Assembly (NCBI GenBank): GCA_938004065.1
Contig: CALKWM010000038.1
Location: 66,466 to 130,465, forward strand
Source of the DNA: an uncultured bacterium
GTDB lineage: Bacteria; Patescibacteriota; JAHJAL01
Direction: 5' to 3'
DNA: 64,000 nucleotides
Part shown: positions 1 to 64,000 of the stretch, piece by piece
Numbering within the stretch: position 1 is the stretch's first letter
Layout of the letters: every line of letters begins with the position of its first letter
Program-made: the position numbers and the translations under genes
Notes under the pieces: generated by a model
Database searches by the model: none
What the model was told of the DNA's origin: nothing
What the model saw: the letters and a program-made list of their open reading frames with translations, nothing else

Positions 1-981
1 TTTGTCTAATTTAAAATCAAAAGTGCTTCCGCCTGACGTATCAGAACCGTAAAGTTCCCATAAATCAGTTGAATCTACCCGGTAAGTAGTTCCAGTTTTG
101 TAATTCATGCTCGATGATCCTCGAAGCATTAGCTGATTAGATCCACCAGTATCAACTATATTTAATTTGCTCGCCGGGCTAGTTGTGCCAATACCAACTT
201 TTCCATCATTTTTTAAAGTCAAAGCGTTCTTTTCTCCGGTAATACTATCGTTCCAACAACGCAAATCGCCGGTAGTATCATCCTGATAAAATGCCCAGAG
301 ATTATTTGATCCGGACTGAATATCCATTTCAGCGTTGGTGCCGGTAGCAGTTTTAATATGTAGAGATTTGTTCGGTGCGTTTGTACCGATACCGACTTTG
401 CCGTCGGCTTCAACTTTGAATAATGGATTACTGCCGTTTTGAATGCCTAGTAATGTATCGGTGGCGTTGGAAGATGCCGGATTTAAACACAATAGACCTT
501 GGCAAATACCGGAACCCAATGCAGTACCGGAAAGATTGATAAATCCATCACCATTGACACTGTTGGCATTGATGGCTTGCGGGACACTGGTCAAAACACG
601 TCTGGGAGTCATCTCGGCATCTACACCGATCTGCACTCCCAGATAGTAACTACCGGAGGTAAAATCAAGATCCATAGCGCTATCGCCGGCTTCACCTAAA
701 ATAGTGGTAAATACCCCACCGGAGGTAGTGACAGATTTAGCAGTCGGAGAACCGCAATCACCTCGAGCACTCCATAGACAGTTACCACCGGAAGCCGCAT
801 CATAGATGCGAAATATTACATTGTAACTGCCGTCAGCTACCGGTTGACCGTCCGATGGACGGGTCAGTTTACCCTGGTAGTTGATTTGTTTGTTGACGGA
901 GGCAAATGCGGGACTCAAGGAAGACAAAAATAGTAACCCGATTCCGATCGCCAAACTGATTTTTTTGATTAAATTTTTCAT
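1..981 (-). CDS. 5' part of a further secreted large surface protein (partial, runs off window start)
   Basis: Open frame on the minus strand from ATG at 981 to position 1 (327 codons, no stop). The ORF track omits it because no stop lies inside the window. N-terminus is MKNLIKKISLAIGIGLLFLSSLSPAFA, a classic signal peptide. It contains repeated G(K/N)VGIGT..P..KL motifs reminiscent of tail-fibre/collar repeats. The track ORF 219..413 is in another frame and is spurious. Confidence 0.6.
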   Translation of the reverse strand, partial: MKNLIKKISLAIGIGLLFLSSLSPAFASVNKQINYQGKLTRPSDGQPVADGSYNVIFRIYDAASGGNCLWSARGDCGSPTAKSVTTSGGVFTTILGEAGDSAMDLDFTSGSYYLGVQIGVDAEMTPRRVLTSVPQAINANSVNGDGFINLSGTALGSGICQGLLCLNPASSNATDTLLGIQNGSNPLFKVEADGKVGIGTNAPNKSLHIKTATGTNAEMDIQSGSNNLWAFYQDDTTGDLRCWNDSITGEKNALTLKNDGKVGIGTTSPASKLNIVDTGGSNQLMLRGSSSMNYKTGTTYRVDSTDLWELYGSDTSGGSTFDFKLDK

Positions 982-1076
982 TTTTTATTTTTTATTATTT
1001 TTTGTTTATATTTTAATTTTTGTTTTGTTATCTTATGTTAATTTTTATATTATTTTAAATATTATTTTTTCATATT

Positions 1077-4000
1077 TTATGGTGAATCGGGTGTGGACCA
1101 GATGTAACTACCACGATCATCGCTACCGGTATCAAAGAAGTTAAACCATTCGGCGGTGGTAAATGAAGTCCGATCAGATGCGGACGGTCCGGAATCGATG
1201 GCTAGAATATCGGGGACAATGGTATTTAATTTATACACTCCGCTCCAACTACCCATACCTCCGGTGTTGTCTTCATTGCAAAGATATAATCTGTGGAAAC
1301 CGTTGCTAATGATATTTATTGTATCTAGGTTGTTAAATAATGTACCGGAAGAACGACAGGTGCTGTCATCACTGTCCCAGGAATATTTTGAATAATTTAT
1401 CCCAGATGACGTATCGGTTGTACTCAGAGTGATAGTCGGATTTGATCCATACCAGCGGTCGGAAGAATTATCAGCAGATACCAATGGATTAGTTTTGTCG
1501 TATTTTTCAATAAATTGACGTTCTGTTCCCCAATTATCCGCACCGGTAAATGGTCGAATGTGTTTGTAATATATACCTTCGGTAACCAATTGATTGTCGA
1601 GATAAGGATTGGTGGTCAAACGACGTAAGTATTCATTGTTAATTTCTGTATCGGTTAAAGTACGAGTGTAAATTTTGGCTTCGTCAATATCACCTTTGAA
1701 GTAGTAATTTTCACAAATATTTCCCAGAGTACCCGCTTCGGCGCCGATACACAATACCGAGTCCATATAATAGATATTGGTCGTCATGACAGTTTGTGTT
1801 TGAAATTGTCCATCAAGGTATAGTTTTACATTTGAGCCGTCATAAGTGCCCGCTACGTGATACCATGTATCATTATTTATAGCTGCGTTGGAAATACACG
1901 CATATTTGTATGAATTGTATCCATCACTAACCGCAAAGCAGAGTTGAGTATTGGATAAGCTTAAACTATAGCCACTATGCCTGGTTTTGGAAATAATTTG
2001 TTGAGAAGCGATACTTTTATCCTCGGTTTTAAACCATGCTGATACTGTTAGATTGGTAGCCGGTTTAAGCGTGTTGTGATCAGTTATCTGAATTTCATCA
2101 TCACTTCCATCAAAATAACGCCCATTACCCAATTGGCCGGTGGAAATAGTTGACCCATTAAATGTACCTTCATTGTTGTTTACTGAGTGATCCCAAGCGG
2201 TCGCGGTATTATCATTTTCAAAATTCCACCAAGCAGCTAAATCAGACTCATTGAATGCAGCAACTGATGAATCATTTTCCAAGTAGTAAAAATAATCATC
2301 TGAGGGACTGGCCGGATCAGTCCAGCTAAAAGAGATCTGATCATCCGATCCGGTGTCGGTATAACCAAACCACTGATCGGATGTCAAAGAAGTACGGTCA
2401 GCAGAAGACTGTCCGGCATCAATAGAGGCAAGATCGGGTGTAGTATTGTCCAGTTTGTATATACCACTCCAACTGTTTTGATTGTTTACATTGTCTTGAT
2501 TGCATAAATATAAAACATGAGTTCCATTTGAAGGGATATTGATGCTATCGCTGTTATTAAAATTGGTACCACTTGACCTACAGGTAGAATCATTACTATC
2601 CCAAGAATATTTGGAATAATTCAGTCCTGAATGATTGTCTATTGTAGTCAAAGTTATGGAAGGATTGATGGAATACCATTGTTCGGAATTACCGGAAGCT
2701 GAAAGAGTGGGAGCAGTTTTGTCATATTTTTCGATAAATTGATACTCCGTTCCCCAACTATCCACACCATTGATTGGCCGAATGTGTTTGTAAAAAGTAC
2801 CTTCAGTTGCGGTTTGACTATCCAAATAATTGTTTTGGGTTAAACGAATCTGATATTCATTTAATATCTCCGTTGAAGACAAAGCTCTGGTGAAAATTTT
2901 GGTATCGTCGATTTGACCGGCGTAAAAGTCACCTCCGGTTTGACGACGGCCAAAATACATTTGCGAATAGGTAGGAGCGGAACCTGAAGTAGTGCCCTTG
3001 GATATGCCATCAACAAAAAATTCATAAGTTGTACCGGAACGGGTAACGGCAAAATGATGCCAGTTGTTATCAGTCGCATTACCACCATAAACCACACCCG
3101 ACGGACCACCGGAATTTTCCAACAGAATATTGCCACTGGTATCGATACATACCTGCAATCCGGCATCACCGGCTTGGGCAAGATCAATAATACGCTCTTG
3201 ATAGACTGGGATAGTTGAAGCTTTGATCCAACCGGTTACTGTCAAATTACCGGGAATTGATGAAGCCAAAGCATTGTCGTGTAGATAATCACTGGTGCCA
3301 TTGAAACTTCTGGCCAGTCCCAAATTGCCGGATGTAGTGGAAGTGCCATACAAAGTGGCATGATTTTCTTGGCCACTATGATCGAGCGCAGTTGTTATGG
3401 TATCATCTTCAAAATTCCACCAACCTACCAAATTGGTATTGGATATGGCATTAACTGAGGAATCATTTTCCAGATAATAGAAATAATCATCAGACGGCGA
3501 AGAGGGATCGGTCCAGACAAATGAAATCTGGTCATCGGATCCGGTTTGTGAATAGTTAAACCAAGTATCGGAAGTCAGCGAGGTGCGGTCGGATGAACTT
3601 GGGCCGGCGTCAAGTAATACAATGTCCGGATCTATGTCGATGTAATATGTTAAATGATACGAACTGTCGGAATAATTTCCGGCAATATCCAGACACCGGA
3701 AATATACATCTTTCTGCCCTTCACCACTTAAGTCCAATGTACAATTGGTCGTACTGATGCAAGTATTGGCCATGGCGCCGTAGGTGAGATCTGATTCATC
3801 CCATTTACAACTGGTCGCATCGGCGGAAGCGGTATAGACGACAAAAGTTGAGCTATTGTCGGTACCGTCGCTGTAGGGAACGGATGTATCGCCAGCGACC
3901 GAGGTAATGCTGGTGACGGCTGGACGGCTGACGTCTTTTTCAATATTGAATGAGAATGTATCAGTATAATCGCCGCTTTCTCCGGCCCGGGCGTATAGCG

Positions 4001-7000
4001 TTACCGTGCCATTGCCAAGCGGATAACCGGTCCAGCTGGAGACATCTTCGTCGTCCTGAATGGTGGCGTTGGACAGCGGACTGATGGTCTGATCAATCTC
4101 AAACCAGTTGGTTTGATTCCAGGAACCATAACAGGTGACGGTGTTGCCGGTGGAAGAAGCGGTCACACCATTGCATTGAATATTGAAAGCGGCGATGTTG
4201 TTGGTGTTCATGTAGCTTTGCGAGGTGGAGGCGGCGGTCATGGAGAGATCACCTTCATAGTCCAAAGTGATTGGCCCCAAGCCGGGAGTCGGGTCGGGGT
4301 CGGTGGTAGTCAGAATCGCTTTATATTGAAAATATTGGTTTGGTGTAGAAGTAATAGTCGCGTTGGTGTTGTCTGTCAAATAGCCATCATTGGCCACAAT
4401 ACCAATATCATCAATCCAGAACGTTCGTCCTTGATTACCGTCCAAAAAGCGGAAAGATAATTCATCAATTGCATCGATGTGCGATGGCATGGCGCCAAAA
4501 ATATCAAAAGTCTCTTTCTGCCATTTGAAAACGTCGGCGTTGGCAGTGTAACCGCCACTCGGAAAAGTGCCACCGGCATCCCACAAAAAAACCGTTACTG
4601 CGCCGGTCGATTGATTGACGGTATTGACTGTGCCCTGGGCGATATATTCGGTGCCATCATAATTTTCGCGGACGATAATTTTGTCGCCGATAAATAGATT
4701 ACTGGCTTTTTGTGAAAGACCGCGAGTGGTAGCATCAACTGTAAATGATGTGTCGCCGGATCCGGAAATCAAATTGCCACTGTCCAATGATGCCCCAAAG
4801 TCAATTGTTGCCATATGAGTTCGTTTGCCGATTTCGTAGGCCTGGCGGATTTCTTCGGCAGTGCGGATTGTATTCGAAAGACGTACCTCATCAATCGTTC
4901 CGTTAAAGGCATAACTATATGGAGCTCCACTATAGGAACCGATGTCGAAATTATTGGTACTATTGACGATCGCTCCCTGAGCAACCGGCCCGCCCGATAA
5001 TTGACCATTAACGTAAATGTATATATTACTACCATTTAGAGTACCGGTCAGATGATACCAGGTGTCAAGCTGAGGCTGAAAAGAGGAGCTGGCGCACTGC
5101 CAGTCGCCATCATACACCATAAATCCAAAACGACTGGCGGTACATCCGGTAGATGTATAGTCATATCCGAACCAATACTCCCCTCCTTTACCAACAATTA
5201 AACTGCTAGTTTTATAACTATTAATTTTAACCCAGGCATCCAGTGTTACGCTACTGGGAGACAGACCATCGCTATCAAGTACAGTGACATAATCATCAAT
5301 ACCATCAAAATACCTGGCATTTCCGGTTTTTCCTTGAGTGGTTTTTGTTTCAAATCCCCGGCCTTCGTGATTATAGCCCGAGCTATCGACAGCAATCGGA
5401 TTATCTAGAACAGATATTTCTTGAAAAGTACCGGTATGGCGGTATTGGGCAATTTGCACCCGCAGACTTTCATTTACTTTGGCATTATCCGTTGCCAATA
5501 GTGTCGTCCAGTTGGTGTAAACACCGCCTTTGATTTCATATCTTGCTCCACCATTTGATAACAATGTAATCCTGACTTCATAAGTGGTGTTGGCGACATA
5601 GCCGGAACCATAGGGACCACCAGTTGAAGCACCGTCCTGATAGACATAAAAAGTGCCACCATTAAAATACAGTCCATGAGTCAAAGTGCTATAACTGCCG
5701 GATGAGGTCTGGTTTTGACCCCAGCCGATCATCATGTGATTGGGGGGAGCAACAGAAGTGCTTGTCCTAAATCGAGCGTAGAGCTGTTTACCGGCTTCAC
5801 GGGCAAATGTACCTCGAGATATAACACCCGAATCCCAGGCGGCGACGGTGCCGGCGGATAAAACTATACCATTATTTTGACTGATTTTATTTGCATTGGG
5901 ATCGACTTCCACCCAGTCGATTGTTCTGATGGTGGTACCGGATAAATCATAGGTTAATTTATCCTTGTTATCACCATCCAGATGCCATAAACCGACAGTA
6001 TTGGTGTCCGGCTGACCGTTGGCGTATGGTGATTCGCCGACAGTGGTATTGATGTGCGTGCCGGGTGAATCGGAAGCGATATAATAAGTCAGTTTATTGT
6101 TTGATGATAGATCTACGGGTGAAGCGAGCGAGCGAGTGAGGTAATGTGAGGCGCCGGCGCGGTAGGCCTCGGCGATTTCCTCCGGCGTGCGGGCAACATC
6201 GGAAATGCGAACTTCGTCTATATTGCCAGTATGATATAGATCCGTACCCAACGTATCGTAATGACCAATATAAATTGAGTCAGGATTATTGATATTGGTG
6301 AATTCATTGGCACTGACCGACCCGAACGAACAATTTTCGATGGCCTTTCTTTCTCCGTCGATAAATATCCTGTTGTCTCCATCACCCGTTGCGACCACCA
6401 CATGATGCCAGGCGCCGTCTAAATATTTTTCATGACCCTCACGCACGAACATGCCCAATTGATTGGTTCCACCGCGGCGTAGATAATACGAAATACTCTC
6501 GTCATCACAAAGGGATGTGACACTACCAACATATAAATGAGCAAGATCAGTATTAGCATCTTTATCCGTGATAGAGAAAATAGGACCGGCGGCGGTTGAT
6601 TTAAACCACATTTCGATCGTGCCCTGGTTACGGCCTTCCAACCCGGAAATATGGCTGGAGAGGTTAATATTGTCACTTATTCCATTGAAATATCTCGATT
6701 GACCGGAATATCCCGTGGAGATTGATGTACCGTTAGGCGTGCCGTTATATCCGTTTCCGGAAACGTCTTTGAGGTAATCAGAACTACCTGCCGTTTCCTC
6801 AAAATGCCAAAGACCGACGGTTTCCTCATCTGGTTGTATATAGCCAACGTTAATTTTTGTAGATTTGCCATTTTCTATACCAAACGATTCGTCCGAATTC
6901 AGGCCGTAGGGCATGGCAGAAAGTTGGGCAAAATATATTCTGGAATCTCCACTGGTAGCTCCCCGATACCACATCATATAACCTTGATCAGTTTTGATAA

Positions 7001-10000
7001 CACTTGGATATGAAACCCAGCTTTCATCTCCCGTACCGGATGTTCCCAAAGGGACCCGTCCCTCAGTAGATGAACTATTTGAAGTCAGGGGCGTGGTATT
7101 GTTGAATTTAACCCAGGTCTGACCATCGATGGATGTGGCATAGAAAATCCGATAATGCACTGTTGTGCTGGCACCAGAATACCACATTTTATAAGTTGAT
7201 CCATCCTTGATGACATGGGGGTCAAAAACACTCACACTGTCGCCGGAACTTATTCCCAGGGCAATGCGACCATTGGTACTGACTTGATTTGAGCTGGTTG
7301 GAATTGTGTTATCGGTTTTAGTCCAGTTTAAACCATCCGGTGAAGTGGCTTGAAAAATACGTGCGCTGGAGCCATCACTACCTTGGTACCACATTTTATA
7401 AATTGAACCGTCTTTGATCACATGAGGATTGGTAACCGAAGATGAGTCTCCCCGCCCGCTCGTTCCCAGCGGAATGCGACCGTTGGTTGAAGTGGTATTG
7501 GAGTTTGAAGGAATAGTATTGTCATATTTGGTCCAGGTAAGACCATCGGGAGAAGTGGCGTAGTATATCCTGAGATTACTACCATCACTACCGGCATACC
7601 ACATTTTATAGGTTGAACCGTCTTTGATAACGGAACCTTTGGCAAGTCCGGAAGAATCTCCCCGACCGCTGGTTCCCAGCGGAATGCGACCGTTGGTTGA
7701 AGTGGTGTTGGAACTTGAAGGAATAGTATTGTCATATTTGGTCCAAGTAAGACCATCGGATGAGGTGGCATAGTATATTCTGCCCGTACTACCATCAAGA
7801 CCGTTGTACCACATTTTATAGCTACCGTTCTCATAAATAACCGACGGGCCGGATGTCCCGCTATCATCTCCAGTGGTAAAATTACCAAAAGGTATACGAC
7901 CATCGGTCGAAGAACTGTCTGATCTAGTTGGGATCGAGTTATTTAATTTTACCCATTTCTGATTGATACTATTATTTTGGATGGACCAGTCATAGACAAA
8001 ACTGTTTTCTTCATTTACATCCATATCATCAAGTTGAGTGATAACACCCGCATCCGCTGGCTTCCACTCCTCCCACCCCCCATCTTCCGGTGTATCGTCG
8101 GAACCAGTGCGGGTTTGGAGTTCGATCTTGCCAGCCTGGTAATTGGATAATATTTCATCAGCATCCAGAGCGCGAGCATAAATTTGAGTAGAATCAATCA
8201 CGCCGCCAAAATATTCATACCTTGATCTACTTGTCCGGTTATAGCGACCAATTTCCAGATTGTTGCTTGGATCAATTGTGGTTGTACCTGGTCCATCTTG
8301 TTCATCTATCAAAGAGCCGTCAACAAAAATCCGAACCTTATCGTCATTTCTGTCCAAAACTCCAACCAGATAATGCCAACCGGGAGTAATTTTTCTGGTA
8401 CTAATCGCTTGGTAAACCGGCCCGCCGGCCGTGTCTACGTTGAATACCGGACTACAATCCACGACATCACTAACATAGCCACTAATAAGCAAAGAGTATC
8501 CATTATCAAAATCTCCGGCTGCCTTCGTGGCGATCGGAGAGTTGTAATCATCCGCCCGGCACGCTCGTAAATTTATCCAGGCCGCGACCGAAAATGAATC
8601 GGTGTTTGGATTTAGATTTGAATCGTGAGTAACGGTCACGTAATCGTCAGTTCCATCCATCATTAATGATCCGGTGCCCCATTTGCGGTTATTGGCTGTC
8701 CAGCCTGTTCCGGCGGCGGCATCTTGGCTGCCAGTGGAGCTAAAATTAGTCAAAGTGCCGGTATGGCCATTGCCAGATGCATCACTGGCGGTAGTACCGG
8801 AAGTTTCATTGAAATTCCATTGAGCAACCAGACTTTGATCGTTTTCCAATGTTTCACCGTCACTGGTGCGGACGCCGTATTCTTCCCAGGATAATGAATT
8901 ATAATTTGGATTGTTGATACCTAAATCGATGACATCGGAAGTGTATTCGCCATAGGGGCGAAGTTGAGCGTCGTAATATATTTCTTCAGGTGAAAGGGCG
9001 CGATTACTTATTTTTATCTCATCAATATCACCATCAAATGAGTCCCCGATAATCAATGGATAATCTGTCATTGATGTACCATTGGTCGAAATTGGCATCG
9101 GATTGGTCATTGTGCCAGTCAAAATTCCGTTAATATATGTATTAATGGTTGCCCCATCGAAGGTGGCGGCAATGTGATGCCAGCTTGTCGAATCAATCGT
9201 CCCTTCGGCCATGGCGCCGTTGGAATAACTAACAGCGGAAGCGTTATATTTCATGGTATCAATACCACCATTGGCAAAACCTTCAACTGTGTTGCCGACA
9301 ATACCAAGACCATAGAAATCACCTTTATTTATAATATTGGAACCATATGAAGCGGTCCAGATCTGATCGTCGGTGCCATCGTTTTGTAAATAAAAGAAAT
9401 AAAACTTAGAACCGACAATCTGCATCTGCGGGGAATATTTGGAATACGAATTATCAATTATTTTGGTAGTACTGAATGATTGACTATCTGTGTCCGAACC
9501 GGCAATCCAGATTTGATTGTTACTGCCATCATCCTCCTGCCAGACATAGTTTATTTTATTGCCTGTCACTTGCAGCTGCGGCATCGTTTTATCATAATTG
9601 CTATCTGTTAATTTGGTCGCGCTCCAGCTATTACTAATCAGGTCAACGACACCCGACCATATTTGATAATCACCATCAGTTTCGTACCAGGTGTAATATA
9701 TTTTTGAACCTATTACTTGCTGCTGAGGATAGTATCTTGAAGTATTGCCACTTGTTCTTGATGTGGCACTCCAGTTACTACCATCAGTTTTCATTGTGGC
9801 GGTCCATATTTGATAAAATAATCCTGATCTTTCTGTCCAGACAAAATATATGTTATCTCCGACGACCTGCAGTTGCGGATATTCTTTATTGTAGTTAGAA
9901 GTTGTTCTCTGAATAGCACTCCAGCCTGTTCCGTCAGTATTCATGGTAGCGGTCCAGATCTGGTTATAGCTACCGGTATATTCACGCCAGACAAAATAAA

Positions 10001-11621
10001 TTTTTGTTCCCACTACCTGAAATTGAACATTTCCTTTTCTGGAATTATTACTTGTTCTCTGAGTCATGCTCCAACCGCTGCCATCAGTATTTGAAGTTGC
10101 CGTCCAGATCTGATCCTGCAGATTATAAAACTCGCTCCAGGCATAATAGATTTTATCACCTACCACTTGCAGTTGTGGATTGTATTTACTCTGGGGCGTG
10201 GTAGTTGTTCTTTTTATTGAATCCCATTCGCTACCGTCACTATTGGATGACGCTGTCCATATCTGGTACCAACTGTCGTTGTGTTCCATCCAGGTGTAGT
10301 AAATTTTGTTGCCTGCCACCTGAAACTGCGGCTCATATCTCTCATCGGTATTGGTAGTTCTTTGTATTGTCGAGATAGTATTGCCATCCCCCTTTATCCA
10401 GGCTTCTGCTGTCATTTCGTTGGTAAGTTTTAGACTGAGATCATCAGTAATGGACACATAATCGTCTTCAGCAAAGGAAAGAGCGCTATCGCCCAGTTTT
10501 TGACTGGTCGTGTTCCAGGTTGGATCCTGACTGTCTGATCCGCTGGTTGAACCTAGTTGACCGTCATTATTATTGATTGAACTATCATTCACCGTCTGCC
10601 CGCTTGACTCATCAAAATGCCACAAACCAACTGTATTAATATCAGCCGGCAACTCATGATATTTTAATTCAACGCGTGGATCGCTGGTGGTCTGCAGGCG
10701 GTTTTCTTCACCGGCTTGAAACTCCCCCTGCGTGTTATGCACAATCGTCGGATCGATAATGACCGGATATTGCAAATCGGGATCAGAGAGCCAGTTTTTG
10801 TCGATGGTGATGGTGATGACATATCGTAAGGGCGAACCCTCGAGGTCGCCCTGGGCAGGCGCAAGGCCGGCCCGTACAACGGGCAGAATTTCCATCGAAA
10901 TATTTTTTGTTTCATTGCCATTGGAATCATGGGCGATTAATGGCAAGAAATGGGCAATGTAATTGTTTTGCTCGTCGGTAAAATAGTAGGTGCCGACCGG
11001 TAAATCGATCGAACTACCGGGAGCAACTTTATGCAAAATCATCCCTTCGTCGAGATTCAATTCATACAGATAACTATCATATACCGCGCCTTTACTACCA
11101 TTGACGATGATATTTTCTTTGAGACCGGTTTTTTCCAATGGAGATATTTCGACATCGATATCATCGATTACATTTTTGATAATTAATTTATCATTTTTTT
11201 GTGAGTATGATCGGTTGTTGACTACAGCCGATGGATCGATTTCACCTGAATTTATAACTGACTCAACATTGGTTGAATCCATAACATTTACCAGCGCAAA
11301 CTCGATGTCGTATTGTTTTTGACCAAAAATAGCATTGAAAATTTTACCGGTGAGATTGTGTTTCTGGTCGGCAATTGTGGAAAATTTTACTACCTGATCT
11401 TGGCCGGTTGTTTTGTCCCCAATTTCAATATCGATATTTTCTCCGCTATAGCTAAAGTTAGGTTTTTCAAAAAACAGAGTCTGTCTGAAGTTTCCATTTC
11501 CGGCCAGGGTGGCTTTGAGAAGCAGACTGCAAACAACTACCAAAAACATTGAAACGGTCAGGTATTTCAACAATTCCAAAATATGAATTTCTTGTTCTTT
11601 CTTGTATGGTTGATAACCCAT
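1077..11621 (-). CDS. giant secreted LamG/beta-propeller surface protein (3514 aa), paralog of 19768..30987; lacks the family C-terminal module
   Basis: Uninterrupted 10.5-kb ORF with TAA stop. N-terminal hydrophobic segment LTVSMFLVVVCSLLLKATLA. N-domain ends in YPVIIDPTIVHNTQGEF. Several LamG/Laminin_G_3-like jelly-roll signatures (AWIK..WHH.A.T.DG....Y.NG; IDE[VI][RK]IS.RALS.EEI). A 7-bladed Asp-box propeller of ~48-aa blades (PQLQVVGDKIYY.W.E....QIWTA..NTDGSGWS). Five ~70-aa blades (VIKDGSTYKMWY.G.DGS..RIYYATS.DGLTWTK). Ig-like Cys-containing modules. A C-terminal 2.x copies of a ~480-aa supra-repeat; the protein stops inside the third copy (...SYIWSTPDSP*). Confidence 0.9.
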   Translation of the reverse strand: MGYQPYKKEQEIHILELLKYLTVSMFLVVVCSLLLKATLAGNGNFRQTLFFEKPNFSYSGENIDIEIGDKTTGQDQVVKFSTIADQKHNLTGKIFNAIFGQKQYDIEFALVNVMDSTNVESVINSGEIDPSAVVNNRSYSQKNDKLIIKNVIDDIDVEISPLEKTGLKENIIVNGSKGAVYDSYLYELNLDEGMILHKVAPGSSIDLPVGTYYFTDEQNNYIAHFLPLIAHDSNGNETKNISMEILPVVRAGLAPAQGDLEGSPLRYVITITIDKNWLSDPDLQYPVIIDPTIVHNTQGEFQAGEENRLQTTSDPRVELKYHELPADINTVGLWHFDESSGQTVNDSSINNNDGQLGSTSGSDSQDPTWNTTSQKLGDSALSFAEDDYVSITDDLSLKLTNEMTAEAWIKGDGNTISTIQRTTNTDERYEPQFQVAGNKIYYTWMEHNDSWYQIWTASSNSDGSEWDSIKRTTTTPQSKYNPQLQVVGDKIYYAWSEFYNLQDQIWTATSNTDGSGWSMTQRTSNNSRKGNVQFQVVGTKIYFVWREYTGSYNQIWTATMNTDGTGWSAIQRTTSNYNKEYPQLQVVGDNIYFVWTERSGLFYQIWTATMKTDGSNWSATSRTSGNTSRYYPQQQVIGSKIYYTWYETDGDYQIWSGVVDLISNSWSATKLTDSNYDKTMPQLQVTGNKINYVWQEDDGSNNQIWIAGSDTDSQSFSTTKIIDNSYSKYSPQMQIVGSKFYFFYLQNDGTDDQIWTASYGSNIINKGDFYGLGIVGNTVEGFANGGIDTMKYNASAVSYSNGAMAEGTIDSTSWHHIAATFDGATINTYINGILTGTMTNPMPISTNGTSMTDYPLIIGDSFDGDIDEIKISNRALSPEEIYYDAQLRPYGEYTSDVIDLGINNPNYNSLSWEEYGVRTSDGETLENDQSLVAQWNFNETSGTTASDASGNGHTGTLTNFSSTGSQDAAAGTGWTANNRKWGTGSLMMDGTDDYVTVTHDSNLNPNTDSFSVAAWINLRACRADDYNSPIATKAAGDFDNGYSLLISGYVSDVVDCSPVFNVDTAGGPVYQAISTRKITPGWHYLVGVLDRNDDKVRIFVDGSLIDEQDGPGTTTIDPSNNLEIGRYNRTSRSRYEYFGGVIDSTQIYARALDADEILSNYQAGKIELQTRTGSDDTPEDGGWEEWKPADAGVITQLDDMDVNEENSFVYDWSIQNNSINQKWVKLNNSIPTRSDSSSTDGRIPFGNFTTGDDSGTSGPSVIYENGSYKMWYNGLDGSTGRIYYATSSDGLTWTKYDNTIPSSSNTTSTNGRIPLGTSGRGDSSGLAKGSVIKDGSTYKMWYAGSDGSNLRIYYATSPDGLTWTKYDNTIPSNSNTTSTNGRIPLGTSGRGDSSSVTNPHVIKDGSIYKMWYQGSDGSSARIFQATSPDGLNWTKTDNTIPTSSNQVSTNGRIALGISSGDSVSVFDPHVIKDGSTYKMWYSGASTTVHYRIFYATSIDGQTWVKFNNTTPLTSNSSSTEGRVPLGTSGTGDESWVSYPSVIKTDQGYMMWYRGATSGDSRIYFAQLSAMPYGLNSDESFGIENGKSTKINVGYIQPDEETVGLWHFEETAGSSDYLKDVSGNGYNGTPNGTSISTGYSGQSRYFNGISDNINLSSHISGLEGRNQGTIEMWFKSTAAGPIFSITDKDANTDLAHLYVGSVTSLCDDESISYYLRRGGTNQLGMFVREGHEKYLDGAWHHVVVATGDGDNRIFIDGERKAIENCSFGSVSANEFTNINNPDSIYIGHYDTLGTDLYHTGNIDEVRISDVARTPEEIAEAYRAGASHYLTRSLASPVDLSSNNKLTYYIASDSPGTHINTTVGESPYANGQPDTNTVGLWHLDGDNKDKLTYDLSGTTIRTIDWVEVDPNANKISQNNGIVLSAGTVAAWDSGVISRGTFAREAGKQLYARFRTSTSVAPPNHMMIGWGQNQTSSGSYSTLTHGLYFNGGTFYVYQDGASTGGPYGSGYVANTTYEVRITLLSNGGARYEIKGGVYTNWTTLLATDNAKVNESLRVQIAQYRHTGTFQEISVLDNPIAVDSSGYNHEGRGFETKTTQGKTGNARYFDGIDDYVTVLDSDGLSPSSVTLDAWVKINSYKTSSLIVGKGGEYWFGYDYTSTGCTASRFGFMVYDGDWQCASSSFQPQLDTWYHLTGTLNGSNIYIYVNGQLSGGPVAQGAIVNSTNNFDIGSYSGAPYSYAFNGTIDEVRLSNTIRTAEEIRQAYEIGKRTHMATIDFGASLDSGNLISGSGDTSFTVDATTRGLSQKASNLFIGDKIIVRENYDGTEYIAQGTVNTVNQSTGAVTVFLWDAGGTFPSGGYTANADVFKWQKETFDIFGAMPSHIDAIDELSFRFLDGNQGRTFWIDDIGIVANDGYLTDNTNATITSTPNQYFQYKAILTTTDPDPTPGLGPITLDYEGDLSMTAASTSQSYMNTNNIAAFNIQCNGVTASSTGNTVTCYGSWNQTNWFEIDQTISPLSNATIQDDEDVSSWTGYPLGNGTVTLYARAGESGDYTDTFSFNIEKDVSRPAVTSITSVAGDTSVPYSDGTDNSSTFVVYTASADATSCKWDESDLTYGAMANTCISTTNCTLDLSGEGQKDVYFRCLDIAGNYSDSSYHLTYYIDIDPDIVLLDAGPSSSDRTSLTSDTWFNYSQTGSDDQISFVWTDPSSPSDDYFYYLENDSSVNAISNTNLVGWWNFEDDTITTALDHSGQENHATLYGTSTTSGNLGLARSFNGTSDYLHDNALASSIPGNLTVTGWIKASTIPVYQERIIDLAQAGDAGLQVCIDTSGNILLENSGGPSGVVYGGNATDNNWHHFAVTRSGTTYEFFVDGISKGTTSGSAPTYSQMYFGRRQTGGDFYAGQIDDTKIFTRALSSTEILNEYQIRLTQNNYLDSQTATEGTFYKHIRPINGVDSWGTEYQFIEKYDKTAPTLSASGNSEQWYSINPSITLTTIDNHSGLNYSKYSWDSNDSTCRSSGTNFNNSDSINIPSNGTHVLYLCNQDNVNNQNSWSGIYKLDNTTPDLASIDAGQSSADRTSLTSDQWFGYTDTGSDDQISFSWTDPASPSDDYFYYLENDSSVAAFNESDLAAWWNFENDNTATAWDHSVNNNEGTFNGSTISTGQLGNGRYFDGSDDEIQITDHNTLKPATNLTVSAWFKTEDKSIASQQIISKTRHSGYSLSLSNTQLCFAVSDGYNSYKYACISNAAINNDTWYHVAGTYDGSNVKLYLDGQFQTQTVMTTNIYYMDSVLCIGAEAGTLGNICENYYFKGDIDEAKIYTRTLTDTEINNEYLRRLTTNPYLDNQLVTEGIYYKHIRPFTGADNWGTERQFIEKYDKTNPLVSADNSSDRWYGSNPTITLSTTDTSSGINYSKYSWDSDDSTCRSSGTLFNNLDTINIISNGFHRLYLCNEDNTGGMGSWSGVYKLNTIVPDILAIDSGPSASDRTSFTTAEWFNFFDTGSDDRGSYIWSTPDSP
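7440..7900 (-). repeat. near-identical ~220-bp intragenic tandem repeats (propeller blades 2-3 of 1077..11621)
   Basis: For example, 7478..7560 and 7698..7780 differ at only a few positions (cccagcggaatgcgaccgttggttgaagtggt.ttggag.ttgaaggaatagtattgtcatatttggtcca.gtaagaccatcgg). They encode IPS.SNTTSTNGRIPLGTSGRGDSS... Confidence 0.7.
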
Positions 11622-11659
11622 ATATGATAAAAGAATAATATGATTTGAGAAATCTTATT

Positions 11660-11688
11660 ATTGTAGCATATTTATCTTTTTTTTGCAA
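11660..11688 (-). promoter_or_regulatory. sigma70-like promoter of 1077..11621 (-35 TTGCAA, 17-bp spacer, extended -10 TGcTACAAT)
   Basis: Minus-strand sequence CCCATAAAAACCTTGCAA-AAAAAAGATAAATATGC-TACAAT-AATAAGATTT lies 40-70 bp upstream of the ATG. It is near-identical to the module upstream of 32390..50551. Confidence 0.6.
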
Positions 11689-11848
11689 GGTTTTTATGGG
11701 AAAAAACATTTTTTACATTTATGTCATGAAATGGCTTATTGGGTGGGGGTTTTGGGGTGAGTTCAAAAAACCCTGAAATAGTTTTTCAGAGTTTTTTGCT
11801 ATGTAAACAAAATGAACAACGATTGGAGAGAAAAATGTAAAGTACCAA

Positions 11849-11901
11849 GATCCTGAATCGCTCGAGTATTCGCTTCGCTCATCTCGGGTTCAGGATGACA
11901 A
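11849..11901 (+). repeat. palindromic intergenic element, copy A (GATCCTGAA-N36-TTCAGGATGACAA)
   Basis: 8-bp outer stem ATCCTGAA/TTCAGGAT, an inner CTCGAG..CTCGGG stem (one G-U pair) and a conserved 3' GATGACAA tail. Lies between the 11950..19683 stop and the 1077..11621 promoter. Confidence 0.6.
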
Positions 11902-11949
11902 TAGTCTGTGATTTACTTGGAGATTGGATATTGGTACTTGGAAATTAAC

Positions 11950-12430
11950 TTAGTAACTCGATGTCGCAATATAGATAATCTCGGTCGCGTAGAAACCGGT
12001 AGTGGTAAATGTAGGTGAGAGATTCAATCGATAACCGATTCTGGTTTGTTCTAGGCCCGGTCCGGTGGAACCGGCAACGGGGTAATAATCGGTAGAGAAA
12101 CCGGCCCATTTGTTGCCACCGCCGGAAGTAAATCGATCGGGGTCACCACCTTCCGGAATAGTTGAGTCGGTGGTGGTGTAACCAAAATATCCATTGGAGC
12201 TAGGTACCAGCCAGGTGGTGGGAGAGGTGTTGGTACCGGTGAAATCATTGATATCGGTCGGACCGGAAAGCTTGCCGGTATAGCGAACTACGAGTAGGTA
12301 ACCATTATCCGAATTGGTGTCAACCGTGATATCGTGGGCGGCGATTTTGTTGTCTCCACCGGAGATATTGCCAAAAGGTAGAGTGTTGGGTGAGGTGGTG
12401 GCAAAATTGGTGGCGGAACCATTTACATTG
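11950..12430 (-). other. conserved C-terminal module (WxL-like?) of the giant-protein family; homologous modules at 19768..20250 and 32390..32840
   Basis: Last ~150 aa of 11950..19683, 19768..30987 and 32390..50551. The three align at L.FG.L.V....V.....GY.V, at DFTGTN..P..W..P...G.FGY.T.DST, and at the terminal G.Y..T.[IVL].[YI]V....Y*. Confidence 0.55.
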
Positions 12431-15400
12431 GCTCCACTGGGGACAGCGGCGCGAGACATGTCAAATGTGATAAAGGTAGGAATATTGGCCATAATTTCAA
12501 GACCTTCATTGATATAGACTTTGGCGTCGCGCAGTTCACTCGTGTCGCCGGTACCGTCGGCGGTCGAGTAAATGCCGATATCGACATTGTATGGGCCGAC
12601 TACCGGTGGATTGGTGATTTGATTGGTACCACCCAGTTCAAAGCGCAGTGTGCCGTCGGTGCTATCGAGCTGGCCGGTGAATGGAAATACGACCGAGTTG
12701 TTGACGGTATCGACAATCTCACTGTTTGACCAAGTAATATTGCCACCGGTGGCTTGCACATCGGCGGCGGTTATACCACTAAAATCAAATTCCGGTGCGA
12801 ATACAATTTTTACCGATCCATCGATAGTTGAAGAGGTTATAACGTTGGTGTAGAGTATGTTGCTGGCGCCGGAGGCGTGGCTAGGACGAGGGTCGGACAG
12901 GATCACTTCCAGGGCGGCTTCGGCTTCGGTAATATAGAAAAATCGTGACGTGTCGGAGGTGATTATGGTATCGGCTGCATCATGAACCTCCACTTTGACA
13001 TGAGCGTAGAGTGAAGCGGCTTTGGGAACGATCCATTCATAACTACCATAGATAACCGAACCGCCGGAATGGGAAACGTCACTGGCAATCAACGTCCAAA
13101 TATTACCGGCATCCAAACTGTAGTAAATATCAGCAGTATCGGCGTTACCGCCGTCATTGTAAGTCGTCCATTCGATATCGTGAGTACTGCCCGGTACCCA
13201 GGTTTCACCACCATTGGGCGAAGTGATATTAACGCCATGATTGTCGTAGAGGATGTTACCGGGGTTTTTATACATTTTCCCGGGTGAATAGTCAGATACC
13301 GGATAAGCGCCCCAGGTGTTCTGGTAAGCATCGACGGTGGTACCGCCGGCCGGAGTTTGGAACGGGGAAGAAGTATTGCGAACATAGTAACTGCCGGCAT
13401 CGACATAATTTCCGCGCATTTGTACTCCACTGGCGATATTGCGGCCCAGAACGCCGGTGGTAACGGTATCGATATAGTTGTTATTTAACTCCAAATAGTC
13501 GCTGGCGGAATAGACATAGACCCCGGTGTTAAAATTTTTGATAGTGTTGTAGTCAAAGATCGTACCGGCCACCGGATTGTTGAATACAACCCCATAGTCG
13601 CTGGCGGAATCAAAGGTGTTGTGATGAATACTGGCCCGGGAATTACCAACATATAAACCAAAATTCGTGTAGTTAAAATTATTGTAAGCAATTTCAATCT
13701 CATTGGCAGTCGCGTCTTCCAGCGCCAGTGTGTTGTTTTCTTCGAACAGAAAACTGTCGCCCGGATTACCACCCCCGTAGCGAAAATTGGTATATTTGAC
13801 TGCTCCCGACGGACTGTTCCCGCCACTACCAAGAAAGTGAACCGATTGCCAATCACTTTTGGCCGGCGTGGTGGCATTGCCATCATTGTTAGTGTCACCG
13901 CCAATGGAATCGTCTAAAATTGATGTGAAAGTGATGTTTTCATCGGCGGTACCAGAAGCGTTTAGAGTACCATATACTATCAATTCTGAATTATTAGCAT
14001 TATCCATCTTGATCACCGCGCCCGGCTCGACATTTAACACCGCTCCGTTGGGTACGTTACAATCATATGTATCAATATCTATATAGTAAGGAAATTCTTT
14101 TTGCAAAGTGCGGGTGCCGTCAAAACTGGTGCCCCAGAAATCACACTTGATCTGAATGCCGCTAACGCCACTGTTGGTAACGCTGTTGTCGCCGGTAAAA
14201 GTAATGTTGGTTTCATTATTTGGGTGGGCCAAGTAGATCGCCGCGTTGGTTGTATTGGCAATATTAATGTTAGTCGCGGTCACGTCGGCATTTTCCAGCC
14301 GGATGCCGTAGTAGTTGGAATTCATGATGGTGATATCGGACAATGTCGGCTCAGTGCGGCTGTTAGTGTTATGTCCCTGAATGTCAATCGGGGCGTAGAT
14401 TGATCCTCCTCCTCCGGTGGCGGCGGCGCCGCCATAGTGAAATTCGACGTGGTTGAGACTGCCGGTGGCCACGCCCTGATCAGCCAGAAACCAGATGCCT
14501 CCCCAGTCGCCGGCGGCGGGAGTGGTGGCCGAACCGTCACCATTGGTGTCGCCGCCATGCTCATCGTCATATTGAGAAGTAAAAATTATTGGTTCGTTGG
14601 CGGTGCCGTTGGCCACGATGGTACCATAATTGTAAATAATCCTGTCATAACTAGCATTGAGGCCGGTTTTTATCACTGTGCCCGGTTCGATTGTCCACGT
14701 TACACCATTGTTGACATAAACAGAACCAGCAGTCGAAAAAATATAAGGAAAATCACTTTCCCAGGTAGTATTTCGATTAAAATTCTGGGTATGGCCATAT
14801 CCGATTCCCAGATATACTTCTATGCCATTTATGCCATTATCGGTGGCGGTATTGGTACCGGAAAAACGCACCGCGCTGGCGCTGCCTGGACCGTCCATAA
14901 ATATGGCGGCGCCGACGTTGTCAACGGCGGTAAAATTATTAACTGGCACGTCGGCATGGTAGATATCCAAACCATGACTGGCCGAGTGCTCAAAAGTAAC
15001 ATTATTAAATTCAGGCTCATCCTGACCGCGATCATTATGTTCGCGAACCCTTACTATTCCTTCATAGCCGGTCACGCCACCATATCGAAAAATGGTATGG
15101 TCCATCGTGCCGGTAGCCACGCCATTTGTGCTGACGAAAGATAAATATGGCCAATCGCCGGCTGCTGGTAAAGTCGCCGATCCGTCATTATTGGTATCAC
15201 CGCCAACCGAATCATCTCTGATAGACGTAAAATAAACAGGTTGATCCGAAGTACCATTGGAATTAAGGGTGCCATATATTTCCATCAAATTAGCCGCACC
15301 GATAGCAAATTTTAAAACCGCACCTTTTTCGATCGTGACTTCAGAGCCATTGTTGACTGTGGGGTGATATGAACCTATACCAACCATATAATAAGGAAGG

Positions 15401-18400
15401 TCGTTATAGAAAGTACGGGAGGATAATGTATTACCGCCGAATACATAATTAGCCTGGACTCCATTGATACCATTATTGTCAACTGTGTTTTGTCCTAGAA
15501 ACTCGACTCCAGTATTATCAGCAGAACTTGTTAAGTAGATAGCCGCACTGCCGTTATTGTTAAAATTGGCGTTGCTTATGATCGGATTCGCGCGATACAG
15601 ATATATCCCCTGATCCTGGCTGTATTCAAAAATACAGTTATTAAAAGTCGGTTCCACTTCTCCATAGTTATTGTGATCAATAATATAAACATTGCCATAA
15701 ATGTCTCCACCACCATAACGGAAAGTAGTATAGTCGATCGTTCCAGTGGCTTCTCCGGACTGAGCCTCAAAAGATAATTGATACCAGTCGCCTTTGGCCG
15801 GTAGAGTGGCCGAACCATTGTTGTTAGTGTCACAGGGCTTGTGTTCGATACAATTACCTTCGCTGTCAAACCATTCCGGATGAGTGGAAAAGCCGACTGT
15901 ATCATCTTTGAGAGAGGTAAAATAAACTCGATTTTCCGCTGTCCCCTGACTCAACAGATTGCCATCAATTTGCATTTTGCTATTTGAAGCAAATTTAATA
16001 ATCGTACCTTCTTCTAGGGTTAAATTGACAGAGTCACCCACGAACGGGTAGCTGGCACCTTCGATGATATATGGATAATCATTGGTAAAAGTGGTATCGT
16101 CCCACATTGTTCGAACGTAGTAATTGGGAGTGATACGAATGCCATTGGTGCCACAGTTTTCGATCACGTTTGAACCATCAAGAAGAATATTGGTACGATA
16201 TGGGCCATAGAACTGGATGGCGTCACCGCCCATGTTTTTTATGGTTACATTGGTAGCATTAACGAATACCCGGTCCAAGTACATTCCATCACCACTACCA
16301 TTGATAATTGTTACATGATCAAAGTTTGGATTTTGCTTGTTGTAACTTTCGTGATCATAAAAACGTACAGCATAATTGGCGCTGTATCTGATTTCAGCAT
16401 TATAAATATTGCCCATGCCTTGATAGCTGGCGTTACTACCGCTGAAAAATATAGCGCCATCATAGTTTCCCCATACACCGGGAGTTGGTTGGGTAGTAAA
16501 CCCATCTCGACCGGTGTCGCCGTCGGGAGTTGAGTCGTCATAGATGTGAGTAAAAATCACCGGTCTAGCGTCGGCACCGGTCGGATCGCCAACATTGAGG
16601 GTGCCTTGTACAATTAAACCTTCGCCATTGTTGGCGGTTTCGATGTGTTTTACAATAGTGCCGGGTTGAATAGTGAGGGTATTTCCGGCGGGAACCGTTG
16701 GTTGATTGTCGATACAAACCACGGCTACATCGCCATAATCATCATCCGGTGGCCAGGTGCCGGATACACTTCCGCCCACATAAGTATAATCACACCCCGG
16801 ATCATTACCGCCGGCCGGTCCACAGACGGTACTGCCAGTATCGGAAGCGACATCGGTGGCGCCACCGGGCAATGAACTGGGATCGGTGCAGCGGTCGGAA
16901 TAAGCCATATTCAAGCCGTTTTCGTCAGTCCAGGTGTAGTAACCATCACAGGTATCGTCAATCACCAGATCGGGATTAAATTTATTGGAATAGGAAGCGG
17001 CCCGGGTGCGGACGATTTCATTGTCTAGATTATTGAACATCTTGGACGTCTTGAGATAACCATTAGCTCCCATCATAAACCCCGTTGATGTATGAGCGGA
17101 AATCGGGTCACGGGGGTTCCAGATTGTAAATAAATCATTATCAAATAACTGCCACTCAGCATCGTTTCGATATTCATTATGACCGGCAAACCGGTCGATA
17201 TATTGTCCTTTGCTGTAAGACAAATCAAGATTATAACGAGCGAACCAAACTTGATCTTCGGTTGGTATCTCGGGAACAGGCGTAGTCAAGACATTTCGTG
17301 CTCCGTTGCGGATATCGCTCATGTATATGTAGCTGTTGTCTGCATAAATCTCCAAATCGGTGGCGTTGATAAAAGCACTACAGTTGGGAGTATGTTCACA
17401 TAATTCCGCCGAGTAGGTTTCAATCCGAGATTGAGAATAATTTGATCCACTTGTTTGGACCTTCCCCAGATAAATATCCGGTCCCGGGGGATAATTGGTG
17501 TTACCATTAAAATCGATAGTAGAGGGCATCACACTTTTGTTTTTGAAAATTGTATATATCCAACCATTATCAATATAAAAATTGTGTTCCATGTTGACGT
17601 AATTTGTTGCAATAAATGTTTGTTGAGCACTAGAAACTGCAGACCAGTTATTGTTGCCTAAGTCAGTCGTAGCCCAGTACAAAACATCATTTCTTGTCCC
17701 GCCAACCCAGATATGATAAACCTTGCTTTCTGATGGTATCACTTGCACATAACTGGCTTCGCCAACACCAGCGCCGGTGAGTGAACGAACATAATTTGTG
17801 AAAACCCGATTGGTAGAGGACAAAGTGGCTGTGGAAATATCATATACGGCGGTGACGTGGTTTTGGGTTTGACCCTGCCGCCAGGAAAGATAAATTTTAT
17901 TGTTATAATAATCCGATCGTAGCATTTGTACATCATTGCTGGTGGTTTGCTGGGTGTTTATAAAAGTACCTTCCGGATCCGAAATATCGGCACTGCCGAT
18001 CCAGACATTGCCGCTGGTGTAATTATTGGTTGCCGAATTATGTACAAAATAAAGCTTGTCGCCGATTTTGAACATATTGGACAAAAGGCCGGCGTAAGAG
18101 CTGGAAAGATTGTACGGTTCCCACGTACCGGCCGAATCCGCCGTACCGGAAAAACCATCAGCATAGCTGTAACTAACTGTGTATTCGGTGTTACCTTCCA
18201 AACCGCCTACTGTGAGTGGCGGCGACCAGTCGGAATAGGTTTGGTAATATGGATCTTCGCCGAGTGTTAGATCGGGCTGGACATAAGCGACAGCATTATC
18301 TTTTGTATTAATAAATTTCAAAGCATAGGTGGTTTGCAAGGGGTCTTGATCTTCTTCCGAGAAATCAATTGTTAGATTGGTACAATCTGAACTGGTGATG

Positions 18401-19683
18401 TTCAGAAAGGGTGGGGTTTCTTCGATAGGTAGTCCTCCGGGTTCTTCCGTATTAGGAACTGCATCACCCATTAGCAGATTGGTACAAAAAGTGTGTTGCG
18501 TGGTGCTACCATACCATTTGCTCATGCCAATACGACTTCCTGTGGGAATGTTATAAGGTGGCAGGGTATTGTAGTCAGTACAAGTTACACCTATTGCTCC
18601 GAAACGCTCCTCTCCGATAACACCAAAAAATTCATCATTAGTTGATTGAGTTTTCACGCTAAATGTACCGCATCCGATATTGACATATGAATAATAACCC
18701 GAGGAATTGGTGCTGGCAGTATGTGTAAATGATCCGCTTCCGGAACAACCAGAAGCACTAATTATGACATCTGCGTCCTCAATAGGTTGGCCAGTATTGT
18801 GATCATAAATATATCCCGCTAATCTAATTAGTCCGTATGACACTCCGGCCGTTGGATCGAAAACCACCGGATAATCGGCCTGGGATAGAAATTTTTCATC
18901 AAGCTGATAGATGATTTGTCTGTCATTGTTAATTAGTTCGTATTTAACTTGAGAGAAGTTACCTTTGCGATCTACGAGGGTGGCGGGAGATATTTTCCAG
19001 GAGATGTTTTCCACATTTTGGTTGAAGATAATATCAATACTACCATCCGGCTGAGGTGAAAGTTCACTGTCGCTTGGATAATCTAATTGAAATGCCAAAT
19101 TCGAGAAATCCGGTTTACGGTCAAATATAATCGATTCTTTAATGCGATCATCGTCCAAACGGTACTGTACGGTTATGCTATTGTCAGTTTCGTATAATAC
19201 ATAATCATTTTGAGAAAAGATATCATGAATCTTGTAGTCCGGTTGAATCAAAGACATGGTCAGGAAATTTTGGGGATCGTTTTTCATGGTTAATGAGGTG
19301 GTGATATGGTCCTCTAAGAGATAACTTTCAGTAATAAAATGATCGTTCTCAGCTTTTTGAACGGTGGTATCGGCAAATAAATTCCAAATACTTTTTTCTC
19401 GAGAAGATTTGACAAAAGGATGATTATTTTTCAAATCCTGACTTTGGCTTTTAATTTTGTTTACAGATGTAACAGCGTCAATCAGTTCATCTAACAATAC
19501 ATCTGATGTTGCATTTAAAGTTAGATCACTTTCAGAATTGACACGGTCATCATTAACAATCAGTATATTAGTTTCTCTGGTGTTTATTTTGAAGATGATT
19601 ACAATTATTGATAGTAATACCAGTATCGCCACCGGCCACACTTGTTTGATCATATCCAATCTATTTTTGTTTTGGTTGTTCAT
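11950..19683 (-). CDS. giant secreted beta-helix-rich surface protein (2577 aa) with WxL-like C-terminal module
   Basis: 7.7-kb ORF. N-terminal signal anchor [18 protein letters not shown] CarboxypepD_reg-like segment ([21 protein letters not shown]...[13 protein letters not shown]). The N-domain motif is [10 protein letters not shown]. At least 5 tandem right-handed beta-helix modules, each carrying P[VI].FTS..DDS.GGDTN.DG.AT.PA.GDW ... F.YGG. An Asp-box module ([10 protein letters not shown]...[10 protein letters not shown]). A C-terminal ~330 aa homologous to the C-terminus of 19768..30987, ending [17 protein letters not shown]. Confidence 0.9.
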
Positions 19684-19767
19684 TTTGGAAAGGAAATATT
19701 ACTCTTGGAAAAAAATATTTTTATGATTTTATTATATCTCAATTTAATTTCATATTTTTTGCTGCTA

Positions 19768-22700
19768 TTAATACTTGGCGGTACAAACATAAAGAACAGT
19801 GTGAGAATAGCTGCCGGATGGTTGTCCGGAAGTTACTTGCAGTCGATAGGTCATGGTGGTGGTATCGTTCATGACGAGATTGTTGGAGTACGCAATTTCT
19901 GATGGAGTCGTGGTAATGGCGGCCCAACGGTCGGCGCTAGCAAAACGGCTGGTGGTGCCGGTGCCAAGCGTTGAGTCAGAAGTGTGATAACCATAAAAGC
20001 CGGTTCCGGAAGGAGAGGTCCAAGCCAGTGGAGCGGAGTTGGTACCGGTGAAGTCGGGCACACTGCCGGCAGTTCCGGACAAATCATGTTCTTCGCGCAT
20101 GGTAACCGTATAGCCATGATAGGCATTGGTACTGACTTTGAGGATATGGCTTTGGTTGTAAACAGTATTAACTTCGAGATCACCAAAATCAAGCTGAGTT
20201 ATGTCGGTAGAATCAGTGATGTCACGGATGGAAAATTCCAGTGCCGATTCGACATTGATATTGAAGGCCAGACCGCTGTTGATCAGAACATTGGTGGCCA
20301 AGCGATGAGTGGGGAAACCACCACCGGCTTGCCCGTCATGAAGAGTCAGAATTATCCGATATGAACCCTCGCTTGAGGGGTTGTTGATGAGATTGTTGTT
20401 GTTACCAATAGTTAAAGTAATTAGGCCGTCGGTGTGATCTAGTGTACCGGTGAACGGGAAAACTATGGAGGAGGTGTCGATGATTTCCGAGCCGGACCAA
20501 CCAACATCACCGCCGGAGGCAACCACATCGGAAGCAGAAATAGAAAGGTCAAATTCCGGTGGAAAAGTAACCTTGATGCTGTCGTCAATGTATTGACCGG
20601 CGTATTGATCGATAACAAATTTGATGGTGTGTTTGGCATCGGCATCGGGAGTGTAATCGGTGAGTGTGTCTTCGATGACGGTAATAGTAAAATTACGGTC
20701 GGAAATATCTTCGATCAGTGTGTTGCCACCGGAATCTTTCATGGAGATTTTTAGGCGGGCTTCGGTGGTACTGACGGCAGGAATTGTCCAAGTGTAGGAT
20801 CCCGTTGAGCCGGTGCATCCCGGGCCGGCACCTGAGCCGTCGCACTTGATATTGGCGACGATGGTTTGATCAAATTCCGAGCCGGAATCAGTGGAGAGCA
20901 AAATATCCAGATGATTGCCGTTGGTAGTGCCGTTATTGAATGTCCAATTGATGGTGCGGGAAGAAGCGGCAAAATATGATTCTCCCCCATTGGGTGAACT
21001 TATTACTGAACTGTTGGTGTCAAATAGTATCTCGCCACCAGCGGTACGGTCAAATTTACAGTTGCCGGCCGAGCTATCAAAGTAGCACATATAACCGGCC
21101 AGGTTTTCGAAAGCATTCTGTCTGGCATCAACGGTATTTTCAGCATTAGCGTCACGAATCGTTGTCCCTGATGGATTGTCAATATAAAAGCCGGTATTAG
21201 TATTATCAATATCATTGTGACGCAGGGTCAGACCAGGGCCGGTGTTGTTGTCGGTGTCGGGCAGGCCGTCAATGTAAACCGCGGCAATGGTGGTATTGGA
21301 GAACGAATTATATTGGATCGGATTGGTGATAATTGAACCGTTGGCTTCTACATAGATACCATACGGACTGTCGCCGAGATTATTTCTCTGAATGTCCGGA
21401 CTGGCATCATAGACAAAGATATCGGCGTTCGCGGAATTGTTAAACACATTATTGTAGGCGGCAATATTGACACCTTTAGTATTGAGCTGACCGCGGAAAA
21501 TAGTGCCATCGAGGATAATCGTTTCGCCACCATAATTGAAATTACAGAATTTGAATGAACCGGCGGCGTCGGGAGAAATTACATATACACCATTCCAGTC
21601 GCCGGCGGCGGGCGCGCCATCACTGCCTTCAACAGTTAAGCCAATAGTGTCATCATCCATGGAGGTAAAATAAATCGGATTGCCGCTTTCACCTTCGGCC
21701 ACAACAGTCGAACCATCGGTAACAATATAAGCGCTGTGGGCAAACTTGACCACCGTTCCCGGCTCGATCAATAAAGTGCTACCCGGAATGATAGTGGTAG
21801 GACCGGACACATAGATGGTTGATCCACTGGTCCAGGTGCCGCTGCCGATTTCACCGGCCACTTCTTCGTATGACGGTCGATAGTAACCGGCTTGCGGTTC
21901 TGGCTCGCTGGCTTTGCGGTGTTCATAAAGTCCGAGAACTTGTGAAGCGTTAAGTTTGGTCGTATACAGTTTCACTTCATCCATATAACCTTCATAAAAA
22001 TTACCACAGGTTTCAGTGCCTATGAAGGTCATCTGTGTAGTTCTTAAATACATCAAAGCATTGAGGGCGCTGCGGTCGACAAACTGACCGTTTTTATAAA
22101 AGTTAACATAAACGCCGTCATAGACTACAGCAACATGTGTCCAGATATTGGGTTCGATCGTGGCGGTGGAAGTGTAGGAGGCCGACCCATAGGCGCCATT
22201 ACTGGTCTGGAAGTATAATTTGTTACTGTCATTGATATAGAAATGCCAGTTGGGATTGCTGCCGCAAGCGGCGTCACGCTGGGCCATAATTGGCATCCAT
22301 TGGTTACTCACCGTCGGTTTGATCCAGGCGGACACTACCAGATGATTGCCGGCCTGGTACATCGATGAACCGTTACCGACATTAATGTAGTCGTCTGTAC
22401 CATCGAAATACAGATGATCACCGGTCGAGAATTCAAGATCGGGGCGACTGTCCCATTGGGCACCTTCATCCGCCTGCCAGGCCGGCGCGCCGTTGAATAC
22501 GCCATTATTACCATACCCGCTGTCATCACAAGCATCATCACCATCACTGCAGGTGTTGTCCGCCCCTTCGTCAAAATGCCAGGAGCCGGCCAGACCGTCA
22601 AAACCGGAATTTTTAGTAAAAGTATTATCAAAATTTTCGTAGGCACCGGCGGCCGGATTGCCATAGTACATATAGATAGTCTTGTTGTTGTTAGCTGGTA

Positions 22701-25700
22701 TGGAAGGTATTTTTACGTAAATGCGGGTGTTATTGGTATTTACTCCAGAAATTATGTAATAAGGCATCAGAGTGGTACCGTCAGAGTCGGCGAAGCGAAT
22801 ATCGTCACCATCGGCCTGCATCTGACTTTGATCAATATATATTTTGGTATCAATATTTGATTGCACTTGATAATCGGTCAGAGTGTTAATATTGCCTTCA
22901 TTGATAATCGTCAGTTCGGTGCGATGTGCCCAATCGTCATCAAACCAGTTTTCCTGACCGGTTTCGTCATCGGTGCCGGTGCGAACACCGCCGATGATTG
23001 TCTGCGGGTTGGCGGAGTCATACAAACGGTGTTCATAGTGAGCCAGAATTTCACCGGCTGATAAGGCCCGGGAATATACCCGAACGTCATCATAGTATCC
23101 ATAAGTTGGTCTATCAGTGCTACCGTCAGCGTTATTGCCGATAGCCAAAGCATGATCGTTAACGTTGATATTTCCAGTGGAGCTACTGATTCCTTCCATC
23201 TGGCCATTTAAATACATTTTTATATCAGTTCCGTCATAAGTGCCAACAAGGTGATACCAGCGATTAACAACCAGAGTGGTAGTGGCGGTGGCGGTGGTAC
23301 TACTGGGACCATTGACATAAAAATAAGGTTTTTTGCTATCATTCAGAACTATTGCATACAGATTTGCGCCTTCTTGTCCTTTGGCCAGCATTCTGGTCCA
23401 ATTGACAACATTCCATGGTTTGTACCACATTTCCACGGTGGCGCCGGTAGTCAGGTCCAGTTCGGGAGCATCGGCGATAGTGATCCGCGAATTGCTATCG
23501 GCGGTACCATTATTGTAAATATGTTTGCCGTCAGCAAATTTTATATCTGACCGGCCGTCCCATTGTCCGCCTTCGCTATCGCGCCATATTGCATATCCTT
23601 GTCTAGTGCCATCATTTCCCTGTCCGGAGGAATCAGCCACGGTTGAGCCACTGCCCTCGTTCATCAGCCACTGGCCGGACAAACCGGATTCGTGGCTGTA
23701 ATCGCGAATAAACACATTGTCATAGTTTGACTCACTGGTGGCGGAGGAATTACCGTATTCCATTAAAAACTCACTGGTACCGCTGTCGGGTATTTCCACC
23801 CAGATTTCGGAAGTGCCGGCCGTGTTCCAGGTCTCAATCCAGTAGTCAAATTTGGTTTCACCCAGCACATCAAAGAAACGGATATCTTCGCCGTTGTCCT
23901 GAGCGTTGGCGTAGTCAAAATTACCCGGATGGAGTTCGATTTTCACCTGATAGTTGTTCATCGAAGTGGCTGGTGATATGGTAATTTCACGATAGTACAT
24001 CCAGCCGGATTCAACCGGTGCTTCGGATGTTATTTCATAATCAACCTGCAGAGAGGATTGCTGTTTATTGCCGTGAGTGTCAATACAGCGGATATAGGCG
24101 GTGTGAGCGGAAACACCGGTCAAGGTGAGATTGCAAGTATTGCCGGCAACTCCGCAGGAGTTGGGCATAGTGTCATAGTCGTGTCCGACATTGGTGGACC
24201 AGCGGCACACATCACTGTCAGCCGAAGCGTCAAAGACGACAAATGTTGAAGCATTGTTGGAGGCATCTTCGTATGGAGGAGTAGTGTCACCGGCGACGGA
24301 AGTGATGGAATTTATCACGGGATAGACGGTGTCGACATGCGAATTGAAAGAAAAAATTTCGCTGTCATTGGAACTGTCGGAAACATATGTATAAATTGTT
24401 TTATCGCCGTCCGGTGTATAACCGGTCCAGCCGGTAACATTAACCTCATCTTGTAAAGTTGCTCCTGAAACTGGTGTGGTCGTCTGATCAACTTCGTGCC
24501 AGTCGGACTGGTCAAATGAAGCATAACAGGTAGCGGTACCGGCCTGGGGTTTGGTTACGCCGTTGCACTGAATATTGTAAGCGGTTTTGTTGTAGTTATT
24601 GATAAAACTCATTGAACTTTGGGCACCTGTCATTGTGATGCCGCCGATGGCGTAGTCGAGTTGGTAGTTATTAACTTGATCGGTATAATTACCGGCGGTG
24701 TCGGCACAAGCCAAATAAACCGTTTTGGCACCGTAACCGGACAGATCAAGGGTACAGTTGGTAGTCGAGGTGCAGGTGTCGGTCATGGCGGTGTAAGTGA
24801 TATCGGATTCATCCCATTTACAGGTGGCGGCATCGGCGGAAGCGGTGTAAACCACCAGCGTCGAGCTGTCGTCAGTCACGTCATAGTACGGTGAATTGGG
24901 GTCGCCGGCCACGGAAGTGATGGTGGTGACTGCCGGTGGAGTAGTGTCTTTTGTAACACTGAAGTTATGCGTTGATGTCGGATTACCGTCCACCACCGCT
25001 CGTACATAAATAGTAACACTACCCTCACCGGCCGGGTAACCCGTCCAGTTCGTCACATCGGGTGTGCCCTGGATGGTGGCGTCGGAGAGCGGACTGGACG
25101 CCGAACCAATTGTGTTCCAGTTGGTCTGATCCCATGAGCCCTCACAGTAAACCGTTTTGCCGGTCTGGGCGATGGTCACGCCGTTACATTGGACATTGAA
25201 AGCGTTTTTGTTGCCGTTGTAGAGATAACTTTGGGAAGTTGAACCGCCGGTCATAATCAGTGGATAACTGTAATCAAGCGTAACTGAGGAAACTGACGGG
25301 GTTGGATCAGTATCGGTGGTGGTTTCAATAATTCGATATTGAAAATATTGATTAGGCGTAGAAGTGATGGTCGAGCCGGTTGGATTTGTTAAATAATCAC
25401 TGACCATATTCAAGTCATCAATCCAGAATGTACGGCCCTGATTGCCGTCCAGAACGCGCCAGGTAATGTTATCCACAGCGTTAATATGAGCGTCAAAAGA
25501 GTCAGAAATATCAATATATTCTTTTTGCCATTTGAAAACATCAGCATTGACAGTATAGCCACCGGACGGAAATGTACTACCCGAGTCCCAGGAAGCAACC
25601 ATCACTGCGCCGGTGGAAATATTGACGCTGGTCACCGTGCCCTGAGCGATGTATTCGGTGCCGTCATAGTTTTCCCGGACGATAATTTTATCCCCGACAT

Positions 25701-28700
25701 ATAATCCGGTACCTTTGTTGGGTAAACCTTCAGAGGTAGCATCGACGGTGAAGGAGGTGTCGCCGGATCCCGAAATGGTATTGCCACTGTCTAGACTGGC
25801 CGCAAAATCAAAAGTGATGGAATGAGTGCGCAAACCAATTTCATATGCCTGGCGGATTTCATCGGCGGTACGGACGACTTTGTCCAGTCTGACTTCATCC
25901 AGCCGACCGTTGAAATAATATGTGCCGGTATTGCCGTTGCCGATCCGTAGTGGCGAGGTGGTGTCGTGCATGGCCACATAAGTGCCGGCATTGTCGACAT
26001 CAGTTGAACTGTCCACTCGTTGGCCATCAATGTATACTGACAAGCCATTGCTCGATCCCGATCCGTCATAGTTGGCAACCACATAGTGCCAACTGCCGGA
26101 AGATAACAACACATTGGCATTGGGAACTCTTTTACTAATTCTATTAGCTCCATCATTGTCATACATGGACCAGTAGAGATAGTTGTCGCTCCATGGTACC
26201 AGCTGCCACTCCCGTACCGAGGCACCGGTATCTTTGCTTATGATTGGGTCGTTGTTGTTGCCATTACGATAAATCCAGGCAGAAACGCTGAAAGCGGTAT
26301 CGGTTGTACCATTCCCAAAACTGTTATTGGCGTCGTCGGGAATATTGACATAATCACTGGATCCATTAAATGATCTACCTTGCCCGATTTTTCCTTGAAT
26401 AAAAGTTGTTCCCGTCGGTGTACCATGCTGGGCATAAGATGAACTGTCTTTGATATAAGCACCCGAGCCGGTTTGTTCCTCCAGATGCCACAAACCAAGA
26501 GTGTTGGCGTCGGGTACATTGTTGGCGAATTCGGATTCGCCGAAGGTCACTTCCAGATGCGTACCGGGCTGGTCGGAAGCGATCGAAACCGGCACCAGCG
26601 ATTTATCAGATAAATCAATGGCACTAGTTAATGAATTATGAAAACGATGATCGCGACCGAGGCGATAGGCCTCAGCGATTTCGTCTGAGGTGCGAGCGAC
26701 ATTGTCGATTTTTACTTCGTCAATTAGGCCATCATGAAAGCGTCCTTTGGTATTGTCAGAAGGTTTATTTTCGGCGCCGATTGTCAGAACGGATGAGTTA
26801 TTCCATCGTGAAGTGGCGGGTGAGGTATCAGATCCAATCTGGACACCATCCAGATAGAGATAAGCAGTTGTCAGATTATTGGTAGCAACTAAATAATGCC
26901 AGTTGTTATCAATAATTGTGGCAGTCGAATTGATCATAGTAGCCCAGCTACTACCATCACTTGATTCGAGGAAATAGATCGTATTTGCGGAATCTATAAC
27001 TAACGTATATGGTGAATATTCTCCGTTGCCCCCCTTTGATATCAAACCACTGATCGCTCCCACCACATCTCGCTTAAACCATATTTCAACCGTAATTGGA
27101 CTACTCGTCATATCAAGAGTACTTGAATCGGCTGCTGAAATATAATCGCTTGAACCATTAAAATTTCTAGCTTTTTGTGATAGGCCATTAGTAACGGTAG
27201 TACCAGTCGGAGTGCCGTGATTGCCATTGCCGGAACTGTCTTTCAAATACGCTCCACTACCGCCGGTTTCGTCCAAATGCCAGAGGCCGACGGTGACTGA
27301 ATCGGACATCTGATAGCCAGTCGTAAATTTTTCGCTGCCGGTACCTTCCAGTTTAATATTAGTCACCGTCTCGTTTTTGCATGGTAATGGTGCCATGGAG
27401 GCGTGGTAGATCCGAAAGGCCGCCCCATCTTCGCCGGCGTACCACATTTTATAGATTCCATTTTCATATATAACCCGCGGCAATAAAGCATGATCATCAT
27501 CCCCAGATCCGGCCAGACCTTGTGGAATTTGGCCGTTGTAAGCAATGGTGCTACTGTCAGCCGGTATAGTATTGTTTATTTTTTTCCAGGTCAAGCCATC
27601 GGGACTAACAGCGTAATATGAACGCCAATAAGTGCCATCCTGACCGGAATACCAGGCGCGATAATAACCGCCCTCTTTGATCACTGTTCCCATGTAGAGA
27701 TAAGCATCATCACCAGTACCACTAGTACCGGTGGGAATGCGACCATCGGTCGAGATCGAATCGGAGTCAGCCGGCAGAGCGTTATTATATTTGGTCCAGG
27801 TCAAACCGTCCGAGCTGGTTGCCAGGAAGATATGCCGGTCAGCACCATCGTCGCCGGTGTAGTACATTTTGTAAGTCGAGCCGTCTTTGAAAACATAAGG
27901 GGCATAAATATTATTGTCATCTCCGGTGCCGCTGGTACCCAATCCGAGCCGACCGTCACCATAGGGGCAGGCCGAGCCGCTGTCACAAGTGGTGGGAATG
28001 GTAATATTGGCTTTAGTCCAGGTCAGACCGTCGGAACTTGTGGCGTAGTAAATACGGTATTTAGAACCGTCAGAACCGCCATACCACATTTTGTAGGTCG
28101 AACCATCTTTAATGACAGTACTGTAAGCAATACTGGCATCATCACCAGTGCCGGCTGTAGCACTGATAGGTAGACGACCATTGGTGCCGGTGGTGTCAGA
28201 TGGCGATTCAATATTATTGTCATTTTTTGTCCAGGTTAAACCGTCGGAGCTATAGGCGTAATATATCCGACCGACAGCGCCGTCATATCCGTAATAATAC
28301 ATTTTATAAGTCGAACCGTCTTTGAAGACATTGCCACTGTAAATATTGGCGTCATCACCACGACCAGTAGAACCTAGACCCATCCGACCGTCTGTGTAAC
28401 TACAAGACGATCCACTGTCACAAGTTGTTGAGGCGGTGGCGTTATTTTTCTTGACCCAGTTTTGGTTGGTGTTGGCATTGGACCAGGCGTTCTCGAAGAC
28501 GTGCAGATTGGCTTCATTATTATCAAAATTATCAATCTGGGTTTCGACTCCACCGCCCGATGGTTTCCAAGCTTCCCAGCTACCATCGTCGGGGCTGGAA
28601 TCCGCACCGGTACGGGTTTGCAGTTGGACATTACCTATCTGGTACAAAGAATTAATTTCATTGATATCCAGGACGCGGTTATACACTTTGGTGGAATCAA

Positions 28701-30987
28701 TCGTGCCGTCGAAATAACGGGAAAGTGTTTGTTGAAAACCGATATTAAAATATTGCCAGGTGGGAGTACCAGCAACGGAACTAACGGTTTGTAATAGTTT
28801 GCCATTTTTGTATAGATGAACTTGATCGTTGGTATCGTCAAACACTCCGACTAAAAATTGCCACTGCCCAAAATCCTGGCGGGGATTATAATTATATTCA
28901 TTAGTATAATTGCCGCTGGGCGTGCCGATGGCGATTTCATATTGATTCTGATTACAGTCCAAGTTCATATTGAAATAATTGGGACTGTAGTATTGGAAAA
29001 TATGCGGCCAGCTGGTGTTACCACAGGAATCAGCTTTAAACCAGGTCGCCACGGTCAAATTGCCGGTAAAGCTGTAGGTTGATGAACTATTATTAATATA
29101 AGTGGCGGTATCACCTGGCAACATCACTGCACCAGCGCCCCATTTCTTGTTGGCGGCGGTCCAGCCTTCACCGGGGTCAACGTCTTGCCCGGAAGTGTTG
29201 GCAAATCCGGTTAAAGTGGCGTTGCATTGGGAGCCACAAGATCCCGCAAAATTACTGGCGGTTGTACCAGAGGTTTCGTTCAAGTTCCAGCTGGCGACCA
29301 GACCATTTGTAGTCAGATCAGTTTCACCGTCGCCGGTTGCAACGCCGTGCTCGGTCCAGCTAAGAGAATTAAGTATAGGACTAGTAGTGCCAGTGTCAAT
29401 TACTTCCGAGGTGTAAACGCCATAAGGTTTGAGTTGAGCATGAGCGATAATTTCTTCTTCTGTCAGCGCCTTCTGATATATTGCTACTTCATCTAATTTT
29501 CCATTCCAGATGTAAGATGAGCCGCCACCGCCGGCGCCCATACCAATGTAGAGTGGATCACTAACGTGATTAATAGTTGAAGAAATATAGTCAACAGAAC
29601 TCACCAATTTACCATTAATGAACAATTTAATCACATTTCCATCATAAGTACCAACTATGTGCGACCATTTATTTAGTTCCAGCGTACCGCTAGCTTTATA
29701 AGAAGAGTAGTTATTAATATAAAAATGTATATCATTGCCACCTGAAAGGCTATATAATCCATAACCGTTAGTCCATGTCCATGACGATTTCATGAGTATT
29801 ACATCGTAGGAGTCTATACTAGTTGGATTTACCCAGGCTTCCACCGAAATTTGTTGGGACGGTTTCAAACTGGCGTGATCGGCGACTGTAATATAATCAT
29901 TATTGTCAGCATATCCGCGGGCATTACCAATTTTGCCGGTTTCGTTGGTTGTATTGGTAGCTGTGCCGGTGTTGCCGTTGCCGGAACTGTCGACGATGCT
30001 TGAACCTGTCTCTTCCATGTGCCACAAGCCGGCGGTTTGCATGTCGGATCCATTGGCAGTATAAGTTAGCTGCACTTTCGGATCGCTAGTCACTTCCACC
30101 CGATTTAAAGCCGTTCCGTTGTTAAACTCGCCCTGGGTGTCATGGACAATGGTCGGATCGATAATCACTGGATATTGGCGATCGGTACTGAATAACCATT
30201 CTTGATCAACGGTCACGGTCAACAGATAAATATTGTTATTTAGTAATTCATATTTTGCATTAATATTACTTGTCATTGCTCCGATGGAATCATAAGCAGT
30301 CATGGGCAGGAAGTGGGCGAAATAATTACCATCCCGATCGGTGAAATATATAGTATCGACCGGCAGGTTCCAGCTGTTGCCACTGACGGCTTTATTTATC
30401 AAAACATTATTATCGGTTTTTAATTGATATCGATAAACACTGGACACATCTTTATCCCCGTTTATCACTAGCTCTTCTTTTAAGCCATTGGCTAGGGGCG
30501 AGTATTTTACAATGATGTTGTTTGCCCTGTCATCGATTGAAAGAATTTGCCCATCGACAGTTGAATTGTTTGATTGATTGAATTTACTGATTGCTCTCCC
30601 CCACCATGATGGTTCAAGAGCGGTAACAGATGCTGTCAAATCAGTATTGTTGTTGTCAATGAGACCAAATTGCACACCCAATTTGTTATCAAAACCGGCT
30701 AGTTTGGTTAAACTTGAAAGCCAGTTGCCTGCTTTGACCGGCTCGGCTTGAAATTTGACGATTGATTCATGATCCAACGCTTTGTCGCCAATTTCCACGG
30801 CAAATTCCGGACCGGAATGTTCAAAATAGCTGTCATCCAACCAGCCGGCGGAGCGGATTTGGCCGGATATTTCGGGTAACGGATAGAGTAACTCATTGGC
30901 CATGACCGAATTGGATAGCATAAGAAGTCCTGCCATTGCTATGACAACGTTTTTGATAATTTTTTGGATTGTTTGAACTTGATTCAT
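19768..30987 (-). CDS. giant secreted LamG/DUF2341-like/beta-propeller surface protein (3739 aa) with WxL-like C-terminal module
   Basis: 11.2-kb ORF. Cleavable signal peptide (MAGLLMLSNSVMA|NE). N-domain is collinear with 1077..11621 (RQYPVIIDPTIVHDTQGEF). Contains LamG domains, a 5-blade YKM[WY]Y/RIYYATS.DGLTWTK propeller and Ig-like Cys modules. Two DUF2341-like modules (W.YR..I.I....NYQV......DGDDIRF.D.DG..L.Y.I......IYVKIP....N..IYMYYGN). One beta-helix module, an Asp-box module (ISSPNGGESY...) and a C-terminal module ending SGSYSHTVLYVCTAKY*. Confidence 0.9.
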   Translation of the reverse strand: MNQVQTIQKIIKNVVIAMAGLLMLSNSVMANELLYPLPEISGQIRSAGWLDDSYFEHSGPEFAVEIGDKALDHESIVKFQAEPVKAGNWLSSLTKLAGFDNKLGVQFGLIDNNNTDLTASVTALEPSWWGRAISKFNQSNNSTVDGQILSIDDRANNIIVKYSPLANGLKEELVINGDKDVSSVYRYQLKTDNNVLINKAVSGNSWNLPVDTIYFTDRDGNYFAHFLPMTAYDSIGAMTSNINAKYELLNNNIYLLTVTVDQEWLFSTDRQYPVIIDPTIVHDTQGEFNNGTALNRVEVTSDPKVQLTYTANGSDMQTAGLWHMEETGSSIVDSSGNGNTGTATNTTNETGKIGNARGYADNNDYITVADHASLKPSQQISVEAWVNPTSIDSYDVILMKSSWTWTNGYGLYSLSGGNDIHFYINNYSSYKASGTLELNKWSHIVGTYDGNVIKLFINGKLVSSVDYISSTINHVSDPLYIGMGAGGGGSSYIWNGKLDEVAIYQKALTEEEIIAHAQLKPYGVYTSEVIDTGTTSPILNSLSWTEHGVATGDGETDLTTNGLVASWNLNETSGTTASNFAGSCGSQCNATLTGFANTSGQDVDPGEGWTAANKKWGAGAVMLPGDTATYINNSSSTYSFTGNLTVATWFKADSCGNTSWPHIFQYYSPNYFNMNLDCNQNQYEIAIGTPSGNYTNEYNYNPRQDFGQWQFLVGVFDDTNDQVHLYKNGKLLQTVSSVAGTPTWQYFNIGFQQTLSRYFDGTIDSTKVYNRVLDINEINSLYQIGNVQLQTRTGADSSPDDGSWEAWKPSGGGVETQIDNFDNNEANLHVFENAWSNANTNQNWVKKNNATASTTCDSGSSCSYTDGRMGLGSTGRGDDANIYSGNVFKDGSTYKMYYYGYDGAVGRIYYAYSSDGLTWTKNDNNIESPSDTTGTNGRLPISATAGTGDDASIAYSTVIKDGSTYKMWYGGSDGSKYRIYYATSSDGLTWTKANITIPTTCDSGSACPYGDGRLGLGTSGTGDDNNIYAPYVFKDGSTYKMYYTGDDGADRHIFLATSSDGLTWTKYNNALPADSDSISTDGRIPTGTSGTGDDAYLYMGTVIKEGGYYRAWYSGQDGTYWRSYYAVSPDGLTWKKINNTIPADSSTIAYNGQIPQGLAGSGDDDHALLPRVIYENGIYKMWYAGEDGAAFRIYHASMAPLPCKNETVTNIKLEGTGSEKFTTGYQMSDSVTVGLWHLDETGGSGAYLKDSSGNGNHGTPTGTTVTNGLSQKARNFNGSSDYISAADSSTLDMTSSPITVEIWFKRDVVGAISGLISKGGNGEYSPYTLVIDSANTIYFLESSDGSSWATMINSTATIIDNNWHYLVATNNLTTAYLYLDGVQIGSDTSPATSRWNNSSVLTIGAENKPSDNTKGRFHDGLIDEVKIDNVARTSDEIAEAYRLGRDHRFHNSLTSAIDLSDKSLVPVSIASDQPGTHLEVTFGESEFANNVPDANTLGLWHLEEQTGSGAYIKDSSSYAQHGTPTGTTFIQGKIGQGRSFNGSSDYVNIPDDANNSFGNGTTDTAFSVSAWIYRNGNNNDPIISKDTGASVREWQLVPWSDNYLYWSMYDNDGANRISKRVPNANVLLSSGSWHYVVANYDGSGSSNGLSVYIDGQRVDSSTDVDNAGTYVAMHDTTSPLRIGNGNTGTYYFNGRLDEVRLDKVVRTADEIRQAYEIGLRTHSITFDFAASLDSGNTISGSGDTSFTVDATSEGLPNKGTGLYVGDKIIVRENYDGTEYIAQGTVTSVNISTGAVMVASWDSGSTFPSGGYTVNADVFKWQKEYIDISDSFDAHINAVDNITWRVLDGNQGRTFWIDDLNMVSDYLTNPTGSTITSTPNQYFQYRIIETTTDTDPTPSVSSVTLDYSYPLIMTGGSTSQSYLYNGNKNAFNVQCNGVTIAQTGKTVYCEGSWDQTNWNTIGSASSPLSDATIQGTPDVTNWTGYPAGEGSVTIYVRAVVDGNPTSTHNFSVTKDTTPPAVTTITSVAGDPNSPYYDVTDDSSTLVVYTASADAATCKWDESDITYTAMTDTCTSTTNCTLDLSGYGAKTVYLACADTAGNYTDQVNNYQLDYAIGGITMTGAQSSMSFINNYNKTAYNIQCNGVTKPQAGTATCYASFDQSDWHEVDQTTTPVSGATLQDEVNVTGWTGYTPDGDKTIYTYVSDSSNDSEIFSFNSHVDTVYPVINSITSVAGDTTPPYEDASNNASTFVVFDASADSDVCRWSTNVGHDYDTMPNSCGVAGNTCNLTLTGVSAHTAYIRCIDTHGNKQQSSLQVDYEITSEAPVESGWMYYREITISPATSMNNYQVKIELHPGNFDYANAQDNGEDIRFFDVLGETKFDYWIETWNTAGTSEIWVEIPDSGTSEFLMEYGNSSATSESNYDNVFIRDYSHESGLSGQWLMNEGSGSTVADSSGQGNDGTRQGYAIWRDSEGGQWDGRSDIKFADGKHIYNNGTADSNSRITIADAPELDLTTGATVEMWYKPWNVVNWTRMLAKGQEGANLYAIVLNDSKKPYFYVNGPSSTTATATTTLVVNRWYHLVGTYDGTDIKMYLNGQMEGISSSTGNINVNDHALAIGNNADGSTDRPTYGYYDDVRVYSRALSAGEILAHYEHRLYDSANPQTIIGGVRTGTDDETGQENWFDDDWAHRTELTIINEGNINTLTDYQVQSNIDTKIYIDQSQMQADGDDIRFADSDGTTLMPYYIISGVNTNNTRIYVKIPSIPANNNKTIYMYYGNPAAGAYENFDNTFTKNSGFDGLAGSWHFDEGADNTCSDGDDACDDSGYGNNGVFNGAPAWQADEGAQWDSRPDLEFSTGDHLYFDGTDDYINVGNGSSMYQAGNHLVVSAWIKPTVSNQWMPIMAQRDAACGSNPNWHFYINDSNKLYFQTSNGAYGSASYTSTATIEPNIWTHVAVVYDGVYVNFYKNGQFVDRSALNALMYLRTTQMTFIGTETCGNFYEGYMDEVKLYTTKLNASQVLGLYEHRKASEPEPQAGYYRPSYEEVAGEIGSGTWTSGSTIYVSGPTTIIPGSTLLIEPGTVVKFAHSAYIVTDGSTVVAEGESGNPIYFTSMDDDTIGLTVEGSDGAPAAGDWNGVYVISPDAAGSFKFCNFNYGGETIILDGTIFRGQLNTKGVNIAAYNNVFNNSANADIFVYDASPDIQRNNLGDSPYGIYVEANGSIITNPIQYNSFSNTTIAAVYIDGLPDTDNNTGPGLTLRHNDIDNTNTGFYIDNPSGTTIRDANAENTVDARQNAFENLAGYMCYFDSSAGNCKFDRTAGGEILFDTNSSVISSPNGGESYFAASSRTINWTFNNGTTNGNHLDILLSTDSGSEFDQTIVANIKCDGSGAGPGCTGSTGSYTWTIPAVSTTEARLKISMKDSGGNTLIEDISDRNFTITVIEDTLTDYTPDADAKHTIKFVIDQYAGQYIDDSIKVTFPPEFDLSISASDVVASGGDVGWSGSEIIDTSSIVFPFTGTLDHTDGLITLTIGNNNNLINNPSSEGSYRIILTLHDGQAGGGFPTHRLATNVLINSGLAFNINVESALEFSIRDITDSTDITQLDFGDLEVNTVYNQSHILKVSTNAYHGYTVTMREEHDLSGTAGSVPDFTGTNSAPLAWTSPSGTGFYGYHTSDSTLGTGTTSRFASADRWAAITTTPSEIAYSNNLVMNDTTTMTYRLQVTSGQPSGSYSHTVLYVCTAKY

Positions 30988-31000
30988 ATATTTATTTTTT

Positions 31001-32230
31001 TTAACTTTTTTTCTCTATCAACAATGTGTAAGCGAATTGATTATATTCATCATTTTTTATTTCCAAGCCATTACTATTTAACATTTGCCATGTGAATTCA
31101 TTGTTTTGCATCAAGCCATTCAGTGATTGTGTCATGTTGGTTTTATCAAGATCCTGATAAGATAAGGGGAAAATGTAAGCCTTTCCTTTATCTCTCAAGA
31201 CCCGTAATATCTCCGCGAAACTATGATCATATTGTTCTTTATTCATCCGATGAAAAAGATGAGCTGATATGGACCACGAAGCGACAAATCGGTCAAAACT
31301 ACTGTCTTTAAAAGGTAGTTCAGGAAACATGGCCTGCAACACATGCGATTTTTCCGTTCTCTTTTTCATTCGGTGATTATCAATCATCGGTCGGATTAGT
31401 TTATCGATTATTTCTTGTTTTTCTATCTGATCCAGCTTTTTACCAGACTTTTTTTCAAGTAATTGAATCTTATTTTCCAATTTAGGTTTTAATTCCTCTT
31501 CGTAGAAAACTAGATCGGAGAAAAGGTTGGCTCCTCGTTTAGCTAAATACCAAAAATCTTTGAGATCACGTTTTATTACATCTGTTATTTCAGGAACATT
31601 TTCTTCTTCCGGAACGTATGGTTTGTAACTATTGTAAAACTCCGCAATTCCATCCCATGCTCGACTAGCATCTAAAAATTTCTTTTTGTTTTTCAATACT
31701 GAATTCGATTGCATGGCTTCCTGTGATAATTCAATTGCATTTTCTAAATATGGCTGAATCATTTCAATCCATTCAACATAATAATATTCTCCTTCATTTT
31801 GGCAGGGAAAAATCTCTTTTGGATCGAAACCATCGGCTAATTTTTGGTAATATTCTCTAATGTTATCCTCAAAAATTTGCACTTGTTGATCAGCTATATT
31901 ATGAAAACCACCTGGTTCGTAAAAATTTTCCATCTTGTGACCTTCAAAACCAGCTGTTTCGCCAAACTCATAATCAATCGTTGTAAAATTGGGATTATCA
32001 AAATATCTACCCATTACCTGGTAAGGATCGCCAACATACAGAATTTTTCCTTCTTCGGGGAACAACTCCTCAACTTCAATACCCGTTTCTTCTTCCAGTC
32101 TTTCCGGTGTCCTCCCGGTCAACGCTTTTTCTTGTCGGTCATAAATACTTATTATTTCAATAATTTCCCGGGGAACGGACCCCAGAGTATCTTTTTCTGA
32201 TAAATTGTTTTTTGTTTCTAAATTACTCAT
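31001..32230 (-). CDS. hypothetical cytoplasmic protein (409 aa), probably co-transcribed with the downstream giant gene; degenerate class-I methyltransferase-like motifs
   Basis: ORF with no signal peptide. The 13-bp gap to the start of 19768..30987 leaves no room for a promoter. The C-terminal region QAMFPELPFKDSSFDRFVASWSISAHLFH......ILRVLRDKGKAYIF fits class-I MTase motifs II/III (gDae.LPF.D.sFD.V.s...l.H ... RVLKPGG.l.i). A weak motif-I-like ILYVGDPYQ lies ~230 aa upstream. Product assignment is speculative. Confidence 0.6.
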   Translation of the reverse strand: MSNLETKNNLSEKDTLGSVPREIIEIISIYDRQEKALTGRTPERLEEETGIEVEELFPEEGKILYVGDPYQVMGRYFDNPNFTTIDYEFGETAGFEGHKMENFYEPGGFHNIADQQVQIFEDNIREYYQKLADGFDPKEIFPCQNEGEYYYVEWIEMIQPYLENAIELSQEAMQSNSVLKNKKKFLDASRAWDGIAEFYNSYKPYVPEEENVPEITDVIKRDLKDFWYLAKRGANLFSDLVFYEEELKPKLENKIQLLEKKSGKKLDQIEKQEIIDKLIRPMIDNHRMKKRTEKSHVLQAMFPELPFKDSSFDRFVASWSISAHLFHRMNKEQYDHSFAEILRVLRDKGKAYIFPLSYQDLDKTNMTQSLNGLMQNNEFTWQMLNSNGLEIKNDEYNQFAYTLLIEKKS

Positions 32231-32255
32231 ATTATTTTTAAAATGTATTTATAAA

Positions 32256-32306
32256 TTATTTTCTGGATCCTGGATATCGAAGCGGTCAAGTGGACTTTCG
32301 CTTCCA
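32256..32306 (+). repeat. palindromic intergenic element, copy B (GGATCCTGGA-N27-TTCCAGGATGACAA)
   Basis: Outer stem GGATCCTGGA/TCCAGGAT(C). Inner stem GAAGCG-gtcaagtggacttt-CGCTTC. Lies 26-76 bp upstream of the ATG of 31001..32230 and downstream of the 32390..50551 stop. Confidence 0.6.
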
Positions 32307-32389
32307 GGATGACAACACTATTATTTATTATTTATTGTTTATTTTTTGTGCTCTTTCTAGTAATTAGTCATTGGTAATTCGTAATTATA

Positions 32390-35300
32390 TTAATATCTCG
32401 GAATAACTACGATCGAAACAGTCGAATCATAGTCGCCGGCTGGAACAGTCCAATCGATAACCGTTTTGAAATCAACCGTGGTGGTATCACCTATCAGCGA
32501 GGCAAAACTGTTTTTAAATATCTCATACGCTCCGGTCTCGAAATCATTATAGTTGCCGGAATTGAAATTGGTATTTTTCCAACCAAAACCAACCGTACTG
32601 TCGGACCAACTGTCATTGCCGATATAGAACGGGATATTTTCAGATGGATAATATCGGTTAGTTGGTGGTTTGTCGGCTTTGATAGCCAAACTGTAATCAG
32701 TGCCGTAACCGGTAACGGTAACATTGACACTGTCAGTCATGGACATATCGCCATTGACGGAAAGATTGATTGGGAATAGTGTTTTATCAAAGCTAATACT
32801 GAGAGCATCGACGTTAAATGTGCGTTGGGCAGCGGTGGAAAGATCCAGTTCATTACCTCCCGGCAAGGAACTATCTTTACCCTTTACATATATTGTATGC
32901 TGTCCGGCATCAAGTGCGGTTGTTGAAAAGTCAAATTCTACACTGGTGGTTCCTAAACCACTATTGATATTGGCATTTGACCAGTCGCTATTGTCCACTT
33001 TGTACTGAACTTCGGTTATGCTGGTGGCGCCACCGGTGTCGGTACCGCTACCACGAACAAATACCATATTGTCACCCGATGGGTTGGGGATATTGTAAAT
33101 TGTAAATTCGGGGGAAGTGCTGTCAATGATAAAGTTCGCATCGGATACATCCGTTGCCAGTTCATTGTCAAACGGATCCATACAATTTACCTTGATGGTA
33201 GTATTTGCTGAATTGAGCGAGGCCACCGGATCCCATGTGTAACTGCCGGTATCATCGAGATTGTTGATTATTTCAGTGTAGGAAACTCCGCCATTGGTGC
33301 TGTAGTCCAGCTGGATGTGTTCACAAATACCAAAATCCGTATTCCAACTGATGGTTTGTGCGGAACCACCTTCCCATTCTTCGGTACCGTTTGGTGAGAT
33401 CAAACTGATCGAAGCGGGAACGTCATCATAGAAACCAAATATGCCGGCGTCGTCGGTAGCAACTGCCAGATTGTTTCTGATGATGCTATAAGAAATAGAA
33501 TTTACTCGATTGGAAGTCAAACTACCACCGCTACTATCCTGTCGCCATTCATCCGTTCTTTCGTCAGGTGAACCAAATGTGATTTGAGTCAATGCACCTT
33601 CGGAAGTATATCCTTTGGTACCGACAAATATTATTTCATCGGAAGCGGTTGGGCTGGTGTTCACTTTCTTGACCCCCAATGAAGTAGTATTGTTGGTTTC
33701 TCCGGCCAGGGTAGCATTTTGATTGATCGAGTCATAGCTTTCCGCCAGATAAATGGCATTTAACTCGGCCTCAGTTTTGAGATTGGTCGAGATTTGAAAA
33801 TCAGAGAAAGAACCGGAAGAATTTTGCATATTTTCATCCATTCGTCCTTTAGCTAATGTGATGCCGTCATACCAAACCGTTTCGCCACTATTGGCAGACA
33901 AGGATAGTGTTAAATCACCGTAAGTGTCATTGGCAAATGTAATGTAATGATATTTATATGTGGTACCCGGATCGGTATTGTTGCCGGTAGTGCCGGTCAA
34001 TGATCCGGCCGAGATCTGTACATCCATATCTTGGGTACTGTCGGAAGCGGATCCCTTGGCCCACCAGGACAAAGTCCAGGTGCCGGGAATCAGTCCCTTG
34101 ATGGTTTGTTGCAATTTATTGGTTGTATCCGGACCGGTAATACTGACGGCATCGGTGCCATATTTGGAGTTGGTTTGGGAAGTGTCGTAGGTGATAGTAC
34201 CAGTTTTGGTCCAGTCGGCCGGATCACTGCCGTTGTTCAATTCAAAGCTTGGATTATCAATCATGTTAACCAAAGGATTTGGTGCGCCGGAACCGATCCA
34301 AAATTTTTCACCAATGTTGGACATGGTGATTTCTTCGGCGATACCGGTATCGGTACCATTCTTTTTCTTGTTGGCAGTCACGCCGGAAGTAAAATTATCA
34401 CCGGCCACCAAACTATCATTAACCATAATTCTGATTTTATTGGCACCGCCGGCGGTTAAGTCATTGTTATCCAGATCCCACTGGGCGGTGATCCGATAAG
34501 TTGTGTCTGATGTCCAATCGATAGTTTCATTGGTGTAAACTTCGTACAAATCGCCATCATTGTCGAGGATGCCGAAATGCAGACGGTCATTATCGCCCAA
34601 AGTCGATCCCTCCTCTTTCCAGATACGAAGTCGATTTACCGCGGTTTTAGATTGATTGTATTGTTCGTCCACTCGCGAAGGATCGCCCGCCATAGCGTCA
34701 AACAATACCCGGTGTTCATCATCCACATTGGAGTTCCAGTTGGGTGTGTAATCAAATTCAATCGTTCCTTCGGATACTTTAGAAATAGTATTTATTTTAC
34801 TGCTATTGCCAAGTGAACCATTGTACAATTCAGTGATTTCGTCAGCATTTAATGCCTGATTATATATTCGCAGTTCGTCGATATTTCCTTTCAAGTAGTC
34901 TCGGCTTTCTGCCTTGTTACCGCCAATTTGCAGTTGATTATAAATCTGGCCAATGACCGCGTCATAGATACCGGTTTGGATCAACTGACCATTTAAATAT
35001 AATTTTAAGTTTTCATTGTTGGCGCTCGGTTTTCCCCAGGTGAGAACGAAATGATTCCAGTAGTTATTGGTAAGCGTGTTAGTCGCCACCAGTTTAATAT
35101 CTCCGTTTAGTCCGGCGGTAATCTGTCCCGATTTGGCGCTTAAGAATAATCCGTCTTGATAGTTACCGCTACTTGATTGTAAATTATATATTTCGTGCAA
35201 GGCGTCAGTTGTGTTATCCAGTTTCACCCATGTGCTGATTGTTCCCTGACTACGGTTAATATCATTGGTAACGTCGTATTGGTATATATCGTTGTTTTCA

Positions 35301-38300
35301 ATACGTAGCGATTTGCCATAACGGCCGGCTTCAAAGTCGAGAGTAGTCAGACCGATTCTACTATTTGCGCCATCATGTGCTGAATAGTAGTGTTTAATAT
35401 TATTTTTCTCAAAAATAGGAACAAGCCCGAAAATATGTGCATCATCCCATTGCCCGGCAGTATTTAAATTGAAAACCGGGTTTCCTTCATTACCTATCTG
35501 CCAGTCAATACCATTAACGCTAGTCATTAAGCCAGCTCGGAAAACTCCTGAACCGTCTTGACCATAAAAATACAAATAGTATAAATTGTTTAGTTTGATA
35601 ACTTTGGGTGTTTCAATATCGTTTTGGTAAAAACTTCCGCTGGATCCGATATCGATCATACAACCATTGTCGTTTGCTTCACTAAATCCACAATCAGCTG
35701 TATTGGCGTCATCATACTTTGTCCAATTGACACCGTCCGTTGACATAGCATAGCCAACTCGGAAATTATACGCTGATTGTTCGCCGCTGTACCACATCTT
35801 ATAGACACTACCTTCTTTTGCAACATGAGGATAGGTAACTCCCCAATCATCCCAACTTCCGGCTGATCCAATAGTTATGACCGGGTTACCAGAGTTTTGT
35901 CTGATCCAGTTAACACCATTACTGCTGGTAGCATAACCTATTTCTAATCCTGAACCGTCGTATCCACCGTACCACATTTTATAAATATTATTTTCTTTGA
36001 TAACGGTTGGTTGGTAAACATAAACACTATCAAATCCGGAAGAATTATGTTCAAAAATACAACCATTGCCAGTCGCACCACTGCCGGAACACAGATTGCC
36101 AGAATATTTCTGCCAATTTATTCCGTCATTACTGATGGCATAGCCGATACGATAATCATTTGTGCCAGCAACACCGGTATACCACATTTTATACACATCA
36201 CCGTCTTTTAAAACGAATGGAGCATATACATCCACGTCATCCCAAGATCCACTGGTGCCTACATTCAAGATGACATTATTATTGGTATTTCCCCCGTAAC
36301 TTATCATATTCAAATTTGGTCTTTGTAATTCGGATTCTATTGCGGTAGTGAAAGTTTCTCCCTGATTGCCGGATAATGTTTCATCAAAATTGAGATAGAA
36401 AGTCTCGGTCGCGCCGGACTCGGTGGTAAGATTTGCCGAAGTGCGATAAGCCAAACTGTCTTGATTATTAACAGTTACCGAATTACTAAAATCAGTCAGT
36501 GAAGCATGGCTTTGAATTTCCTCGGGAGTCAGGGCGCGGGTGTAGTAAGCGACTTCATCGATGTAACCGCCGAAAGGCGAATTAAAGACGGACCAGTCGT
36601 TACCCAGATACAGATCGGTCATACTGGCCGGTTGATTGTTGTATGGAGGTAATTGCAAGTTGGTCACTGCAACGGTAAAAGTTGAATCGAGTTGACCGTC
36701 AATGTAGAAATTTACATTGCCACTGTCAAAAGTTGCGGCAACATGATGCCAGCTTTCGGTGCCAATGGCGGAAGATTCACCGGAGGTAACGGCGGATGAA
36801 CCATCGGATACTTTGAGTTGCAGTTTATTATTTTTATTGAAATAGAGGACGAATTCACCGTTATTGCCGCCATCGAATTTTGAGGCTAGGATCGGTTCGC
36901 CGGCATTGTCATTGGAAATCGCTTCATCTTTCCACACCCAGCCGGACCACGAGAAAGCGGAAGTCGGATGCAGGGAAGCGTTATCATTTACCACCAGATA
37001 ACTACGGTTACCATCCAGATAGAGAGCGTTACCAGTTTTCCCGCCGGAGGTACCGGTGTTGGGACCAAATCCACCATGATTGTTTTTGCCTGATCGATCC
37101 GCTATTTGCGCCGGCAGAGTTTGATCAAAATCCCAATAGCCGGCCAGGTCGGGATCGGAGAGGAAATTGTATTTGGCACGGGTCGGGTCATAGTTGTTGA
37201 CTGTATTGAAATAACTGTTGGTGTCAGGATTTTCAGGTGTATAACTTTGATCGAATGGGATGAGAACTCCGGTGCGTTCGTCATGCAGTTTTTGATTGAC
37301 ATAATGCTTGACAGTGCCACTGGTGGGGGTGGAGTGTTCTTGAATTACCGAGACGCCATTGTTGGTGGCAATGTAAAATGTATCGCGGCCGGATTCGGCG
37401 GTGGAAGTATTGGCCACATATATCAAATCATTTACTTCACTGCCGATATAGTTGGGAGTGGTGCTGACTGAATACTGCCGATCATAGGAGTAAGTACTGC
37501 CCTGGAACGGATACAAATTGGGATCGATGGCATCATCAAACACTCTTACCCTCTGATCGGTAGCGTTGTAATACGCCAGATCACCGGCCTCGTTGAGCCA
37601 AACTTTGGTAATATCATCGCCGTCGTTGTTTTTGAAATAGACTTGATAGTTGTTACTGGTATCATAATCCGCCAGTAATACAACACCATCGCCGGTGCCG
37701 GCAACCAGGTAGTTTATACCATTGATGCGACGAGCATAGAGGTCAAATATTTCATTTGACAAAAGCGGTTGCGTGGAACTGGCATGGAATGTCGGTTGTG
37801 TGATCGTGCTTTCGCCGCTCATTGTGGTAATATTGCCGGCGTAAATACCGTCATCATCGGTACCCATGAAAACCAGTCCGTCGAGAGCGGCTACACTATT
37901 GAAACCATCTTCTCGCAAAACAAAAGCATGACGGGTATTGTTGACAATATCGATAATGTCGAGACCGGCATTGGAAACATAGTAGTTGTATGCTCCATCG
38001 GTGTAAACATCACGTCCCTTGCCTGATTGGAGTTGTCCAATCGATGAATTGCCGGAAAAACTACCATCGGTTTTGATAATGCGGGCACCGGCATTGGTGG
38101 CAACCAACGCTTGATAACCGCTAAAGTCAATGTCTGAAACGTCATTGGACGGCAAAGATGGCGTGGTGGCGGTTGTCCAGTAATTGGTACGGACATCGCG
38201 GTCAAGATCGATTTCCGATAAACCATTATCAGTACCAACATATATGGTGTTATTATTTTTATCCAAAGCCAGACATTGCGATTGATCGCTGGTACCACCA

Positions 38301-41300
38301 AGACGATTGAGGTCATCGTCGTTGTCAGAAAGAGCGCCTAGACCAATGTTGTACAATCGCTTGATTTGATTGTCGGTCAATTTGGTTTTGGTCAGGAACG
38401 CGCCTTGGACATTTCCCTGGAACAAGTTGGTACCACCGGAGGAACCACCAATAGTGAGATTGTTTGTCGGATTGTTAATATCCAAATTGGCGGGAGTGGT
38501 GATGTCAGCTTCCGGTTCACCGTCAATGTAGATTTTCAAAATATTGTTTTGAGCATCGTGCACTCCGGCCAGATAATGCCAGGTGTCGGTTAGGTCATAT
38601 TCTTCAGACGCTGTGGTATACAAACCGGATCCCTTGCCAACAGTCGCTTCGTAAATAATTTTGCCGGCATTGGATGTAGTAGAAAGAGCAAAAGAAGTGG
38701 TAGCGGCAGTTAGTCCGGTTTGGCCAAATACCGTTTCCGAGGTAGTGGCACGAGAGGGTTTCACCCAGGCGCCAAAAGATAAATTGTTAGAATCGGTAAA
38801 ATTAAAATCCGAATGATCAGCAACACTGAGATAATTGGCACTGCCATCGAAATATAGAGATTTGCCTCGAACGCCTTGGCTCCAATCACTGTCGGACAAG
38901 GTAGCGCCAAAACCATGAATGCTCATATCATGGCTATGAATACCGCGATCAGAGACAGAGGCGACACCGGTTTGATCTCCGGCAATCCACATACCAACCA
39001 GATTGAGCGGACCATTCATACTTTCGGTAATGTATTTGGCGGTAATTTCTTTGGTAAAACCATTTTGATTATCGTGGCTGGAATCGTCGCTCAATCCACT
39101 GGTCAAGGTATCAATTATACCCAGACCATTGTCGGTAGCGGTAAATATTTTGTTACTGGAAAATTCATCGGCAATTGATTCGGATTCATTGACGAGAATG
39201 TCGTTGATCGGTTCCGTTGGGATTTGGTAAGTGGCGATGGCACTATCTTCATACAATTCGTTATAGTTGGCGATGTTAAAATTTTGTTTGTAAGTAATAA
39301 TGTTGTCGATATTGATCACATTGTTATCAGTGCCATTTGCCATATATATATGTCCATTGGTTGATAATTTTAGTTTATCGATACCATCACCCCCGCTGGT
39401 ACCGTAAATAACGGTGTTATTGTATTCGTCAATTACATTTACTCCCCCATTGGGACCACTAACACCGGCGGTCAGAGTAATGCGTCCGGCCAACAGTTCG
39501 GCATCCAGATCGTTGACGGATAGATCATTGAGGGTAATTTTATCGTCCTGGCCGAATTCATTGGACTGGTTACGGTAGGCAATATTGCCAAAGATAAGGT
39601 CAGAACCGGCTTCACTGCCGAAATATCGGGCGGAATCATCGATATAATCGACTTTCAAAATACCAAAACCGCTGGAATCGGAATTGCCGGCATAGAGCTG
39701 TCCGTTAAGCATATCAACGGATGTAATCAAAGTATTATCCCCACCCAGAAAATCATCGGTATTGGTATTGGTGAAACGCATCCAGAGCGAATTATCGAGC
39801 GTATCGATGATTTCAATCGACTTCTGATCGGGATCGGTGGTGTTGTCGGTGGCAATAATCGCCGCCACTTCGGGGAATGATCGTCTGATACCGCGCATAT
39901 TGGATCTTTCTTCGGTGTACCAGGAAGCAATTTTATATATTTCTCCGGATACGAATTTAGCGCTATATTTAAATGTAATATCGACACCGGTATCAGAGCC
40001 GTCAAAATAGAGATTGGATTTTTCGGCGGATGTTACATAAGTCGATGCCGACCAGCCGATTCCATTACTATTGGAAACTTTGTAAGTGGCCTCGCCGGTC
40101 GGACCACCGGCATCAATCTTGATCGCCAACTGGTCACTATTAGAACTTTGGTCACCACTGATTTCTATTCCGGCTGAACTGCTGGCAATCTCATCACCGC
40201 TAAAACTATAGTCATATTGATGTGCCAAGGCGCCGATCTGACCAGATGTCAGTTCTGAGTTATAAACCCGGACTTCATCGATCCGTCCGGCGAAGGGGAC
40301 ACCGCCGGAGGCACGGGAACCAATGGTGAAGGCCTGAGTATTTACAATTGTCGCTCCACCCAGACTATCACTCGATTTGGTCATTGTTTCCGCCTGACCA
40401 TCAACATACAGCATAGTGCCATCATAAGTACCACTGCCATCATAGGTAGCGACCACATGGTGCCACTGGCCATCATTTACTTTGGTCGAGCCGATCGAGC
40501 TGATGTAAGTGCTATTAATAACGTTACGTATTACTAAATTCAGCTTTCCGGTTGTAGAATTCAATGCCGACAAACTATAACCACGATAGTTACCGGAATT
40601 TTCCATTTTGGAGACGATAATATCGTCGGTGGTTGTATTGCTAGTTTTTATCCAGGCAGATAAAGTAAACGGTTGATTGTATTCAAAACTTAATGGCGAG
40701 ACATTGCCGACCGAGACATAATCATTGCTGTCGTCAAAATTGAGACCAAAATCATTGATACCACTGGACCAGACCGGGCCATTGGTAAGTGTTCCGGTAT
40801 TATTGTTCGTGGAGGCATCTTCGGTAGCCGTACCGGTTCCTTCATTCAAAGGCCAGTAGCCAACCAGATTGTCTGTTACGATATTGTTATTGTTTATTTC
40901 GTTTTGTTCTTCCACCGGCTGGACTTTAGTATATGGATTATCAGATTCATAAATGGTTTTAATTTCCTCTGCCGAAAATGCTTTACCGGCCAAGAGGACA
41001 TCATCGACGGTGCCGTAGAATTTTTCTCCAATTATCAAATCTTCTGAATTGATTGATAATGAGCCGTCATAAGTTTTTTCTTCCCTTAATTCACCATTGA
41101 TGAATATTTTTTGGCTGGTGCCGTCGTAGGTCTGAACGACATGGGACCAACCCTCATCCAGTTTGGAGCTGATAGTTTGCGAACCCAAAGTGGAATAGAA
41201 ATAATCATCGGTGGCGCCGATCGAGTAAGCGGTACCTTTTTTGATAATGTTGGTGGTTTCATCCAAATCAACCTCTTTGGCTTGTTCAGCCGCCAGGCTG

Positions 41301-44300
41301 GCAATAATGTCACTTGCCGGATTAATGTTATTAATTTTATTGACCCGGAAATCGTCAAAGAAAGTGTCGACATCATCACCGGTATTGGCGTAACTGGAAA
41401 GACCGGTAAACTGAGTCGTCATGGTCAAATCATATTCACTGCCGCTGCCGAAACTGGTCCAGTCGGTATGATTGTGTTTTTTGTAATAAAAACGGAATGT
41501 ATTATCATATTTTCTGATTTTCAAATCAAAGTCATTGTCAGTAAAATTAGCGTCATTACTGGTAACACTGCCGGCATCTTCAACTTTGAAATTAACTTTC
41601 TGCCCTGACCAGTATTTGCGCATGCCCTGCACGTGGTTGCTGTCATCTTCGTACACTATCAAACCACCCTGCTGATCATCTTCACCGAGTGAGGCCTGTA
41701 TGCGGACAGTAAGTTCATAATTTTGTCCCGTCATATCAGTATCGGCCAGCAGAACCGGGGCGGAATTGTCCGCCTCCCACATATTGCTATCTTCCAGGGC
41801 CTCGATCCACAGCCAGCCATCTTGTTTACCCCCCTCGCTCCAACTGCCGGCAACTTCCCGGGTCCAACCCCATTGATCGGTGTTCAAAACTCCATCTTCG
41901 AAGTCATCATAGATATCAAAAGTGGCTTGCCCATTAGTTTCACTCACTGCTGTCGGATTGCCATAATACATAGTAAATGAAGAAGTACCATTGTCGGGAA
42001 TTTTTATCCAGACAACAGAAGTACCGCCGACCGCCCAGCGTTCAATCCAATAGTTTAGTTTGTTACCGTTGTCATCAAAGAATCGGATATCGGAACCATC
42101 TTCATTAACATTGGCATAATCGATATCACCGGAATCCATTTCCAGTTTAACTTGATAATTGTCGGCGGGGGTATTTGACGAAAGGGTGACGGTGCGTTTG
42201 TACATCCAGTTGGTTTCGCTTTCCAGGGTGGCCGCACTTTCAGTACCGGAATATTTTTTAACAAACAAATTATCGATTTCGAACGGTTTAGAGTAATTGG
42301 TTATACCGATTTTTAGTGGTGTTTCTGAAGAATAAGTTGAATCATAAGATTTTTCCCAGCTAATGCCGCCATCACTACTCTTCTGATAAATTGCACCGGA
42401 ATTATTTTTCAGGGGCATGCTTACTTTGTAAGTTGTTCCGTTGGTCCAGGTACCCGCCACACTTGGTGTGCGGTTATTGCCATCTTCATAGACATCAACC
42501 GTCTGGGAATTGAGGTCATAATAAGCGTAAATCAAATCACTTTGATCTGTGCCGGTACCGCCGTCGTGCCAGCCAAACATGATGTGGCCGGTACTTGAGG
42601 TTGGTTTATAGTCAAGTCTTAATTCATATTTGTCGCTACGATTGAAGGTGCCAATGCTGGTCAGGCCATTGCTTCCCCAGGCACCCGAACCGCCGGTGGC
42701 GATCAATTTATCATTCTGGGAAAGATAAGACCCATTGTCAAATACCGACCATTTATCGGTGTCTATAGTCGTACCGGTAAAGTCATCAAAAAACGGAAAA
42801 GTAAGTTCTCCATAACTTTCTGATGATACATTGCTATTGCCATAATACATGAAGATTTTTTCTGTGCCGGCGTCGGGTATATTGACCCAGATACTGGACC
42901 GGTTGGACCAGGTAGCGCTATTCCAATATTCTATCCAGTAGTTTAATTTATTGAAATTGGAGTCATAGAAACGGATGTCCTCACCACTTCCTTGGGCGTT
43001 GGAGTAGGGGAATGAGGAATCGAGCTGTACCTGAACCTGATAATTATCGGTGGGAGTGGCCGGTGCTAAACTGATCCCCCGTTTATAATCCCAGCTTTCC
43101 TCTCCGGACAGGTTGGCGTTATTGACCGGCTGATAATTTTTGGCCAATGCAATCTGATCAAAATAGACCGGCAGATCGGCGCTGGTATCGGACCAGCTCG
43201 CCACGCCAGTGCGTTCAGCCGCGAACGATTTGTAACTAACATTAGTCAATTGCGTCCAACTGGTCGAGTTATGGTCCTTAAAAAAGAAATAATATCCACC
43301 CTGTTGTTTCACTATTGCTAAATCAACGACGGTCGGTATGGCATTATTTTCATATGTAATATTCGAATTATTATCGGTTTCATCAATAATAACCATCGCC
43401 GCCGCCGCACCGCTTTCATTATAAGCCGGGCCGAAGAAGAGGTAATTATCGTCGTCTTGATAAATCATCAGGCCCGTTTTCGTTTTGGGATAAGAAGCCG
43501 ATGGTTTAGAGAGATCCGATTCAAACTGGATAGTTGTTGATAACTCATAATCAATTCCCATATAATCCGCCTGGCCGATAATCATCGGCGCACTGGCCGC
43601 GTCGCCGCTCATATTCTTGCCATTTTGCGCTTTCAACTTCATCCAGCCGGATTTATCTACTCCTTCGTTCCAGGAAGTATTATCCACCCGGATTTTTGAC
43701 CATTTGTTTTGATCAAACTGGCCGTCGGTAAAATTATCATACAGGGAAATTGTGTTGTCGCCATCTTCAGTTGTGAAAGACTGACCGTCGCCATATTGCA
43801 TGTAAAAAGCGGCCGTTCCCTGATTTGGGATTCTAACATAAATAGTTGAATTGCCCCCATAGTTCCAGTCGAAAAAGAAATAATCCAGACTGTTGCCCAA
43901 CAGGTCATAAAATCTGATATCGCCGCCATCACTTTGGACTTTAGAGTAATCGAAATTGGCGCCGGTCAATTCTACTTTGGCCTGATAATTGGCTTCCTGG
44001 GTGGGGCTATCAAAAATTAAAGTTTGCTGGTAGAGACTGGCCGGTGAGCCGGTTTGCTGACTGCCCAGAGAAATGACGGAATTACCCTCGCTAAAGGCCC
44101 GTCTTTCATAGTTGGCCAGCACTTCGGCGGCTGTCAAGGCCCGATTGTAAATTTTTGTCTCATCAATACTACCGGTGAAATAATTATTATTGGTATTATA
44201 ATCACGCCGACCAACCGTGAAGGGAATATCGAAACTATTGTGCCCCGAGGTTGAGTCGGTGCCAACCAACTGTCCATCGACGTATAATTTTTTCACTCCC

Positions 44301-47300
44301 GCTTCGTAAGTTCCAACGACATGATGCCAGGTATTTAGAGATAAAGTGGTGGGCGCATCAAGATATTCACTGGGGTTGCTGGTCCAGAATGTCGGTCGAT
44401 CAGTGTAGCTTGAACGACCGGCGGCAATGGACCATTGTCCGCTACCGCTTGACCCCCGGCTGATTATTCCATTCATATTGGCGTGACTGGCTGTCGGGTA
44501 AAACCAGGATTCAGCCGTAAAGGTCGCATTGGCAGTCATATTATAGTTGGCGGTGGTGGCATAATCATTTCCATCAAAGACGACATTGTCGCCGCTGGAA
44601 AATTTTACATCACTGCGCTCCGCCCACTGACCACCATCCAAAGTAGGTGAAGACCAGGCCGGATCATTGGCACTGGCGGCAAAGTTCAGATTACGAGAAT
44701 TACCCGAGTTGTCAGTGATAGTTGTGCCGCTACCATCATCCATGTGCCACTGAGCAATCAAACCGTTATTATCAGTTTCTTTAGTAAAAGTTTTATCGAA
44801 ATTTGTTTCCGCGGTCGCACCGGAATTACCATAATACATATATACTTTGCTGGTGCCGGCTTCCGGAATTTTTAGCCAAATCTCGGAGGTGCTGAGTGGA
44901 TCATAATTCTCAATCCAATAATTAATGTCGTTGCCATTTTGATCGGCGAAACGCAGGTCGGACCCGTCGCCGTTGGCTTTCAAGTATTCAAAATTGGATT
45001 GATTGAGAGTTAATTTAAGTTGCAGATTGTCCACGCCAGTTGATGGATTTATTGTCAGTGACTTGGTATAAATCCAGCCATCCAACGCCCCCGGATTGAT
45101 CCAGGCGCCGATAGTGAATTGATTGGTATTGTTCAGGCTTTCTTCATGCGGCACTATCACATAATCATTCTGCCCATCAAACGACAAAGCCGAACCATAT
45201 TTTCCATTTTCCGACCAGGCCGGCAAATTGGAGTCGGTTTCGTTATTGGCGATGGAGACGGTTGGCAATATTACGGTGTAATTTCTCCGTTCGTATATGT
45301 TCCTTATCTGTTCTGCCGAAAGTGTTTCACTGACAATTCTAACCTCATCAATTGAACCGGAGGTGTATTGTCCATTGTAGCCCCGCATGAAGTAGTTTAT
45401 TCTGTAGGGATAGGAGTCGTTGGAATTAGACGAAGATCCATACGCTTCCAGTCGTCCATCGATATATAGATAACCTGTTTGGGAGGAATCCTGAGTAAAG
45501 GCAATATGATGCCAGTTACCATCAGCCACCAGAGTGGTTGATTTTAGATTATGTTGCCAGGCGGAATTATAATGTATAAATTCGACATAGCCGCTACGCA
45601 GTACGAAATTGGCGTAAATATCACTACTATCGCGGCCCAACAAGACTTTTCCGTATTCACCATTTTGAGCGGTATCTGTCCCTTTGTACCACATAGATAG
45701 GGAGAAGTTTGACGTGTCCGAATATGATATCGCTGACGCCAGTGAAACATGATCATTGACACCATCAAAAGTCAGATAATCACCGGAAGAAAAATTGGTA
45801 CTACCGTCATCACCAAATCGTCCGCCATCCGAGCCGTTCCAGGTCGGACCGTTTTGCAGAGTGCCGGTATTGGCGTAACTCGAACTATCAGAAATAGTGG
45901 TTGAAGGATTGCCTTCGTCCATGTGCCATAGACCTCGTATATTGCTTGAATCCAAGTCATAGTCTTTAGTAAACACATTATCAAAACTGTCAGCGGAGCT
46001 GGCGCCGGAATTACCATAATATATATAGAATGTTTTAATCGTTTTTGCTTCAATCGTGGGCAGTTGCACCCAAAATTTGGTTTGATTGGGAGTGGAGTTG
46101 GCGCTGTCATAAAAATAATCTACCGGCGTGGTCATGTCCGATTCGGTAAAGCGGACGTCATCAAAATCTGTCTGCATTTGTGCCGGTACGAGTGAAGTGG
46201 TATCTATCAAAACGGGCAACTGATAATTCGTTAAATCATAAGGATTCTGGGAATTATCGACATATAAAGGGGAACGATAATTCCAGTTCGTGTCATACCA
46301 GACCGGTTGCGCGACATATTGTTCGGAAATTAATTTTAGACCGCCCACGGCAGCTACCGGTTCGGAGGCGGAATATTTTCGCACAAATAGATCATCGATC
46401 TCAAATGATTTGCTATGATTGGTCAATCCGATTTTCACCGGAGTTTCAGACGAATAACTGCTGTTGTAACTGGTTTCGAAATTTAAACCGTCATCCACAC
46501 TTTTTTGATAAGTGTTACCACCGGCTGATTTCAACTGCATTTTCACCCGATAATTCGTGCCGTTGTTCCACCGGCCCGCCAGGGTCGGGGTGCGATCAAC
46601 CCCGTCCTCATAGACATCAACCGTTTGCGAACTCAAGTCATAGTAAGCATAAATCAAATCGGTATAACTATTGCCGGTCCCGCTGTCGTGCCAGCCAAAC
46701 ATCATGTGATCATTGATTTCGGTCGGTTTATAGCGGAAATTCAGTTCCAGATCGGCACGGGTGAAGGTTTGTGTGCCCCGGAGTCCGTTACTGCCCCAGG
46801 CACCCGAACCGCCGGTGGCAATCAGTTTATCATTTTGTGACAAATAGTTGCCGTTATCAAATTCCACCCATTTGCTGGTATCAATGGTGGTGCCGGAAAA
46901 ATCGTCAAAAAATTCAAATACATTTTCGCCATCGGAAACATTTTCGGCAGTTGAATTGCCATATTTCATCGTCAAAACACTGGTACCGCTGTCAGGTACT
47001 TTGATCCAAACCAGCGAATCACCGGTGTCATCCCAGTTTTCAATCCAGTAGGATAATTCATTATTATTAGTGTCATAAAAACGTAGATCTCCCCCATCAT
47101 CTTGGGAGTTCTGGTAATCAAAATTTTCCGGATTTAATGTCAGCATCACCTGGTAATCATCAACCGGAGTGACGGGGCTCAGATCAATTTCGCGAGTGTA
47201 TAACCAGGTGCCACTTTGGCCGCCGGCCAGATAGCCGGCGTTGTTGGTACCGGAAGAATCGGCTACAATCGATCCCGTACTTTCGTCAAAATGCCACAAC

Positions 47301-50300
47301 CCGCTAACGCGGTCATCGACTTTATTGACGCCATAACGCCAGTTGGCATCGTGGAAAGGTGAAAAAGCGACTAATCGCCCCTGAGAGATTTGTAGTTTGG
47401 CTCCGCTTGATTCACCGTATTCATTCAATGCTCGCAGTTCGGTTATACTTCGAAAACGATTGGCGCTTAGTTGTCGAACTATATTGCCGGCACGTAATTT
47501 TATTTTTTCGGTTAAACTCTTGCCATCTAAGTCGGTACCGGATATTTGTAAAACTCCCGGGGTAATTATTTGTAGATCATCGAGTGCCAATTGTGAGTAT
47601 TCCGCAAATCCAATGGATTGGTCAAATGATATAATCGAGCCGGATCGGACTGTATAATCTTGGGAATAGTGATGGTAAATTTCATCGTTAGACAAAATTC
47701 GGTTATGAATTGCCAATTCGTCGATTTCACCGGTAAAGCCATTGCCTATGACAAGATCGTTATCATCAGCGGAAATTTCTCCCAGAAAATAGTATTCTTG
47801 TTGAATTACACCATCGACATATAATCTCAGATATTTGCCGTTATAGCTGCCAGTCAGATGATGCCAGTTATTGTCATTAATAATGCCGGCGGTTGATCCA
47901 GTACAGCTTTCCGCACTGCCGGCGGTATTTTGCCATTGATTATGGTCGTATATATAAAAGAACGGTCGGCCATCGGGACAGATCTCCAATTTATACTCAT
48001 TGTCTTTGGTTAAAATCGGCCCGGAAGAATCGGTCTTGATCCAGCTTTCGACGGTGATGTTGTCTGCAGGGGACAGAGAATAATGTTGACCAAGGTTGAT
48101 GTTGTCGGTTGTATTAAAAGAACGACTACGCCCTACCCGGCCGTTGTCCACCAGGGTGGTGCCGGTAATAACGCCGTGATTGGCCTGACCGGAATAATCA
48201 TTGCTATCTTCCATGTCCCACCAGCCGATCAATTTTGACTTGGCGTTTTCATACAAATTGAGGATTTCGTTTTGGGTTAGAACTGTAGAATACATTTTTA
48301 GTTCGTCGATTTGACCGTCAAAATGCGTGGCGCTGGTGAAAGCGGTAGAGCCAATTTTCAGATTGGCGGTACCGTTGGCCATAGAGCCGGTGGCACTTTC
48401 ATCTGCATACAATATACTGTTTACATATATTTTAAAGTTTGAATCGGCTTCATCACGATTAACAATAATATGAGACCATTGTTGCGGTTTAATCAGACCT
48501 TTAGGACTGGTTATTTGGTACAGTTGAGTGGCATTCAAAGCGGTGGCGGTAAATTCTACCGCACCTTCGGTTGAAATCTCGAGATTGTATTCCCAGTTGG
48601 AGGCGGTACCTTTACTCAATACCGGTTGGCGATTGTCCAGATTGTCAGGATTGACCCAAACCGAGAAACTGAAATCATCGGCAAAAGTAAATTTATCATC
48701 ATCGGGTATAATCACTTCTTCGTCATCGCCGAAAAATTCGAGTGCGCTACCGACCAGGCCGTCAATATAAGCCGGATCACCATTTAAACTGCCGGCAACG
48801 GCGTTGGTGGTAGTATCGTCTTCGACGCTGGTGGTCAAGTCATTTTCATCAAATGTATAGAGCGCTTCCAGATTGGCGGGATTGACCAGGCCAATCGAAT
48901 TATTCAAAGACAAGGTGTTTTTCAGTTCTTTATTGTAAGAATAGTTTGAGGTTGGTTCGGTGGTAGTGTCATAGAGTTTCACATCGGTAATTTCGTTGGA
49001 AAGCAATTGCCCATTAGCGGTGTTGATACCGTCAGTGGCGGTGAAAATATACGTAGTGGGGTCGATGTCAATCGGATACTCCAAATTGGCGACATTGACT
49101 ACCAATGCCAGATATAAATATTCCTGTGTTGAGTATTCCGGTGTGACATCAAGTAAAGGATATTGATCTTCCAAACCAATTTGTTCGATTGGATTAATTG
49201 TTTGGTCAAATTCCGGGGTGTTGGAAACCGGTTGGGCATCAGTGTCCAAATCAATTTCTTGAGCTTCGCTAACGCCAAGAGTATGAAATACGTTTTTGAC
49301 AACATATTTGAGTGCGTTGATGATCATATCGTAAAATGATTGATGGTCGCCGGTGTCCAAAGTTTGAACGGTGGCCGAAAGGTCAGATTCGTATTGCTGA
49401 TTTTCGGTTTGATCCGATTCTTTAACATCAATGCTTGATTCGTTTTCATCGATATTGTCTGCCGGTAGTGATTGATCAATTTCCATATCTTCTGTTTGGC
49501 TTAGGTTAAATCTGGATGAATCGATTTCCAGACCGGATCGGTATTCTTGTTCCGTCAATAGCTGTAAATATGCATTGGTGGAAATTTCTCCCTTGTTGTC
49601 AATCAAAAATGGCGCGGTAACCGAAGCGACCGTTGCCCCACTTTGATTTTGGTAGTGGATTTGATTATCAGACAAAACCGGTGTAACGTTTTCCAAATCC
49701 AATTGGTAGTAAAATATCCAGTTATTTTCACCATGATAACCACTGGCCAATTTGTCTATTTGCCTGGTGGTGTCTGATTTCAATATTAGATCTTCCTTGA
49801 TTCCTTGGCTGAGTGAGGTGTAAACCACATCCACATTGTCCCACTGGTTTTGATAAACCAATTTGTTTTCATCAGCTGAGGCGTTGGCAGTGTTGGCGGA
49901 AACAGGTTGATATTTGATTGAATAATCGATTTTTCGGGCAACTTGATTTTGATCTTCGACGGAGTTAAATTTTAGTTCCAATGGTTCATCTGATTTTTTG
50001 GGAATCGATAATTTATGCGGAGTTTGTTGAGACAGATAACTACCGTTTTCAAAGATCAATTTCGGGTCGATAATTTCCTCGGTTTGAGTTTCCGGATTGA
50101 TATATGTTTCAATCAATTGAGCTTTTTTCAAAGATTCGAGAGTATCATTACTGGCGGTATTTAAGCTGTTAACCAATTCGTTTTTTTCAAATTTACTGTC
50201 AATGTCTTTTAAATCTTTGTAAACCAATTCTTGTGAAGCGTTACCGATATTGTCGATAACTTTTGTTTTTTCTTCATCACTCAGTTTTGAAGTGGCCATG

Positions 50301-50551
50301 AAAACATCCGGATTTTCTTGCATGTTGGCGATTTTTTCCACCAATTCGTCGGCATGACTGCGGTCGATATCGGTGTATTGCACGAGATTGCCCCATTCGC
50401 TTTTTTGGGTTATGGGAGTGCTATTTACCGTTTCAATTTCCAAAGCAAATGCGGAAAATGATTGCAGGATCAACATAGTGGCCATCATGACAAAGATAGC
50501 TGTTTTAAAAGCTTTTTTGATAGTTTTGGTTTTGATTTTGTTTTTGATCAT
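32390..50551 (-). CDS. giant secreted multi-domain surface protein (6053 aa): LamG, DUF2341-like, Reg_prop-like and GH-like beta-propellers, WxL-like C-terminal module
   Basis: 18.2-kb ORF. Signal peptide (FVMMATMLILQSFSAFA|LE). An acidic/Q-rich N-region ends in LEYPIDIDPT. Multiple LamG signatures and at least 4 DUF2341-like modules. Two near-identical ~300-aa supra-repeats (...TIDT.KW..FDNG.YLSQNDKLIATGGSGAWGSNGL...FEID.LFV.KYS). A Reg_prop/Y_Y_Y-like propeller region (IYVGTDNGLSEIDL...). A 5-blade GH-like propeller (VLKDGDVYKMWYTG..G...YRIGYAISNDGINWQK x5). An Asp-box module (LISPNGTEEW...DYSTNGGVSYT). The C-terminus ends GDYDSTVSIVVIPRY*. Confidence 0.9.
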   Translation of the reverse strand: MIKNKIKTKTIKKAFKTAIFVMMATMLILQSFSAFALEIETVNSTPITQKSEWGNLVQYTDIDRSHADELVEKIANMQENPDVFMATSKLSDEEKTKVIDNIGNASQELVYKDLKDIDSKFEKNELVNSLNTASNDTLESLKKAQLIETYINPETQTEEIIDPKLIFENGSYLSQQTPHKLSIPKKSDEPLELKFNSVEDQNQVARKIDYSIKYQPVSANTANASADENKLVYQNQWDNVDVVYTSLSQGIKEDLILKSDTTRQIDKLASGYHGENNWIFYYQLDLENVTPVLSDNQIHYQNQSGATVASVTAPFLIDNKGEISTNAYLQLLTEQEYRSGLEIDSSRFNLSQTEDMEIDQSLPADNIDENESSIDVKESDQTENQQYESDLSATVQTLDTGDHQSFYDMIINALKYVVKNVFHTLGVSEAQEIDLDTDAQPVSNTPEFDQTINPIEQIGLEDQYPLLDVTPEYSTQEYLYLALVVNVANLEYPIDIDPTTYIFTATDGINTANGQLLSNEITDVKLYDTTTEPTSNYSYNKELKNTLSLNNSIGLVNPANLEALYTFDENDLTTSVEDDTTTNAVAGSLNGDPAYIDGLVGSALEFFGDDEEVIIPDDDKFTFADDFSFSVWVNPDNLDNRQPVLSKGTASNWEYNLEISTEGAVEFTATALNATQLYQITSPKGLIKPQQWSHIIVNRDEADSNFKIYVNSILYADESATGSMANGTANLKIGSTAFTSATHFDGQIDELKMYSTVLTQNEILNLYENAKSKLIGWWDMEDSNDYSGQANHGVITGTTLVDNGRVGRSRSFNTTDNINLGQHYSLSPADNITVESWIKTDSSGPILTKDNEYKLEICPDGRPFFYIYDHNQWQNTAGSAESCTGSTAGIINDNNWHHLTGSYNGKYLRLYVDGVIQQEYYFLGEISADDNDLVIGNGFTGEIDELAIHNRILSNDEIYHHYSQDYTVRSGSIISFDQSIGFAEYSQLALDDLQIITPGVLQISGTDLDGKSLTEKIKLRAGNIVRQLSANRFRSITELRALNEYGESSGAKLQISQGRLVAFSPFHDANWRYGVNKVDDRVSGLWHFDESTGSIVADSSGTNNAGYLAGGQSGTWLYTREIDLSPVTPVDDYQVMLTLNPENFDYQNSQDDGGDLRFYDTNNNELSYWIENWDDTGDSLVWIKVPDSGTSVLTMKYGNSTAENVSDGENVFEFFDDFSGTTIDTSKWVEFDNGNYLSQNDKLIATGGSGAWGSNGLRGTQTFTRADLELNFRYKPTEINDHMMFGWHDSGTGNSYTDLIYAYYDLSSQTVDVYEDGVDRTPTLAGRWNNGTNYRVKMQLKSAGGNTYQKSVDDGLNFETSYNSSYSSETPVKIGLTNHSKSFEIDDLFVRKYSASEPVAAVGGLKLISEQYVAQPVWYDTNWNYRSPLYVDNSQNPYDLTNYQLPVLIDTTSLVPAQMQTDFDDVRFTESDMTTPVDYFYDSANSTPNQTKFWVQLPTIEAKTIKTFYIYYGNSGASSADSFDNVFTKDYDLDSSNIRGLWHMDEGNPSTTISDSSSYANTGTLQNGPTWNGSDGGRFGDDGSTNFSSGDYLTFDGVNDHVSLASAISYSDTSNFSLSMWYKGTDTAQNGEYGKVLLGRDSSDIYANFVLRSGYVEFIHYNSAWQHNLKSTTLVADGNWHHIAFTQDSSQTGYLYIDGRLEAYGSSSNSNDSYPYRINYFMRGYNGQYTSGSIDEVRIVSETLSAEQIRNIYERRNYTVILPTVSIANNETDSNLPAWSENGKYGSALSFDGQNDYVIVPHEESLNNTNQFTIGAWINPGALDGWIYTKSLTINPSTGVDNLQLKLTLNQSNFEYLKANGDGSDLRFADQNGNDINYWIENYDPLSTSEIWLKIPEAGTSKVYMYYGNSGATAETNFDKTFTKETDNNGLIAQWHMDDGSGTTITDNSGNSRNLNFAASANDPAWSSPTLDGGQWAERSDVKFSSGDNVVFDGNDYATTANYNMTANATFTAESWFYPTASHANMNGIISRGSSGSGQWSIAAGRSSYTDRPTFWTSNPSEYLDAPTTLSLNTWHHVVGTYEAGVKKLYVDGQLVGTDSTSGHNSFDIPFTVGRRDYNTNNNYFTGSIDETKIYNRALTAAEVLANYERRAFSEGNSVISLGSQQTGSPASLYQQTLIFDSPTQEANYQAKVELTGANFDYSKVQSDGGDIRFYDLLGNSLDYFFFDWNYGGNSTIYVRIPNQGTAAFYMQYGDGQSFTTEDGDNTISLYDNFTDGQFDQNKWSKIRVDNTSWNEGVDKSGWMKLKAQNGKNMSGDAASAPMIIGQADYMGIDYELSTTIQFESDLSKPSASYPKTKTGLMIYQDDDNYLFFGPAYNESGAAAAMVIIDETDNNSNITYENNAIPTVVDLAIVKQQGGYYFFFKDHNSTSWTQLTNVSYKSFAAERTGVASWSDTSADLPVYFDQIALAKNYQPVNNANLSGEESWDYKRGISLAPATPTDNYQVQVQLDSSFPYSNAQGSGEDIRFYDSNFNKLNYWIEYWNSATWSNRSSIWVNIPDAGTEKIFMYYGNSNVSSESYGELTFPFFDDFTGTTIDTDKWSVFDNGSYLSQNDKLIATGGSGAWGSNGLTSIGTFNRSDKYELRLDYKPTSSTGHIMFGWHDGGTGTDQSDLIYAYYDLNSQTVDVYEDGNNRTPSVAGTWTNGTTYKVSMPLKNNSGAIYQKSSDGGISWEKSYDSTYSSETPLKIGITNYSKPFEIDNLFVKKYSGTESAATLESETNWMYKRTVTLSSNTPADNYQVKLEMDSGDIDYANVNEDGSDIRFFDDNGNKLNYWIERWAVGGTSVVWIKIPDNGTSSFTMYYGNPTAVSETNGQATFDIYDDFEDGVLNTDQWGWTREVAGSWSEGGKQDGWLWIEALEDSNMWEADNSAPVLLADTDMTGQNYELTVRIQASLGEDDQQGGLIVYEDDSNHVQGMRKYWSGQKVNFKVEDAGSVTSNDANFTDNDFDLKIRKYDNTFRFYYKKHNHTDWTSFGSGSEYDLTMTTQFTGLSSYANTGDDVDTFFDDFRVNKINNINPASDIIASLAAEQAKEVDLDETTNIIKKGTAYSIGATDDYFYSTLGSQTISSKLDEGWSHVVQTYDGTSQKIFINGELREEKTYDGSLSINSEDLIIGEKFYGTVDDVLLAGKAFSAEEIKTIYESDNPYTKVQPVEEQNEINNNNIVTDNLVGYWPLNEGTGTATEDASTNNNTGTLTNGPVWSSGINDFGLNFDDSNDYVSVGNVSPLSFEYNQPFTLSAWIKTSNTTTDDIIVSKMENSGNYRGYSLSALNSTTGKLNLVIRNVINSTYISSIGSTKVNDGQWHHVVATYDGSGTYDGTMLYVDGQAETMTKSSDSLGGATIVNTQAFTIGSRASGGVPFAGRIDEVRVYNSELTSGQIGALAHQYDYSFSGDEIASSSAGIEISGDQSSNSDQLAIKIDAGGPTGEATYKVSNSNGIGWSASTYVTSAEKSNLYFDGSDTGVDITFKYSAKFVSGEIYKIASWYTEERSNMRGIRRSFPEVAAIIATDNTTDPDQKSIEIIDTLDNSLWMRFTNTNTDDFLGGDNTLITSVDMLNGQLYAGNSDSSGFGILKVDYIDDSARYFGSEAGSDLIFGNIAYRNQSNEFGQDDKITLNDLSVNDLDAELLAGRITLTAGVSGPNGGVNVIDEYNNTVIYGTSGGDGIDKLKLSTNGHIYMANGTDNNVINIDNIITYKQNFNIANYNELYEDSAIATYQIPTEPINDILVNESESIADEFSSNKIFTATDNGLGIIDTLTSGLSDDSSHDNQNGFTKEITAKYITESMNGPLNLVGMWIAGDQTGVASVSDRGIHSHDMSIHGFGATLSDSDWSQGVRGKSLYFDGSANYLSVADHSDFNFTDSNNLSFGAWVKPSRATTSETVFGQTGLTAATTSFALSTTSNAGKIIYEATVGKGSGLYTTASEEYDLTDTWHYLAGVHDAQNNILKIYIDGEPEADITTPANLDINNPTNNLTIGGSSGGTNLFQGNVQGAFLTKTKLTDNQIKRLYNIGLGALSDNDDDLNRLGGTSDQSQCLALDKNNNTIYVGTDNGLSEIDLDRDVRTNYWTTATTPSLPSNDVSDIDFSGYQALVATNAGARIIKTDGSFSGNSSIGQLQSGKGRDVYTDGAYNYYVSNAGLDIIDIVNNTRHAFVLREDGFNSVAALDGLVFMGTDDDGIYAGNITTMSGESTITQPTFHASSTQPLLSNEIFDLYARRINGINYLVAGTGDGVVLLADYDTSNNYQVYFKNNDGDDITKVWLNEAGDLAYYNATDQRVRVFDDAIDPNLYPFQGSTYSYDRQYSVSTTPNYIGSEVNDLIYVANTSTAESGRDTFYIATNNGVSVIQEHSTPTSGTVKHYVNQKLHDERTGVLIPFDQSYTPENPDTNSYFNTVNNYDPTRAKYNFLSDPDLAGYWDFDQTLPAQIADRSGKNNHGGFGPNTGTSGGKTGNALYLDGNRSYLVVNDNASLHPTSAFSWSGWVWKDEAISNDNAGEPILASKFDGGNNGEFVLYFNKNNKLQLKVSDGSSAVTSGESSAIGTESWHHVAATFDSGNVNFYIDGQLDSTFTVAVTNLQLPPYNNQPASMTDLYLGNDWSVFNSPFGGYIDEVAYYTRALTPEEIQSHASLTDFSNSVTVNNQDSLAYRTSANLTTESGATETFYLNFDETLSGNQGETFTTAIESELQRPNLNMISYGGNTNNNVILNVGTSGSWDDVDVYAPFVLKDGDVYKMWYTGVAGTNDYRIGYAISNDGINWQKYSGNLCSGSGATGNGCIFEHNSSGFDSVYVYQPTVIKENNIYKMWYGGYDGSGLEIGYATSSNGVNWIRQNSGNPVITIGSAGSWDDWGVTYPHVAKEGSVYKMWYSGEQSAYNFRVGYAMSTDGVNWTKYDDANTADCGFSEANDNGCMIDIGSSGSFYQNDIETPKVIKLNNLYYLYFYGQDGSGVFRAGLMTSVNGIDWQIGNEGNPVFNLNTAGQWDDAHIFGLVPIFEKNNIKHYYSAHDGANSRIGLTTLDFEAGRYGKSLRIENNDIYQYDVTNDINRSQGTISTWVKLDNTTDALHEIYNLQSSSGNYQDGLFLSAKSGQITAGLNGDIKLVATNTLTNNYWNHFVLTWGKPSANNENLKLYLNGQLIQTGIYDAVIGQIYNQLQIGGNKAESRDYLKGNIDELRIYNQALNADEITELYNGSLGNSSKINTISKVSEGTIEFDYTPNWNSNVDDEHRVLFDAMAGDPSRVDEQYNQSKTAVNRLRIWKEEGSTLGDNDRLHFGILDNDGDLYEVYTNETIDWTSDTTYRITAQWDLDNNDLTAGGANKIRIMVNDSLVAGDNFTSGVTANKKKNGTDTGIAEEITMSNIGEKFWIGSGAPNPLVNMIDNPSFELNNGSDPADWTKTGTITYDTSQTNSKYGTDAVSITGPDTTNKLQQTIKGLIPGTWTLSWWAKGSASDSTQDMDVQISAGSLTGTTGNNTDPGTTYKYHYITFANDTYGDLTLSLSANSGETVWYDGITLAKGRMDENMQNSSGSFSDFQISTNLKTEAELNAIYLAESYDSINQNATLAGETNNTTSLGVKKVNTSPTASDEIIFVGTKGYTSEGALTQITFGSPDERTDEWRQDSSGGSLTSNRVNSISYSIIRNNLAVATDDAGIFGFYDDVPASISLISPNGTEEWEGGSAQTISWNTDFGICEHIQLDYSTNGGVSYTEIINNLDDTGSYTWDPVASLNSANTTIKVNCMDPFDNELATDVSDANFIIDSTSPEFTIYNIPNPSGDNMVFVRGSGTDTGGATSITEVQYKVDNSDWSNANINSGLGTTSVEFDFSTTALDAGQHTIYVKGKDSSLPGGNELDLSTAAQRTFNVDALSISFDKTLFPINLSVNGDMSMTDSVNVTVTGYGTDYSLAIKADKPPTNRYYPSENIPFYIGNDSWSDSTVGFGWKNTNFNSGNYNDFETGAYEIFKNSFASLIGDTTTVDFKTVIDWTVPAGDYDSTVSIVVIPRY

Positions 50552-50598
50552 TTTTTTTGTTTTTTTGGTTTTAGGTTACAGTTCTCCTAAATCGTATT

Positions 50599-50627
50599 AT
50601 TGTAGCATAATGGTCAAAAAAATGCAA
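50599..50627 (-). promoter_or_regulatory. sigma70-like promoter of 32390..50551 (-35 TTGCAT, 17-bp spacer, extended -10 TGcTACAAT)
   Basis: Minus-strand CCATAAAAACCTTGCAT-TTTTTTGACCATTATGC-TACAAT-AATACGATTT lies ~50-80 bp upstream of the ATG. It shares the CCATAAAAACCTTGCA and TATGCTACAATAATA.GATTT blocks with the 1077..11621 promoter. Confidence 0.6.
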
Positions 50628-50703
50628 GGTTTTTATGGTTGGAAAAATTACTATTATATATGCCTTGATTAGTGGCTATTCATAAGGTTTTTGGGGATTA
50701 CTG

Positions 50704-50737
50704 CCAAAAAACAAGGTCAATTAGTATATTGACCTTG
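50704..50737 (-). terminator. rho-independent terminator downstream of eno
   Basis: Perfect 10-bp inverted repeat CAAGGTCAAT-tagtat-ATTGACCTTG at 50712..50737. On the minus strand it is followed by TTTTTT (complement of 50706..50711), ~70 nt past the eno stop. Confidence 0.6.
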
Positions 50738-50804
50738 ATGTTAGTTTTTTCACAATATGGCAATTATAAAAATTTTTAATAACCTACAATTGCATACTGT
50801 TTAG

Positions 50805-52076
50805 TTACAACCCATACTCACACTTATCGCCCAATTCTTCCTCAATTCGCATTAATTGATTGTATTTTTCCACTCGTTCACTGCGAGACAGCGAGCCGGT
50901 TTTGATGTATCCGGTACCGCAGGCCACTACCAAATCAGCGATAAAACTGTCACATGTTTCGCCGGAACGATGTGATACTATCGCCTTCCAGCCGGCTTTT
51001 TGCGCCATTTTGATGGCATCGACGGTTTCGGTTAATGATCCGATTTGGTTGAGTTTAATGAGAATAGCATTGGCACTTTTGGATTCAATCGCTTTTTGCA
51101 GGTATTCGACATTGGTAACGAGAAAATCATCGCCGACATTCATAACTTGCTCACCGATTGCCTCTTGCAGTTTGGGCCAATGATCCCAATCGTTTTGATC
51201 CAGTCCGTCTTCGATCGAGACAATGGGGAATTTATCAATCCAGTCTTGATATTCGGCTATTATTTCTTCCGTGGACAAGGCCTTTCCTTCTCTTTTCATG
51301 TCATAGATACCGCCGGAGTAAAATTCGCTAGCCGCCACGTCCAAGGCCAGACCGACATTTTTGCCCGGTTTGTAACCGGCTTTTTCGATGGCCTCCACTA
51401 AGATGTCCAAAGCCATTTTATTGGATGGCAGTGACGGCGCAAACCCGCCTTCATCGCCGACAGTAGTTGGGTATTTGTGATGGGAAATTATTTTCTTTAA
51501 AGAGTGAAATATTTCGGAGCCCATTTTTACTGCCTCACACATTGTTTTGGCACCATATGGAACAACCATATATTCTTGAATATCGGTTGAGTTTTCGGCA
51601 TGTTGACCGCCATTGATCAAATTCATCATCGGGACAGGCAAGATATAGTTATCAGTGGGATAATCAAATGTTTCCGCCAAATATTGATACAGGGGTTTGT
51701 TTTGGTCTTTGGCACTGGCTCGGGCTACGGCCATAGATACGGCGAGAATCGCATTGGCGCCGAGTTTTTCTTTGTTTTTGGTGCCGTCTAAAGCGATCAT
51801 GTTTTGGTCGATTAGTTTTTGATCGGAAGCATCCAGTCCTTTGAGTTTTTTTTGGATTTTGTCTTCGATGTTTTTGCAGGCTTGATGGACGCTTTTGCCG
51901 CTATACTCCTTGGCGTTATCACGTAGTTCCAGTGCTTCTCGCTCCCCGGTGGAAGCGCCGGATGGCACAGCGGCTCTTCCCAAAGTTCCGTTGTCCAATA
52001 TCACATCGGCTTCAACAGTGGGATTTCCGCGAGAGTCGAGGATCTGGCGGGATTTGATTTGTTTGATGGTGGTCAT
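50805..52076 (-). CDS. eno: enolase (phosphopyruvate hydratase)
   Basis: 423-aa ORF. N-terminus IKQIKSRQILDSRGNPTVEADV. Contains SHRSGETCDSFIADLVVACGTGYIKTGSLSRSERVEKYNQLMRIEEELG, the hallmark enolase C-terminal signature. Confidence 0.93.
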   Translation of the reverse strand: MTTIKQIKSRQILDSRGNPTVEADVILDNGTLGRAAVPSGASTGEREALELRDNAKEYSGKSVHQACKNIEDKIQKKLKGLDASDQKLIDQNMIALDGTKNKEKLGANAILAVSMAVARASAKDQNKPLYQYLAETFDYPTDNYILPVPMMNLINGGQHAENSTDIQEYMVVPYGAKTMCEAVKMGSEIFHSLKKIISHHKYPTTVGDEGGFAPSLPSNKMALDILVEAIEKAGYKPGKNVGLALDVAASEFYSGGIYDMKREGKALSTEEIIAEYQDWIDKFPIVSIEDGLDQNDWDHWPKLQEAIGEQVMNVGDDFLVTNVEYLQKAIESKSANAILIKLNQIGSLTETVDAIKMAQKAGWKAIVSHRSGETCDSFIADLVVACGTGYIKTGSLSRSERVEKYNQLMRIEEELGDKCEYGL

Positions 52077-52271
52077 GGTAGGTAAAGATTAAAAAAATAA
52101 TAAATTATAAATCCTAACGAACTGTAAATAAGATTGTGAAACTTTACAACTAATTACAAATTACTAACAACTAATTTATGAATAAAAGGGAAAAAGCGGG
52201 ATTGCAAACTATGATAATAATTACTTTTATATTATGAGAGTATTTTTGCCTGTTTTTAGTATTAATTTCAA

Positions 52272-53525
52272 TTATCTATGTGTATTATTTTGCATCAACC
52301 ATTTCCAGATAGGTTTTACATAAATTGTTTGGCGATTAATTTTTATCACATCATCATCATATCTGGTCAAAATCAGACCGGTTTTCAATTTGTAAGTATT
52401 CATAGCATCCAACAGTCCATTTATTTCTCTAGATTCATTTTTGCCATCAATTTTCTGTGTTACTTGAATTGCGGCAGTGATTGTATTTTTCTCTTTTATC
52501 ACAAAATCGCATTCATGTTTGTCTGAATGATAATATATTTCTTTGTTTCTTCTTTTTAATTCCAGAAATGTAATATTTTCCAATAATCGTCCGATGTTTT
52601 TGGAGAACGAAAAAGAAACCGCATTGATTAAACCGGTATCGATGCTGTAGATTTTTTTATTGTTGATAATTTGTTTTTTGACCGAATAATCATATTTACT
52701 TATTAGAAAATACAGATACGAACTTTCCAAGAATTCAAAATAGTTTTTAACAGTCGAAACACTTTGAAACTTCAAGATCTTGGCCAAGTTATTATAACTT
52801 ATCAAAGTCGAAGGATTGGATAAAATATACAAAGATAATTCGCGGAATGATTGGACATCCTTGATCTGATAACGGACAATAATATCTTTGATAAGTATAT
52901 CTTGATAAAGTTGTTTCAATTCATCACTATCACGACTTTGCACAACTTCCGGGAAACCTCCCAATAGTAAATACCGGTCAAATAACTTGTTTATTTGTGA
53001 TTTTTCTTTGGTGGTATAGATCTTTTTATTTTGAAAATCATGGTATTGCAAATACTCCAGCCAGCTAAATGGATATAATTCGATTTTTTGATGGCGACCG
53101 GTTAGCGATGTTGACAATTCAGAGGACAATAATTTCGCGCTACTGCCGGTTACAAAAACTTTATAACCATCACCATACAAACGACTGACAAATTTTTCCC
53201 ATCCGACAATGTTTTGGATTTCATCAAAGAAAAAAACAGAGTGATGATCATAAAGTGTAAAAAATATTTCCAAAAGGTTGTTAAAATCTTCAACTTGAAA
53301 ATCCAACAATCTTTCATCTTCAAAATTCAAATAGTAATATCCCGGGTAACGGTTTTTCAATTGCTTCAATAAGGTTGATTTACCGCATCGCCTGACACCA
53401 ACAATAGCGGTGATTTTGGAACTTTTGATAATTTTTTCAGAAACTTTTCTCTCGATAAACTGGTGTTTCTTTTCAAAACCGGATTTTTGGTCCACTACTA
53501 TTTCCTTGAGTTGGTTTTTATCCAT
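52272..53525 (-). CDS. AAA+ ATPase of the AAA_14/DUF4143 family
   Basis: 417 aa. Walker A IVGVRRCGKSTLL and Walker B/DE VFFFDEIQ. The C-terminal DUF4143-like region is typical of the COG1373 ATPase family. Confidence 0.8.
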   Translation of the reverse strand: MDKNQLKEIVVDQKSGFEKKHQFIERKVSEKIIKSSKITAIVGVRRCGKSTLLKQLKNRYPGYYYLNFEDERLLDFQVEDFNNLLEIFFTLYDHHSVFFFDEIQNIVGWEKFVSRLYGDGYKVFVTGSSAKLLSSELSTSLTGRHQKIELYPFSWLEYLQYHDFQNKKIYTTKEKSQINKLFDRYLLLGGFPEVVQSRDSDELKQLYQDILIKDIIVRYQIKDVQSFRELSLYILSNPSTLISYNNLAKILKFQSVSTVKNYFEFLESSYLYFLISKYDYSVKKQIINNKKIYSIDTGLINAVSFSFSKNIGRLLENITFLELKRRNKEIYYHSDKHECDFVIKEKNTITAAIQVTQKIDGKNESREINGLLDAMNTYKLKTGLILTRYDDDVIKINRQTIYVKPIWKWLMQNNTHR

Positions 53526-53779
53526 TTAGAATGTATATTAATAATATTATTTATACATTACTATTGTATATTATTTGATACTACTTGGCAAGAGTAGTCT
53601 TAGACTACAAGTTTTTTATACCAGACATGATCACCATAGTAACGAGATTGATTCAAATCATTCCCTGTGTAATTTTGGTTTCGGGTCGCTTTGCCCGTCA
53701 TCGATTGGCCAGTGTTCATAGGTTTCGAGCTGGTGAGGTGGTTGGTTTTCCAATGATGGGGGCATGGAATTTGAAAAAT

Positions 53780-54829
53780 TTAAAAATAATTATTGACCGC
53801 GAATTCAAATTGTTTGATGAACAGCTCCTTGAAATATCTTGCGCTATTTTGTTCATAAAACAAAATCATCGCTTTCTTGTATTCGACTTCATCAATTGTC
53901 CTAAGCGACATCGGACATAAGTCATTGGCCAGCATCATGGCATTACCTATCAACCTAGATGTTCTCTTGTTGCCATCTTCAAATGGTTGAGTATAGGCAA
54001 TAAATAAAATGGATAAGAATGCTTGCGAAAATGGATCTGATATTCGATTAATTTTTTTAATCATTCTAATGAGTGTTTCTTTGATCTGATACATGTTACT
54101 TAGCGGTTGATAATTGGTGCCGACGATTCTCACCAATTTTTGGCGCAAACCGGATTTGACATTTAGTTCTTTGGTCAGTAACTTGTGAATGTGTTCGATT
54201 AAGTTAAGTTTTAATTTTTTGAATTTTATCCGATTGGCTATAATGTATTCCAAAGCGTTTTTGTGATTGAGTATCATAATCGCCTCTTCCCTGGTGTGTC
54301 CGGTGGCTTCTTTTTTTTCTTTGATGAGAATTTCGGTATCGATTAATGTATATGTATTGCCCTCAATCCGGGATGATTTCCAACTTAGTTCAATCAACCA
54401 ACGCTCCAGTTCTTTTTGGTAAGCGGTCTTAGTCATGTTCTTTATCTTGCGTTGATAAACTTGGTTTAGTTTGGTTAAATGATATAATTCGTCTTTGCTA
54501 AAAACATTATCTATCCAATCCAAAACAGCAAAGTTAAAATGAATGACCTGATCCGACCTTTCGTCCTGTTCCTGAGAAAAGTAATCTTCTACCGGATAAT
54601 ACTTGAGCAAGGGATTGATTAATTTTTCAACATAAACCAGACTGCGGCCGGAACCTTGTTTCTGGATTAAATTATTTTGCAGCAATACTTCAATATCGCG
54701 GACAATGGTAACACGGGAAATCTCGCCAAATCTGGCTGCAATTTTAGGTTTTATCTCGCGATTGGATATATGACCGGATTGACGGATGAGATTCAAAATA
54801 TATATTTGTCTTTTAGTCAATTTGGTCAT
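53780..54829 (-). CDS. Fic/DOC family protein with N-terminal winged-HTH; Fic motif degenerate (QPFEDGNKRTSR)
   Basis: 349 aa. The N-terminal RQIYILNLIRQSGHISNREI...RVTIVRDIEVLL region is HTH-like. The C-terminal core has ...LSILFIAYTQPFEDGNKRTSRLIGNAMMLAN in place of the canonical H.F.[DE]GNGR..R. Confidence 0.8.
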   Translation of the reverse strand: MTKLTKRQIYILNLIRQSGHISNREIKPKIAARFGEISRVTIVRDIEVLLQNNLIQKQGSGRSLVYVEKLINPLLKYYPVEDYFSQEQDERSDQVIHFNFAVLDWIDNVFSKDELYHLTKLNQVYQRKIKNMTKTAYQKELERWLIELSWKSSRIEGNTYTLIDTEILIKEKKEATGHTREEAIMILNHKNALEYIIANRIKFKKLKLNLIEHIHKLLTKELNVKSGLRQKLVRIVGTNYQPLSNMYQIKETLIRMIKKINRISDPFSQAFLSILFIAYTQPFEDGNKRTSRLIGNAMMLANDLCPMSLRTIDEVEYKKAMILFYEQNSARYFKELFIKQFEFAVNNYF

Positions 54830-54965
54830 TTTTTTATTGTTTCATGATATTATTCTAATTGTATCATTTTGTAACAATTAGTAAATACCCCTGAAGTAAA
54901 AAGATTAGGAGCAATCCATCTTAATTTCTGTCAATTTTACTACAGATAGGAGAAAAGTTAAAGGG

Positions 54966-55086
54966 AAAGGGAAAAAGAATAAAGAAAGCTTAAAGACCCC
55001 CGCCCAAGGCGGGTCTCCTCCAAAGGCGGACAAGCGCCTCGGGCGGAAAAGATTAAGATTTTGATACTCTCACCGCGGAACGGGAA
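54966..55086. repeat. 115-bp direct repeat, copy 1 (identical to 57732..57846); GC-rich hairpin plus T-rich tail in minus-strand orientation
   Basis: 54972..55086 is base-for-base identical to 57732..57846, with 5 more flanking bases at 1 mismatch. Contains GACCCCCGCCcaaGGCGGGTC and AGGCGGacaaGCGCCtcgGGCGG hairpins. Overlaps the last 11 codons and stop of 55053..55775. Confidence 0.85.
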
Positions 55087-55775
55087 CCAAAGTCGCCAAT
55101 CTGAAGGACGGGATCGTTCCTGCTCAAGTCGGCTCGCCGACCGCTCTGGTACCAGTAGGCATAGCCGACATTGCCGGACGCGGGAAACCAGGTGGCGAGC
55201 AAGTAACAACCTTTGCCGTGACCTTGGTAATCATCGATCACTTGATTGGTTTTGGTGAGGTGAGTGACAAAGCGAACAAGCCAGTCTTCGTGGGTGAGGC
55301 CGGATTCGTGTTGGTAAGGAGAATCGGGTAATTTGTCTTTGAAAGTTTGGAGATATTTATTTGGTTTTTGATTGGCAGTGAGTTGGGGACGATCACCGAT
55401 GGTTTGGCCTTGGCCTTTGGCCGGAATATTGATGTTGTCTTCGAAGAGCTTGAGTTCCCAACCCAGGCAGGGGTCGTTGGTTTGGATTTGTTGTTTGATA
55501 ATATCAGCTTTGGTTTGGCCGCCATGTTTTTGAGTCTCGGTTTCATCCTCTGTTTTGATGAATGCCTGGGGATAGTAAAAGATGGCATTGGGGTCGTAGT
55601 AGCCTGATTTATCATCTGCTCCCCAGACCCAGAGGGGTTGGGAAGTGTCAAGTGTGAGGGGGACGAGTGCTTCCGCGGGATCGGCGGGATCTTTTTTGGC
55701 GGTAAAGAGTTTTTTAGCTTCATGATGTTTCAAAATTTGTGTTTTGGCAATTTCAGCCAGATTGGGAATAGACAT
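55053..55775 (-). CDS. hypothetical protein; C-terminal 240-aa segment of a probably disrupted gene
   Basis: ORF as called in the track. Protein-like translation continues in-frame upstream of the ATG at 55775 without an obvious start codon. The last ~11 codons and the stop are supplied by the 115-bp repeat. Confidence 0.55.
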   Translation of the reverse strand: MSIPNLAEIAKTQILKHHEAKKLFTAKKDPADPAEALVPLTLDTSQPLWVWGADDKSGYYDPNAIFYYPQAFIKTEDETETQKHGGQTKADIIKQQIQTNDPCLGWELKLFEDNINIPAKGQGQTIGDRPQLTANQKPNKYLQTFKDKLPDSPYQHESGLTHEDWLVRFVTHLTKTNQVIDDYQGHGKGCYLLATWFPASGNVGYAYWYQSGRRADLSRNDPVLQIGDFGSRSAVRVSKS

Positions 55776-56270
55776 GGCGAAGGGAGTTAGTTGGAGGCGG
55801 GTGAAGCCCTGAGAAGTTTTGTAGTTGATCTTTTCTTTGTTTTCTTTGAGTCGTTGTTTGACAGCTTCAAAGGTGGGAAAGGGATATTCCCGAGGTTGAT
55901 CGGGATGATCAGGATCAAGGCCATTGATACCGAGTTGGCCGGTGCTTAATTTCTTTAGTATCCCGATTTTAGTGAAGATCTCTTTTTGTGATTCGTATTG
56001 TTCCTTGACCGAGGCGAGGGAGAGATGTTCAAAGGGCCAGAGATGATTCTCTAATTATACAGTTTCTCGCTCCAGTTTGGTTTTGACTTTCCAGGCGGAT
56101 TGCAAGAGAGGACGAACCGAGGGGTCGCTTAGGTCGGGTGAGAGGGTTTTAGCTTTATCGAGCAGATCGCACATGAGTTTTTGCGACTCTTTGATACGAT
56201 CCAGGTCGCGGGTGAGTGTTTCGCATGATGGTTTGGTGGTTGATGGGGGTTGTTTTAAATTTGAGGGCAT
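55053..56270 (-). pseudogene. possible disrupted gene: 71-aa ORF (56055..56270), an in-frame TAA, then ~93 start-less codons and the 240-aa ORF
   Basis: Track coordinates place ATG 56270 and ATG 55775 in the same frame (495 nt apart), with the stop at 56055..56057 between them. My manual translation of 55776..56054 gives continuous protein-like sequence (...LGINGLDPDHPDQPREYPFPTFEAVKQRLKENKEKINYKTSQGFTRLQLTPFA|MSIPNL). A +/-1 uncertainty remains in my hand count of this stretch, so frameshift versus nonsense cannot be decided here. Confidence 0.35.
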
Positions 56271-56344
56271 AGGTAGTTATTATTAGCTTTTGAGTAATAC
56301 CAGAGGATGAATATAACTATATTAAGAAATCACAAAAGAGCAAC

Positions 56345-57478
56345 TTATTGAACATCCAAAAACTTTAAATAGTTTTTCGTATTGATTATTTGAATTTTTG
56401 CTTCCGGATACGTAACCTGGAATTCTCGGGAAAATTTCTTTTTATCTGGTGAATATTTGAATTCGTATGCATACAGATTGCCGTTTCTTTCCTCTATCCA
56501 GTCAACTTCTTGTTGGTCCCATGTACGCCAGAAATAGTTATTGCTAATTATTTGGGAATATTTTTGACATTTAATACGTTCGGTTACTAGAAAATTTTCC
56601 CATAGTTGACCTATATCGTTTCTAATTTCCAGAGGGTTGAAATTGGCAATTATTGCATTTCGAATTCCATTATCATAAAAATAATATTTGCTCTTTTTAG
56701 TAATCTCTTTGCGAAGGTTTTTTGAATACCCTCTCAGATTGTAAATAATAAATGACTTTTCCAAAAGATCCAGATATCGTTTGACTGTTTTATAATCCAG
56801 TCCTACTTGCCCACCCAATTCGGTCAGCGAAACTTCGTTACCAACTTGATATGCAATCAGACGAAGTAAATCAAGAAGTAATTTGGGTGACCTGACTTTG
56901 TCAAGTTCCAAGATATCTTTGAACAAGTAGGAGTTAGTGATTTCCTCCAGAGTACTGACTTTCTCACTATTGTCAGGCGCTGTGATGACAGCGGGATAAC
57001 TACCAAAGACAAGTATTTCATTGAGTTTTTGTTTTAGTTCAAAATGATTGTACAATCCAGCTAGCTCCATCTGGGAAACCGGATACATGATGAGGGTTTT
57101 TTTACGCCCGGTTAGTGGCTCTCCTACTTGTCCGGCCAATTCAAATGACGATGAGCCGGTGGCGATAATTTTGATATCGGGAATATTGTCCACCAATATC
57201 TTGAGACCAATGCCGATAGCGGGTATTCTTTGGGCTTCATCAATAACTATTAGATCGTATCCGGAGGCATATTCTTTGATTTTGGTAAAATCTTCGGAGT
57301 TAAGCACTTGTCTGGTAGAGATATTGTCACCAGAATCAAATTTGTGTTTTAAGTCTGTTTGAGAGAGAAAATCTTGCAACAGGGTTGTCTTGCCAACCTG
57401 CCTGGAGCCATATATGACTAAAACCTTGTTGGGAACAAGATAAGTGCTTAAGTCTTGGTATTTTCTTGGTATTTTCAT
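56345..57478 (-). CDS. AAA+ ATPase of the AAA_14/DUF4143 family (second, divergent copy)
   Basis: 377 aa. Walker A IYGSRQVGKTTLL and Walker B LIVIDEAQ. The C-terminal DUF4143-like region is present. Divergent paralog of 52272..53525. Confidence 0.8.
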   Translation of the reverse strand: MKIPRKYQDLSTYLVPNKVLVIYGSRQVGKTTLLQDFLSQTDLKHKFDSGDNISTRQVLNSEDFTKIKEYASGYDLIVIDEAQRIPAIGIGLKILVDNIPDIKIIATGSSSFELAGQVGEPLTGRKKTLIMYPVSQMELAGLYNHFELKQKLNEILVFGSYPAVITAPDNSEKVSTLEEITNSYLFKDILELDKVRSPKLLLDLLRLIAYQVGNEVSLTELGGQVGLDYKTVKRYLDLLEKSFIIYNLRGYSKNLRKEITKKSKYYFYDNGIRNAIIANFNPLEIRNDIGQLWENFLVTERIKCQKYSQIISNNYFWRTWDQQEVDWIEERNGNLYAYEFKYSPDKKKFSREFQVTYPEAKIQIINTKNYLKFLDVQ

Positions 57479-57725
57479 GTTTTTATTATACTATATCATC
57501 CTCATTATTGTCAAATTTCGAGGAGTTTCACTACTACTAATATTGGTATTCTAATCATATGAACTATTCTATATTTACATTATGAGGCAGATTACTATTC
57601 ACCACATTCAGATATTTTTAATGTTTTCTGTAAATAATCTAAAAGAACTAAACCACGAAAAGTTCAAGGGAACCCGCTTACGTTCTAAAAAAACAAACTA
57701 CGGCAGGACAAGAAAGAAGAAAACC

Positions 57726-57846
57726 AAAGGAAAAAAGAATAAAGAAAGCTTAAAGACCCCCGCCCAAGGCGGGTCTCCTCCAAAGGCGGACAAGCGCCTC
57801 GGGCGGAAAAGATTAAGATTTTGATACTCTCACCGCGGAACGGGAA
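57726..57846. repeat. 115-bp direct repeat, copy 2 (downstream of the pgi/pmi stop)
   Basis: Identical to copy 1. Located 66-186 nt past the stop of 57912..59045 on the transcribed strand. Confidence 0.85.
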
Positions 57847-57911
57847 TTTGAACTATTGGTTATAGTTTGGAGATTTGAGTTTTGATTTTTTAGTTATTGA
57901 ACACCTGGATA

Positions 57912-59045
57912 TCAAGAATTGATAATTGTCTCCACCCATTCCCCCGTCTTGAGCATTCCCTTTAGCTCTTCGATAGCGGTAAATGGCACCGGGTCATGGC
58001 CCAGCAAGAAAGCCAGATAGACGCTGACGTAATCACCTAAAATCACGCCTTTGCAGATACCGCCGGTATAATTGTCATTATCGATTTCGTAGATACTGAT
58101 ATCAAATCCTTGTTTTGAAAATGTTTCCCGGATAATATCGGATCGTTTAAAATTGCGGGGATGATATAAATTGCTTTTGAGGATTAGGATATTGATCGTT
58201 TTTTTTAATTCCGTCGAGCATTCCAAACCTTGTTGAGCGTTATGGTTAAGCTCGGGGATTTCTTCGAAATATGAAGGAATTTTGGTATTTTCGTTGAATT
58301 CCCCTTTCCACCGCCTGGCAACCACAGATAAATGTTCGGCGCCAAATACGACGGGGATGGAGTTGACTAAACCGGAGGCGATGTGCTTGGCAAGATTATT
58401 GTCATGATTTAATTCTTCATGGTATAGATTAACGGCCTGATTCATAACATCGATAGCTTCGAGCAGATTAATATCAGATGAATTTAAAACTCCTTGTTTG
58501 ATCAACAATTCCAAAACTACAAAGAACGAGTGTCCCCAGGCGGTACGAGGGGGCATATTGGGTGGCAAAATAAAATATTGATCGTTATTTTCTTTGGCCA
58601 ATTCAATCAACTTGCCACCGGAGCCGAGACAAAATATTTGCGCTCCTTTGGTGCGAGCTTGAACGTAACCGGAAAGGGTTTCTTCGGTATTGCCGGAATA
58701 GCTAATGACGATGGCGAGAGTTTTTTCGTCCACCCAGTTGGGTAGATTGTAATCGCGGACGATTTGAATTGGTAGTTGTGAGTATTTTTCAATTAAGAAT
58801 TTGGCCATGTCAGCACCGATGGCCGATCCGCCCATGGCACAAACGATTATTTTGTCGAAATTCATTGATTGTGATTCTTGGGCTGTGAATTGTTCCCAAA
58901 CTTTTTGGATTTGATTGGGGGTATCTTTGAGAATTGGCAAATACCCCGATGGATCAGCTTTTTTAATCTCTTCGATGTTGTTTAGGTCGAGCATAGGTCT
59001 AAAAAATTTAATAATAAATAAATTGATTGTTTTTATTGCTTGCAC
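57912..59045 (-). CDS. bifunctional phosphoglucose/phosphomannose isomerase (SIS-domain, archaeal-type PGI/PMI)
   Basis: 377 aa. SIS-domain signatures IIVCAMGGSAIGAD and LAIVISYSGNTEET. The C-terminal half is typical of the bifunctional PGI/PMI family. The true start may be the internal Met (MLDLNNIEE). Confidence 0.75.
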   Translation of the reverse strand: MQAIKTINLFIIKFFRPMLDLNNIEEIKKADPSGYLPILKDTPNQIQKVWEQFTAQESQSMNFDKIIVCAMGGSAIGADMAKFLIEKYSQLPIQIVRDYNLPNWVDEKTLAIVISYSGNTEETLSGYVQARTKGAQIFCLGSGGKLIELAKENNDQYFILPPNMPPRTAWGHSFFVVLELLIKQGVLNSSDINLLEAIDVMNQAVNLYHEELNHDNNLAKHIASGLVNSIPVVFGAEHLSVVARRWKGEFNENTKIPSYFEEIPELNHNAQQGLECSTELKKTINILILKSNLYHPRNFKRSDIIRETFSKQGFDISIYEIDNDNYTGGICKGVILGDYVSVYLAFLLGHDPVPFTAIEELKGMLKTGEWVETIINS

Positions 59046-59082
59046 AAAAGACGAATAATATTCAGTAAGAAAAGGTTAAATT

Positions 59083-59217
59083 ATGAGTAGTGCTAAATAA
59101 AAATAAAAAATATGGTATGGATCCCCGATATCGAATCGCCCGCCTCCACCGATTCGGCGGATCGGCGGACTTTCGATTCGAGGATGACAGATAAGAAAAT
59201 TAATTAGCACTACTCAT
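59083..59217. repeat. 135-bp composite palindrome: 14-bp perfect inverted repeats ATGAGTAGTGCTAA / TTAGCACTACTCAT flanking element C (MITE-like)
   Basis: 59083..59096 is the exact reverse complement of 59204..59217. Element C sits symmetrically inside with 22- and 13-bp spacers. Confidence 0.6.
59119..59190 (+). repeat. palindromic intergenic element, copy C (GGATCCCCGA-N48-TTCGAGGATGACAG) with extra GC-rich inner hairpin
   Basis: Outer stem with one mismatch. Inner stem ATCGAA...TTCGAT encloses CCGCC...GGCGG hairpins. Lies in the divergent pgi/lipoprotein intergenic region. Confidence 0.55.
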
Positions 59218-59421
59218 TAAATTTTTAAATTGTGAAAATAAATTTTGCAATGCGACCATTTGGCCATCTAATAATTTATGTACCGCCTCTACTGCTAGGT
59301 CATATTCTTATCTAAAAAAATGGGATAATTTATCTAACTTTTTCATTCCTCCTTTATTTTATCGCGTACAAAAAATATAATAAAGTAAGTGTGATTTATT
59401 ACAAATTTTTAGAACAGATTT

Positions 59422-60186
59422 ATGGTCCATAAACTAAAACTATCGCTCTGGTTAATACCGGTATTGTTTTTTACGGGATGCATCAACAATCAGGTCAATC
59501 CGAATATCGCTCAAATTGATCAACAAGCATTAACATTGCGAAATCATATTTACGAGATTAGCGGTGATGATGGTTATTATCAGAACGAAAATATTGACTT
59601 TGCGTTGATTAAAAGGGTCAAAGATAGTGTCGGAGAAAATTTAAAAAACATTTTGGTAGCGTATAACGATCAAAAGTTGGAATATGATATTTATCAAGAG
59701 GGATTGGATAAATCCATCAGTTTGATGTATTTTTGTTGGATAGAACAAGCCGATGCAGCGAGGAGAAATAACGATTTGGAAAATTTAAATTTTATCCGGG
59801 AAGAAGAGTCGGATTTTTCGAGACAAGAAGCAATCCAAAAATGGATCGATGAAAATGAAAAGGGGGAATACTATGAAAAAATTGAGAATTATTTTTCGTT
59901 GGTTCCGGAGTTAATATCCAAGGGAAGCGAAATCGATGCAAACAACCAAAAACTGAATGAATTGAAAACGCAAGCGGAAGGTTTGCAGGTTGATGGCAAC
60001 ATAGTGGAATACAATCTGGTGGCCGATGAATACAATGCTTTGCTGGAACAAAACAATCAAATGATAGATGAATACAATACCCAGTTGGAAGAGATTGATT
60101 ACGAAAATGTATTTAATAATTTTATGAAATTCATCGACGTATCTTACATTTTTCCCGGACAAGACACAATTCCGTTAGCAAAGTAA
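59422..60186 (+). CDS. putative lipoprotein (hypothetical)
   Basis: 254 aa. Signal peptide with lipobox (LIPVLFFTG|C). Acidic and coiled. Faint LemA-like C-terminal resemblance, not confirmed. Confidence 0.6.
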   Translation: MVHKLKLSLWLIPVLFFTGCINNQVNPNIAQIDQQALTLRNHIYEISGDDGYYQNENIDFALIKRVKDSVGENLKNILVAYNDQKLEYDIYQEGLDKSISLMYFCWIEQADAARRNNDLENLNFIREEESDFSRQEAIQKWIDENEKGEYYEKIENYFSLVPELISKGSEIDANNQKLNELKTQAEGLQVDGNIVEYNLVADEYNALLEQNNQMIDEYNTQLEEIDYENVFNNFMKFIDVSYIFPGQDTIPLAK

Positions 60187-60228
60187 AATTGATACAATAT
60201 TAACTTGAAAAAAATATAAGCAAATCTT

Positions 60229-61482
60229 GTGTTTAACGCGATAAAAATTAATTTGCATTTACCAAATAAAAATAACCTAATTTATACTATGTATAAAAAC
60301 TTTTTGAAGATATTGTTCATAGCAATCTTTGGAACAATCTTGAATACAGGTTTTATTCATGCCAAGCAAGATCTTTATGATGTGTCTGTCTTTACCGCCG
60401 ATAGTTGCGGGCACTGCCAAGATCTAGAAGAATGGCTAAATACAAAACCGGAAATAAAAGTAAAATACTATAACCTCGCCGAAAAAGAAAATGTTGAGCT
60501 GTTTGTAGAGTTTACCGACAAATTTGAAGTAGCCAAAGTTACTCCGATAATTTTAGCGGGAGACAAAGTAATCGAGGGATTCGGGTCGGCACAAACTACC
60601 GGCGGGCAGATTTTGGAGCTGGTTAGCCAAGGGCAAAAGAACAGTTTCGAAAACTTTCTGGCGGAAAATACCAGTTTAAATGATGACGGTGATAATAGTG
60701 CTTGCGATATTGGTGAACGGTGTAGCGAAGGTGAGGGACTGGTGTTTGACGTCCCATTTTTTGGACAAGTCGATTTTTCCGCGTATTCCATGCCCAGTTT
60801 ATCTCTGATTTTTGGTTTTATCGATGGTTTTAACCCATGTGCAATGTGGGTTTTGATAATGTTTATAACTATGATTGCTCAAGCTAAAAGCAAAAGAAAG
60901 ATGTGGGATCTGGTGTTTGTATTTATGATTGCGGAAGCGGTTATGTATTTTGCGATTTTAAATTTATGGTTTTCCACTTGGAATTTTGTGCAACTGGATC
61001 AATATGTAACACCAATAATCGGTTTGGTATCAATCGGTGCCGGCGGATTTTTTCTGTGGGAATACCTGACCACCAAAGCCGGTGAGTGCAAGATTATCAA
61101 TGAGAAAACTCGCATGAGCACCACCAATCGAATAACTCAACTGGTCAATTCTCCACTTTCGATTGCTACATTTTTGGGGACGATCGGGATAGCTTTTTCG
61201 GTCAACGTGGTGGAATTTGCCTGCAGTATCGGCATCCCGCAAGCATTTACCAAAATTTTAGACATCAATGATTACAGTTTCTGGTTGCGGGAATTTTATA
61301 TCGCGCTTTACACCATGGCCTATATGGCTGATGATGTTATCGTTTTTGTAATAGTAATCTATGCTATCTCGTATTTGGCGCTTACAACCAAGTATTCCAA
61401 ATACTGCCAATTGATTGGCGGATTACTGATGCTGCTGCTTGGTGGCATCATGATTTATGATCCGACCTTGCTAAAGTTCTAA
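60229..61482 (+). CDS. thioredoxin-fold CxxC domain fused to a DsbD/CcdA-family transmembrane thiol-disulfide transporter
   Basis: The track ORF starts at GTG 60229. A likelier ATG at 60289 gives signal peptide MYKNFLKILFIAIFGTILNTGFIHA. Periplasmic CGHC thioredoxin motif (FTADSCGHCQDLEEW). A multi-TM domain follows with Cys in two TM helices (GFNPCAMWVLIMF; EFACSIGIP), as in DsbD_2/CcdA. Confidence 0.7.
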   Translation: MFNAIKINLHLPNKNNLIYTMYKNFLKILFIAIFGTILNTGFIHAKQDLYDVSVFTADSCGHCQDLEEWLNTKPEIKVKYYNLAEKENVELFVEFTDKFEVAKVTPIILAGDKVIEGFGSAQTTGGQILELVSQGQKNSFENFLAENTSLNDDGDNSACDIGERCSEGEGLVFDVPFFGQVDFSAYSMPSLSLIFGFIDGFNPCAMWVLIMFITMIAQAKSKRKMWDLVFVFMIAEAVMYFAILNLWFSTWNFVQLDQYVTPIIGLVSIGAGGFFLWEYLTTKAGECKIINEKTRMSTTNRITQLVNSPLSIATFLGTIGIAFSVNVVEFACSIGIPQAFTKILDINDYSFWLREFYIALYTMAYMADDVIVFVIVIYAISYLALTTKYSKYCQLIGGLLMLLLGGIMIYDPTLLKF

Positions 61483-61494
61483 GTTAATAATTTT

Positions 61495-61632
61495 TTGTCA
61501 TCCTGAACCCGAGATGAGTTCGCCGAATAGGCGGATGAATACTCGAGCGATTCAGGATCTATGGACAAAAAATTTTTTATAGATCCTGAATAGCTTGAAG
61601 CGCCTAAAGGGCTTTCAGGTTCAGGATGACAA
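61495..61632. repeat. head-to-head pair of the palindromic element (copies D1 reverse and D2 forward) flanking an A6T6 palindrome; likely bidirectional terminator between convergent genes
   Basis: D1 61495..61559 is TTGTCATCCTGAA...TTCAGGATC, the reverse complement of the copy-A organisation. The centre is caaAAAAATTTTTTat. D2 61582..61632 is AGATCCTGAA...TTCAGGTTCAGGATGACAA. The pair sits 13 bp after the stop of 60229..61482 and ends 4 bp before the stop of 61636..62082. Confidence 0.6.
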
Positions 61633-61635
61633 GTC

Positions 61636-62082
61636 TTAGCAATAGATACAATTCAACGCATCCAAACATAATACTCTGACATTGTCCAATAAAAATGTGG
61701 ATGCTTCCAATTCTTCCGCGGAATACCAGTGATAATTTTTTTGTTCATCTTCAGGGATGCAAAGCTGGTCGGTATCACTCCGAGCATAAAAAACCAGATC
61801 GATGTGCTGATGTCCCGGCTGGATGTCTTCCAACAAGATATGAGCGGGACGGGTAAGTTGTCTGGCATCAGATAGATCCATATTGATATCCGGATCGTAG
61901 ATTTCGACATCGAGACCGGATTCTTCTTTGACTTCTCTTAGAGCGGCAGTGGTGGGCAGTTCATCTCGTTCGATATGGCCGCCAACCGGTAACCAGGTAT
62001 TCAATTTTTTATGAAGATGCAGTAAGACTTTTTGATTGTAAACGATGATGGTGGTGGCAGTATAATGACGAGTTGTTTCCAT
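61636..62082 (-). CDS. NUDIX hydrolase
   Basis: 148 aa with a canonical Nudix box: GGHIERDELPTTAALREVKEESGL (G.5E.7REUXEEXGU). Confidence 0.88.
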   Translation of the reverse strand: METTRHYTATTIIVYNQKVLLHLHKKLNTWLPVGGHIERDELPTTAALREVKEESGLDVEIYDPDINMDLSDARQLTRPAHILLEDIQPGHQHIDLVFYARSDTDQLCIPEDEQKNYHWYSAEELEASTFLLDNVRVLCLDALNCIYC

Positions 62083-62193
62083 ATTTTATTTGTAAAAAAA
62101 TAAGTAATTAGTTTTATATTAGCATAGTTGTTAATAATATAAAAAAATCCCGTTTATTAAAAACTGTGGGATTTTAAGATTTTCATAACAAAA

Positions 62194-62979
62194 TTATTTT
62201 TCCAGTAGTATTTCCAGCGCAACCCTATACAACTCTTCACGAGTTTGTTGCCGGTATTGCTGACGTGCCATGTGAGTTGTGTCTTCAACTTTTTCGAAAT
62301 TGGCTAGATCTTCACAGATTTGCAACACAACCACGGCCGGAACTTCAAAGTGGTTGGAAACGGCCAATACTGTTGACCCCTCCATTTCCACTCCAAAGTA
62401 TCCTGTTTTTTGCCAACTTTGGATATCAGTCATGCTTTCACCTAGCATTGCCTGACATGTAGTGGTGGAGCCATTATTTATTTTATATCTTGTAAGTTTT
62501 TGAGTGAATTTTTCGATCAGTTCTTGAGAGGCGCGATGTTGATGAGCGAGAGCGCAACGGGGATTTTTTTCCTGGTATATGCGCGTGGTACTCTCATTGC
62601 CCCAAATAACATCGGGGATGATCAGTTCGTCCGGTTTGATATCGGGATGCAGATTGCCGCAGCTTCCCAATAAAATATTTTTTTGACTGCCAAACAAACA
62701 AGCCAGATGAACGTTTTCCGATAATCTGGTACCGCCGTAAGCGACGTTATACCAGTAAGTCTTATGGTCAAATTTAAATTCAATAATACTATCTAAGAAT
62801 CTTTCCAGTCTTCTGGTGCTTTTTTTGGGTATTTTAAATTTTTTGATAGCTTGAAAAAATATTTTTTCCTGTTTTTGGGAGTAAAAACTACCAAAGTTTA
62901 AAAAACCATCAATACAATAATTCGATGGGAGATGGAATTTTTGTCGCCAGTCATCGACCGTCATTTCATAATAATACAT
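62194..62979 (-). CDS. nucleoside phosphorylase family protein (PNP_UDP_1; MTA/SAH-nucleosidase or PNP-like)
   Basis: 261 aa. Phosphorylase-family motifs are present: YGGTRLSE, GSCGNL and GVEMEGSTVLAV. Confidence 0.7.
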   Translation of the reverse strand: MYYYEMTVDDWRQKFHLPSNYCIDGFLNFGSFYSQKQEKIFFQAIKKFKIPKKSTRRLERFLDSIIEFKFDHKTYWYNVAYGGTRLSENVHLACLFGSQKNILLGSCGNLHPDIKPDELIIPDVIWGNESTTRIYQEKNPRCALAHQHRASQELIEKFTQKLTRYKINNGSTTTCQAMLGESMTDIQSWQKTGYFGVEMEGSTVLAVSNHFEVPAVVVLQICEDLANFEKVEDTTHMARQQYRQQTREELYRVALEILLEK

Positions 62980-63083
62980 TTATTTGTCACATCCTTTTTT
63001 AAAGATCGCAATATGTCTACGTGCTTGTTTTGTATCATCTTTAAGCTGTTCCCGTCAATATTGTTTGGTGGTAAAATCTAGTT

Positions 63084-63707
63084 ATGAAAGATATATATCA
63101 ACAATTGCATATAGTCGATGGCAACAGGCATACTGCACTATCTCGCGAAGAGGGAGAGTTTTTGTATCGATTTGTCAGAGACAGAAAATTTATCAAGACG
63201 TTGGAGATTGGTCTGGCGTATGGTGTTTCGACAGCATACATAATGACGGCGACAAATTCCATTCATTACGCTATCGATCCGTTTCAAAATAGCGAGAAAT
63301 ATGATCGTGCCGGATTAAAAAATATCGAAAAGTTGGGACTCAAGAAAAATTTGAAATATATTGAAGACTTTTCATGTCTGGCTTTGCCAAGTTTGTGTAA
63401 CAAAAATTTTAAATTTGAATTTGTTTTTGTTGATGGCAGTCATAAATTTGACGATCAATTTGTTGATTTTTATTTTATAGATTTGCTACTGGCCGTCGAG
63501 GGTGTGGTTATATTTCATGATGTGTGGACTCCGCAAGTTAGGACTTTGTTGTCCTGGATAGAGACAAACAAAAAGTGTTATCATAAAGTCGATATAGAAA
63601 ACGAAAGTTTTGTGATTATAGAAAAAATTAAAAATGATGACAGGAAATGGTTTGATTTTAAAAGGTTTGCAGTTACAGTGGATGGCAATGTAAGTCGCTA
63701 TATGTAG
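63084..63707 (+). CDS. class I SAM-dependent methyltransferase (Methyltransf_24-like)
   Basis: 207 aa. Motif I-like TLEIGLAYGVSTAYI. VFVDGSHKFDDQFVDF resembles cephalosporin-hydroxylase-like/O-MTase family 3 members. Confidence 0.7.
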   Translation: MKDIYQQLHIVDGNRHTALSREEGEFLYRFVRDRKFIKTLEIGLAYGVSTAYIMTATNSIHYAIDPFQNSEKYDRAGLKNIEKLGLKKNLKYIEDFSCLALPSLCNKNFKFEFVFVDGSHKFDDQFVDFYFIDLLLAVEGVVIFHDVWTPQVRTLLSWIETNKKCYHKVDIENESFVIIEKIKNDDRKWFDFKRFAVTVDGNVSRYM

Positions 63708-63758
63708 TGGCATACTTTTTTTAAAAAAAATTTTTAGTCAAAATTTGACGTCAAAAAA

Positions 63759-64000
63759 ATGAATGATATGAAAAAATCAACTAAACAGCGCAGTTGCGTC
63801 GGTTGTCGGAAAAAAGCGGATAAATCCGAGTTTTTGCGAATTGTTTTCTTTGATAAAAAATTGGTGGTAGATACAGAACAAAAATTGGATGGTCGAGGTT
63901 GTTATTTGTGTTTGAAAAAAGATTGCTTGACTATGGCTATCAAACGCAATGCTTTTAACTATCGACTGAAGCAAAAAGTATCCAAAGAAGAATTGGCGAG
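63759..64000 (+). CDS. ylxR: YlxR/DUF448 family RNA-binding protein (partial, runs off window end; nusA-infB neighbourhood gene)
   Basis: Open frame from ATG 63759 (or 63768) to the window end. MKKSTKQRSCVGCRKKADKSEFLRIVFFDKKLVVDTEQKLDGRGCYLCLKKDCLTMAIKRNAFNY matches the YlxR pattern C.[AG]C.........R.V........D...K..GRG.Y.C....C...A.K. Absent from the ORF track because no stop lies inside the window. Confidence 0.75.
   Translation, partial: MNDMKKSTKQRSCVGCRKKADKSEFLRIVFFDKKLVVDTEQKLDGRGCYLCLKKDCLTMAIKRNAFNYRLKQKVSKEELA

Follow-up and report, generated by a model that had tools for sequence, protein, structure and literature searches.

At least two of four giant secreted proteins encoded side by side in what is likely a small-genome Patescibacteria (CPR) bacterium end in a module that, judged from its sequence, represents an entire pilin of the Pam type, recently described from CPR. 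The assignment to Patescibacteria is drawn from the nearest relatives and from the matches to a CPR-specific model. The four genes, here called G1 to G4, lie in the window, by which we mean the whole 64,000-nucleotide stretch of DNA that was analysed. In the preprint that describes Pam pili (Troman et al., bioRxiv 10.64898/2026.03.03.709456), there is no mention of adhesins, LamG domains or giant proteins; what is new with respect to it is the existence of giant lectin proteins carrying a C-terminal Pam-type pilin unit. Most likely, the giants are attachment heads mounted on, or anchored through, the Pam pilus machinery. To the narrower reading, in which they are lectin arrays displayed on Pam-type pili, we assign a probability of roughly 0.55.

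An earlier note on this DNA, made from the sequence alone, had described four co-directional open reading frames of about 16,000 codons without internal stops, each beginning with a signal peptide or anchor, and the start of a fifth frame at 1..981. All of this holds. Coordinates and lengths agree, the four frames lie on the minus strand and comprise about 15,900 stop-free codons, hydrophobic N-terminal segments are visible in the translations, and the fifth frame begins at 981 and exits the window. The features are as follows, all on the minus strand (-).

1..981 (-): N-terminal part of a 687-aa tail-fibre-like protein; its Peptidase_S74 C-terminus lies beyond the window
1077..11621 (-): G1, 3514 aa; signal peptide or anchor, N-module, LamG_3 array, GH130-like propeller, Cys-containing Ig modules
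10707..11507 (-): G1 N-module, aa ~39-305, end motif YPVIIDPT
11660..11688 (-): sigma-70-type promoter before G1; TTGCAA, 17-nt spacer with TGc, TACAAT
11838..11905 (-): REP-like hairpin (TTGTCATCCTGAA...TTCAGGATC), directly 3' of the G2 stop
11950..19683 (-): G2, 2577 aa; signal anchor, divergent N-module, beta-helix middle, Kre9-like Ig, putative complete pilin module
11953..12918 (-): G2 C-terminal module, putative Pam-type pilin, aa 2256-2577 (NTD and linker aa 2256-2419, CTD aa 2419-2577)
18850..19458 (-): G2 N-module, aa 76-278, end motif YPVVFDPT
19768..30987 (-): G3, 3739 aa; signal peptide, N-module, six LamG_3, two DUF2341, GH130-like propeller, Kre9-like Ig, putative complete pilin module
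19771..20682 (-): G3 C-terminal module, putative Pam-type pilin, aa 3436-3739
19771..20241 (-): G3 pilin CTD, aa 3583-3739
30112..30858 (-): G3 N-module, aa 44-292, end motif YPVIIDPT; modelled core a beta-supersandwich
31001..32230 (-): SAM-methyltransferase-like ORF, 409 aa, predicted cytoplasmic, between G4 and G3
32262..32320 (-): REP-like hairpin, the same as after G2, directly 3' of the G4 stop
32390..50551 (-): G4, 6053 aa; signal peptide, extra N-terminal segment of ~150 aa, N-module with long inserts; middle of about 12 LamG_3, 6 DUF2341, GH43_C2/DUF1349-like and GH130-like modules; then Kre9-like Ig, Big_7-like Ig and a divergent terminal domain resembling the CTD
32393..32842 (-): terminal 150 aa of G4, probable divergent pilin CTD, without its own pilin NTD or linker ahead
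49016..50086 (-): G4 N-module, aa 156-512, end motif YPIDIDPT
50599..50627 (-): matching sigma-70-type promoter before G4; TTGCAT, 17-nt spacer with TGc, TACAAT

Downstream of the hairpin at 11838..11905, a second hairpin with a T-run can be seen by eye. The 409-aa methyltransferase-like frame, overlooked in the earlier note, stops 13 nt upstream of the G3 start and is a candidate member of the system. The predicted transcription units are G4 from its own promoter, the 409-aa frame together with G3 and G2, and G1 from its own promoter with the genes that follow it. The Peptidase_S74 domain of the tail-fibre-like protein is an intramolecular chaperone.

LamG and propeller repeats are a known assembly hazard, and the giant frames might be artefacts, either repeat-built assembly chimeras, an outcome that the earlier note had itself raised, or decayed genes. 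We consider this extremely improbable. The exact G1 is present on at least four contigs, each of at least 50 kb, from NCBI, ENA and Logan assemblies; an identical G4 was recovered in a separate Logan assembly; and the same locus is found in NCBI GCA_036848155.1 and ENA ERZ724101. DNA repeats inside the locus reach at most 83% identity and 289 nt, and no long near-identical DNA repeats were found in the giant ORFs. The sheer number of stop-free codons also argues against artefacts, as does an orthologue of G4, P0114 (6032 aa), which is 76% identical at the C-terminus.

The pilin assignment rests on G2, G3 and D1474, a 1474-aa protein encoded three genes downstream of G1, beyond the window edge. 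The last ~300-320 aa of each form a full pilin unit, in which a linker strand joins a beta-sandwich NTD to a truncated-Ig-like CTD, and profiles of the NTD and CTD match all three proteins in the correct order. The mature part of a stand-alone 383-aa pilin, U383, aligns from end to end with the C-terminal 310-400 aa of D1474 (1e-26), G2 (1e-23) and G3 (3e-16). The stretches VSVTATV / LAFNINV were taken as the linker strand of U383 or of the giants. The NCBIfam model NF058581 (CPR_Pam_pilin_C) matches over nearly its full length at the extreme C-terminus of G3 (37.6 bits, E 2.2e-9) and D1474 (41.5 bits, 1.4e-10), and also the small pilins U383 (32.7 bits, 7e-8), P0003 (36.8 bits) and P0006 (30.3 bits); all of these scores (30-42 bits) are lower than its curated cut-off of 55 bits. 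G2 and G4 have no NF058581 match at E<=5. G2 is tied to the CTD through the local CTD profile and through its C-terminal module, which is 32% identical to that of G3 over about 400 aa.

The predicted structure points in the same direction. AF2 modelled the CTD of the G3 module at a pLDDT of 70-89; its model of the pilin NTD is unreliable and too poor to interpret. A Foldseek search of the PDB with the CTD model returned CfaB, CsuA/B, FimA, FimG, PapA, the PapG pilin domain and TasA, nearly all top matches being donor-strand pilins (E ~1e-3, TM ~0.5). As modelled, the G3 CTD therefore resembles the incomplete Ig-like fold of donor-strand-exchange pilins. A PDB sequence search with the C-terminal 399 aa and N-terminal 320 aa of G3, CTD profile A6 and the chaperone-like protein U329 described below gave nothing useful and so yielded no direct comparison with PamA or PamB. 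A word-indexed protein search, which is insensitive and missed the giants themselves, gave eight matches with the CTD and six with the N-module; with the G4 terminal domain as query it gave none. The C-terminal aromatic residue was also considered as an outer-membrane beta-signal, but this was rejected, the residue being better read as part of the last strand of a pilin fold.

The same C-terminal module had been ascribed to three of the four giants. For G2 and G3 this is correct, whereas the case of G4 is marginal. G4 shares a Kre9/KNH-like Ig domain with G2 and G3 (BLAST E 4e-7), but its terminal domain is only weakly related to the CTD (17.9 bits; hhalign probability 68%, E 4.8e-5), and a search with the NTD profile found no pilin NTD. 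Profile searches of G1 found neither pilin NTD nor CTD. Because G1 has no such module and that of G4 is divergent, the proposed scheme of a constant N-terminal domain, a variable middle and a constant C-terminal domain cleanly fits only two of the four proteins. The C-terminal unit had been taken for an anchor. If it is a complete Pam-type pilin, as we read it in G2 and G3, the "anchor" becomes a pilus-subunit module, a more specific and testable proposal.

The stand-alone pilin U383 is encoded on the same contig beyond the window, about 16 kb from G4 and on the opposite strand, with housekeeping genes separating G4 from the pilin-chaperone core. Directly after it comes U329, a protein of 329 aa that begins with a signal peptide and has a TM helix at its C-terminus; an 873-aa membrane protein, U873, adjoins the pair. 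U329 matches WxLIP_PGBD below the gathering score (E 2.6e-4, 21.4 bits); its homologue in a related locus, L003, scores 28.5 bits vs a cut-off of 27.3, and DUF3324 has no match in either protein. By these matches, U329 appears to be a two-domain, membrane-anchored, chaperone-like protein resembling WxLIP/DUF916. L003 contains the same trio of pilin, chaperone and large membrane protein, with six chaperone paralogues and a 2988-aa gene adjoining. No usher-like family was found among the scanned ORFs, and none is expected, because there is no outer membrane.

These features resemble those of the Pam system. In Ca. Mycosynbacter amalyticus, the pilins PamA, PamB and PamE are accompanied by PamC and PamD, two-domain chaperone-like proteins with a C-terminal TM helix; the Pam pilin CTD was defined by cryo-EM, and no usher was reported (10.64898/2026.03.03.709456). 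Like G2, G3 and D1474, Pam pilins have a Sec signal and a beta-sandwich NTD linked by a single strand to a C-terminal truncated-Ig CTD, and they are restricted to CPR; in both cases a tail-fibre-like gene is found in the vicinity. There are differences as well. Here the pilin unit terminates proteins of 2577-3739 aa (1474 aa in D1474) that bear LamG, DUF2341, propeller and beta-helix modules, NF058581 scores below its curated cut-off, and the giants stand apart from the pilin-chaperone core. Pam shaft subunits are about 39-55 kDa, a range into which U383 (383 aa) alone fits, with the giants (2577-6053 aa) outside it.

The chaperone-like partner also brings to mind the WxL clusters of Firmicutes, in which a small domain-only protein, a large protein with the domain at its C-terminus and host-binding domains at its N-terminus, and a DUF916-DUF3324-TM partner predicted to insert a beta-strand into WxL occur together (PMC10599100). 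The pilin-like end of G2 and G3 could accordingly be a non-polymerising surface anchor, held by a DUF916/WxLIP-like protein through strand insertion or by cell-wall binding, with the giants forming a coat or fibrils directly on the cell instead of riding pili. We regard this explanation as rather unlikely. Its three-part logic matches that of the WxL cluster (PMC10599100), it is consistent with the WxLIP_PGBD matches of U329 and its L003 homologue, and subunits of 2500-3700 aa would be sterically awkward within a filament. Like the present loci, WxL/Csc clusters (CscC-type; PMC10599100; PMC1534035) pair a domain-only small protein with proteins having N-terminal binding and C-terminal attachment domains and with a membrane-anchored partner, here a putative DUF916-like one. 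Large WxL proteins differ from the giants, however: the latter have no WxL motif and no Pfam WxL match (none in the C-terminal segments at E<=5, and none in any of eight CTDs even at E<=10), and they have a two-domain C-terminal unit with a linker, are several-fold larger and belong to the Patescibacteria lineage. G2, G3 and D1474 also keep the whole pilin NTD and linker, i.e., the putative donor strand, which would be needless for an anchor. By sequence, the nearest model is that of the Pam pilin CTD, which was defined by cryo-EM, and the fold matches are polymerising pilins. These observations favor display on pili over simple anchoring.

The N-terminal module was indeed found in all four giants, as had been noted from its ending in YP[VI]x[IF]DPT. 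The motif occurs exactly once per giant, at aa 285 (G1), 271 (G2), 272 (G3) and 492 (G4), and a profile built from 147 relatives, with the window giants left out, matches G1 (2.6e-54), G3 (2.2e-52), G4 (1.1e-29) and G2 (2.8e-15). The module has no model in Pfam or NCBIfam. Its core, as modelled for G3, has the predicted fold of a galactose-mutarotase-like beta-supersandwich of CAZyme type; for the first ~110 aa, the AF2 prediction is of too low quality to be read. A full HMMER scan placed the module in 2957 protein clusters (E<=1e-3). In Terrisporobacter, Paenibacillus, Streptomyces and Lentzea it stands at the head of RHS-repeat toxins that carry CBM96 or DUF6531; both RHS_repeat and DUF6531 are present in the Firmicutes and Actinobacteria carriers. 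In these RHS-toxin/CBM96 (DNRLRE) proteins of 2000-3700 aa, the homologous module lies near the N-terminus and ends in YPV(V/I)IDPT. The giants differ from them in having LamG arrays and the pilin module in place of CBM96, DUF6531, RHS repeats and a toxin tip, and a domain scan found no RHS_repeat or DUF6531 match in any of the four. By this distribution, the N-module is a head domain that is widespread and promiscuous among large secreted proteins, and it would then be a generic supersandwich head of such proteins in monoderms. The view that the end modules delimit a closed, dedicated family does not survive this breadth, which includes RHS toxins, and no evidence was found for a role of the N-module in secretion.

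Among the 150 best N-module representatives, 10 end in the CTD, one of them being G3, and in 9 of the 9 from other genomes the pilin NTD directly precedes the CTD. The search for homologous arrays in related genomes, proposed earlier, revealed pilin-ended tandem giants in other Patescibacteria MAGs: locus L011 has three in tandem, every one of them with the CTD at its C-terminus, and L007 has a tandem pair.

The middles of the giants are dominated by binding modules. Laminin_G_3 stretches number seven in G1, six in G3 and seven plus five in the two overlapping halves of G4, DUF2341 matches G3 twice and G4 six times, and a Beta_helix match occurs in G2. GH130-like propeller matches in G1, G3 and G4 score poorly, around or under the gathering threshold, and span only part of the model. 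The composition described earlier is therefore upheld for LamG, DUF2341, the beta-helix and, weakly, the propellers, but the Asp-box propellers found no support, since strict Asp-box motifs are essentially absent (0-1 in each of the four giants). Giant DUF2341 proteins of more than 4000 aa were already noted in Patescibacteriota, where a role in adhesion or host interaction was proposed and domain shuffling among paralogues suggested (PMC11809585). These DUF2341/FhaB-type proteins share with the present giants the very large size, DUF2341 (here in G3 and G4) and the proposed adhesive role; unlike in the present analysis, their end modules and any pilus link were left undefined.

The GH130-like, GH43_C2, DUF1349 and Beta_helix matches raise another question, namely whether the giants are chiefly secreted or surface polysaccharide-processing enzymes that scavenge nutrients in a Csc-like manner rather than host-attachment adhesins. 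GH31, GH92, GH97 and PL33 enzymes have an accessory supersandwich to which the N-module fold is similar, and WxL/Csc clusters were first proposed for carbohydrate utilisation (PMC1534035). Nevertheless, the domain scan of the giants found no convincing match to a catalytic family, the GH130 matches have the weaknesses just described, non-catalytic LamG_3 and DUF2341 modules predominate, and an enzymatic function leaves the pilin module unexplained. We find it distinctly improbable. The earlier proposal of cell-surface attachment is sound insofar as it concerns secreted attachment proteins that bear several lectin domains and have homologous ends; it is the nature of the end modules that had to be corrected.

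For display on Pam-type pili, we propose the following mechanism. After export, the membrane-anchored chaperone-like protein would cap the CTD at its groove, which is presumed to be open. The next small pilin would then insert its linker strand in place of the chaperone-like protein, and the giant would be carried outward on the growing small-pilin filament. Because they retain their own NTD and linker, G2, G3 and D1474 could in addition supply the strand for a subunit further out. Since G4 has a CTD-resembling domain only, with no pilin NTD or linker ahead of it, it would be the protein best suited to the very tip, where a subunit needs only to accept a strand, as FimH/PapG or PamT do. Having no pilin module, G1 must be released or held by some other means. 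The variable middles (LamG, DUF2341, GH130-like propellers and the beta-helix) may bind glycans of host or partner cells. Polymerisation, and the place of subunits of 2500-3700 aa in a filament, are hypothetical parts of this scheme.

The arrangement recalls the tip adhesins FimH, PapG, CsuE and CfaE, in which receptor binding is N-terminal and an acceptor pilin domain C-terminal, as proposed here for the giants. Unlike in chaperone-usher systems, no usher turned up among the scanned ORFs, and there is no outer membrane. G2 and G3 keep a putative donor strand, whereas true tip adhesins (FimH/PapG) have none of their own, and in place of a single lectin domain they have a binding array that runs to thousands of residues. 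A broader and rather doubtful extension is that Pam pili, Firmicutes WxL/Csc clusters and the present loci are one ancient DUF916-type chaperone donor-strand system of monoderms, adapted in some Patescibacteria to serial giant lectin-array subunits. The order would then be G4 as an acceptor-only cap, followed by G2, G3 and D1474 and by a small-pilin shaft. If this were true, a modular tip fibre assembled from interchangeable tandem gene cassettes would reach hosts and set the host range.

How CPR pili recognise their hosts was stated to be unknown (10.64898/2026.03.03.709456), and giant LamG/DUF2341 proteins of Patescibacteria had been described as likely adhesins that lack a known means of attachment to the cell. 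Giants that end in a complete Pam-type pilin unit would connect these two problems. Pilin-ended tandem arrays are conserved across several MAGs, and this contig also encodes a small pilin and a membrane-anchored chaperone-like protein. The YPVxIDPT head module may be viewed as a general feature of very large secreted monoderm proteins, RHS toxins included, and an evolutionary tie between the CPR Pam system and Firmicutes WxL/WxLIP clusters is possible. For episymbionts, the finding offers a testable model of attachment, in which interchangeable lectin heads would be carried on donor-strand-exchange pili.

Calling of open reading frames (ORFs) reproduced exactly the four giant genes described in the earlier note, which are co-directional and all on the minus strand:

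1077-11621, minus strand: G1, 3514 aa
11950-19683, minus strand: G2, 2577 aa
19768-30987, minus strand: G3, 3739 aa
32390-50551, minus strand: G4, 6053 aa

The fifth ORF claimed there indeed starts at 981 and continues past the window edge. A hydrophobic signal or anchor segment opens all four giants, and the motif YP[VI]x[IF]DPT occurs exactly once per protein, at aa 285 (G1), 271 (G2), 272 (G3) and 492 (G4). The giant ORFs are not assembly chimeras of repeats, a possibility that had been raised. Residue-for-residue the same proteins are encoded in NCBI GCA_036848155.1 (326 kb contig), ENA ERZ724101 (86 kb contig) and Logan assemblies, and the longest internal DNA repeats of the genes have diverged to 60-83% identity. 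The observation made in the earlier note was largely right, while its interpretation was right in part and can now be made more specific.

The C-termini of G2 and G3 share ~400 residues at 32% identity (BLAST), comprising a Kre9/KNH-like Ig domain (SPNGGE.W motif) followed by ~310 residues. Cryo-EM of Ca. Mycosynbacter amalyticus filaments has defined the Pam pilin as a nine-strand N-terminal domain (NTD), a linker strand and a truncated-Ig C-terminal domain (CTD), each subunit giving its linker strand to the CTD of its neighbour (2026 preprint, 10.64898/2026.03.03.709456). In G3, the final ~145 residues cover positions 4-148 of the 148-position NCBIfam model NF058581 ("CPR_Pam_pilin_C, Pam pilus system pilin subunit"), with E 2.2e-9 and 37.6 bits, below the curated cut-off of 55. 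The same model matches D1474, a LamG protein encoded just outside the window (E 1.4e-10), U383, a small stand-alone pilin of the same contig (7e-8), and small proteins from other metagenomes. The entire mature U383 aligns with the C-terminal 310-400 aa of D1474 (E 1e-26), G2 (1e-23) and G3 (3e-16), and a local NTD-plus-linker profile and a CTD profile each match these three proteins in the correct order. When the G3 module is modelled with AF2, the CTD reaches a pLDDT of 70-89, and the PDB structures that match it best are nearly all donor-strand-exchange pilins (CfaB, CsuA/B, FimA, FimG, PapA, the PapG pilin domain and TasA fibres). A marginal Pfam match to Fimbrial_CS1 was obtained with one CTD. 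Together, these results identify the final ~310 residues of G2 and G3 as a complete pilin, with NTD, linker and CTD.

The claim that three of the four giants end in the same C-terminal module holds for G2 and G3 but not fully for G4. G4 has the Kre9-like Ig domain in common with them (BLAST E about 1e-6 to 4e-7), and the CTD profile aligns weakly to its last ~140 aa (17.9 bits; hhalign probability 68%, E 4.8e-5, 117 columns), but the NTD profile found no pilin NTD. This end is kept in a 6032-aa G4 orthologue, P0114, at 76% identity. C-terminal comparison and the local profiles found no pilin module in G1, whose C-terminus is a duplicated ~400-aa unit combining LamG with a Cys-containing Ig module.

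Downstream of G1 lie genes for a 687-aa tail-fibre-like protein (Peptidase_S74), a 260-aa Lcl_C-like protein and, third, D1474. The first is the fifth ORF (minus strand; window 1-981, continued in L004 20641-22704, on a stretch continuing the locus); its product is secreted, carries Peptidase_S74 as an intramolecular chaperone domain and weakly matches Bdellovibrio mosaic adhesive trimer fibres at their N-terminus. D1474 (1474 aa; L004 23547-27971, ~2.5 kb past the window's low-coordinate end) begins differently: repeated S-x-N-Y motifs at the N-terminus precede a single LamG_3, four Ig modules containing Cys and the Pam-type pilin module that scores best in the locus. Since this N-terminus lacks the N-module of the giants, the pilin module also pairs with other head domains.

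Beyond the high-coordinate end of the window (~67.0-71.9 kb window-equivalent), three consecutive genes lie on the strand opposite to the giants, the last two located here on L005, another continuing stretch:

U383, same contig, beyond the window: small secreted stand-alone pilin, 383 aa
U329, L005 15095-16084, ~5 kb beyond the window end: chaperone-like protein, 329 aa, with signal peptide, WxLIP_PGBD/DUF916 match (E 2.6e-4) and C-terminal TM helix
U873, L005 16186-18807: membrane protein with several TM segments and Big_1 and CarboxypepD_reg-like domains

The Pam system co-encodes PapD-like chaperones with a C-terminal TM helix (10.64898/2026.03.03.709456), and the architecture described there for PamC and PamD is that of U329. 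The trio recurs in another assembly (L003), where six chaperone-like paralogues and a further protein with a CTD accompany it and a neighbouring gene encodes at least 2988 aa. In both loci the pilin-chaperone pair is joined by a conserved membrane protein of ~870-890 aa (U873; L003 275-2938), which may be an assembly platform or anchor. U873 has a Cys-containing Ig module in common with D1474, G3 and G1.

Pfam WxLIP_PGBD (DUF916) matches the chaperone-like proteins beside the small pilins (U329; L003 10764-11699), each with a TM helix at its end, which hints at a kinship between the CPR Pam system and Firmicutes WxL/WxLIP clusters. The main rival explanation is that the giants are held by a non-polymerising WxL-type anchor: Firmicutes WxL clusters share a three-part logic with this locus, and strand insertion from DUF916 into WxL has been predicted for them (PMC10599100). 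However, a Pfam search of the C-terminal segments and CTDs detected no WxL domain, and the retention of a complete NTD and linker favours polymerisation.

In the region of the N-module, which ends in YP[VI]x[IF]DPT, G1 and G3 are 33% identical over ~410 aa (BLAST); G2 is weakly similar to G3, and G4 has no BLAST match. Nevertheless, a profile of 147 relatives, none of them from the window, matches the N-terminus of all four (E 2.6e-54 for G1, 2.2e-52 for G3, 1.1e-29 for G4 and 2.8e-15 for G2), so their homology is real. It is also widespread beyond this locus: across 1.84 billion representatives scanned in full with HMMER, the module matches 2957 clusters at E<=1e-3 and 361 at E<=1e-10. Nearly all of these matches fall close to the N-terminus of a very large protein, and LamG_3 arrays are present in 22 of 22 sampled better-scoring ones. 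The closest genomic relatives are in Patescibacteria, Saccharibacteria and Dojkabacteria MAGs. Remoter copies head 2000-3700-aa proteins of Terrisporobacter, Paenibacillus, Streptomyces, Lentzea, Actinoplanes and Frankia; those scanned, one from each of the first four genera, are RHS-repeat proteins carrying CBM96, DUF6531, Golvesin_C or Disaggregatase modules. Pfam and NCBIfam hold no model of the N-module. The end modules had been taken to define a dedicated family; both belong to wider families, one recently characterised.

Homologous arrays, sought in related genomes, do occur. Among species-representative genomes, one Patescibacteria MAG (L011) carries a tandem, co-directional array of three giants with terminal CTDs, one of which (3639 aa) also bears the N-module, and another MAG (L007) has a tandem pair. 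The CTD ends 10 of the 150 best N-module representatives, one being G3 itself, and in all nine from other genomes the pilin NTD immediately precedes it. In the sampled loci, no CTD was found in the N-module giants of Saccharibacteria and Dojkabacteria, so the two end modules combine freely.

The mosaic middles proposed earlier were confirmed by Pfam, except for the Asp-box propellers, as strict Asp-box motifs are essentially absent from the giants. Laminin_G_3 stretches number seven in G1, six in G3 and 7 + 5 in two overlapping halves of G4; DUF2341 occurs twice in G3 and six times in G4, GH43_C2 and DUF1349 match G4, and Beta_helix matches G2. GH130-like propeller matches in G1, G3 and G4 are weak. 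Blade repeats of ~210-nt period (~70 aa), encoding ...YKMWY..., overlap or adjoin the best of these at 7158-7842 in G1 (four copies), 27418-28330 in G3 (five) and 35948-36215 in G4 (two), with 60-83% DNA identity. It is conceivable that the middles serve enzymatic nutrient scavenging, although the basis for this is the weak GH-like matches.

Signals around the genes were located as follows:

11660-11688, minus strand: predicted sigma-70-type promoter of G1
50599-50627, minus strand: predicted sigma-70-type promoter of G4
11889-11901, minus strand: REP-like element 3' of G2
32303-32315, minus strand: REP-like element 3' of G4
61495-61507, plus strand, and 61620-61632, minus strand: convergent pair of REP-like elements after ORF 60229-61482

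The two promoters are near-identical (TTGCA, 17-nt spacer, extended -10 TGcTACAAT), sit in a 46-nt stretch of 72% identity and are the only matches to their pattern in the whole window. The short palindromic REP-like element (TTGTCATCCTGRA...TYCAGGATC) has four copies in the window, each just 3' of a gene, a number reached in 0 of 100 shuffles; the two copies folded form modestly stable hairpins (z -1.4 and -2.0). The promoters, with the hairpins 3' of G2 and G4, suggest three transcription units: G4; a 409-aa ORF with G3 and G2; and G1 with its downstream genes.

The 409-aa ORF (31001-32230, minus strand), absent from the earlier note, lies between G4 and G3 with its stop 13 nt upstream of the G3 start. 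It lacks a signal peptide, carries a SAM-methyltransferase domain at its C-terminus (Methyltransf_11, E 7e-6) and might be a modifier of the giants or unrelated. Judged by eye, ORF 60229-61482 (plus strand) encodes a thioredoxin-like CxxC (SCGHCQ), then a multi-TM region resembling DsbD/CcdA; it may be a disulfide-handling system near Cys-containing secreted proteins. The G+C content is 40-49% in the giant genes (1-51000) versus 33-41% in the flanking housekeeping genes (52000-64000), which probably reflects amino-acid composition (abundant Gly, Thr, Ser and Asp) and not transfer.

The Pam pilus is already known, as are giant DUF2341/FhaB proteins of Patescibacteriota as likely adhesins (PMC11809585). 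In the Pam system, the CTD-alone subunit PamT is placed at the pilus tip and a tail-fibre-like gene is consistently co-located with pam operons (10.64898/2026.03.03.709456). That preprint does not mention complete Pam-type pilins fused to giant lectin arrays, and "adhesin", "LamG", "giant" and "WxL" do not occur in it. We propose that the giants are exported by Sec and that U329, membrane-anchored and chaperone-like, probably caps the open CTD of G2, G3 and D1474 until the linker strand of the next subunit complements that CTD. Since an NTD and a linker are retained in these three proteins, each could itself give a strand to a more distal subunit; G4, in which only the CTD-like domain is present, would be a natural candidate for an acceptor-only cap. 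The lectin arrays would thereby be carried out on a filament of small pilins.

Follow-up and report, generated by a model that had tools for sequence, protein, structure and literature searches.

Intergenic palindromes of a probable Patescibacteria genome as candidate Ssn-related DNA hairpins with a CCTGAA stem

The five palindromic elements present in the window (the whole stretch of 64,000 nucleotides analyzed here), together with a sixth copy on the same contig, are best explained as Ssn-related motifs (SRMs; NTS-like repeats), that is, as intergenic DNA hairpins recognized on one strand, as single-stranded DNA, by a small GIY-YIG nuclease of the Ssn type (cd10448). We put the probability of this reading at roughly 0.8. 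Judged by their nucleotide sequence, the window copies appear to represent a CCTGAA-stem subtype that carries a second hairpin in its loop of 27-50 nt. The class itself was published in 2025, and the copies extend it modestly: they have a CCTGAA stem and compound loops, occur in a Patescibacteria host, and escape the published search string. The original prediction had not recognized the family, the architecture of which is that of the NTS and the Ssn-related motifs (Chenal et al., 2025; PMC11893778). An unrecognized repeat is hereby assigned to a class with a known biochemical partner, and the assignment is therefore directly testable.

The palindromic elements and their surroundings

Four giant open reading frames (ORFs) on the minus strand (1077-50551), coding for proteins of 3514, 2577, 3739, and 6053 amino acids, take up 77% of the window, and their run is broken only by a methyltransferase-like ORF of 409 codons at 31001-32230. 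Three of the giant ORFs gave many hits to Laminin_G_3, two of them also to DUF2341, and Toxin_R_bind_N occurs as well; the 2577-aa ORF gave only a faint Beta_helix hit. Presumably, the giant ORFs encode surface proteins. Among the other genes of the window are those for enolase, a bacterial-type PGI, AAA_14/DUF4143 ATPases, and Fic and NUDIX proteins; no tRNA gene was found in the window. The closest named relatives of the enolase, at 75% identity, belong to the Patescibacteria group.

There are exactly five occurrences of the 9-mer AGGATGACA in the window (11892+, 32306+, 59181+, 61496-, and 61623+), compared with 0.47 expected from dinucleotide shuffles, and none of 100 shuffles reached five. 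In each instance, GATCC precedes the 9-mer by 35-56 nt. When we searched with TGTCATCCTGAA and allowed up to two mismatches, seven further matches were found against 6.55 expected; since this is the chance level, five is the full count within the window. Folding as single-stranded DNA gave a common 8-bp outer stem, ATCCTGAA/TTCAGGAT, in all five copies (as ATCCTGGA/TCCAGGAT in copy 2 and, with one G-T pair, as ATCCCCGA/TCGAGGAT in copy 3), and further pairing within the 27-50-nt loop of each. Read on the other strand, every copy has the form T-GTC-ATCCTGAA-(27-50-nt loop)-TTCAGGAT-C-Y. All five lie between ORFs, in gaps that make up only about 6-7% of the window. The elements are listed below with the strand on which they are read in this way.

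Copy 1: 11849..11901, minus strand; TTGTCATCCTGAA-(31-nt loop)-TTCAGGATC-T; outer arms at 11850-11857 and 11889-11896.
Copy 2: 32265..32315, minus strand; TTGTCATCCTGGA-(28-nt loop)-TCCAGGATC-C; outer arms at 32267-32274 and 32303-32310.
Copy 3: 59119..59190, minus strand; CTGTCATCCTCGA-(49-nt GC-rich nested hairpin)-TCGGGGATC-C; outer arms at 59121-59128 and 59178-59185.
Copy 4: 61496..61560, plus strand; TGTCATCCTGAA-(43-nt loop)-TTCAGGATC-T; outer arms at 61500-61507 and 61551-61558.
Copy 5: 61581..61632, minus strand; TTGTCATCCTGAA-(29-nt loop)-TTCAGGATC-T; outer arms at 61583-61590 and 61620-61627.
Copy 6: about 18800-18890 of locus L123, on the same contig about 8.8 kb past the end of the window; TCTGTCATCCTCGA-caagaaagtgaaacgcttcttg-ATCGGGGATCCAT.

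These data bear out the original prediction of a true repeat family with five folding copies and an inner stem in each. They also confirm the locations it had given, namely after giant-gene stops, 5' of the ORF at 31001-32230, in the divergent pgi region, and as a pair that fills the gap between two convergent genes. Copy 2 is really situated about 9 nt away from the position assigned to it before (32256-32306). Of the tail GATGACA(A/G), which had been placed outside the stem, only GACA(A/G) is unpaired, whereas GAT belongs to the stem.

The loop of copy 1 contains an inner hairpin, CCCGAG..CTCGAG, and GCGAAGC; this copy lies 49 nt past the stop codon of the 2577-aa gene and 228 nt ahead of the start of the 3514-aa gene. 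Copy 2, with the inner stem GAAGCG/CGCTTC, is flanked by the stop codon of the 6053-aa gene (32390) on one side and by the start codon of the methyltransferase-like ORF (32230) on the other, and lies 36 nt upstream of the latter. Copy 3 occupies the divergent region between pgi (57912-59045, minus strand) and the ORF at 59422-60186 (plus strand). Copy 4 follows the stop of the ORF at 60229-61482 (plus strand) by 14 nt, and copy 5 lies 4 nt past the stop of the NUDIX gene (61636-62082, minus strand); between these two convergent genes they form an inverted pair with their GATC ends facing each other. Copy 6 is likewise located between two convergent genes.

Copies 1 and 4 share the outermost 23 nt on either side without a difference; only the central insert sets them apart, copy 4 possessing the outer loop part of copy 1 plus an additional CGCC/GGCG hairpin; this identity points to a recent common origin. 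Copies 3 and 6 have the same type of ends. The 22-mer GTCATCCTGAACCCGAGATGAG, which is specific to copies 1 and 4, had no match in a metagenome scan. The sequences flanking copy 4, AATAATTTTTTGTC and GACAAAAAATTTTT (61486-61499 vs. 61564-61577), are 93% complementary, as are those flanking copy 1, AAGTACCAAGATCC and GGATATTGGTACTT (11840-11853 vs. 11926-11939), so that the potential structure reaches beyond the element in both cases. Downstream of copy 4, the sequence GACAAAAAATT looks like a duplicated tail.

Relation to the NTS and the Ssn-related motifs

Chenal et al. (2025; Nat Commun 16:2388) defined the Neisseria NTS, CGTCATTCCCGCGMAVGCGGGAATCYRG, and the wider group of Ssn-related motifs. 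The NTS is an oriented subset of the dRS3 repeats of Neisseria meningitidis, and the nuclease concerned is SsnA. It follows the frame CGTC-ATTCCCGCG-MAVG-CGGGAAT-C-YRG, in which a GTCAT box and a palindrome are followed by a C. The ssnA gene encodes a 94-aa, single-domain GIY-YIG protein (cd10448) and is flanked by hairpins in many phyla. SsnA binds the hairpin only as single-stranded DNA (not as double-stranded DNA, as RNA, or in the form of the opposite strand), holds on to the stem plus the following C, and cuts a few nucleotides upstream of the hairpin; a hairpin rebuilt from two separate oligonucleotides is still cut. Mutagenesis revealed that the C just past the palindrome is most needed for binding and the three bases before the palindrome are most needed for cleavage; the SsnA residues that were mutated are Y6, Y17, and E64. 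Evidence for binding and cutting has been published for the Neisseria and Wolbachia pairs (Chenal et al., 2025).

The elements of the window are built in the same manner, as oriented hairpins with a 5' (C/T)GTCAT, a palindromic stem, and then ATC-Y, and they too are intergenic and present in multiple copies. The box reads T-GTC-A-T in all five window copies and in the sixth copy, and the palindrome is followed in all five by C and a pyrimidine (T, C, C, T, and T in copies 1-5). The conserved bases that stay unpaired are those needed by SsnA for binding and cleavage. The view that the conserved tail outside the stem is a protein-recognition feature has held up. Read on the other strand, this tail is the GTC box that cleavage requires (Chenal et al., 2025), and the leading G of the (G)GATCC consensus given earlier corresponds to the C on which binding depends most. 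In other genomes, the hairpin flanks a single-domain GIY-YIG gene of about 94 codons on both sides. The window elements differ from the NTS in their stem (ATCCTGAA vs. ATTCCCGC), in their loop (27-50 nt with a nested hairpin vs. 3-5 nt), and in their host, a probable member of the Patescibacteria and not of the Pseudomonadati. A further difference is that our search of 84 kb of this genome (the window plus 10 kb beyond each end) gave no GIY-YIG or ssn ORF.

The published SRM search string, HGTCWYN(0-2)YYVSBRHN(0-5)WNVSBRGN(0-2)RNCYNB, matched none of the five copies, because the string demands V at the third stem base and a loop of 0-5 nt, whereas the copies have T at that base and loops of 27-50 nt. 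Having been built from 29 genomes (Chenal et al., 2025), this string is a search heuristic and not a definition. Its two matches in the window (16032-16062 on the plus strand and 60535-60565 on the minus strand; 0.09 expected in a first-order Markov simulation) probably reflect chance; both are coding and non-palindromic, and hence the string alone is not specific. Literature searches with the literal element sequences returned only unrelated primers.

Hairpins, stem covariation, and the partner gene in other genomes

We scanned one genome per species with the pattern GATCCTGRA-N20-50-TYCAGGATGACA and obtained at least 119 loci; by our own estimate (20 specified positions, 31 gap lengths, 596 Gb), about 30 chance matches are expected over the whole collection, and four matches within coding sequence (loci L006, L039, L071, and L104) look like such chance hits. 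The CCTGAA hairpin was found at least 268 times, in at least 110 of these at least 119 loci. Its basic unit is a 26-nt hairpin, GATCCTGAA-WCAAG-TTCAGGATGACA, usually with a loop of 5 nt. Hosts among the matches listed comprise many lineages of the Patescibacteria, Gastranaerophilales/Vampirovibrio (Melainabacteria), Treponema, Flavobacteriaceae and other Bacteroidota, Alpha- and Gammaproteobacteria MAGs, Armatimonadota, Nitrospirota, and one Bathyarchaeia MAG. The 26-nt core is nearly base-identical across more than 10 phyla and also occurs in phage contigs: 32 IMG/VR viral contigs (L129-L160) carry the simple hairpin, several of them two to four times, often a few nucleotides ahead of the ribosome-binding site of an ATG start. 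These 32 viral loci yielded no Ssn-like GIY-YIG ORF. Among the loci listed, 326 of 362 collapsed elements (90%) are intergenic, and three elaborations of the basic unit can be distinguished: a GC-rich second hairpin in the loop, as in the window, tandem arrays of the tail-side half, and stacked 5' halves. The Bathyarchaeia-binned contig (L047, 5933-6000) carries a CCTGAA hairpin with a duplicated tail; either the element does occur, if rarely, in archaea, or the contig was misbinned.

The relation of the CCTGAA stem to the stems of the published class was assessed in the fetched loci by listing all GTCAY-hairpins whose stem has 7 bp or more without a mismatch. This gave 507 hairpins among the loci listed; the arm ATCCTGAA accounts for 268 (110 loci), ATGCTGAA for 46, and ATTCTGAA for 19, and other frequent arms are ATTCCGGx, ATGCCGGA, ACCCCGGA, and ATCCCGAA. 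The sister hairpins keep GTCAT, the CTTG loop, and ATC, and their stems differ by paired substitutions (ATTCCGGA, ATCCCGGA, ATCCCGAA, ATCCTGAA, ATGCTGAA, and more); the exact Neisseria core, GTCATTCCCGCGAAAGCGGGAAT, is present among them. In sequence terms, the arms appear to form a stepwise series linked by paired substitutions. None of the 268 hairpins with the ATCCTGAA arm among the loci listed matches the SRM string.

Since this list required pairing, we also conducted a test that relied on the anchors alone (GTC-N8-CTTGN-N8-C), in which pairing was not demanded and CCTGA arms were excluded. At least seven of the eight possible pairs were present at 72 of 98 sites, with 21 different arms from 30 of the loci listed, and almost none of the controls slid by 1-3 nt were paired. 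In an alignment of 60 distinct hairpins, seven of the eight stem pairs vary on both sides; these hairpins had been selected for pairing, and only the diversity of their pair types therefore counts as evidence. The stem covaries across the family. Of 288 CCTG-type hairpins elsewhere, among the loci listed, 250 have a T directly ahead of GTCAT. Among the 219 sister hairpins with a non-ATCCTG arm in the loci listed, 84% have a C directly after the palindrome; this tally is confined to such arms, as our search pattern fixed the ATCCTG arm and the following C.

A small ORF between hairpins at one array-bearing locus served as the seed for a jackhmmer search over the loci and the window. It recovered none in the window and nine full-length relatives among the loci listed, proteins of 91-105 aa that consist of a GIY-YIG domain only (PF01541, E-values of 1e-15 to 1e-19), and at eight of these nine loci hairpins are present within 300 nt on both sides of the gene. 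In the typical layout, GTCATCCTGAACTTGATTCAGGATC ends just ahead of the start codon and the inverted copy, GATCCTGAAWCAAGTTCAGGATGAC, begins just past the stop codon. Tyr7, Tyr18, and Glu65 of the 94-aa protein from a Moranbacteria genome (L072) align, with an offset of one, with the SsnA residues Y6, Y17, and E64. This family of small GIY-YIG proteins is abundant in the Patescibacteria, and Ssn-type genes accompanied by long-loop CCTGAA hairpins exist in that group (L044 and L072). A comparison of the neighboring GIY-YIG proteins with NCBIfam gave only a sub-threshold match to a GIY-YIG intron endonuclease, and a sequence search of the PDB returned no Ssn structure.

Complete hairpins are often accompanied by half-site arrays of 2-7 units, in which the GTCAT-side half, TTCAGGATGACA, is combined with a private, repeated spacer of 3-15 nt (L095, 1470-1590; L049, 745-860; L022, 6880-7010; L014, 7180-8000; L121, 2590-3250; L074, 5600-5680); stacked copies of the other, non-GTCAT half are present at L096. 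Because the spacers themselves are repeated, the arrays are true tandem duplications. They may have arisen at Ssn sites through cleavage and repair or through slippage. We considered a Tn7- or IS21-like reading, in which the arrays would be transposase-binding sites ending in TGT, and rejected it because the spacers are repeated too and the flanked gene codes for a GIY-YIG nuclease. We found no description of such arrays, and the word "tandem" is absent from the main text of the study that defined the SRMs (Chenal et al., 2025).

In long-loop hairpins from four phyla (L004, L038, L040, L050, L061, L083, L100, and L122), a short stem contains an inner loop module, TGAGCG-N3-4-YCGAA. The loop of copy 1 (11862-11888) carries this module as GA-TGAGCGAAGCGAA-TAC. 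Its presence in four phyla indicates that the compound form is a recurrent design and not a random insertion. The CTGAA-stem hairpins could constitute a distinct SRM subclass, the compound forms of which might record a GIY-YIG single-stranded DNA nuclease copying its own target by a hypothetical, transposition-like mechanism for SRM-ssn-SRM units; we regard this suggestion, which derives mainly from loci outside the window, as speculative. The published motif does not capture the CTGAA-stem hairpins, and we found no description of them in the main text of that report (Chenal et al., 2025).

Alternative readings, proposed mechanism, and gain of the copies

Short intergenic hairpins can act in transcripts; in Escherichia coli, REPs sometimes serve as factor-independent terminators or as stabilizers of 3' ends. 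Were the window elements of this kind, as implied by the structured regulatory RNA of the original prediction, the tail would be a site for an RNase or another protein on the RNA. Their hairpins are stable, copies 1, 2, 4, and 5 are located 4-76 nt past a stop codon with the GUCAU strand sense to that gene, and the convergent pair supplies each gene with its own hairpin. However, no T-run follows any of the copies (the tails are CTTGG, CAGAA, CATAC, TATGG, and TATAA), no terminator-like call was obtained at copies 3, 4, and 5 in the scanned span (58900-63200), and an Rfam scan, proposed earlier as a check, gave no match at the gathering score in the whole window and none at E-values of up to 1 in the region that contains three copies (59050-61700). 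Moreover, the orientation of the 362 elements among the loci listed is near random with respect to the neighboring gene (88 same vs. 66 opposite at 3' ends; 85 vs. 87 at 5' ends), and in viral contigs the hairpin has the other orientation and usually directly precedes a start codon. Those bases that are conserved but unpaired are the very ones needed by a nuclease that acts on single-stranded DNA only and does not bind RNA (Chenal et al., 2025). We consequently view a primary function at the RNA level as improbable; a secondary, co-opted role of the hairpins in RNA is possible. A hammerhead, a twister, a C/D box, and a k-turn were likewise considered and dismissed, since CUGAA is fully base-paired with UUCAG and the conserved positions coincide with the contact bases of Ssn.

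The hairpins might also be orphans, spread by an Ssn-type element that has since been lost and now inert or merely recombinogenic. The lack of an ssn gene in the 84 kb examined, the long and diverse loops, which do not resemble the form found beside most ssn genes, and the finding that about 19% of SRM-rich genomes have no detectable Ssn homolog (Chenal et al., 2025) speak for such relics. Yet the identity of copies 1 and 4 over 23 + 23 outer nucleotides and the common ends of copies 3 and 6 suggest recent spread, and none of the six copies has lost GTC or the 3' C. The search for ssn covered a fraction of the genome, and there are ssn genes with long-loop CCTGAA hairpins in other Patescibacteria. 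On balance, we think it rather unlikely that the copies are mere relics, though this is the least improbable of the alternatives discussed here.

The REP elements associated with RAYT proteins carry the box GTAG. As short intergenic palindromes with an oriented conserved flank, which sometimes form REPIN-like inverted pairs, the window elements could be taken for hairpins mobilized by a Y1 (HUH) transposase of the REP/RAYT or IS200/IS605 type, or for MITEs of a DDE transposon. The REP resemblance noted in the original prediction is real; like REPs and REPINs, the elements occur as singletons, inverted pairs, and clusters, and such hairpins would be recognized as single-stranded DNA by the product of a dedicated small nuclease gene that they flank elsewhere. 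The partner gene seen in other genomes codes for a small GIY-YIG nuclease, however, and not for the HUH/Y1-type RAYT/TnpA(REP) protein, and the conserved box is GTCAT instead of GTAG. The genes of the window and its flanks contain no Y1_Tnp or other transposase domain, and the flanks of the five copies contain neither a target-site duplication nor a common direct repeat. The subterminal hairpins of IS200/IS605 elements resemble the elements under study in their one-strand reading, in the offset of cleavage from the hairpin, and in the layout of a gene between two hairpins; in contrast to them, TnpA and TnpB are missing here, the ssn hairpins are inverted copies of one sequence and not distinct left and right ends, and transposition is only hypothetical for Ssn. 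A transposase-based origin of either type is, in our judgment, very improbable.

Under the assignment to the Ssn-related motifs, the following mechanism can be envisaged. The arms of an element would pair when the DNA becomes single-stranded during uptake, replication, or transcription, on the minus strand for copies 1, 2, 3, and 5 and on the plus strand for copy 4. An Ssn-type nuclease would then bind at the base of the stem and the C next to it and nick the DNA upstream of GTC. A long loop should not prevent this, given that the hairpin assembled from two oligonucleotides is a substrate (Chenal et al., 2025). We infer that the organism represented by the window encodes a cognate Ssn protein and that the long-loop copies are bound and cut by it. 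The copies would have spread within the lineage in the manner of REPs, and cleavage of single-stranded DNA, either incoming or replicative, and local recombination would be the likely consequences.

Taken alone, the window is ordinary, with a few repeats, selfish or domesticated, between its genes. The assignment of these repeats extends the Ssn-type hairpins to the Patescibacteria. Members of this group depend on DNA uptake, and a nuclease that cuts marked single-stranded DNA could hence shape their gene flow. Furthermore, neither the long-loop forms nor a very widespread type of stem are captured by the published SRM string, and counts of SRM-bearing genomes are therefore probably underestimates.

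Two syntenic relatives of the window region (L126 and L128), with enolases 77-78% identical to that of the window, possess the gene order YlxR, methyltransferase, two unknown genes, pgi, enolase, and giant gene; the 6053-aa gene beside the enolase gene is present in them as well. We found no CCTGAA-type hairpin at the homologous intergenic sites or elsewhere in the 21-kb loci of these two relatives, which indicates that the copies are gains in the lineage of the window. This lineage-specific presence parallels the situation in Neisseria, where the number of NTS varies from species to species (Chenal et al., 2025). Two blocks of genes are also missing from the syntenic regions of the relatives. 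One, at 52272-57478 between the enolase gene and pgi, comprises AAA_14/DUF4143, Fic, a 240-aa ORF, a called 71-aa ORF, and a further AAA_14/DUF4143 gene, and no hairpin edges it; the other, consisting of NUDIX and PNP_UDP_1 (61636-62979), is bordered on one side by the inverted hairpin pair of copies 4 and 5.

Follow-up and report, generated by a model that had tools for sequence, protein, structure and literature searches.

CPR bacteria are host-attached, carry many giant surface proteins, and have no sortase-type anchors. How such proteins are held at the cell surface is the question raised by the locus described here, a window of 64,000 nt from an uncultured patescibacterium that is part of GCA_036848155.1 (contig DAIUKQ010000001.1, 326 kb). 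The list of open reading frames contains five co-directional genes, E, D, C, B, and A, on the minus strand (Table 1). Inspection of the translations revealed hydrophobic N-terminal signal or anchor sequences on all of A, B, C, and E, and the combination of many Laminin_G_3 and DUF2341 domains with a beta-helix region in these four proteins fits surface adhesins. Gene D lies between those of E and C, only 13 bp from the start of C. A reading of this DNA from its letters alone (the sequence-only reading) had noticed a shared C-terminal module on B, C, and E and proposed that it is a divergent WxL domain, with Tyr in place of Trp, that attaches these proteins to peptidoglycan. The evidence presented below points to a different identity for the module, that of a pilin domain.

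Table 1. Positions of the genes and protein domains discussed in the text; unprefixed positions are those of the window
Feature	Position	Strand	Description
Giant A	1077..11621	-	3514 aa; LamG-rich like the others; without the C-terminal module; internal negative control (Pfam, CTD and NTD HMMs)
Giant B	11950..19683	-	2577 aa; N-terminal signal/anchor sequence, beta-helix region, Ig domains, C-terminal pilin module
B, last 180 aa	11950..12492	-	putative donor linker beta-strand (conserved) and Pam-type CTD; ends ...IYIATSSY-stop
B, pilin-type NTD beta-sandwich	12493..12912	-	directly before linker and CTD; NTD HMM match at residues 2258-2397, E = 1e-19
B, Kre9_KNH-like Ig domain	12931..13233	-	directly upstream of pilin module
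Giant C	19768..30987	-	3739 aa; cleavable-looking signal peptide, at least 6 Laminin_G_3 lectin-like domains, DUF2341, C-terminal pilin module
C, last 164 aa	19768..20262	-	linker strand and Pam-type CTD; ends ...LYVCTAKY-stop; CTD HMM E = 2e-45
C, pilin-type NTD beta-sandwich	20263..20676	-	
C, Kre9_KNH-like Ig domain	~20700..21000	-	directly upstream of pilin module
Protein D	31001..32230	-	409 aa; class-I methyltransferase domain, no signal peptide, cytoplasmic-looking
Giant E	32390..50551	-	6053 aa; signal peptide, ~10 Laminin_G_3, six DUF2341, C-terminal CTD
E, last ~139 aa	32390..32809	-	divergent CTD of the 'VVPxF/Y' subtype; ends ...SIVVIPRY-stop
E, Kre9_KNH-like Ig domain	~33200..33400	-	just upstream of pilin module
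LamG protein with CTD, 1474 aa	L093:23547-27971		left of the window; CTD E = 2e-49
Pilin, 383 aa	L094:13924-15075		~3 kb past the right window end; CTD E = 1e-40
WxLIP-like membrane protein, 329 aa	L094:15095-16084		family HMM E = 1.4e-58; PF06030 E = 2.6e-4

The peptides on which the module had been proposed, and the three C-termini, were all found in the translations. In BLASTP comparisons, the last 450 aa of B and C were collinear at 33% identity (E = 4e-56); the ~330-aa collinearity noticed earlier is therefore real and even longer, since B and C also have in common an upstream Kre9_KNH-like Ig domain. The upstream Ig domain of E is common to B and C as well (pairwise BLASTP E = 2e-8 and 6e-9), with Pfam PF10342 matches of these domains remaining sub-threshold (~0.007). 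Because this Ig domain is shared by B, C, and E, the conserved C-terminal cassette exceeds the pilin module. The last 200 aa of B were also recovered by an independent family profile constructed without any window sequence (profile A4; hhalign probability 99.8%, E = 7e-28). Giant E proved to be related over ~140 aa and much more weakly. Its last 72 aa matched C in BLASTP (E = 0.002), only its last 58 aa aligned with A4 (hhalign E = 2e-4), and a homologue search with its last 210 aa returned no match. The placement of E came only from a profile of the giant-enriched 'VVPxF' subtype, which aligned over 128 columns (hhalign probability 82.8%, E = 9.4e-6) and gave E = 7.5e-8 in hmmsearch, against 0.13 for the C-terminus of A as the control. 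Giant A had no CTD or NTD HMM match. Chance or compositional similarity is ruled out by the E-values together with A as the internal control. The module is carried by B, C, and E and not by A, as the sequence-only reading had stated.

A remnant of the CTD was sought downstream of A and none was found; that region begins a different secreted protein. This 687-aa protein, encoded on the minus strand directly downstream of A (1..981, running past the window start; L093:20641-22704), ends in a Peptidase_S74 (endosialidase chaperone) domain and is phage-tail-fibre-like. A 'tail fibre-like protein' has been described as a conserved neighbour of pam operons (bioRxiv 10.64898/2026.03.03.709456).

The proposed WxL identity was examined at the level of profiles and motifs. 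No match to PF13731 at E ≤ 10 was found for the three window C-termini or for 14 family members, nor was there a Peptidase_M73/TasA Pfam match that would have connected the module to TasA and camelysin. Compared with profiles of 11 to 13 genuine WxL domains, the module reached hhalign probabilities of 0.5 to 3.6%, versus 98.9% for the control alignment of small with large WxL profiles, and all WxL HMM-versus-sequence scores were below 11 bits. Neither of the two Trp-x-Leu motifs is conserved, the family consensus reading GY.VTV and Y.TTL.YI..P.F. The sole local match between the WxL and CTD profiles, GW.L.V.Q..F against GY.VTV, is the one that had been guessed from the sequence, and the order of the motifs is loosely similar. 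Retention of the giants on the cell wall through non-covalent binding of a divergent WxL domain to peptidoglycan would also suit the placement of the module, which, like WxL, is C-terminal on large adhesins and occurs alone in small proteins (PMC10599100), and its partner, a WxLIP homologue (see below), bears a domain that Pfam names 'peptidoglycan binding.' Against this stand the profile results and also two WxL papers, in which peptidoglycan binding rests on in-silico docking (PMC9772566, PMC10599100) and the AF2 prediction has a strand of WxLIP inserting into the WxL beta-sandwich and completing it (PMC10599100). We consider a peptidoglycan-binding WxL domain quite unlikely; none of the present results supports peptidoglycan binding by a WxL-like fold, and strand complementation has the better support. 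A search of a literature library found no paper joining 'WxL' with 'donor strand.'

The profile that did match belongs to the Pam pilins, described in Candidatus Mycosynbacter amalyticus as PamA, PamB, PamE, and PamT (bioRxiv 10.64898/2026.03.03.709456). According to that preprint, the Pam pilin is built from an NTD sandwich, a donor linker strand, and an acceptor CTD, with the NTD supplying much of the inter-subunit interface; the system further comprises membrane-anchored chaperones, a membrane anchor (PamR), and the CTD-only PamT, proposed as the tip pilin. It does not mention WxL, DUF916, or giant proteins. The NCBIfam model NF058581 (CPR_Pam_pilin_C; profile length 148, curated cutoff 55 bits) matched C (E = 3e-10, 40.4 bits) and B (E = 0.049, 13.7 bits) over profile positions 4-148 of 148, and E over positions 88-148 (E = 0.019, 15.1 bits). 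It also matched 13/14 family members, with a best E-value of 3.6e-13 and a top score of 49.8 bits, and every alignment ended at the last residue of both the profile and the protein. The curated 55-bit cutoff was reached by none of B, C, and E nor by the best family member, and such significant yet sub-cutoff matches indicate a sister or divergent branch of the Pam CTD. Some relatives additionally carry a PamT-like N-terminus (NF058579 PamT, E = 2e-10). Pfam yielded no significant match for the module in the window C-termini or the 14 family members. On these profile alignments, the C-termini of B, C, and E are assigned, as divergent relatives, to the Pam pilin CTD superfamily of CPR bacteria. 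The module had been thought previously unrecognised; the 2026 preprint and the NCBIfam models already exist.

The closest relatives of the module of B and C are stand-alone secreted proteins of 355 to 391 aa that are collinear with it over the whole 320 aa; three ~360-aa stand-alone pilins (P0002, P0003, and P0007), for example, follow the NTD, linker, and CTD of B. From this collinearity, B and C end in a complete pilin (NTD, linker, and CTD). The AF2 models and the adjacency of the HMM matches show in both proteins the architecture given in the Pam preprint, namely an NTD sandwich, a single linker strand, and a truncated Ig-like CTD. In E, the NTD HMM detected no pilin-type NTD, and the giant thus has only the CTD, like PamT.

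The fold was predicted with AF2 for the last 320 aa of C, which formed two beta domains (pLDDT 92.7, pTM 0.66), and for the last 180 aa of B (pLDDT 92.7, pTM 0.88). The solved folds closest to the CTD model were donor-strand filament subunits: TLP-1b, CsuA/B, FimA, PapA, and TasA. For the two-domain model, the matches were all of a generic kind (adhesins with two Ig domains and folds with a single one), and sequence searches of the PDB with the B module, the C module, and the family profile returned nothing relevant. The predicted CTD structure has the fold class of donor-strand pilins.

To describe the family at large, a linker-plus-CTD profile was used, which matched 3269 cluster representatives at E ≤ 1e-3, with 345 remaining at E ≤ 1e-30. 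Their lengths are either ~350 to 400 aa or those of giants, which reach 6399 aa, and in all of them the match sits at the C-terminus. The part of the earlier proposal that holds is the general one: giants secreted by a cell that lacks an outer membrane carry at their extreme C-terminus a conserved attachment module, and this module occurs also on small stand-alone proteins. Among the best 147 of the 3269 representatives, 50 are at least 1000 aa long and the rest include the ~350-aa stand-alone forms. The terminal residue, earlier described as an invariant Tyr, is Phe or Tyr and mostly Phe in these 147 (81 F, 62 Y, 4 other); in the genome loci, 79 of the 85 ORFs end in F, 5 in Y, and 1 in H, with the match reaching the very last residue in 85/85. 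The pilin NTD is kept, by HMM, in only 9/54 giants, which makes linker plus CTD the portable unit; the profile matches of the giants begin at positions 2-7 and so include the conserved linker strand. Two subtypes can be told apart by their ends. The '...[AC]T[PSAG]x[FY]' subtype (190 sequences) consists mostly of stand-alone pilins and includes B and C; the '...VVPx[FY]' subtype (41 sequences, 26 of them at least 1000 aa long) includes E. The last strand of many family CTDs contains just one Cys (YVCTAKY, YICTPTF).

The genome loci come from Patescibacteria MAGs in 79/80 cases (Paceibacteria, Kaiserbacteria, Nomurabacteria, and Parcubacteria), with one oddly labelled contig, and the named family matches belong to Kaiserbacteria and Paceibacterota. 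The family thus shares the restriction to CPR/Patescibacteria that characterizes Pam pilins. The exceptional pilin locus (L039, JBLHGD010000024.1) is labelled Candidatus Azotimanducaceae, not a CPR lineage, and is probably a mis-binned contig.

The neighbourhood of the stand-alone pilins supplied a second line of evidence. At least 53/75 pilin loci have, within ~100 bp downstream, a gene for a protein of ~355 aa that has a signal peptide and, at its C-terminus, a TM segment, the latter being present in 63/64 of the pilin-adjacent proteins. This agrees with the Pam operons, which contain membrane-anchored two-domain chaperones. Pfam PF06030 WxLIP_PGBD (DUF916) matched 48/62 of the pilin neighbours, some above the gathering score, and the neighbour profile matched the PDB entry of EfmWxLIP1 (E = 4.5e-6). 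In hhalign, it aligned with Firmicute WxLIPs, represented by eight WxLIPs from plasmids, over 252 columns covering both Ig domains (probability 98.9%, E = 1.1e-17). These profile comparisons identify the pilin neighbour as a WxLIP homologue; no NCBIfam Pam chaperone model matched the WxLIP-like neighbours. In WxL clusters, a WxLIP is encoded together with a small WxL protein and a large one that ends in a WxL domain (PMC10599100), and the same elements recur here as small and large domain proteins and a DUF916 neighbour with a C-terminal TM helix. The link to WxL suggested by the sequence-only reading thus stands at the level of the system, through this neighbour, and fails at the level of the domain, for which there is no profile match.

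A pilin-WxLIP pair is present in the same genome as the giants (Table 1), outside the window at ~67007..69167 in extrapolated window coordinates, with a gene for an 873-aa Ig/CarboxypepD_reg-like protein downstream. The giants lie 16 to 55 kb from the pair on the opposite strand, so that they do not form one operon with it; the pair is likely the assembly core for the giants. A further CTD-bearing LamG protein lies to the left of the window. Its N-terminus resembles P0004-type relatives (SxNY...GE motif), which match the N-terminal region of PamT. A more compact arrangement was seen in another genome (L003, GCA_964547855.1), where positions 1..14483 hold, in co-directional order, a 5713-aa giant, a 1536-aa CTD giant, a pilin, and three paralogous WxLIP-like genes; beyond them lie two FGE-sulfatase genes and cohesin- and dockerin-bearing proteins.

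We put at roughly 65% the probability that the modules of B, C, and E are pilin-type donor-strand acceptors that attach the giants to a Pam-like fibre, to a WxLIP-type anchor, or to both. This reading builds on the homology to the Pam CTD family, the pairing of pilin and WxLIP, the presence of such a pair in the same genome, the strictly C-terminal position of the module, its fold class, and the N-terminal signal sequences of all three giants. The last ~140 to 180 residues of the three giants would form, after one conserved beta-strand, a pilin domain with an incomplete Ig-like fold, and after Sec export the open groove of the CTD would be filled by a beta-strand of another protein (donor-strand complementation). 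The first donor may be the membrane-anchored, two-Ig-domain WxLIP-like protein encoded beside the stand-alone pilin, serving as chaperone and anchor, and the next donor the linker strand of a pilin. In this way, a thin Pam-like fibre would take up the LamG-rich giants as subunits, in the simplest case as adhesins at its distal end or tip; alternatively, the giants may remain held on the WxLIP-like anchor. In chaperone-usher pilins, the chaperone reads the free carboxylate of the last beta-strand. The strict C-terminal position of the module and its terminal Phe or Tyr would fit such a last strand, with a free carboxylate read by the chaperone. Strand exchange itself, the order of the subunits, and the tip position are the steps that we infer. 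The giants keep the linker strand, so their architecture does not dictate a pure tip role. The sub-cutoff scores, the lack of a Pam chaperone model match among the WxLIP-like neighbours, the distance of the giants from the pilin-WxLIP pair, and the doubtful steric fit of subunits of 2500 to 6000 aa into a thin fibre also count against the proposal.

The combination of a linker strand with an acceptor CTD on each giant also fits a scheme in which the giants polymerise mutually, as head-to-tail chains or a mesh with no pilin shaft, or sit singly and permanently on the WxLIP-like anchor. Such a scheme agrees with the whole pilin module carried by B and C and with the presence of four CTD-bearing large proteins within ~95 kb versus a single pilin gene. 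However, the rarity of the NTD among the giants argues against it, given the share of the NTD in the inter-subunit interface of Pam pili, as does the position of the WxLIP-like gene next to the stand-alone pilin form; we regard it as unlikely. The strict C-terminal position, the beta-sandwich fold, and the occurrence on many unrelated large surface proteins would in addition suit a signal for sorting or secretion that, like the T9SS C-terminal domain, is recognised in the course of export and taken off. That function is very improbable, as abundant stand-alone proteins of ~350 aa, which are homologous to pilins of proven structure, have this domain as their body and no sorting-signal model matched in the NCBIfam scans. 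Neither T9SS-type machinery nor an outer membrane is expected in Patescibacteria.

Comparison with known systems places the donor-strand reading most closely beside the Pam pilins. The shared features are CPR restriction, a signal peptide, end-anchored HMM matches, and membrane-anchored two-domain chaperone-like neighbours, together with the NTD sandwich, conserved linker strand, and incomplete Ig-like CTD in B, C, and the stand-alone relatives. In contrast to the Pam pilins, the module scores below the curated cutoff, occurs in a Paceibacteria-type lineage and not in Saccharimonadia or Microgenomatia, is fused to LamG/DUF2341 adhesins of 2500 to 6000 aa that are absent from the preprint, and has as its partner a WxLIP (DUF916) homologue, a link that the preprint does not make. 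This kind of system has been known since 2026; what is new is that the module is fused to giants and that its partner is linked to WxLIP. The WxL clusters of Lactobacillales and Listeria (DUF916, DUF3324, and TM; PMC1534035, PMC9772566, PMC10599100; PDB 9i25) have in common with it the triad of small, large, and partner proteins, a homologous partner (signal peptide, two Ig domains, and C-terminal TM), and the predicted mode of binding, a strand completing an open beta-sandwich. They differ in that the CTD shows neither WxL motifs nor detectable sequence similarity to the WxL domain, an additional NTD is present in the stand-alone form, and no LPXTG mini-protein is found in the cluster; moreover, WxL proteins are not known to have been proposed to form fibres. 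Chaperone-usher pilins and two-domain tip adhesins (FimH, PapG, CsuE, and CfaE) are more distant: there is no outer-membrane usher here, the chaperone is membrane-tethered, the donor strand is a linker whereas the classical one is N-terminal, and sequence similarity is lacking. TasA, archaeal bundling pili (AbpA), and TLP-1 fibres differ in domain composition and partner proteins.

Should the giants indeed bear the acceptor domain of a pilin, they become candidates for the host-binding tips or for subunits of Pam pili, and the 3269 cluster representatives, with giants making up about a third of the best matches, become a candidate adhesin set. The WxLIP homology also provides a testable link between the CPR pilus and the WxL surface display of enterococci, listeriae, and lactobacilli. 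More tentatively, and with the odds in our estimate somewhat against it, Pam-like pili and WxL clusters might both be branches of a single ancient donor-strand system that works with chaperones and no usher in cells lacking an outer membrane. Under such a scenario, a membrane-tethered WxLIP-type chaperone would load both small shaft subunits and very large adhesins with C-terminal acceptors, which would account for the display of CPR giants and would recast WxL 'peptidoglycan anchoring' as assembly by strand complementation.

Two further features of the window lie beyond the genes for the giants. Between an enolase and a sugar isomerase gene, positions 52272..57478 encode a Fic-domain protein between two AAA_14/DUF4143 ATPases and include a low-GC patch (0.325 at 52-54 kb), and this stretch may be a mobile or defence islet. 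On the plus strand, 60229..61482 encodes a protein of 417 aa whose N-terminal domain is glutaredoxin/thioredoxin-like and whose C-terminal part is hydrophobic; it may be an extracytoplasmic thiol-disulfide protein.

Follow-up and report, generated by a model that had tools for sequence, protein, structure and literature searches.

Duplicated target ends of a probable diversity-generating retroelement relic in a variable region between pgi and eno of a Patescibacteria genome

Among described systems, the diversity-generating retroelements (DGRs) of the Patescibacteria-restricted 'clade 2' (Roux et al. 2021, PMC8144416) come closest to one part of the locus considered here, the disrupted gene X, homologues of which carry a variable region (VR) paired with an adenine-mutated template repeat (TR) beside Avd and/or reverse transcriptase (RT) genes. 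Targets of CPR DGRs generally have no recognisable domain (PMC8144416), and none was found in gene X by profile searches either. The two ATPases of the locus resemble PDC-S01 (COG1373-type) proteins, which combine AAA_14 and DUF4143 domains in single-gene units found in variable contexts. By frequency PDC-S01 ranks fourth among defence candidates (PMC12988326), and one member tested in E. coli B did not protect it from T4, T5 or T7 (bioRxiv 10.1101/2024.09.26.614923). BepC is a Fic protein that acts without catalysis, and non-canonical Fic proteins are still potentially toxic, as exemplified by C. fetus Fic2 (PMC5651007).

In the window, as we call the whole 64-kb stretch of DNA analysed, 5.8 kb between eno and pgi/pmi hold two AAA_14/DUF4143 ATPase genes, an HTH-Fic gene, the broken gene X and two 115-bp repeats (Table 1). 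All features listed in a preliminary description of the region were recovered with identical coordinates, and they lie, as do both flanks, on the minus strand. The pgi/pmi product matches the Pfam families bact-PGI_C and SIS. Its ORF (57912..59045) reaches a GTG at 59045, but since the independent assembly L001 has a 360-aa gene call here, the likely start is the ATG at 58994.

Table 1. Features of the pgi-eno interval and its flanks (positions in the window)
Feature	Position	Strand	Evidence and remarks
eno (enolase)	50805..52076	-	conserved right flank; Pfam Enolase_N/C
ATPase1, second PDC-S01-type AAA_14/DUF4143 ATPase	52272..53525	-	Pfam AAA_14 4e-36, DUF4143 8e-21
HTH-Fic protein, Patescibacteria-rich subfamily	53780..54829	-	Pfam Fic 4.4e-10; phrog_11900 2e-32
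Repeat copy 1, genuine 3' end of gene X	54972..55086	-	sequence identity, hairpin fold
Gene X, predicted pseudogene of Patescibacteria DGR target (variable protein) family	55053..56270	-	homology and in-frame stop
ATPase2, AAA_14 + DUF4143 (PD-(D/E)XK-type), PDC-S01 type	56345..57478	-	Pfam DUF4143 2e-40, AAA_14 8e-26
Sigma-70-type promoter TTGACA-18-TATAAT	57485..57514	-	12/12 consensus matches
Repeat copy 2, most likely orphan 3' end of DGR target gene	57732..57846	-	115/115 identity to copy 1
pgi/pmi, bifunctional phosphoglucose/phosphomannose isomerase	57912..58994	-	conserved left flank; NCBIfam NF006426 5.8e-89

Six related Patescibacteria loci (L032, L033, L035, L036, L037 and L038) keep the order orf417-orf254-pgi-eno-giant protein without the island, with pgi and eno spaced by 40-240 bp; the eno of relatives is 68-78% identical and directly follows pgi. 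In the closest relative, L034, the sequence stops within pgi. The adjacency of pgi and eno in the six synteny-sharing relatives implies that the 5.8-kb segment is a lineage-specific insertion, which bears out its earlier description as accessory. The ATPase and Fic genes are also atypical in composition, with a GC content of 31.7-36.9% versus 41-46% in core genes, ATPase1 (31.7%) being the lowest in the region. In its absence from synteny-sharing relatives, its composition and its defence-candidate cargo the segment resembles genomic and defence islands between core genes, but unlike them it lacks an integrase, a tRNA target and repeats that bound the element; neither an integrase, transposase or recombinase nor a tRNA was found in the 64-kb window.

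Gene X comprises 406 codons and is interrupted by a single in-frame TAA at 56055..56057 (codon 72), where intact 392-aa homologues, spanning 96-98% of gene X, carry K; TAA is the normal stop of the neighbouring genes. Its identity to DGR-target homologues is 35-64%. Members of this family have a hypervariable C-terminus of ~45 aa that closes in a conserved RSAVRV, and gene X, like the clade 2 targets, still has the hypervariable C-terminus together with the conserved motif at the VR end (VR-equivalent region ~55067..55181). Judged from this homology, gene X can be classed as an inactivated member of the Patescibacteria DGR target family. In four loci homologous to gene X the last ~115 nt (VR) pair with a TR located 270-310 nt downstream, and 13/14, 14/14, 20/22, 19/19 and 17/18 of the VR/TR mismatches fall at TR adenines; the homologues adjoin Avd (bAvd) and/or reverse transcriptase (RVT_1) genes. 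Intact cassettes of relatives show the order target1 - TR - (Avd) - RT - large protein - target2, both targets having the same 3' flank, a two-target layout that rests on two of the four intact loci: in L113, X1 and X2 (97% identical) stand on either side of a TR, an RT and a 716-aa gene and have a 64-nt 3' flank in common, and in L115 a second X copy follows a 711-aa gene. The locus differs from clade 2 DGRs in that its target has a premature stop, an orphan stub stands for one target end, an unrelated ATPase holds the core position, and neither TR, RT nor Avd was found in the 64-kb window. Since the window contains no TR or RT, hypermutation would not proceed from this locus, which on the evidence of sequence is to be regarded as a DGR relic or, at most, as a remote target, rather than as a working DGR.

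The direct repeats are exactly 115 bp long and perfect (115/115), with a period of 2,760 bp, as had been noted before; beyond them, about 12 further bases match in part. A 52-nt repeat core occurs exactly twice in the window (0/100 shuffles). Copy 1 is made up of an IMH-like motif (55067..55083), the final 31 nt of the coding sequence with the stop codon (55053..55055), a hairpin (55000..55046) and a T-rich tract, and the C-terminal RSAVRV that it encodes is the conserved end of the gene X family. In copy 2 the corresponding parts are an IMH-like motif, CCGTTCCGCGGTGAGAG (57827..57843), 31 nt that once were coding, a TAA, a hairpin rich in GC (57760..57806) and a T-rich tract. In relatives, VR/TR homology stops at CCGnnCCGSGGTGAG, and the repeat in the window starts 3 nt before the same motif. 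The hairpin RNA folds with -48 kcal/mol (z = -3.0). Copy 2 lies 65 bp beyond the pgi stop and is probably the present-day pgi terminator. The GC-rich hairpin has no conserved counterpart behind the gene X homologues and may be a plain terminator without a DGR role. Upstream of copy 2 no similarity to gene X was detected, and no residue of X1, TR or RT was detectable around it. Most likely, the 115-bp repeats are duplicated DGR target ends that mark a decayed two-target cassette, and not att or integration sites.

The proposed defence-candidate cargo was supported by PADLOC profiles of PDC-S01, which both ATPases match nearly end to end (ATPase1, PDLC04787, 4.4e-112; ATPase2, PDLC04789, 3.7e-149), and by weak matches of the Fic protein to SoFic (1.8e-16, partial) and PDC-S04 (4e-15). 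As ATPase1 and ATPase2 are only 26% identical, they are not duplicates of each other. The Walker motifs of ATPase1 are intact, but its nuclease-like motif reads D..QVT and not D..E.K, a non-canonical form that sets it apart within PDC-S01; ATPase2 has a Walker A GSRQVGKTT, a Walker B VIDEAQ and a nuclease-like D..EFK. Because DUF4143 has been placed in the PD-(D/E)XK superfamily (PMC3424549), both are presumably NTP-driven proteins that target nucleic acids, and their family suggests a defence role.

ATPase2 occupies the place where intact cassettes hold TR-Avd-RT. Its promoter ends 7 nt before the ATG, and the -35 box is flanked by the inverted repeat CTCCTC..GAGGAT. The homologues in L121 and L123 have a comparable upstream layout of promoter and inverted repeat, with 74% identity to L121 in the 61 nt upstream of ATPase2. 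At least 7,995 homologues were found at E <= 1e-60, and proteins 64-71% identical to ATPase2 occur in Parcubacteria, Omnitrophota, Chloroflexota, Saganbacteria and a Bathyarchaeia archaeon. The homologues were solitary and without gene X in both contexts examined (n = 2); one homologue adjoins AbiE. These comparisons point to ATPase2 as an independent, widely transferred gene unit with which its promoter region would travel along.

The Fic protein carries the active-site motif QPFEDGNKRTSR at aa 281-292 (nt 53954..53989; pattern QxFxDGNKRxxR), the core of which, QPFEDGNKR, is non-canonical, yet conserved across the subfamily. The alignment with human FICD, a class II Fic AMP-transferase, spans the inhibitory helix motif (S/T)xxxE(G/N), retained here as SxxxEGN (nt 54356..54376), and the active-site loop; the differences from FICD are a Gln in place of the catalytic His and a putative winged HTH at the N-terminus. 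The Fic-domain Pfam match and GNKR, the Lys of which we take to be Doc-like, are common to the Fic/Doc (Fido) group, including the P1 Doc kinase and the SoFic defence gene. Of the designation HTH-Fic, the Fic domain held, whereas the N-terminal part (aa 2-70) gave sub-threshold winged-helix Pfam matches only. Likewise, the active site reported as degenerate is indeed non-canonical, but the Q..K variant is kept in 109 of 111 motif-bearing representative Fic homologues, and is therefore not a product of local decay. With Gln for the catalytic His the protein is probably not a canonical AMP-transferase, and the conserved motif argues that this solitary protein is under selection.

We consider it probable that the 5.8 kb constitute a CPR lineage-specific variable region of independently acquired pieces, among them a relic DGR cassette, solitary ATPases and a solitary Fic gene. 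In the relic cassette, the body of target 1 would have been deleted as far as its own IMH and the TR/Avd/RT core would have disappeared; the former place of the core is now filled by a self-contained ATPase gene, promoter included. We infer these three decay steps, and the two-target history is proposed by analogy with the intact cassettes; no intermediate state of cassette decay was found among the relatives examined. The island looks like a mosaic of genes acquired singly and a decayed DGR. On this view it is a fairly ordinary piece of variable genome rather than a novel class of mobile element.

A toxin-antitoxin- or abortive-infection-like module had been suggested as a speculation. It is very unlikely that the genes form a single multi-gene defence, toxin-antitoxin or abortive-infection system in which the Fic protein would be the toxin and the ATPases would serve as sensor or partner. 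PADLOC HMMs match three of the four genes, all on the same strand, and AbiE stands beside one ATPase2 homologue, but the intergenic gaps measure 196-254 bp, ATPase2 has a consensus promoter of its own, and a terminator lies between gene X and the Fic gene. Moreover, the neighbours are not conserved, ATPase homologues occurring without Fic in the two contexts examined and the sole Fic homologue locus examined showing no adjacent ATPase, no credible small antitoxin or other partner ORFs were seen, and the Fic protein holds its own inhibitory helix motif. Hardly any credence can be given to an assembly artefact, that is, a chimeric join or a repeat mis-resolved at an identical stretch of k-mer length. 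The source is a metagenome-assembled genome, and assemblers can mis-join at perfect repeats whose length is close to the k-mer size; however, L001, a separate SPAdes assembly (ENA ERZ724101 NODE_115), shows 100% identity across a stretch of 18.9 kb that takes in both repeats, which is evidence against an artefact, an NCBI 326-kb contig is likewise 100% identical to this region, and the truncated 240-aa ORF after the gene X stop is recorded as an exact copy on several contigs.

The 115-bp block might instead have been copied locally behind pgi as a terminator, by template switching or gene conversion, a second DGR target never having existed. The short distance of copy 2 from the pgi stop, its strong hairpin with the T-rich tract behind it, the perfect identity, suggestive of a recent event, and the missing traces of an X1 body or TR agree with such copying, which we nevertheless hold to be unlikely, given that the block begins at the IMH-like motif and takes in 31 nt of coding sequence from X, neither of which a terminator needs, and that intact relatives have two targets in the same orientation with identical 3' flanks. 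Less likely still is a small mobile or integrative cassette, a 2,760-bp unit of ATPase2 and gene X that entered at a 115-bp att-like site (attL/attR). Sharp-edged perfect repeats do enclose exactly these two genes, the whole region is missing from relatives and the ATPase family is clearly horizontally transferred. Yet the supposed att site consists of the terminator of gene X and the conserved end of its own coding sequence, and the cassette would need a prior X-tail behind pgi, which in turn calls for a DGR relic. Nor do the two genes co-occur elsewhere: neither ATPase2 homologue context examined had X or such repeats, and gene X homologues were found with DGR parts, including RTs, and never with an ATPase2-type gene in the loci examined. 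The repeats that were said to bound or decorate the island are present but do not bound it, as the Fic and ATPase1 genes lie outside. That they consist of the conserved VR end of gene X, a stop codon and a terminator, with no recombinase, integrase, transposase or tRNA in the window, speaks against att sites and against the inter-repeat segment as an insertion unit, and favours duplicated target ends of a decayed cassette; as direct repeats they could still permit RecA-type deletion of the intervening 2,760 bp.

Every gene of the island region, the 5.8 kb between pgi/pmi and eno, is carried by the minus strand, and the features that the preliminary description had listed for this interval were confirmed at sequence level (table). 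Over the 18.9 kb in common, the window was 100% identical to NODE_115 of ENA ERZ724101, a different assembly, both repeats included. Moreover, several contigs, one of them an NCBI contig of 326.5 kb, carry the exact 240-aa ORF downstream of the premature stop of gene X, the broken gene of the island.

Features of the pgi-eno interval in window coordinates, in the direction of transcription
Feature	Position	Strand	Domain or remark
pgi/pmi	ORF 59045..57912, ATG probably at 58994	minus	bact-PGI_C (Pfam)
spacer, 65 bp	between pgi/pmi and repeat copy 2		
repeat copy 2	57846..57732	minus	
perfect sigma-70-like promoter	57514..57485	minus	precedes ATPase2
ATPase2	57478..56345	minus	AAA_14 + DUF4143 (Pfam)
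gene X	56270..55053	minus	3' end = repeat copy 1 (55086..54972)
Fic	54829..53780	minus	Fic domain (Pfam)
ATPase1	53525..52272	minus	AAA_14 + DUF4143 (Pfam)
eno	52076..50805	minus	enolase (Pfam)

Using eno and pgi as anchors, we located the corresponding loci of six relatives within the Patescibacteria (L032, L033, L035, L036, L037 and L038), whose eno and pgi are 68-78% and 52-68% identical to those of the window, respectively. The order orf417-orf254-pgi-eno-giant protein is common to all six, with just 40-240 bp between pgi and eno. Since the two genes are adjacent in 6/6 relatives and the flanks are kept, the 5.8 kb represent a lineage-specific insertion. GC composition agrees with this reading: it is 41-46% in the core genes, 31.7% in ATPase1, 35.6% in Fic, 36.9% in ATPase2 and 47.9% in X. 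Comparison with relatives, which revealed a presence/absence polymorphism against conserved flanks, thus bears out the earlier designation of the segment as an accessory island. The pgi-eno spacers of the relatives resembled the island at chance level only, as did the island intergenic pieces when compared to the diversity-generating retroelement (DGR) loci described below. In the relative closest by pgi (L034, 78-81% identity), the contig stops within pgi and gives no view of the junction.

Gene X is a single 406-codon frame interrupted by one TAA (56055..56057). Stop-codon recoding was ruled out, since TAA is also the terminal codon of eno, ATPase1, ATPase2, Fic, the giant gene and X itself. 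Being the ordinary stop of the neighbours, the in-frame TAA of X is a true nonsense codon. Intact 392-aa homologues span 96-98% of X and carry Lys at the position of its stop. Searches of X against Pfam, NCBIfam, PHROG and PADLOC gave zero matches, and its approximately 40 homologues are all hypothetical proteins, from Patescibacteria wherever the source names the organism. For one of them, P0002, a confident AF2/AlphaFold model was available (pLDDT 91.3). In a search for the C-type-lectin or Ig-like fold that would carry the variable region of a DGR target, Foldseek comparison of this model to PDB and BFVD yielded no match to any structure at E <= 0.001, and a profile search against PDB sequences found nothing. 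In the family alignment the C-terminal ~45 residues are hypervariable and are followed by a conserved RSAVRV end.

Four loci with X homologues 37-42% identical to X (L113, L115, L117 and L120) contain a copy of the homologue's last 113-122 nt within 270-310 nt downstream, followed by bAvd and/or RVT_1 reverse transcriptase (RT) ORFs. The mismatches fall at adenines of this copy in 13/14 and 14/14 cases in L113, 20/22 in L115, 19/19 in L117 and 17/18 in L120. Such near-adenine-only mismatches identify the copy and the gene end as template repeat (TR) and variable region (VR) of a DGR, and this signature in the loci of its homologues places X in a DGR target family. In L113 and L115, VR/TR homology stops at the conserved motif CCGnnCCGSGGTGAG, and the element of X that aligns with this end, CCGTTCCGCGGTGAGAG at 55067..55083, resembles an IMH, the conserved 3' VR end. 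X therefore has both VR-bearing homologues and an IMH-like element at the VR 3' boundary. According to a published survey (PMC8144416), one clade of DGRs occurs exclusively in CPR and has targets devoid of recognisable domains, in agreement with what is seen for X. In two of the four intact cassettes (L113 and L115), the core is surrounded by a pair of targets that are nearly identical and point the same way. L113 has the order X1-TR-RT-716 aa-172 aa-X2, with X1 and X2 97% identical and 64 nt of 3' flank in common; in L115 the second X copy is located 3' of a 711-aa gene homologous to the 716-aa gene of L113.

Further observations were made at loci of this family. The RT is split into two successive ORFs, each matching half of RVT_1, in three of the four DGR loci (L113:2120-3135, 199+144 aa; L115:7832-8825, 185+137 aa; L120:2205-3114, 151+144 aa) and is unsplit in L117 (324 aa). 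This recurrence suggests a conserved frameshift, read-through or a two-piece RT rather than random decay. Three DGR loci (L115:7170-7200, L117:9140-9160 and L120:1435-1455) share a short conserved motif, GCGGCGAAAAG, which lies ~70-80 nt 3' of the VR, behind a T-rich tract, and possibly indicates where the RNA containing the TR begins. For the closest homologue of X (64% aa identity; L002/L003), the contig is devoid of a TR and the IMH-like motif is altered. Another Patescibacteria contig (L119) encodes three X-family paralogues (2-703, 773-1756 and 5018-5902) with no RT within 9.7 kb, implying that the family has orphan or remote DGR targets elsewhere too. The homologue P0014 (L120:320-1399), read on one contig only, belongs to a 90%-identity cluster of 72 sequences, as would be expected if a DGR were actively diversifying the C-terminus.

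The two repeats of the island are perfect, exactly 115 bp long, spaced with a period of 2,760 bp and sharply bounded on the outside; beyond them ~12 A/G-rich bases match partially, and then identity is at random level. Their core occurs twice in the 64 kb and 0 times in shuffles, and an exact search of IMG/VR viral contigs gave no match. The repeat starts 3 nt ahead of the IMH-like motif that X has in common with the VR/TR end of L113 and L115; it covers the final 31 coding nt (SRSAVRVSKS) together with the stop codon, and then a GC-rich hairpin and a T-rich tract. Copy 2 has no X gene body ahead of it. As the repeat consists of the conserved VR end of X, its stop and its flank, and is bodiless at this position, copy 2 is an orphan DGR-target 3' end. 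The hairpin is stable as RNA (-48 kcal/mol, z = -3.0). Conservation of a GC-rich hairpin 3' of the VR, comparable to the BPP-1 cruciform, was sought in the other X loci and not found, so that we claim no DGR role for it and read it as a terminator, not a DGR cruciform. Scans for tRNAs and Rfam families found nothing at gathering thresholds on the whole window or at E <= 1 on 52000-58000. The repeat is therefore not a known RNA gene, and no tRNA integration site is present.

We found no RVT_1-like ORF in the window, and tblastn with the RTs of L113 and L115 was empty, as were the searches of the window for Avd and for a homologue of the 711/716-aa accessory protein. Sensitive blastn with the X 3' region retrieved from the window the perfect tail copy only, and no diverged TR. 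Both hallmarks of a complete DGR, an RT at the locus and a TR/VR pair with adenine mismatches, are thus missing from the window. On comparison with the intact loci, the arrangement tail-ATPase2-X-with-tail matches a two-target cassette after three putative changes: the body of X1 would have been lost, TR, Avd and RT would have disappeared, and X2, now gene X, would have acquired a nonsense mutation. A decayed DGR target cassette would account for the broken gene and the repeats alike.

Both ATPases combine AAA_14 and DUF4143 with a nearly end-to-end match to PADLOC HMMs of the PDC-S01 group (ATPase1, PDLC04787, 4.4e-112; ATPase2, PDLC04789, 3.7e-149), and share just 26% identity with each other. 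PDC-S01 ranks with the most frequent defence candidates and has yet to be validated (PMC12988326), and one member did not provide phage protection in E. coli (bioRxiv 10.1101/2024.09.26.614923). At E <= 1e-60, the homologues of ATPase2 number at least 7,995. The best of them (64-71% identical) stem from Parcubacteria, Omnitrophota, Chloroflexota, Saganbacteria and one Bathyarchaeia archaeon, a spread implying that the gene is often transferred horizontally. The homologues are solitary in the contexts examined, and one adjoins AbiE. DUF4143 has been assigned to the PD-(D/E)XK superfamily (PMC3424549). ATPase1 carries D..QVT (52455-52469) in place of the PD-(D/E)XK-like D..EFK of ATPase2, which could mean an inactive or variant nuclease-like motif. 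The upstream regions of distant ATPase2-type DUF4143 genes are alike (window 57485-57540, L121:4940-5000 and L123:4920-5000), with a near-consensus promoter whose -35 box is bracketed by a short inverted repeat. In the window the -10 box terminates 7 nt ahead of the ATG; judged from sequence, this layout could give rise to an mRNA without leader and to autoregulation through an operator.

The Fic protein matches the Pfam Fic domain above cutoff (4.4e-10), and it is most closely related to 'Fic family proteins' of Patescibacteria; winged-helix matches at its N-terminus are all sub-threshold. Its active-site motif QPFEDGNKRTSR departs from the canonical HxFx(D/E)GNGRxxR, with a Gln aligned to the catalytic His of FICD HPFIDGNGRTSR. 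The inhibitory motif (S/T)xxxE(G/N) is retained, SSRIEGN of Fic aligning with TVAIEGN of FICD. The Doc-type kinase motif of P1 is HxFx(D/N)(A/G)NKRxxR; Fic shares the Lys of GNKR but has Gln at the Doc His and so does not conform to this motif either. Of the 150 top-ranking representative homologues, 111 show a recognisable motif, and in 109 of these it reads Q.F.DGNKR, which makes the variant a conserved subfamily trait and no local decay. The active site, described before as degenerate, is hence non-canonical in having Gln for His, but not decayed. Non-canonical Fic proteins elsewhere can be toxic, as C. fetus Fic2 is (PMC5651007), or act without catalysis, as BepC does. On a Woesebacteria contig (L126), a ParE/Phd toxin-antitoxin pair is enclosed by two Fic genes (1-784 and 5001-6056) separated by 4 kb. 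Fic genes of the Gln-variant subfamily seem to accumulate in variable regions.

The direct repeats had suggested an integrated cassette bounded by them. No ORF of the segment has a recombinase or integrase domain in Pfam, PADLOC, NCBIfam or PHROG, no tRNA is present, and the repeats do not lie at both ends of the insert but bracket just 2,760 bp out of ~5,800, so this interpretation is not supported. The related proposal of a toxin-antitoxin- or abortive-infection-like module lacks support as well. Beside Fic or the ATPases we detected no credible small antitoxin-like ORFs, and the neighbours of Fic and the ATPases are not kept in the homologous loci examined. Unconserved neighbours and the lack of small partner ORFs argue against a multi-gene system, and the small adjacent partner in a conserved two-gene operon that typifies type II toxin-antitoxin loci was not found.

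Most likely, the island is a mosaic variable region composed of a decayed DGR target cassette and three independently acquired solitary defence-candidate genes. It is a new example of already known kinds of elements, a typical small variable region that leaves current concepts unchanged. The DGR target relic gives a concrete identity to a broken hypothetical gene and odd repeats and exemplifies hypermutation cassette decay in a reduced CPR genome, and the CPR-specific target family it belongs to has a confidently predicted fold without known structural match. Moreover, two abundant uncharacterised families are flagged, the PDC-S01 ATPases with their conserved promoter/operator and the Gln-variant HTH-Fic proteins. 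A more far-reaching scenario, which we consider improbable, is that the constant 3' module of DGR targets (IMH, stop codon and flank) is a recombination or breakage hotspot and that gutted CPR cassettes are reused as landing pads for mobile single-gene defence candidates, the orphan stub and ATPase2 at the TR-Avd-RT position being a snapshot of such an exchange. Equally improbable in our view, and separate from this scenario, is that the HTH-Fic proteins with Gln for His form a Fic class of distinct catalysis or of purely regulatory function.

Outside the island, most of the window (1077-50551) is taken up by four giant minus-strand ORFs of 3514, 2577, 3739 and 6053 aa, in which internal repeats are numerous and Laminin_G_3/DUF2341 domains are present. 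The 6053-aa gene comes after eno in all relatives, indicating conserved eno-giant synteny. A 46-nt direct repeat (72% identical) beginning with TGCAAGGTTTTTATGG is located at 11684-11729 and 50623-50668, just 5' of the start codons of two giant genes (starts 11621 and 50551), and may represent a 5' leader or promoter element that the two have in common. Furthermore, a 41-nt inverted repeat (83% complementary) has its arms at 11831-11871 and 61537-61577, 49.7 kb apart.

Follow-up and report, generated by a model that had tools for sequence, protein, structure and literature searches.

The stretch of DNA analysed here, referred to as the window, is 64,000 nucleotides long and comes from an uncultured member of the Patescibacteria. 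Most of the window is filled by four giant minus-strand ORFs (1077..50551; 3514, 2577, 3739 and 6053 amino acids) that carry Laminin_G_3, DUF2341 and Toxin_R_bind_N domains. An accessory island of ~5.8 kb (52077..57911) is situated between the enolase gene (eno) and pgi. The pgi gene encodes a bifunctional phosphoglucose/phosphomannose isomerase and is intact (57912..59045, minus strand). Read from pgi, the island is composed of copy 2 of a 115-bp repeat, an ATPase gene (ATPase2), a gene referred to here as T, copy 1 of the repeat, a Fic gene, a small ORF (sORF) and a second ATPase gene (ATPase1).

ATPase2 (56345..57478, minus strand) lies between the repeat copies and belongs to the AAA_14/DUF4143 type, a PADLOC candidate of class PDC-S01. 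A perfect TTGACA-18-TATAAT promoter-like site is found just upstream of it, also between the copies (57514..57485, minus strand). ATPase1 is located at 52272..53525 and the Fic gene at 53780..54829. Both ATPases match PDC-S01 (E = 1e-149 and 1e-112), the Fic protein weakly matches SoFic in PADLOC, and the island looks like a small defence island. The sORF (53660..53767, minus strand) is a GC-rich frame of 35 codons, MPPSLENQPPHQLETYEHWPIDDGQSDPKPKLHRE, that follows the Fic gene.

In three related genomes (L039, L040 and L041), whose pgi is 63-67% identical to that of the window, pgi is followed directly by enolase and then by a giant 6055-aa gene. By this comparison the pgi-eno interval of the window is an insertion, with copy 2 as its presumptive pgi-side edge. 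The earlier note on this DNA had proposed a search of relatives for an empty site with a single copy of the repeat. The adjacency of pgi and eno is indeed found, but a single-copy site is not visible, since the relatives are too distant (pgi 63-73% identical). For annotation, the pgi-eno interval in this lineage of Patescibacteria can be regarded as a hot spot for accessory and defence genes.

The two copies of the repeat lie at 54972..55086 (copy 1) and 57732..57846 (copy 2), both on the minus strand, and are identical at 115 of 115 positions with a start-to-start distance of 2760 bp. Direct comparison thus confirms the perfect identity that the earlier note had reported for two sites 2760 bp apart, and the 2.76-kb segment that the copies bracket does lie in a region that is inserted relative to related genomes. 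The start given for copy 1 in that note, 54966, was 6 nt too far left; positions 54966-54971 are just partly similar, and the true start is 54972. A 54-nt core of the repeat occurs exactly twice in the window, compared to an expectation of 0 from 100 shuffles. The proposed search for further copies was run over the window and 10 kb on each side (~84 kb in total), where no third copy of the 115-mer, full or partial, and no dispersed family is seen. A 29-mer from the repeat has 0 matches in 185,579 species genomes. The 21-nt hairpin of the repeat has a single match in the JGI metagenomes, on a high-GC actinobacterial contig, and this match was judged to be due to chance. An Rfam scan of 52000-60000 (E <= 1) gave no match, and a tRNA/tmRNA scan of the whole window, which would reveal an att site in an RNA gene, found none.

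Read on the transcribed (minus) strand, the unit encodes S R S A V R V S K S and a stop codon in TTCCCGTTCCGCGGTGAGAGTATCAAAATCTTAA; GC-rich inverted repeats come next, and TTTAAGCTTTCTTTATTCTTTTT after them. The coding share of the unit is its first 34 nt, which end in SRSAVRVSKS and the stop codon. In copy 1, the 20 nt at the start of the unit (55086..55067) are TTCCCGTTCCGCGGTGAGAG, the TAA stop codon is at 55055..55053, the GC-rich inverted repeat spans 55049..54996 and includes a hairpin at 55018..54994, and a T-rich tail extends over 54994..54972. Both copies are 3' of minus-strand genes, copy 1 of T and copy 2 of pgi, and copy 1 provides the last 10 codons and the stop of an ORF at 55053..55775, so that the repeat encodes the C-terminus of one gene; these points of the earlier note hold. 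Copy 2 is an orphan. Starting 65 nt past the end of pgi, it carries the 34 coding nucleotides out of context, without a gene. No VR-like or gene-like sequence is present upstream of it, and the 65 nt themselves have no convincing similarity to T or its variable repeat (VR).

The repeat is GC-rich and forms a hairpin, as had been described. The stem-loop GAGACCCGCC-TTG-GGCGGGGGTCT is present, and the whole 115 nt on the transcribed strand are predicted to fold into an imperfect hairpin of ~100 nt (-48 kcal/mol, z = -4.5, with 0 of 200 shuffles as good). The unit resembles a rho-independent terminator in that a GC-rich stem-loop lies 3' of genes on the coding strand and is followed by a T-rich stretch. 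Unlike such a terminator, its T tract is interrupted (TTTAAGCTTTCTTTATTCTTTTT, with T at 4 of the first 8 positions), and the unit adds 34 coding nucleotides and an extra outer stem of ~35 nt. Because the T tract is interrupted, a scan for consensus terminators makes no call at the site. The proposal of a plausible intrinsic terminator is a possible reading for which the stem-loop is in place, but the terminator would not be a canonical one. The T-rich tail may also terminate transcription, and the hairpin may be simply a terminator. Most plausibly, copy 2 today would do no more than form a predicted hairpin that separates pgi from ATPase2, at most as a terminator or insulator, and copy 1 may close gene T with the same predicted structure.

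The gene that ends in copy 1 is larger than its annotation indicates. The ORF at 55053..55775 (240 aa) and a second ORF at 56055..56270 (71 aa) are in one frame and are parted by a single TAA at 56055..56057. Homologues of 320-407 aa span both ORFs, and in the two closest a Lys codon (AAA) stands opposite the TAA. On these grounds, T is taken as a gene of 405 codons (55053..56270, minus strand) with an in-frame nonsense codon. T is probably a recent pseudogene that arose by nonsense mutation. The ORF 55053..55775, treated as a gene of its own in the earlier note, proves to be the distal part of this interrupted frame. Public assemblies annotate T with the same split into 71-aa and 240-aa ORFs, so the 240-aa "hypothetical protein" is better annotated as the tail of an interrupted 405-codon homologue of targets of diversity-generating retroelements (DGRs), which rewrite genes for hypervariable proteins; the basis for this is given below.

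The homologues of T are all hypothetical proteins, and the relatives drawn from the genome collection are nearly all Patescibacteria MAGs. Identity between T and members of the family is 39-72%. All 32 homologues of 320-407 aa end in G-x-RSAVRV, preceded by a hypervariable block of ~35 residues that keeps a W/R/A/L/P scaffold. The AF2 model of the distal 333 aa of T has a pLDDT of 93.6. A Foldseek search with this model found no significant match in the PDB or BFVD that would confirm the C-type lectin (or Ig) fold expected of a DGR variable domain. When the C-terminal fragment of T was modelled alone, confidence was low and the model was too poor for a structure search. The T sequence has no match in Pfam or the PDB, where the sequence search returned noise. 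A foreign origin of T on the basis of its GC content was considered and rejected, as T is 47.9% GC compared to a window mean of 42.9% and 44-47% for the giant ORFs. The AT-rich genes of the region are the ATPases and Fic, not T.

The SRSAVRV C-terminus is conserved across the T family, including in distant genomes that have nothing else of the repeat. This bears on the proposal that a mobile, terminator-bearing element inserted into the 3' end of a gene, which is not upheld: SRSAVRV is the native C-terminus in those genomes. In its broader form, that proposal would have a palindromic element of the MITE, REP or attC-like kind landing both behind pgi and inside the other gene at its 3' end. A long imperfect palindrome does extend across nearly the whole unit, and both copies are 3' of same-strand genes, as such an element might be. 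However, the residues that the unit encodes are native to the family and conserved at its C-terminus, there are just two copies in ~84 kb, the 29-mer is without a match in the species genomes and the 21-mer has only its chance match in the metagenomes. Direct reading reveals no target-site duplication and no GTTRRRY-type cores, and Rfam is empty for the unit. We regard this explanation as highly improbable. An integron attC site is likewise rejected, as the window has no integrase and direct reading reveals no R''/R' cores (RYYYAAC / GTTRRRY). Because SRSAVRV is the native C-terminus of the whole family, the sequence comparison indicates that copying went from the gene to the site after pgi, and that copy 2 is derived from a gene of the T family.

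The function of the T family becomes recognisable in related Patescibacteria. In L003 (GCA_040960315.1), the homologue P0015 is part of a cassette composed of VR1, a template repeat (TR), an RVT_1 reverse transcriptase (RT) gene and VR2. The TR is 113 nt long (5679-5791) and is located upstream of the RVT_1 gene, and the two VRs are at the 3' ends of two paralogous genes. All TR/VR mismatches fall on TR adenines. TR/VRa/VRb triples with A-only mismatches are also present in L014, L030, L032 and L033, with RT ORFs beside each TR. The T family is a bona fide DGR target in these five loci. In all five, the last mutable AAC is eight codons before the final Arg of the S/A-A-V-R motif and is followed by three invariant codons and then by R-S/A-A-V-R. 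TR/VR identity stops at CCGCGGTG(A/G)G. Where two targets are served by one DGR, the region of initiation of mutagenic homing (IMH) and a further 60-75 nt of 3' flank are 100% identical between them.

A 20-nt motif, CCGCCRAGCATYCKRCCRAT, is conserved 3' of the TR in six loci of this DGR clade (L003 5820-5839, L011 7813-7832, L014 14797-14816, L030 4811-4830, L032 6769-6788 and L033 6173-6192). It is probably part of the DGR RNA spacer that is used for priming.

In T, the VR can be placed approximately at 55069..55185 (minus strand), delimited by analogy with the stretch that is covered by the TR in relatives. Read directly, its variable positions are the NNC codons TAC, TAC, AGC, GAC, AGC, AAC, GTC and GAC, as expected if they derive from AAC template codons. 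The repeat starts 5 nt after GAC (Asp), the codon that aligns with the last mutable AAC of the relatives, so that TTTGG immediately precedes TTCCCGTTCCGCGGTGAGAG. Over its first 20 nt the repeat shows homology to the stretch in which the TR and VR of the relatives agree. By its position directly 3' of the last mutable site and its match to the TR/VR-identical ends of relatives, TTCCCGTTCCGCGGTGAGAG is the putative IMH, the term being used for the invariant VR end as in PMC5758913. With its start 5 nt past the counterpart of the last AAC, the 115-bp unit can be read as the invariant VR end, the stop codon and the 3' flank. What was an anonymous perfect repeat could thereby be named as the cis-acting end of a gene targeted by a DGR, a context absent from the earlier note.

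This kind of element is already known. In the mtd gene of phage BPP-1, the IMH and a downstream GC-rich inverted repeat constitute the target-recognition module, which is necessary and transplantable (Guo et al. 2011, PMC3240598). [quoted passage not shown] 2018, PMC5758913). The window shares several properties with the BPP-1-type module. At the C-terminus of the variable protein, the last mutable codon is followed directly by an invariant segment, GC-rich inverted repeats follow a few nucleotides past the stop, a module of this type is common to several targets of one DGR, and the BPP-1 module is portable in experiments. The window differs in having no nearby cognate TR or RT, in a loop that is not the GRNA of phage DGRs, and in an inverted repeat that is much longer, a predicted imperfect hairpin of ~100 nt. 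It also differs in having one copy without any VR, an arrangement that is not described in PMC3240598 or PMC5758913. The orphan copy is the unusual part of the locus.

The DGR cassettes of L003, L014, L030, L032 and L033 provide a closer comparison. Their targets are 39-54% identical to T in the C-terminal part, they end in RSAVRV / CCGCGGTG, and 3' modules are identical between paralogous targets. Unlike the window, these cassettes have a TR, an RT and a full VR on every module copy, and in place of GC-rich hairpins they have AT-rich 3' flanks. Within the T family, conservation does not extend to a GC-rich inverted repeat immediately behind the VR; flanks are AT-rich in most relatives.

The 115-bp unit is, in our view, likely to be the 3'-terminal cis module of a DGR variable-protein gene, with copy 1 as the original and copy 2 as a derivative made at the DNA level. 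The parts of such a module would be the invariant VR end (the IMH by position), the last codons and stop, the GC-rich inverted repeat and the T-rich tail. Copy 1 would be in its native place at the 3' end of T, a reading to which the exact identity with copy 2, the predicted fold and the 20 nt at its start, homologous to the 3' ends of TR and VR in related DGRs, all contribute. Copy 2 would have been made at the DNA level within a decaying cluster of target genes, and that cluster would have been remodelled by the insertion of defence-type genes. Such an event fits the habit of the family, in which targets are paired or in tandem and have identical modules. Copy 2 may be all that is left of a second paralogous target after its body disappeared, or it may stem from T itself, by partial duplication of its 3' end or by recombination. 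Either route requires a breakpoint exactly at the IMH-like boundary. The lost-paralogue version has against it that nothing of a VR or gene body is seen upstream of copy 2, and its deletion would have to end precisely at that boundary. The perfect identity may reflect a recent event or gene conversion. If copy 2 is a deletion remnant and nothing else, it represents ordinary genome decay. Either way, the locus would illustrate that the cis-acting end of a DGR target can persist alone beside a housekeeping gene.

The sequence 3' of the two copies is only weakly similar, with one block of 15/16 matches and a chained score that is reached by 7 of 1000 shuffles. This similarity may be due to promoter-like AT-rich sequence. 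If it is real, the 115-bp identity would be due to gene conversion and not to recency.

The same weak similarity enters the reading of the copies as a recombination scar, which the earlier note had put forward as attL/attR-like boundaries. According to this explanation, a circular or tandem unit of 2.76 kb (repeat, ATPase and T) was integrated or duplicated by Campbell-type or site-specific recombination, leaving attL/attR-like copies from which it could re-excise. As with attL/attR or Campbell-type direct repeats in general, perfect direct repeats flank accessory genes, here a gene pair, beside a housekeeping gene; the pgi-eno interval is an insertion hot spot, and a possible weak residual homology 3' of both copies (15/16; 7/1000 shuffles) would be in keeping with it. 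Several observations count against it. Integrases and recombinases are absent from the window. The island is 5.8 kb long and is not bracketed as a whole, as just the pgi side coincides with a copy and the eno-side edge has none. The repeat is the 3' end of a gene, not a tRNA or att core. The model also presupposes an orphan copy, or a donor with the repeat ahead of the ATPase, and the ATPase and T are unlinked in other genomes. Finally, one boundary falls at the IMH-like start, a DGR landmark that an att model does not predict and leaves unexplained. Of the attL/attR reading, the bracketing of part of an inserted region by direct repeats stands, and we consider a recombination scar unlikely as the origin of copy 2.

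An error of assembly would explain the arrangement without any event in the genome, if the 115-bp repeat had misled the assembler into joining ATPase and T, in truth from another molecule or a strain variant, to the chromosome. The window does come from metagenome assemblies, and related contigs often break beside pgi or inside VRs. Yet the same order is present in at least two differently built, independent public assemblies and in 4-5 contigs, and a repeat of 115 bp is shorter than ordinary reads and inserts and is normally resolved. An artefact is accordingly very unlikely. Among the relatives, contigs of L028-L033 and L036-L038 often start or stop inside a target gene or VR, or just past pgi, which suggests assembly breaks at hypervariable or repeated DGR sequence.

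Neither a TR nor an RT was found near the locus itself. An A-tolerant scan of the window (<=15/50 mismatches) found no TR for the VR of T, and the CCGCCRAGCATYCKRCCRAT motif that lies downstream of the TR in relatives is absent from the window and its flanks. No RVT_1/RT gene is encoded in the window or in the 10 kb on either side. In a search with a profile of the RT of this clade, for which the best 120 of 2598 relatives were considered, none was on the 326,524-bp contig. Because no TR or RT is found nearby, the DGR membership of this locus rests on homology and not on a cognate TR. The DGR system here is probably a relic, or is served in trans from elsewhere in the genome. Since there is no TR or RT within ~84 kb and T has a nonsense codon, the module has probably gone out of use for homing at this locus. 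If the genome held a TR ending in TTCCCGTTCCGCGGTGAG, the module would be the IMH of a live or recent DGR.

These results also bear on the idea that copy 2 is a functional orphan target site or a DGR footprint, in which a trans-acting DGR would still recognise the module and copy 2 would have arisen from a break or priming at the IMH-like boundary. The boundary and the start of the invariant segment are no more than 5 nt apart, for which a random breakpoint in a 1.3-kb gene has a ~1% chance, and the module is known to be portable (PMC3240598). Against this, no TR was found in the window and no RT in the window or the 10 kb on each side, the VR of T is identical in every assembly that carries the gene, T is interrupted by a stop codon, and no TR-derived sequence is present beside copy 2. 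Although attractive, this explanation is given little weight. A related and likewise improbable reading is that the orphan copy is a natural transplant of the DGR targeting module, that is, the IMH-like segment with its cruciform-forming repeat, and that it was born when a break or a priming event hit the site at which DGR cDNA begins to integrate. If so, copy 2 would be a genomic footprint of the 3' integration step and would point to a possible route by which DGR targets are lost or gained. That the repeat has a boundary exactly where the invariant VR end starts offers a modest but tangible clue to where DNA breaks or is exchanged at DGR targets.

Returning to the preferred reading of a decaying target-gene cluster, traces of further family members may be present in the neighbourhood. 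The sORF is weakly similar to the N-termini of the T family, and this weak similarity is suggestive of a decayed 5' remnant of another member. In L036, the closest relative (pgi 73% identical), an ORF begins 107 nt after pgi, and L036 9158..9186 matches the first 29 nt of the sORF at 28 of 29 positions. Genes of the T family may thus have sat after pgi before the island was remodelled.

Two further observations come from the DGR loci of the relatives. In L003, a 30-nt stretch of the VR2 3' flank is found a second time, 100% identical, where the frr gene ends and ahead of the first target gene (4046-4075 vs 11211-11240). This stretch faintly parallels the orphan copy after pgi; it is AT-rich and may be generic. 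The DGR RT gene is split into two ORFs exactly at a (GA)n run encoding "ERERERER" in four of six loci (L003 6120-7135, L030 3454-4478, L032 5474-6500 and L033 4881-5898) and is intact in L011 and L014. The split could reflect slipped-strand phase variation, programmed frameshifting or assembly slippage.
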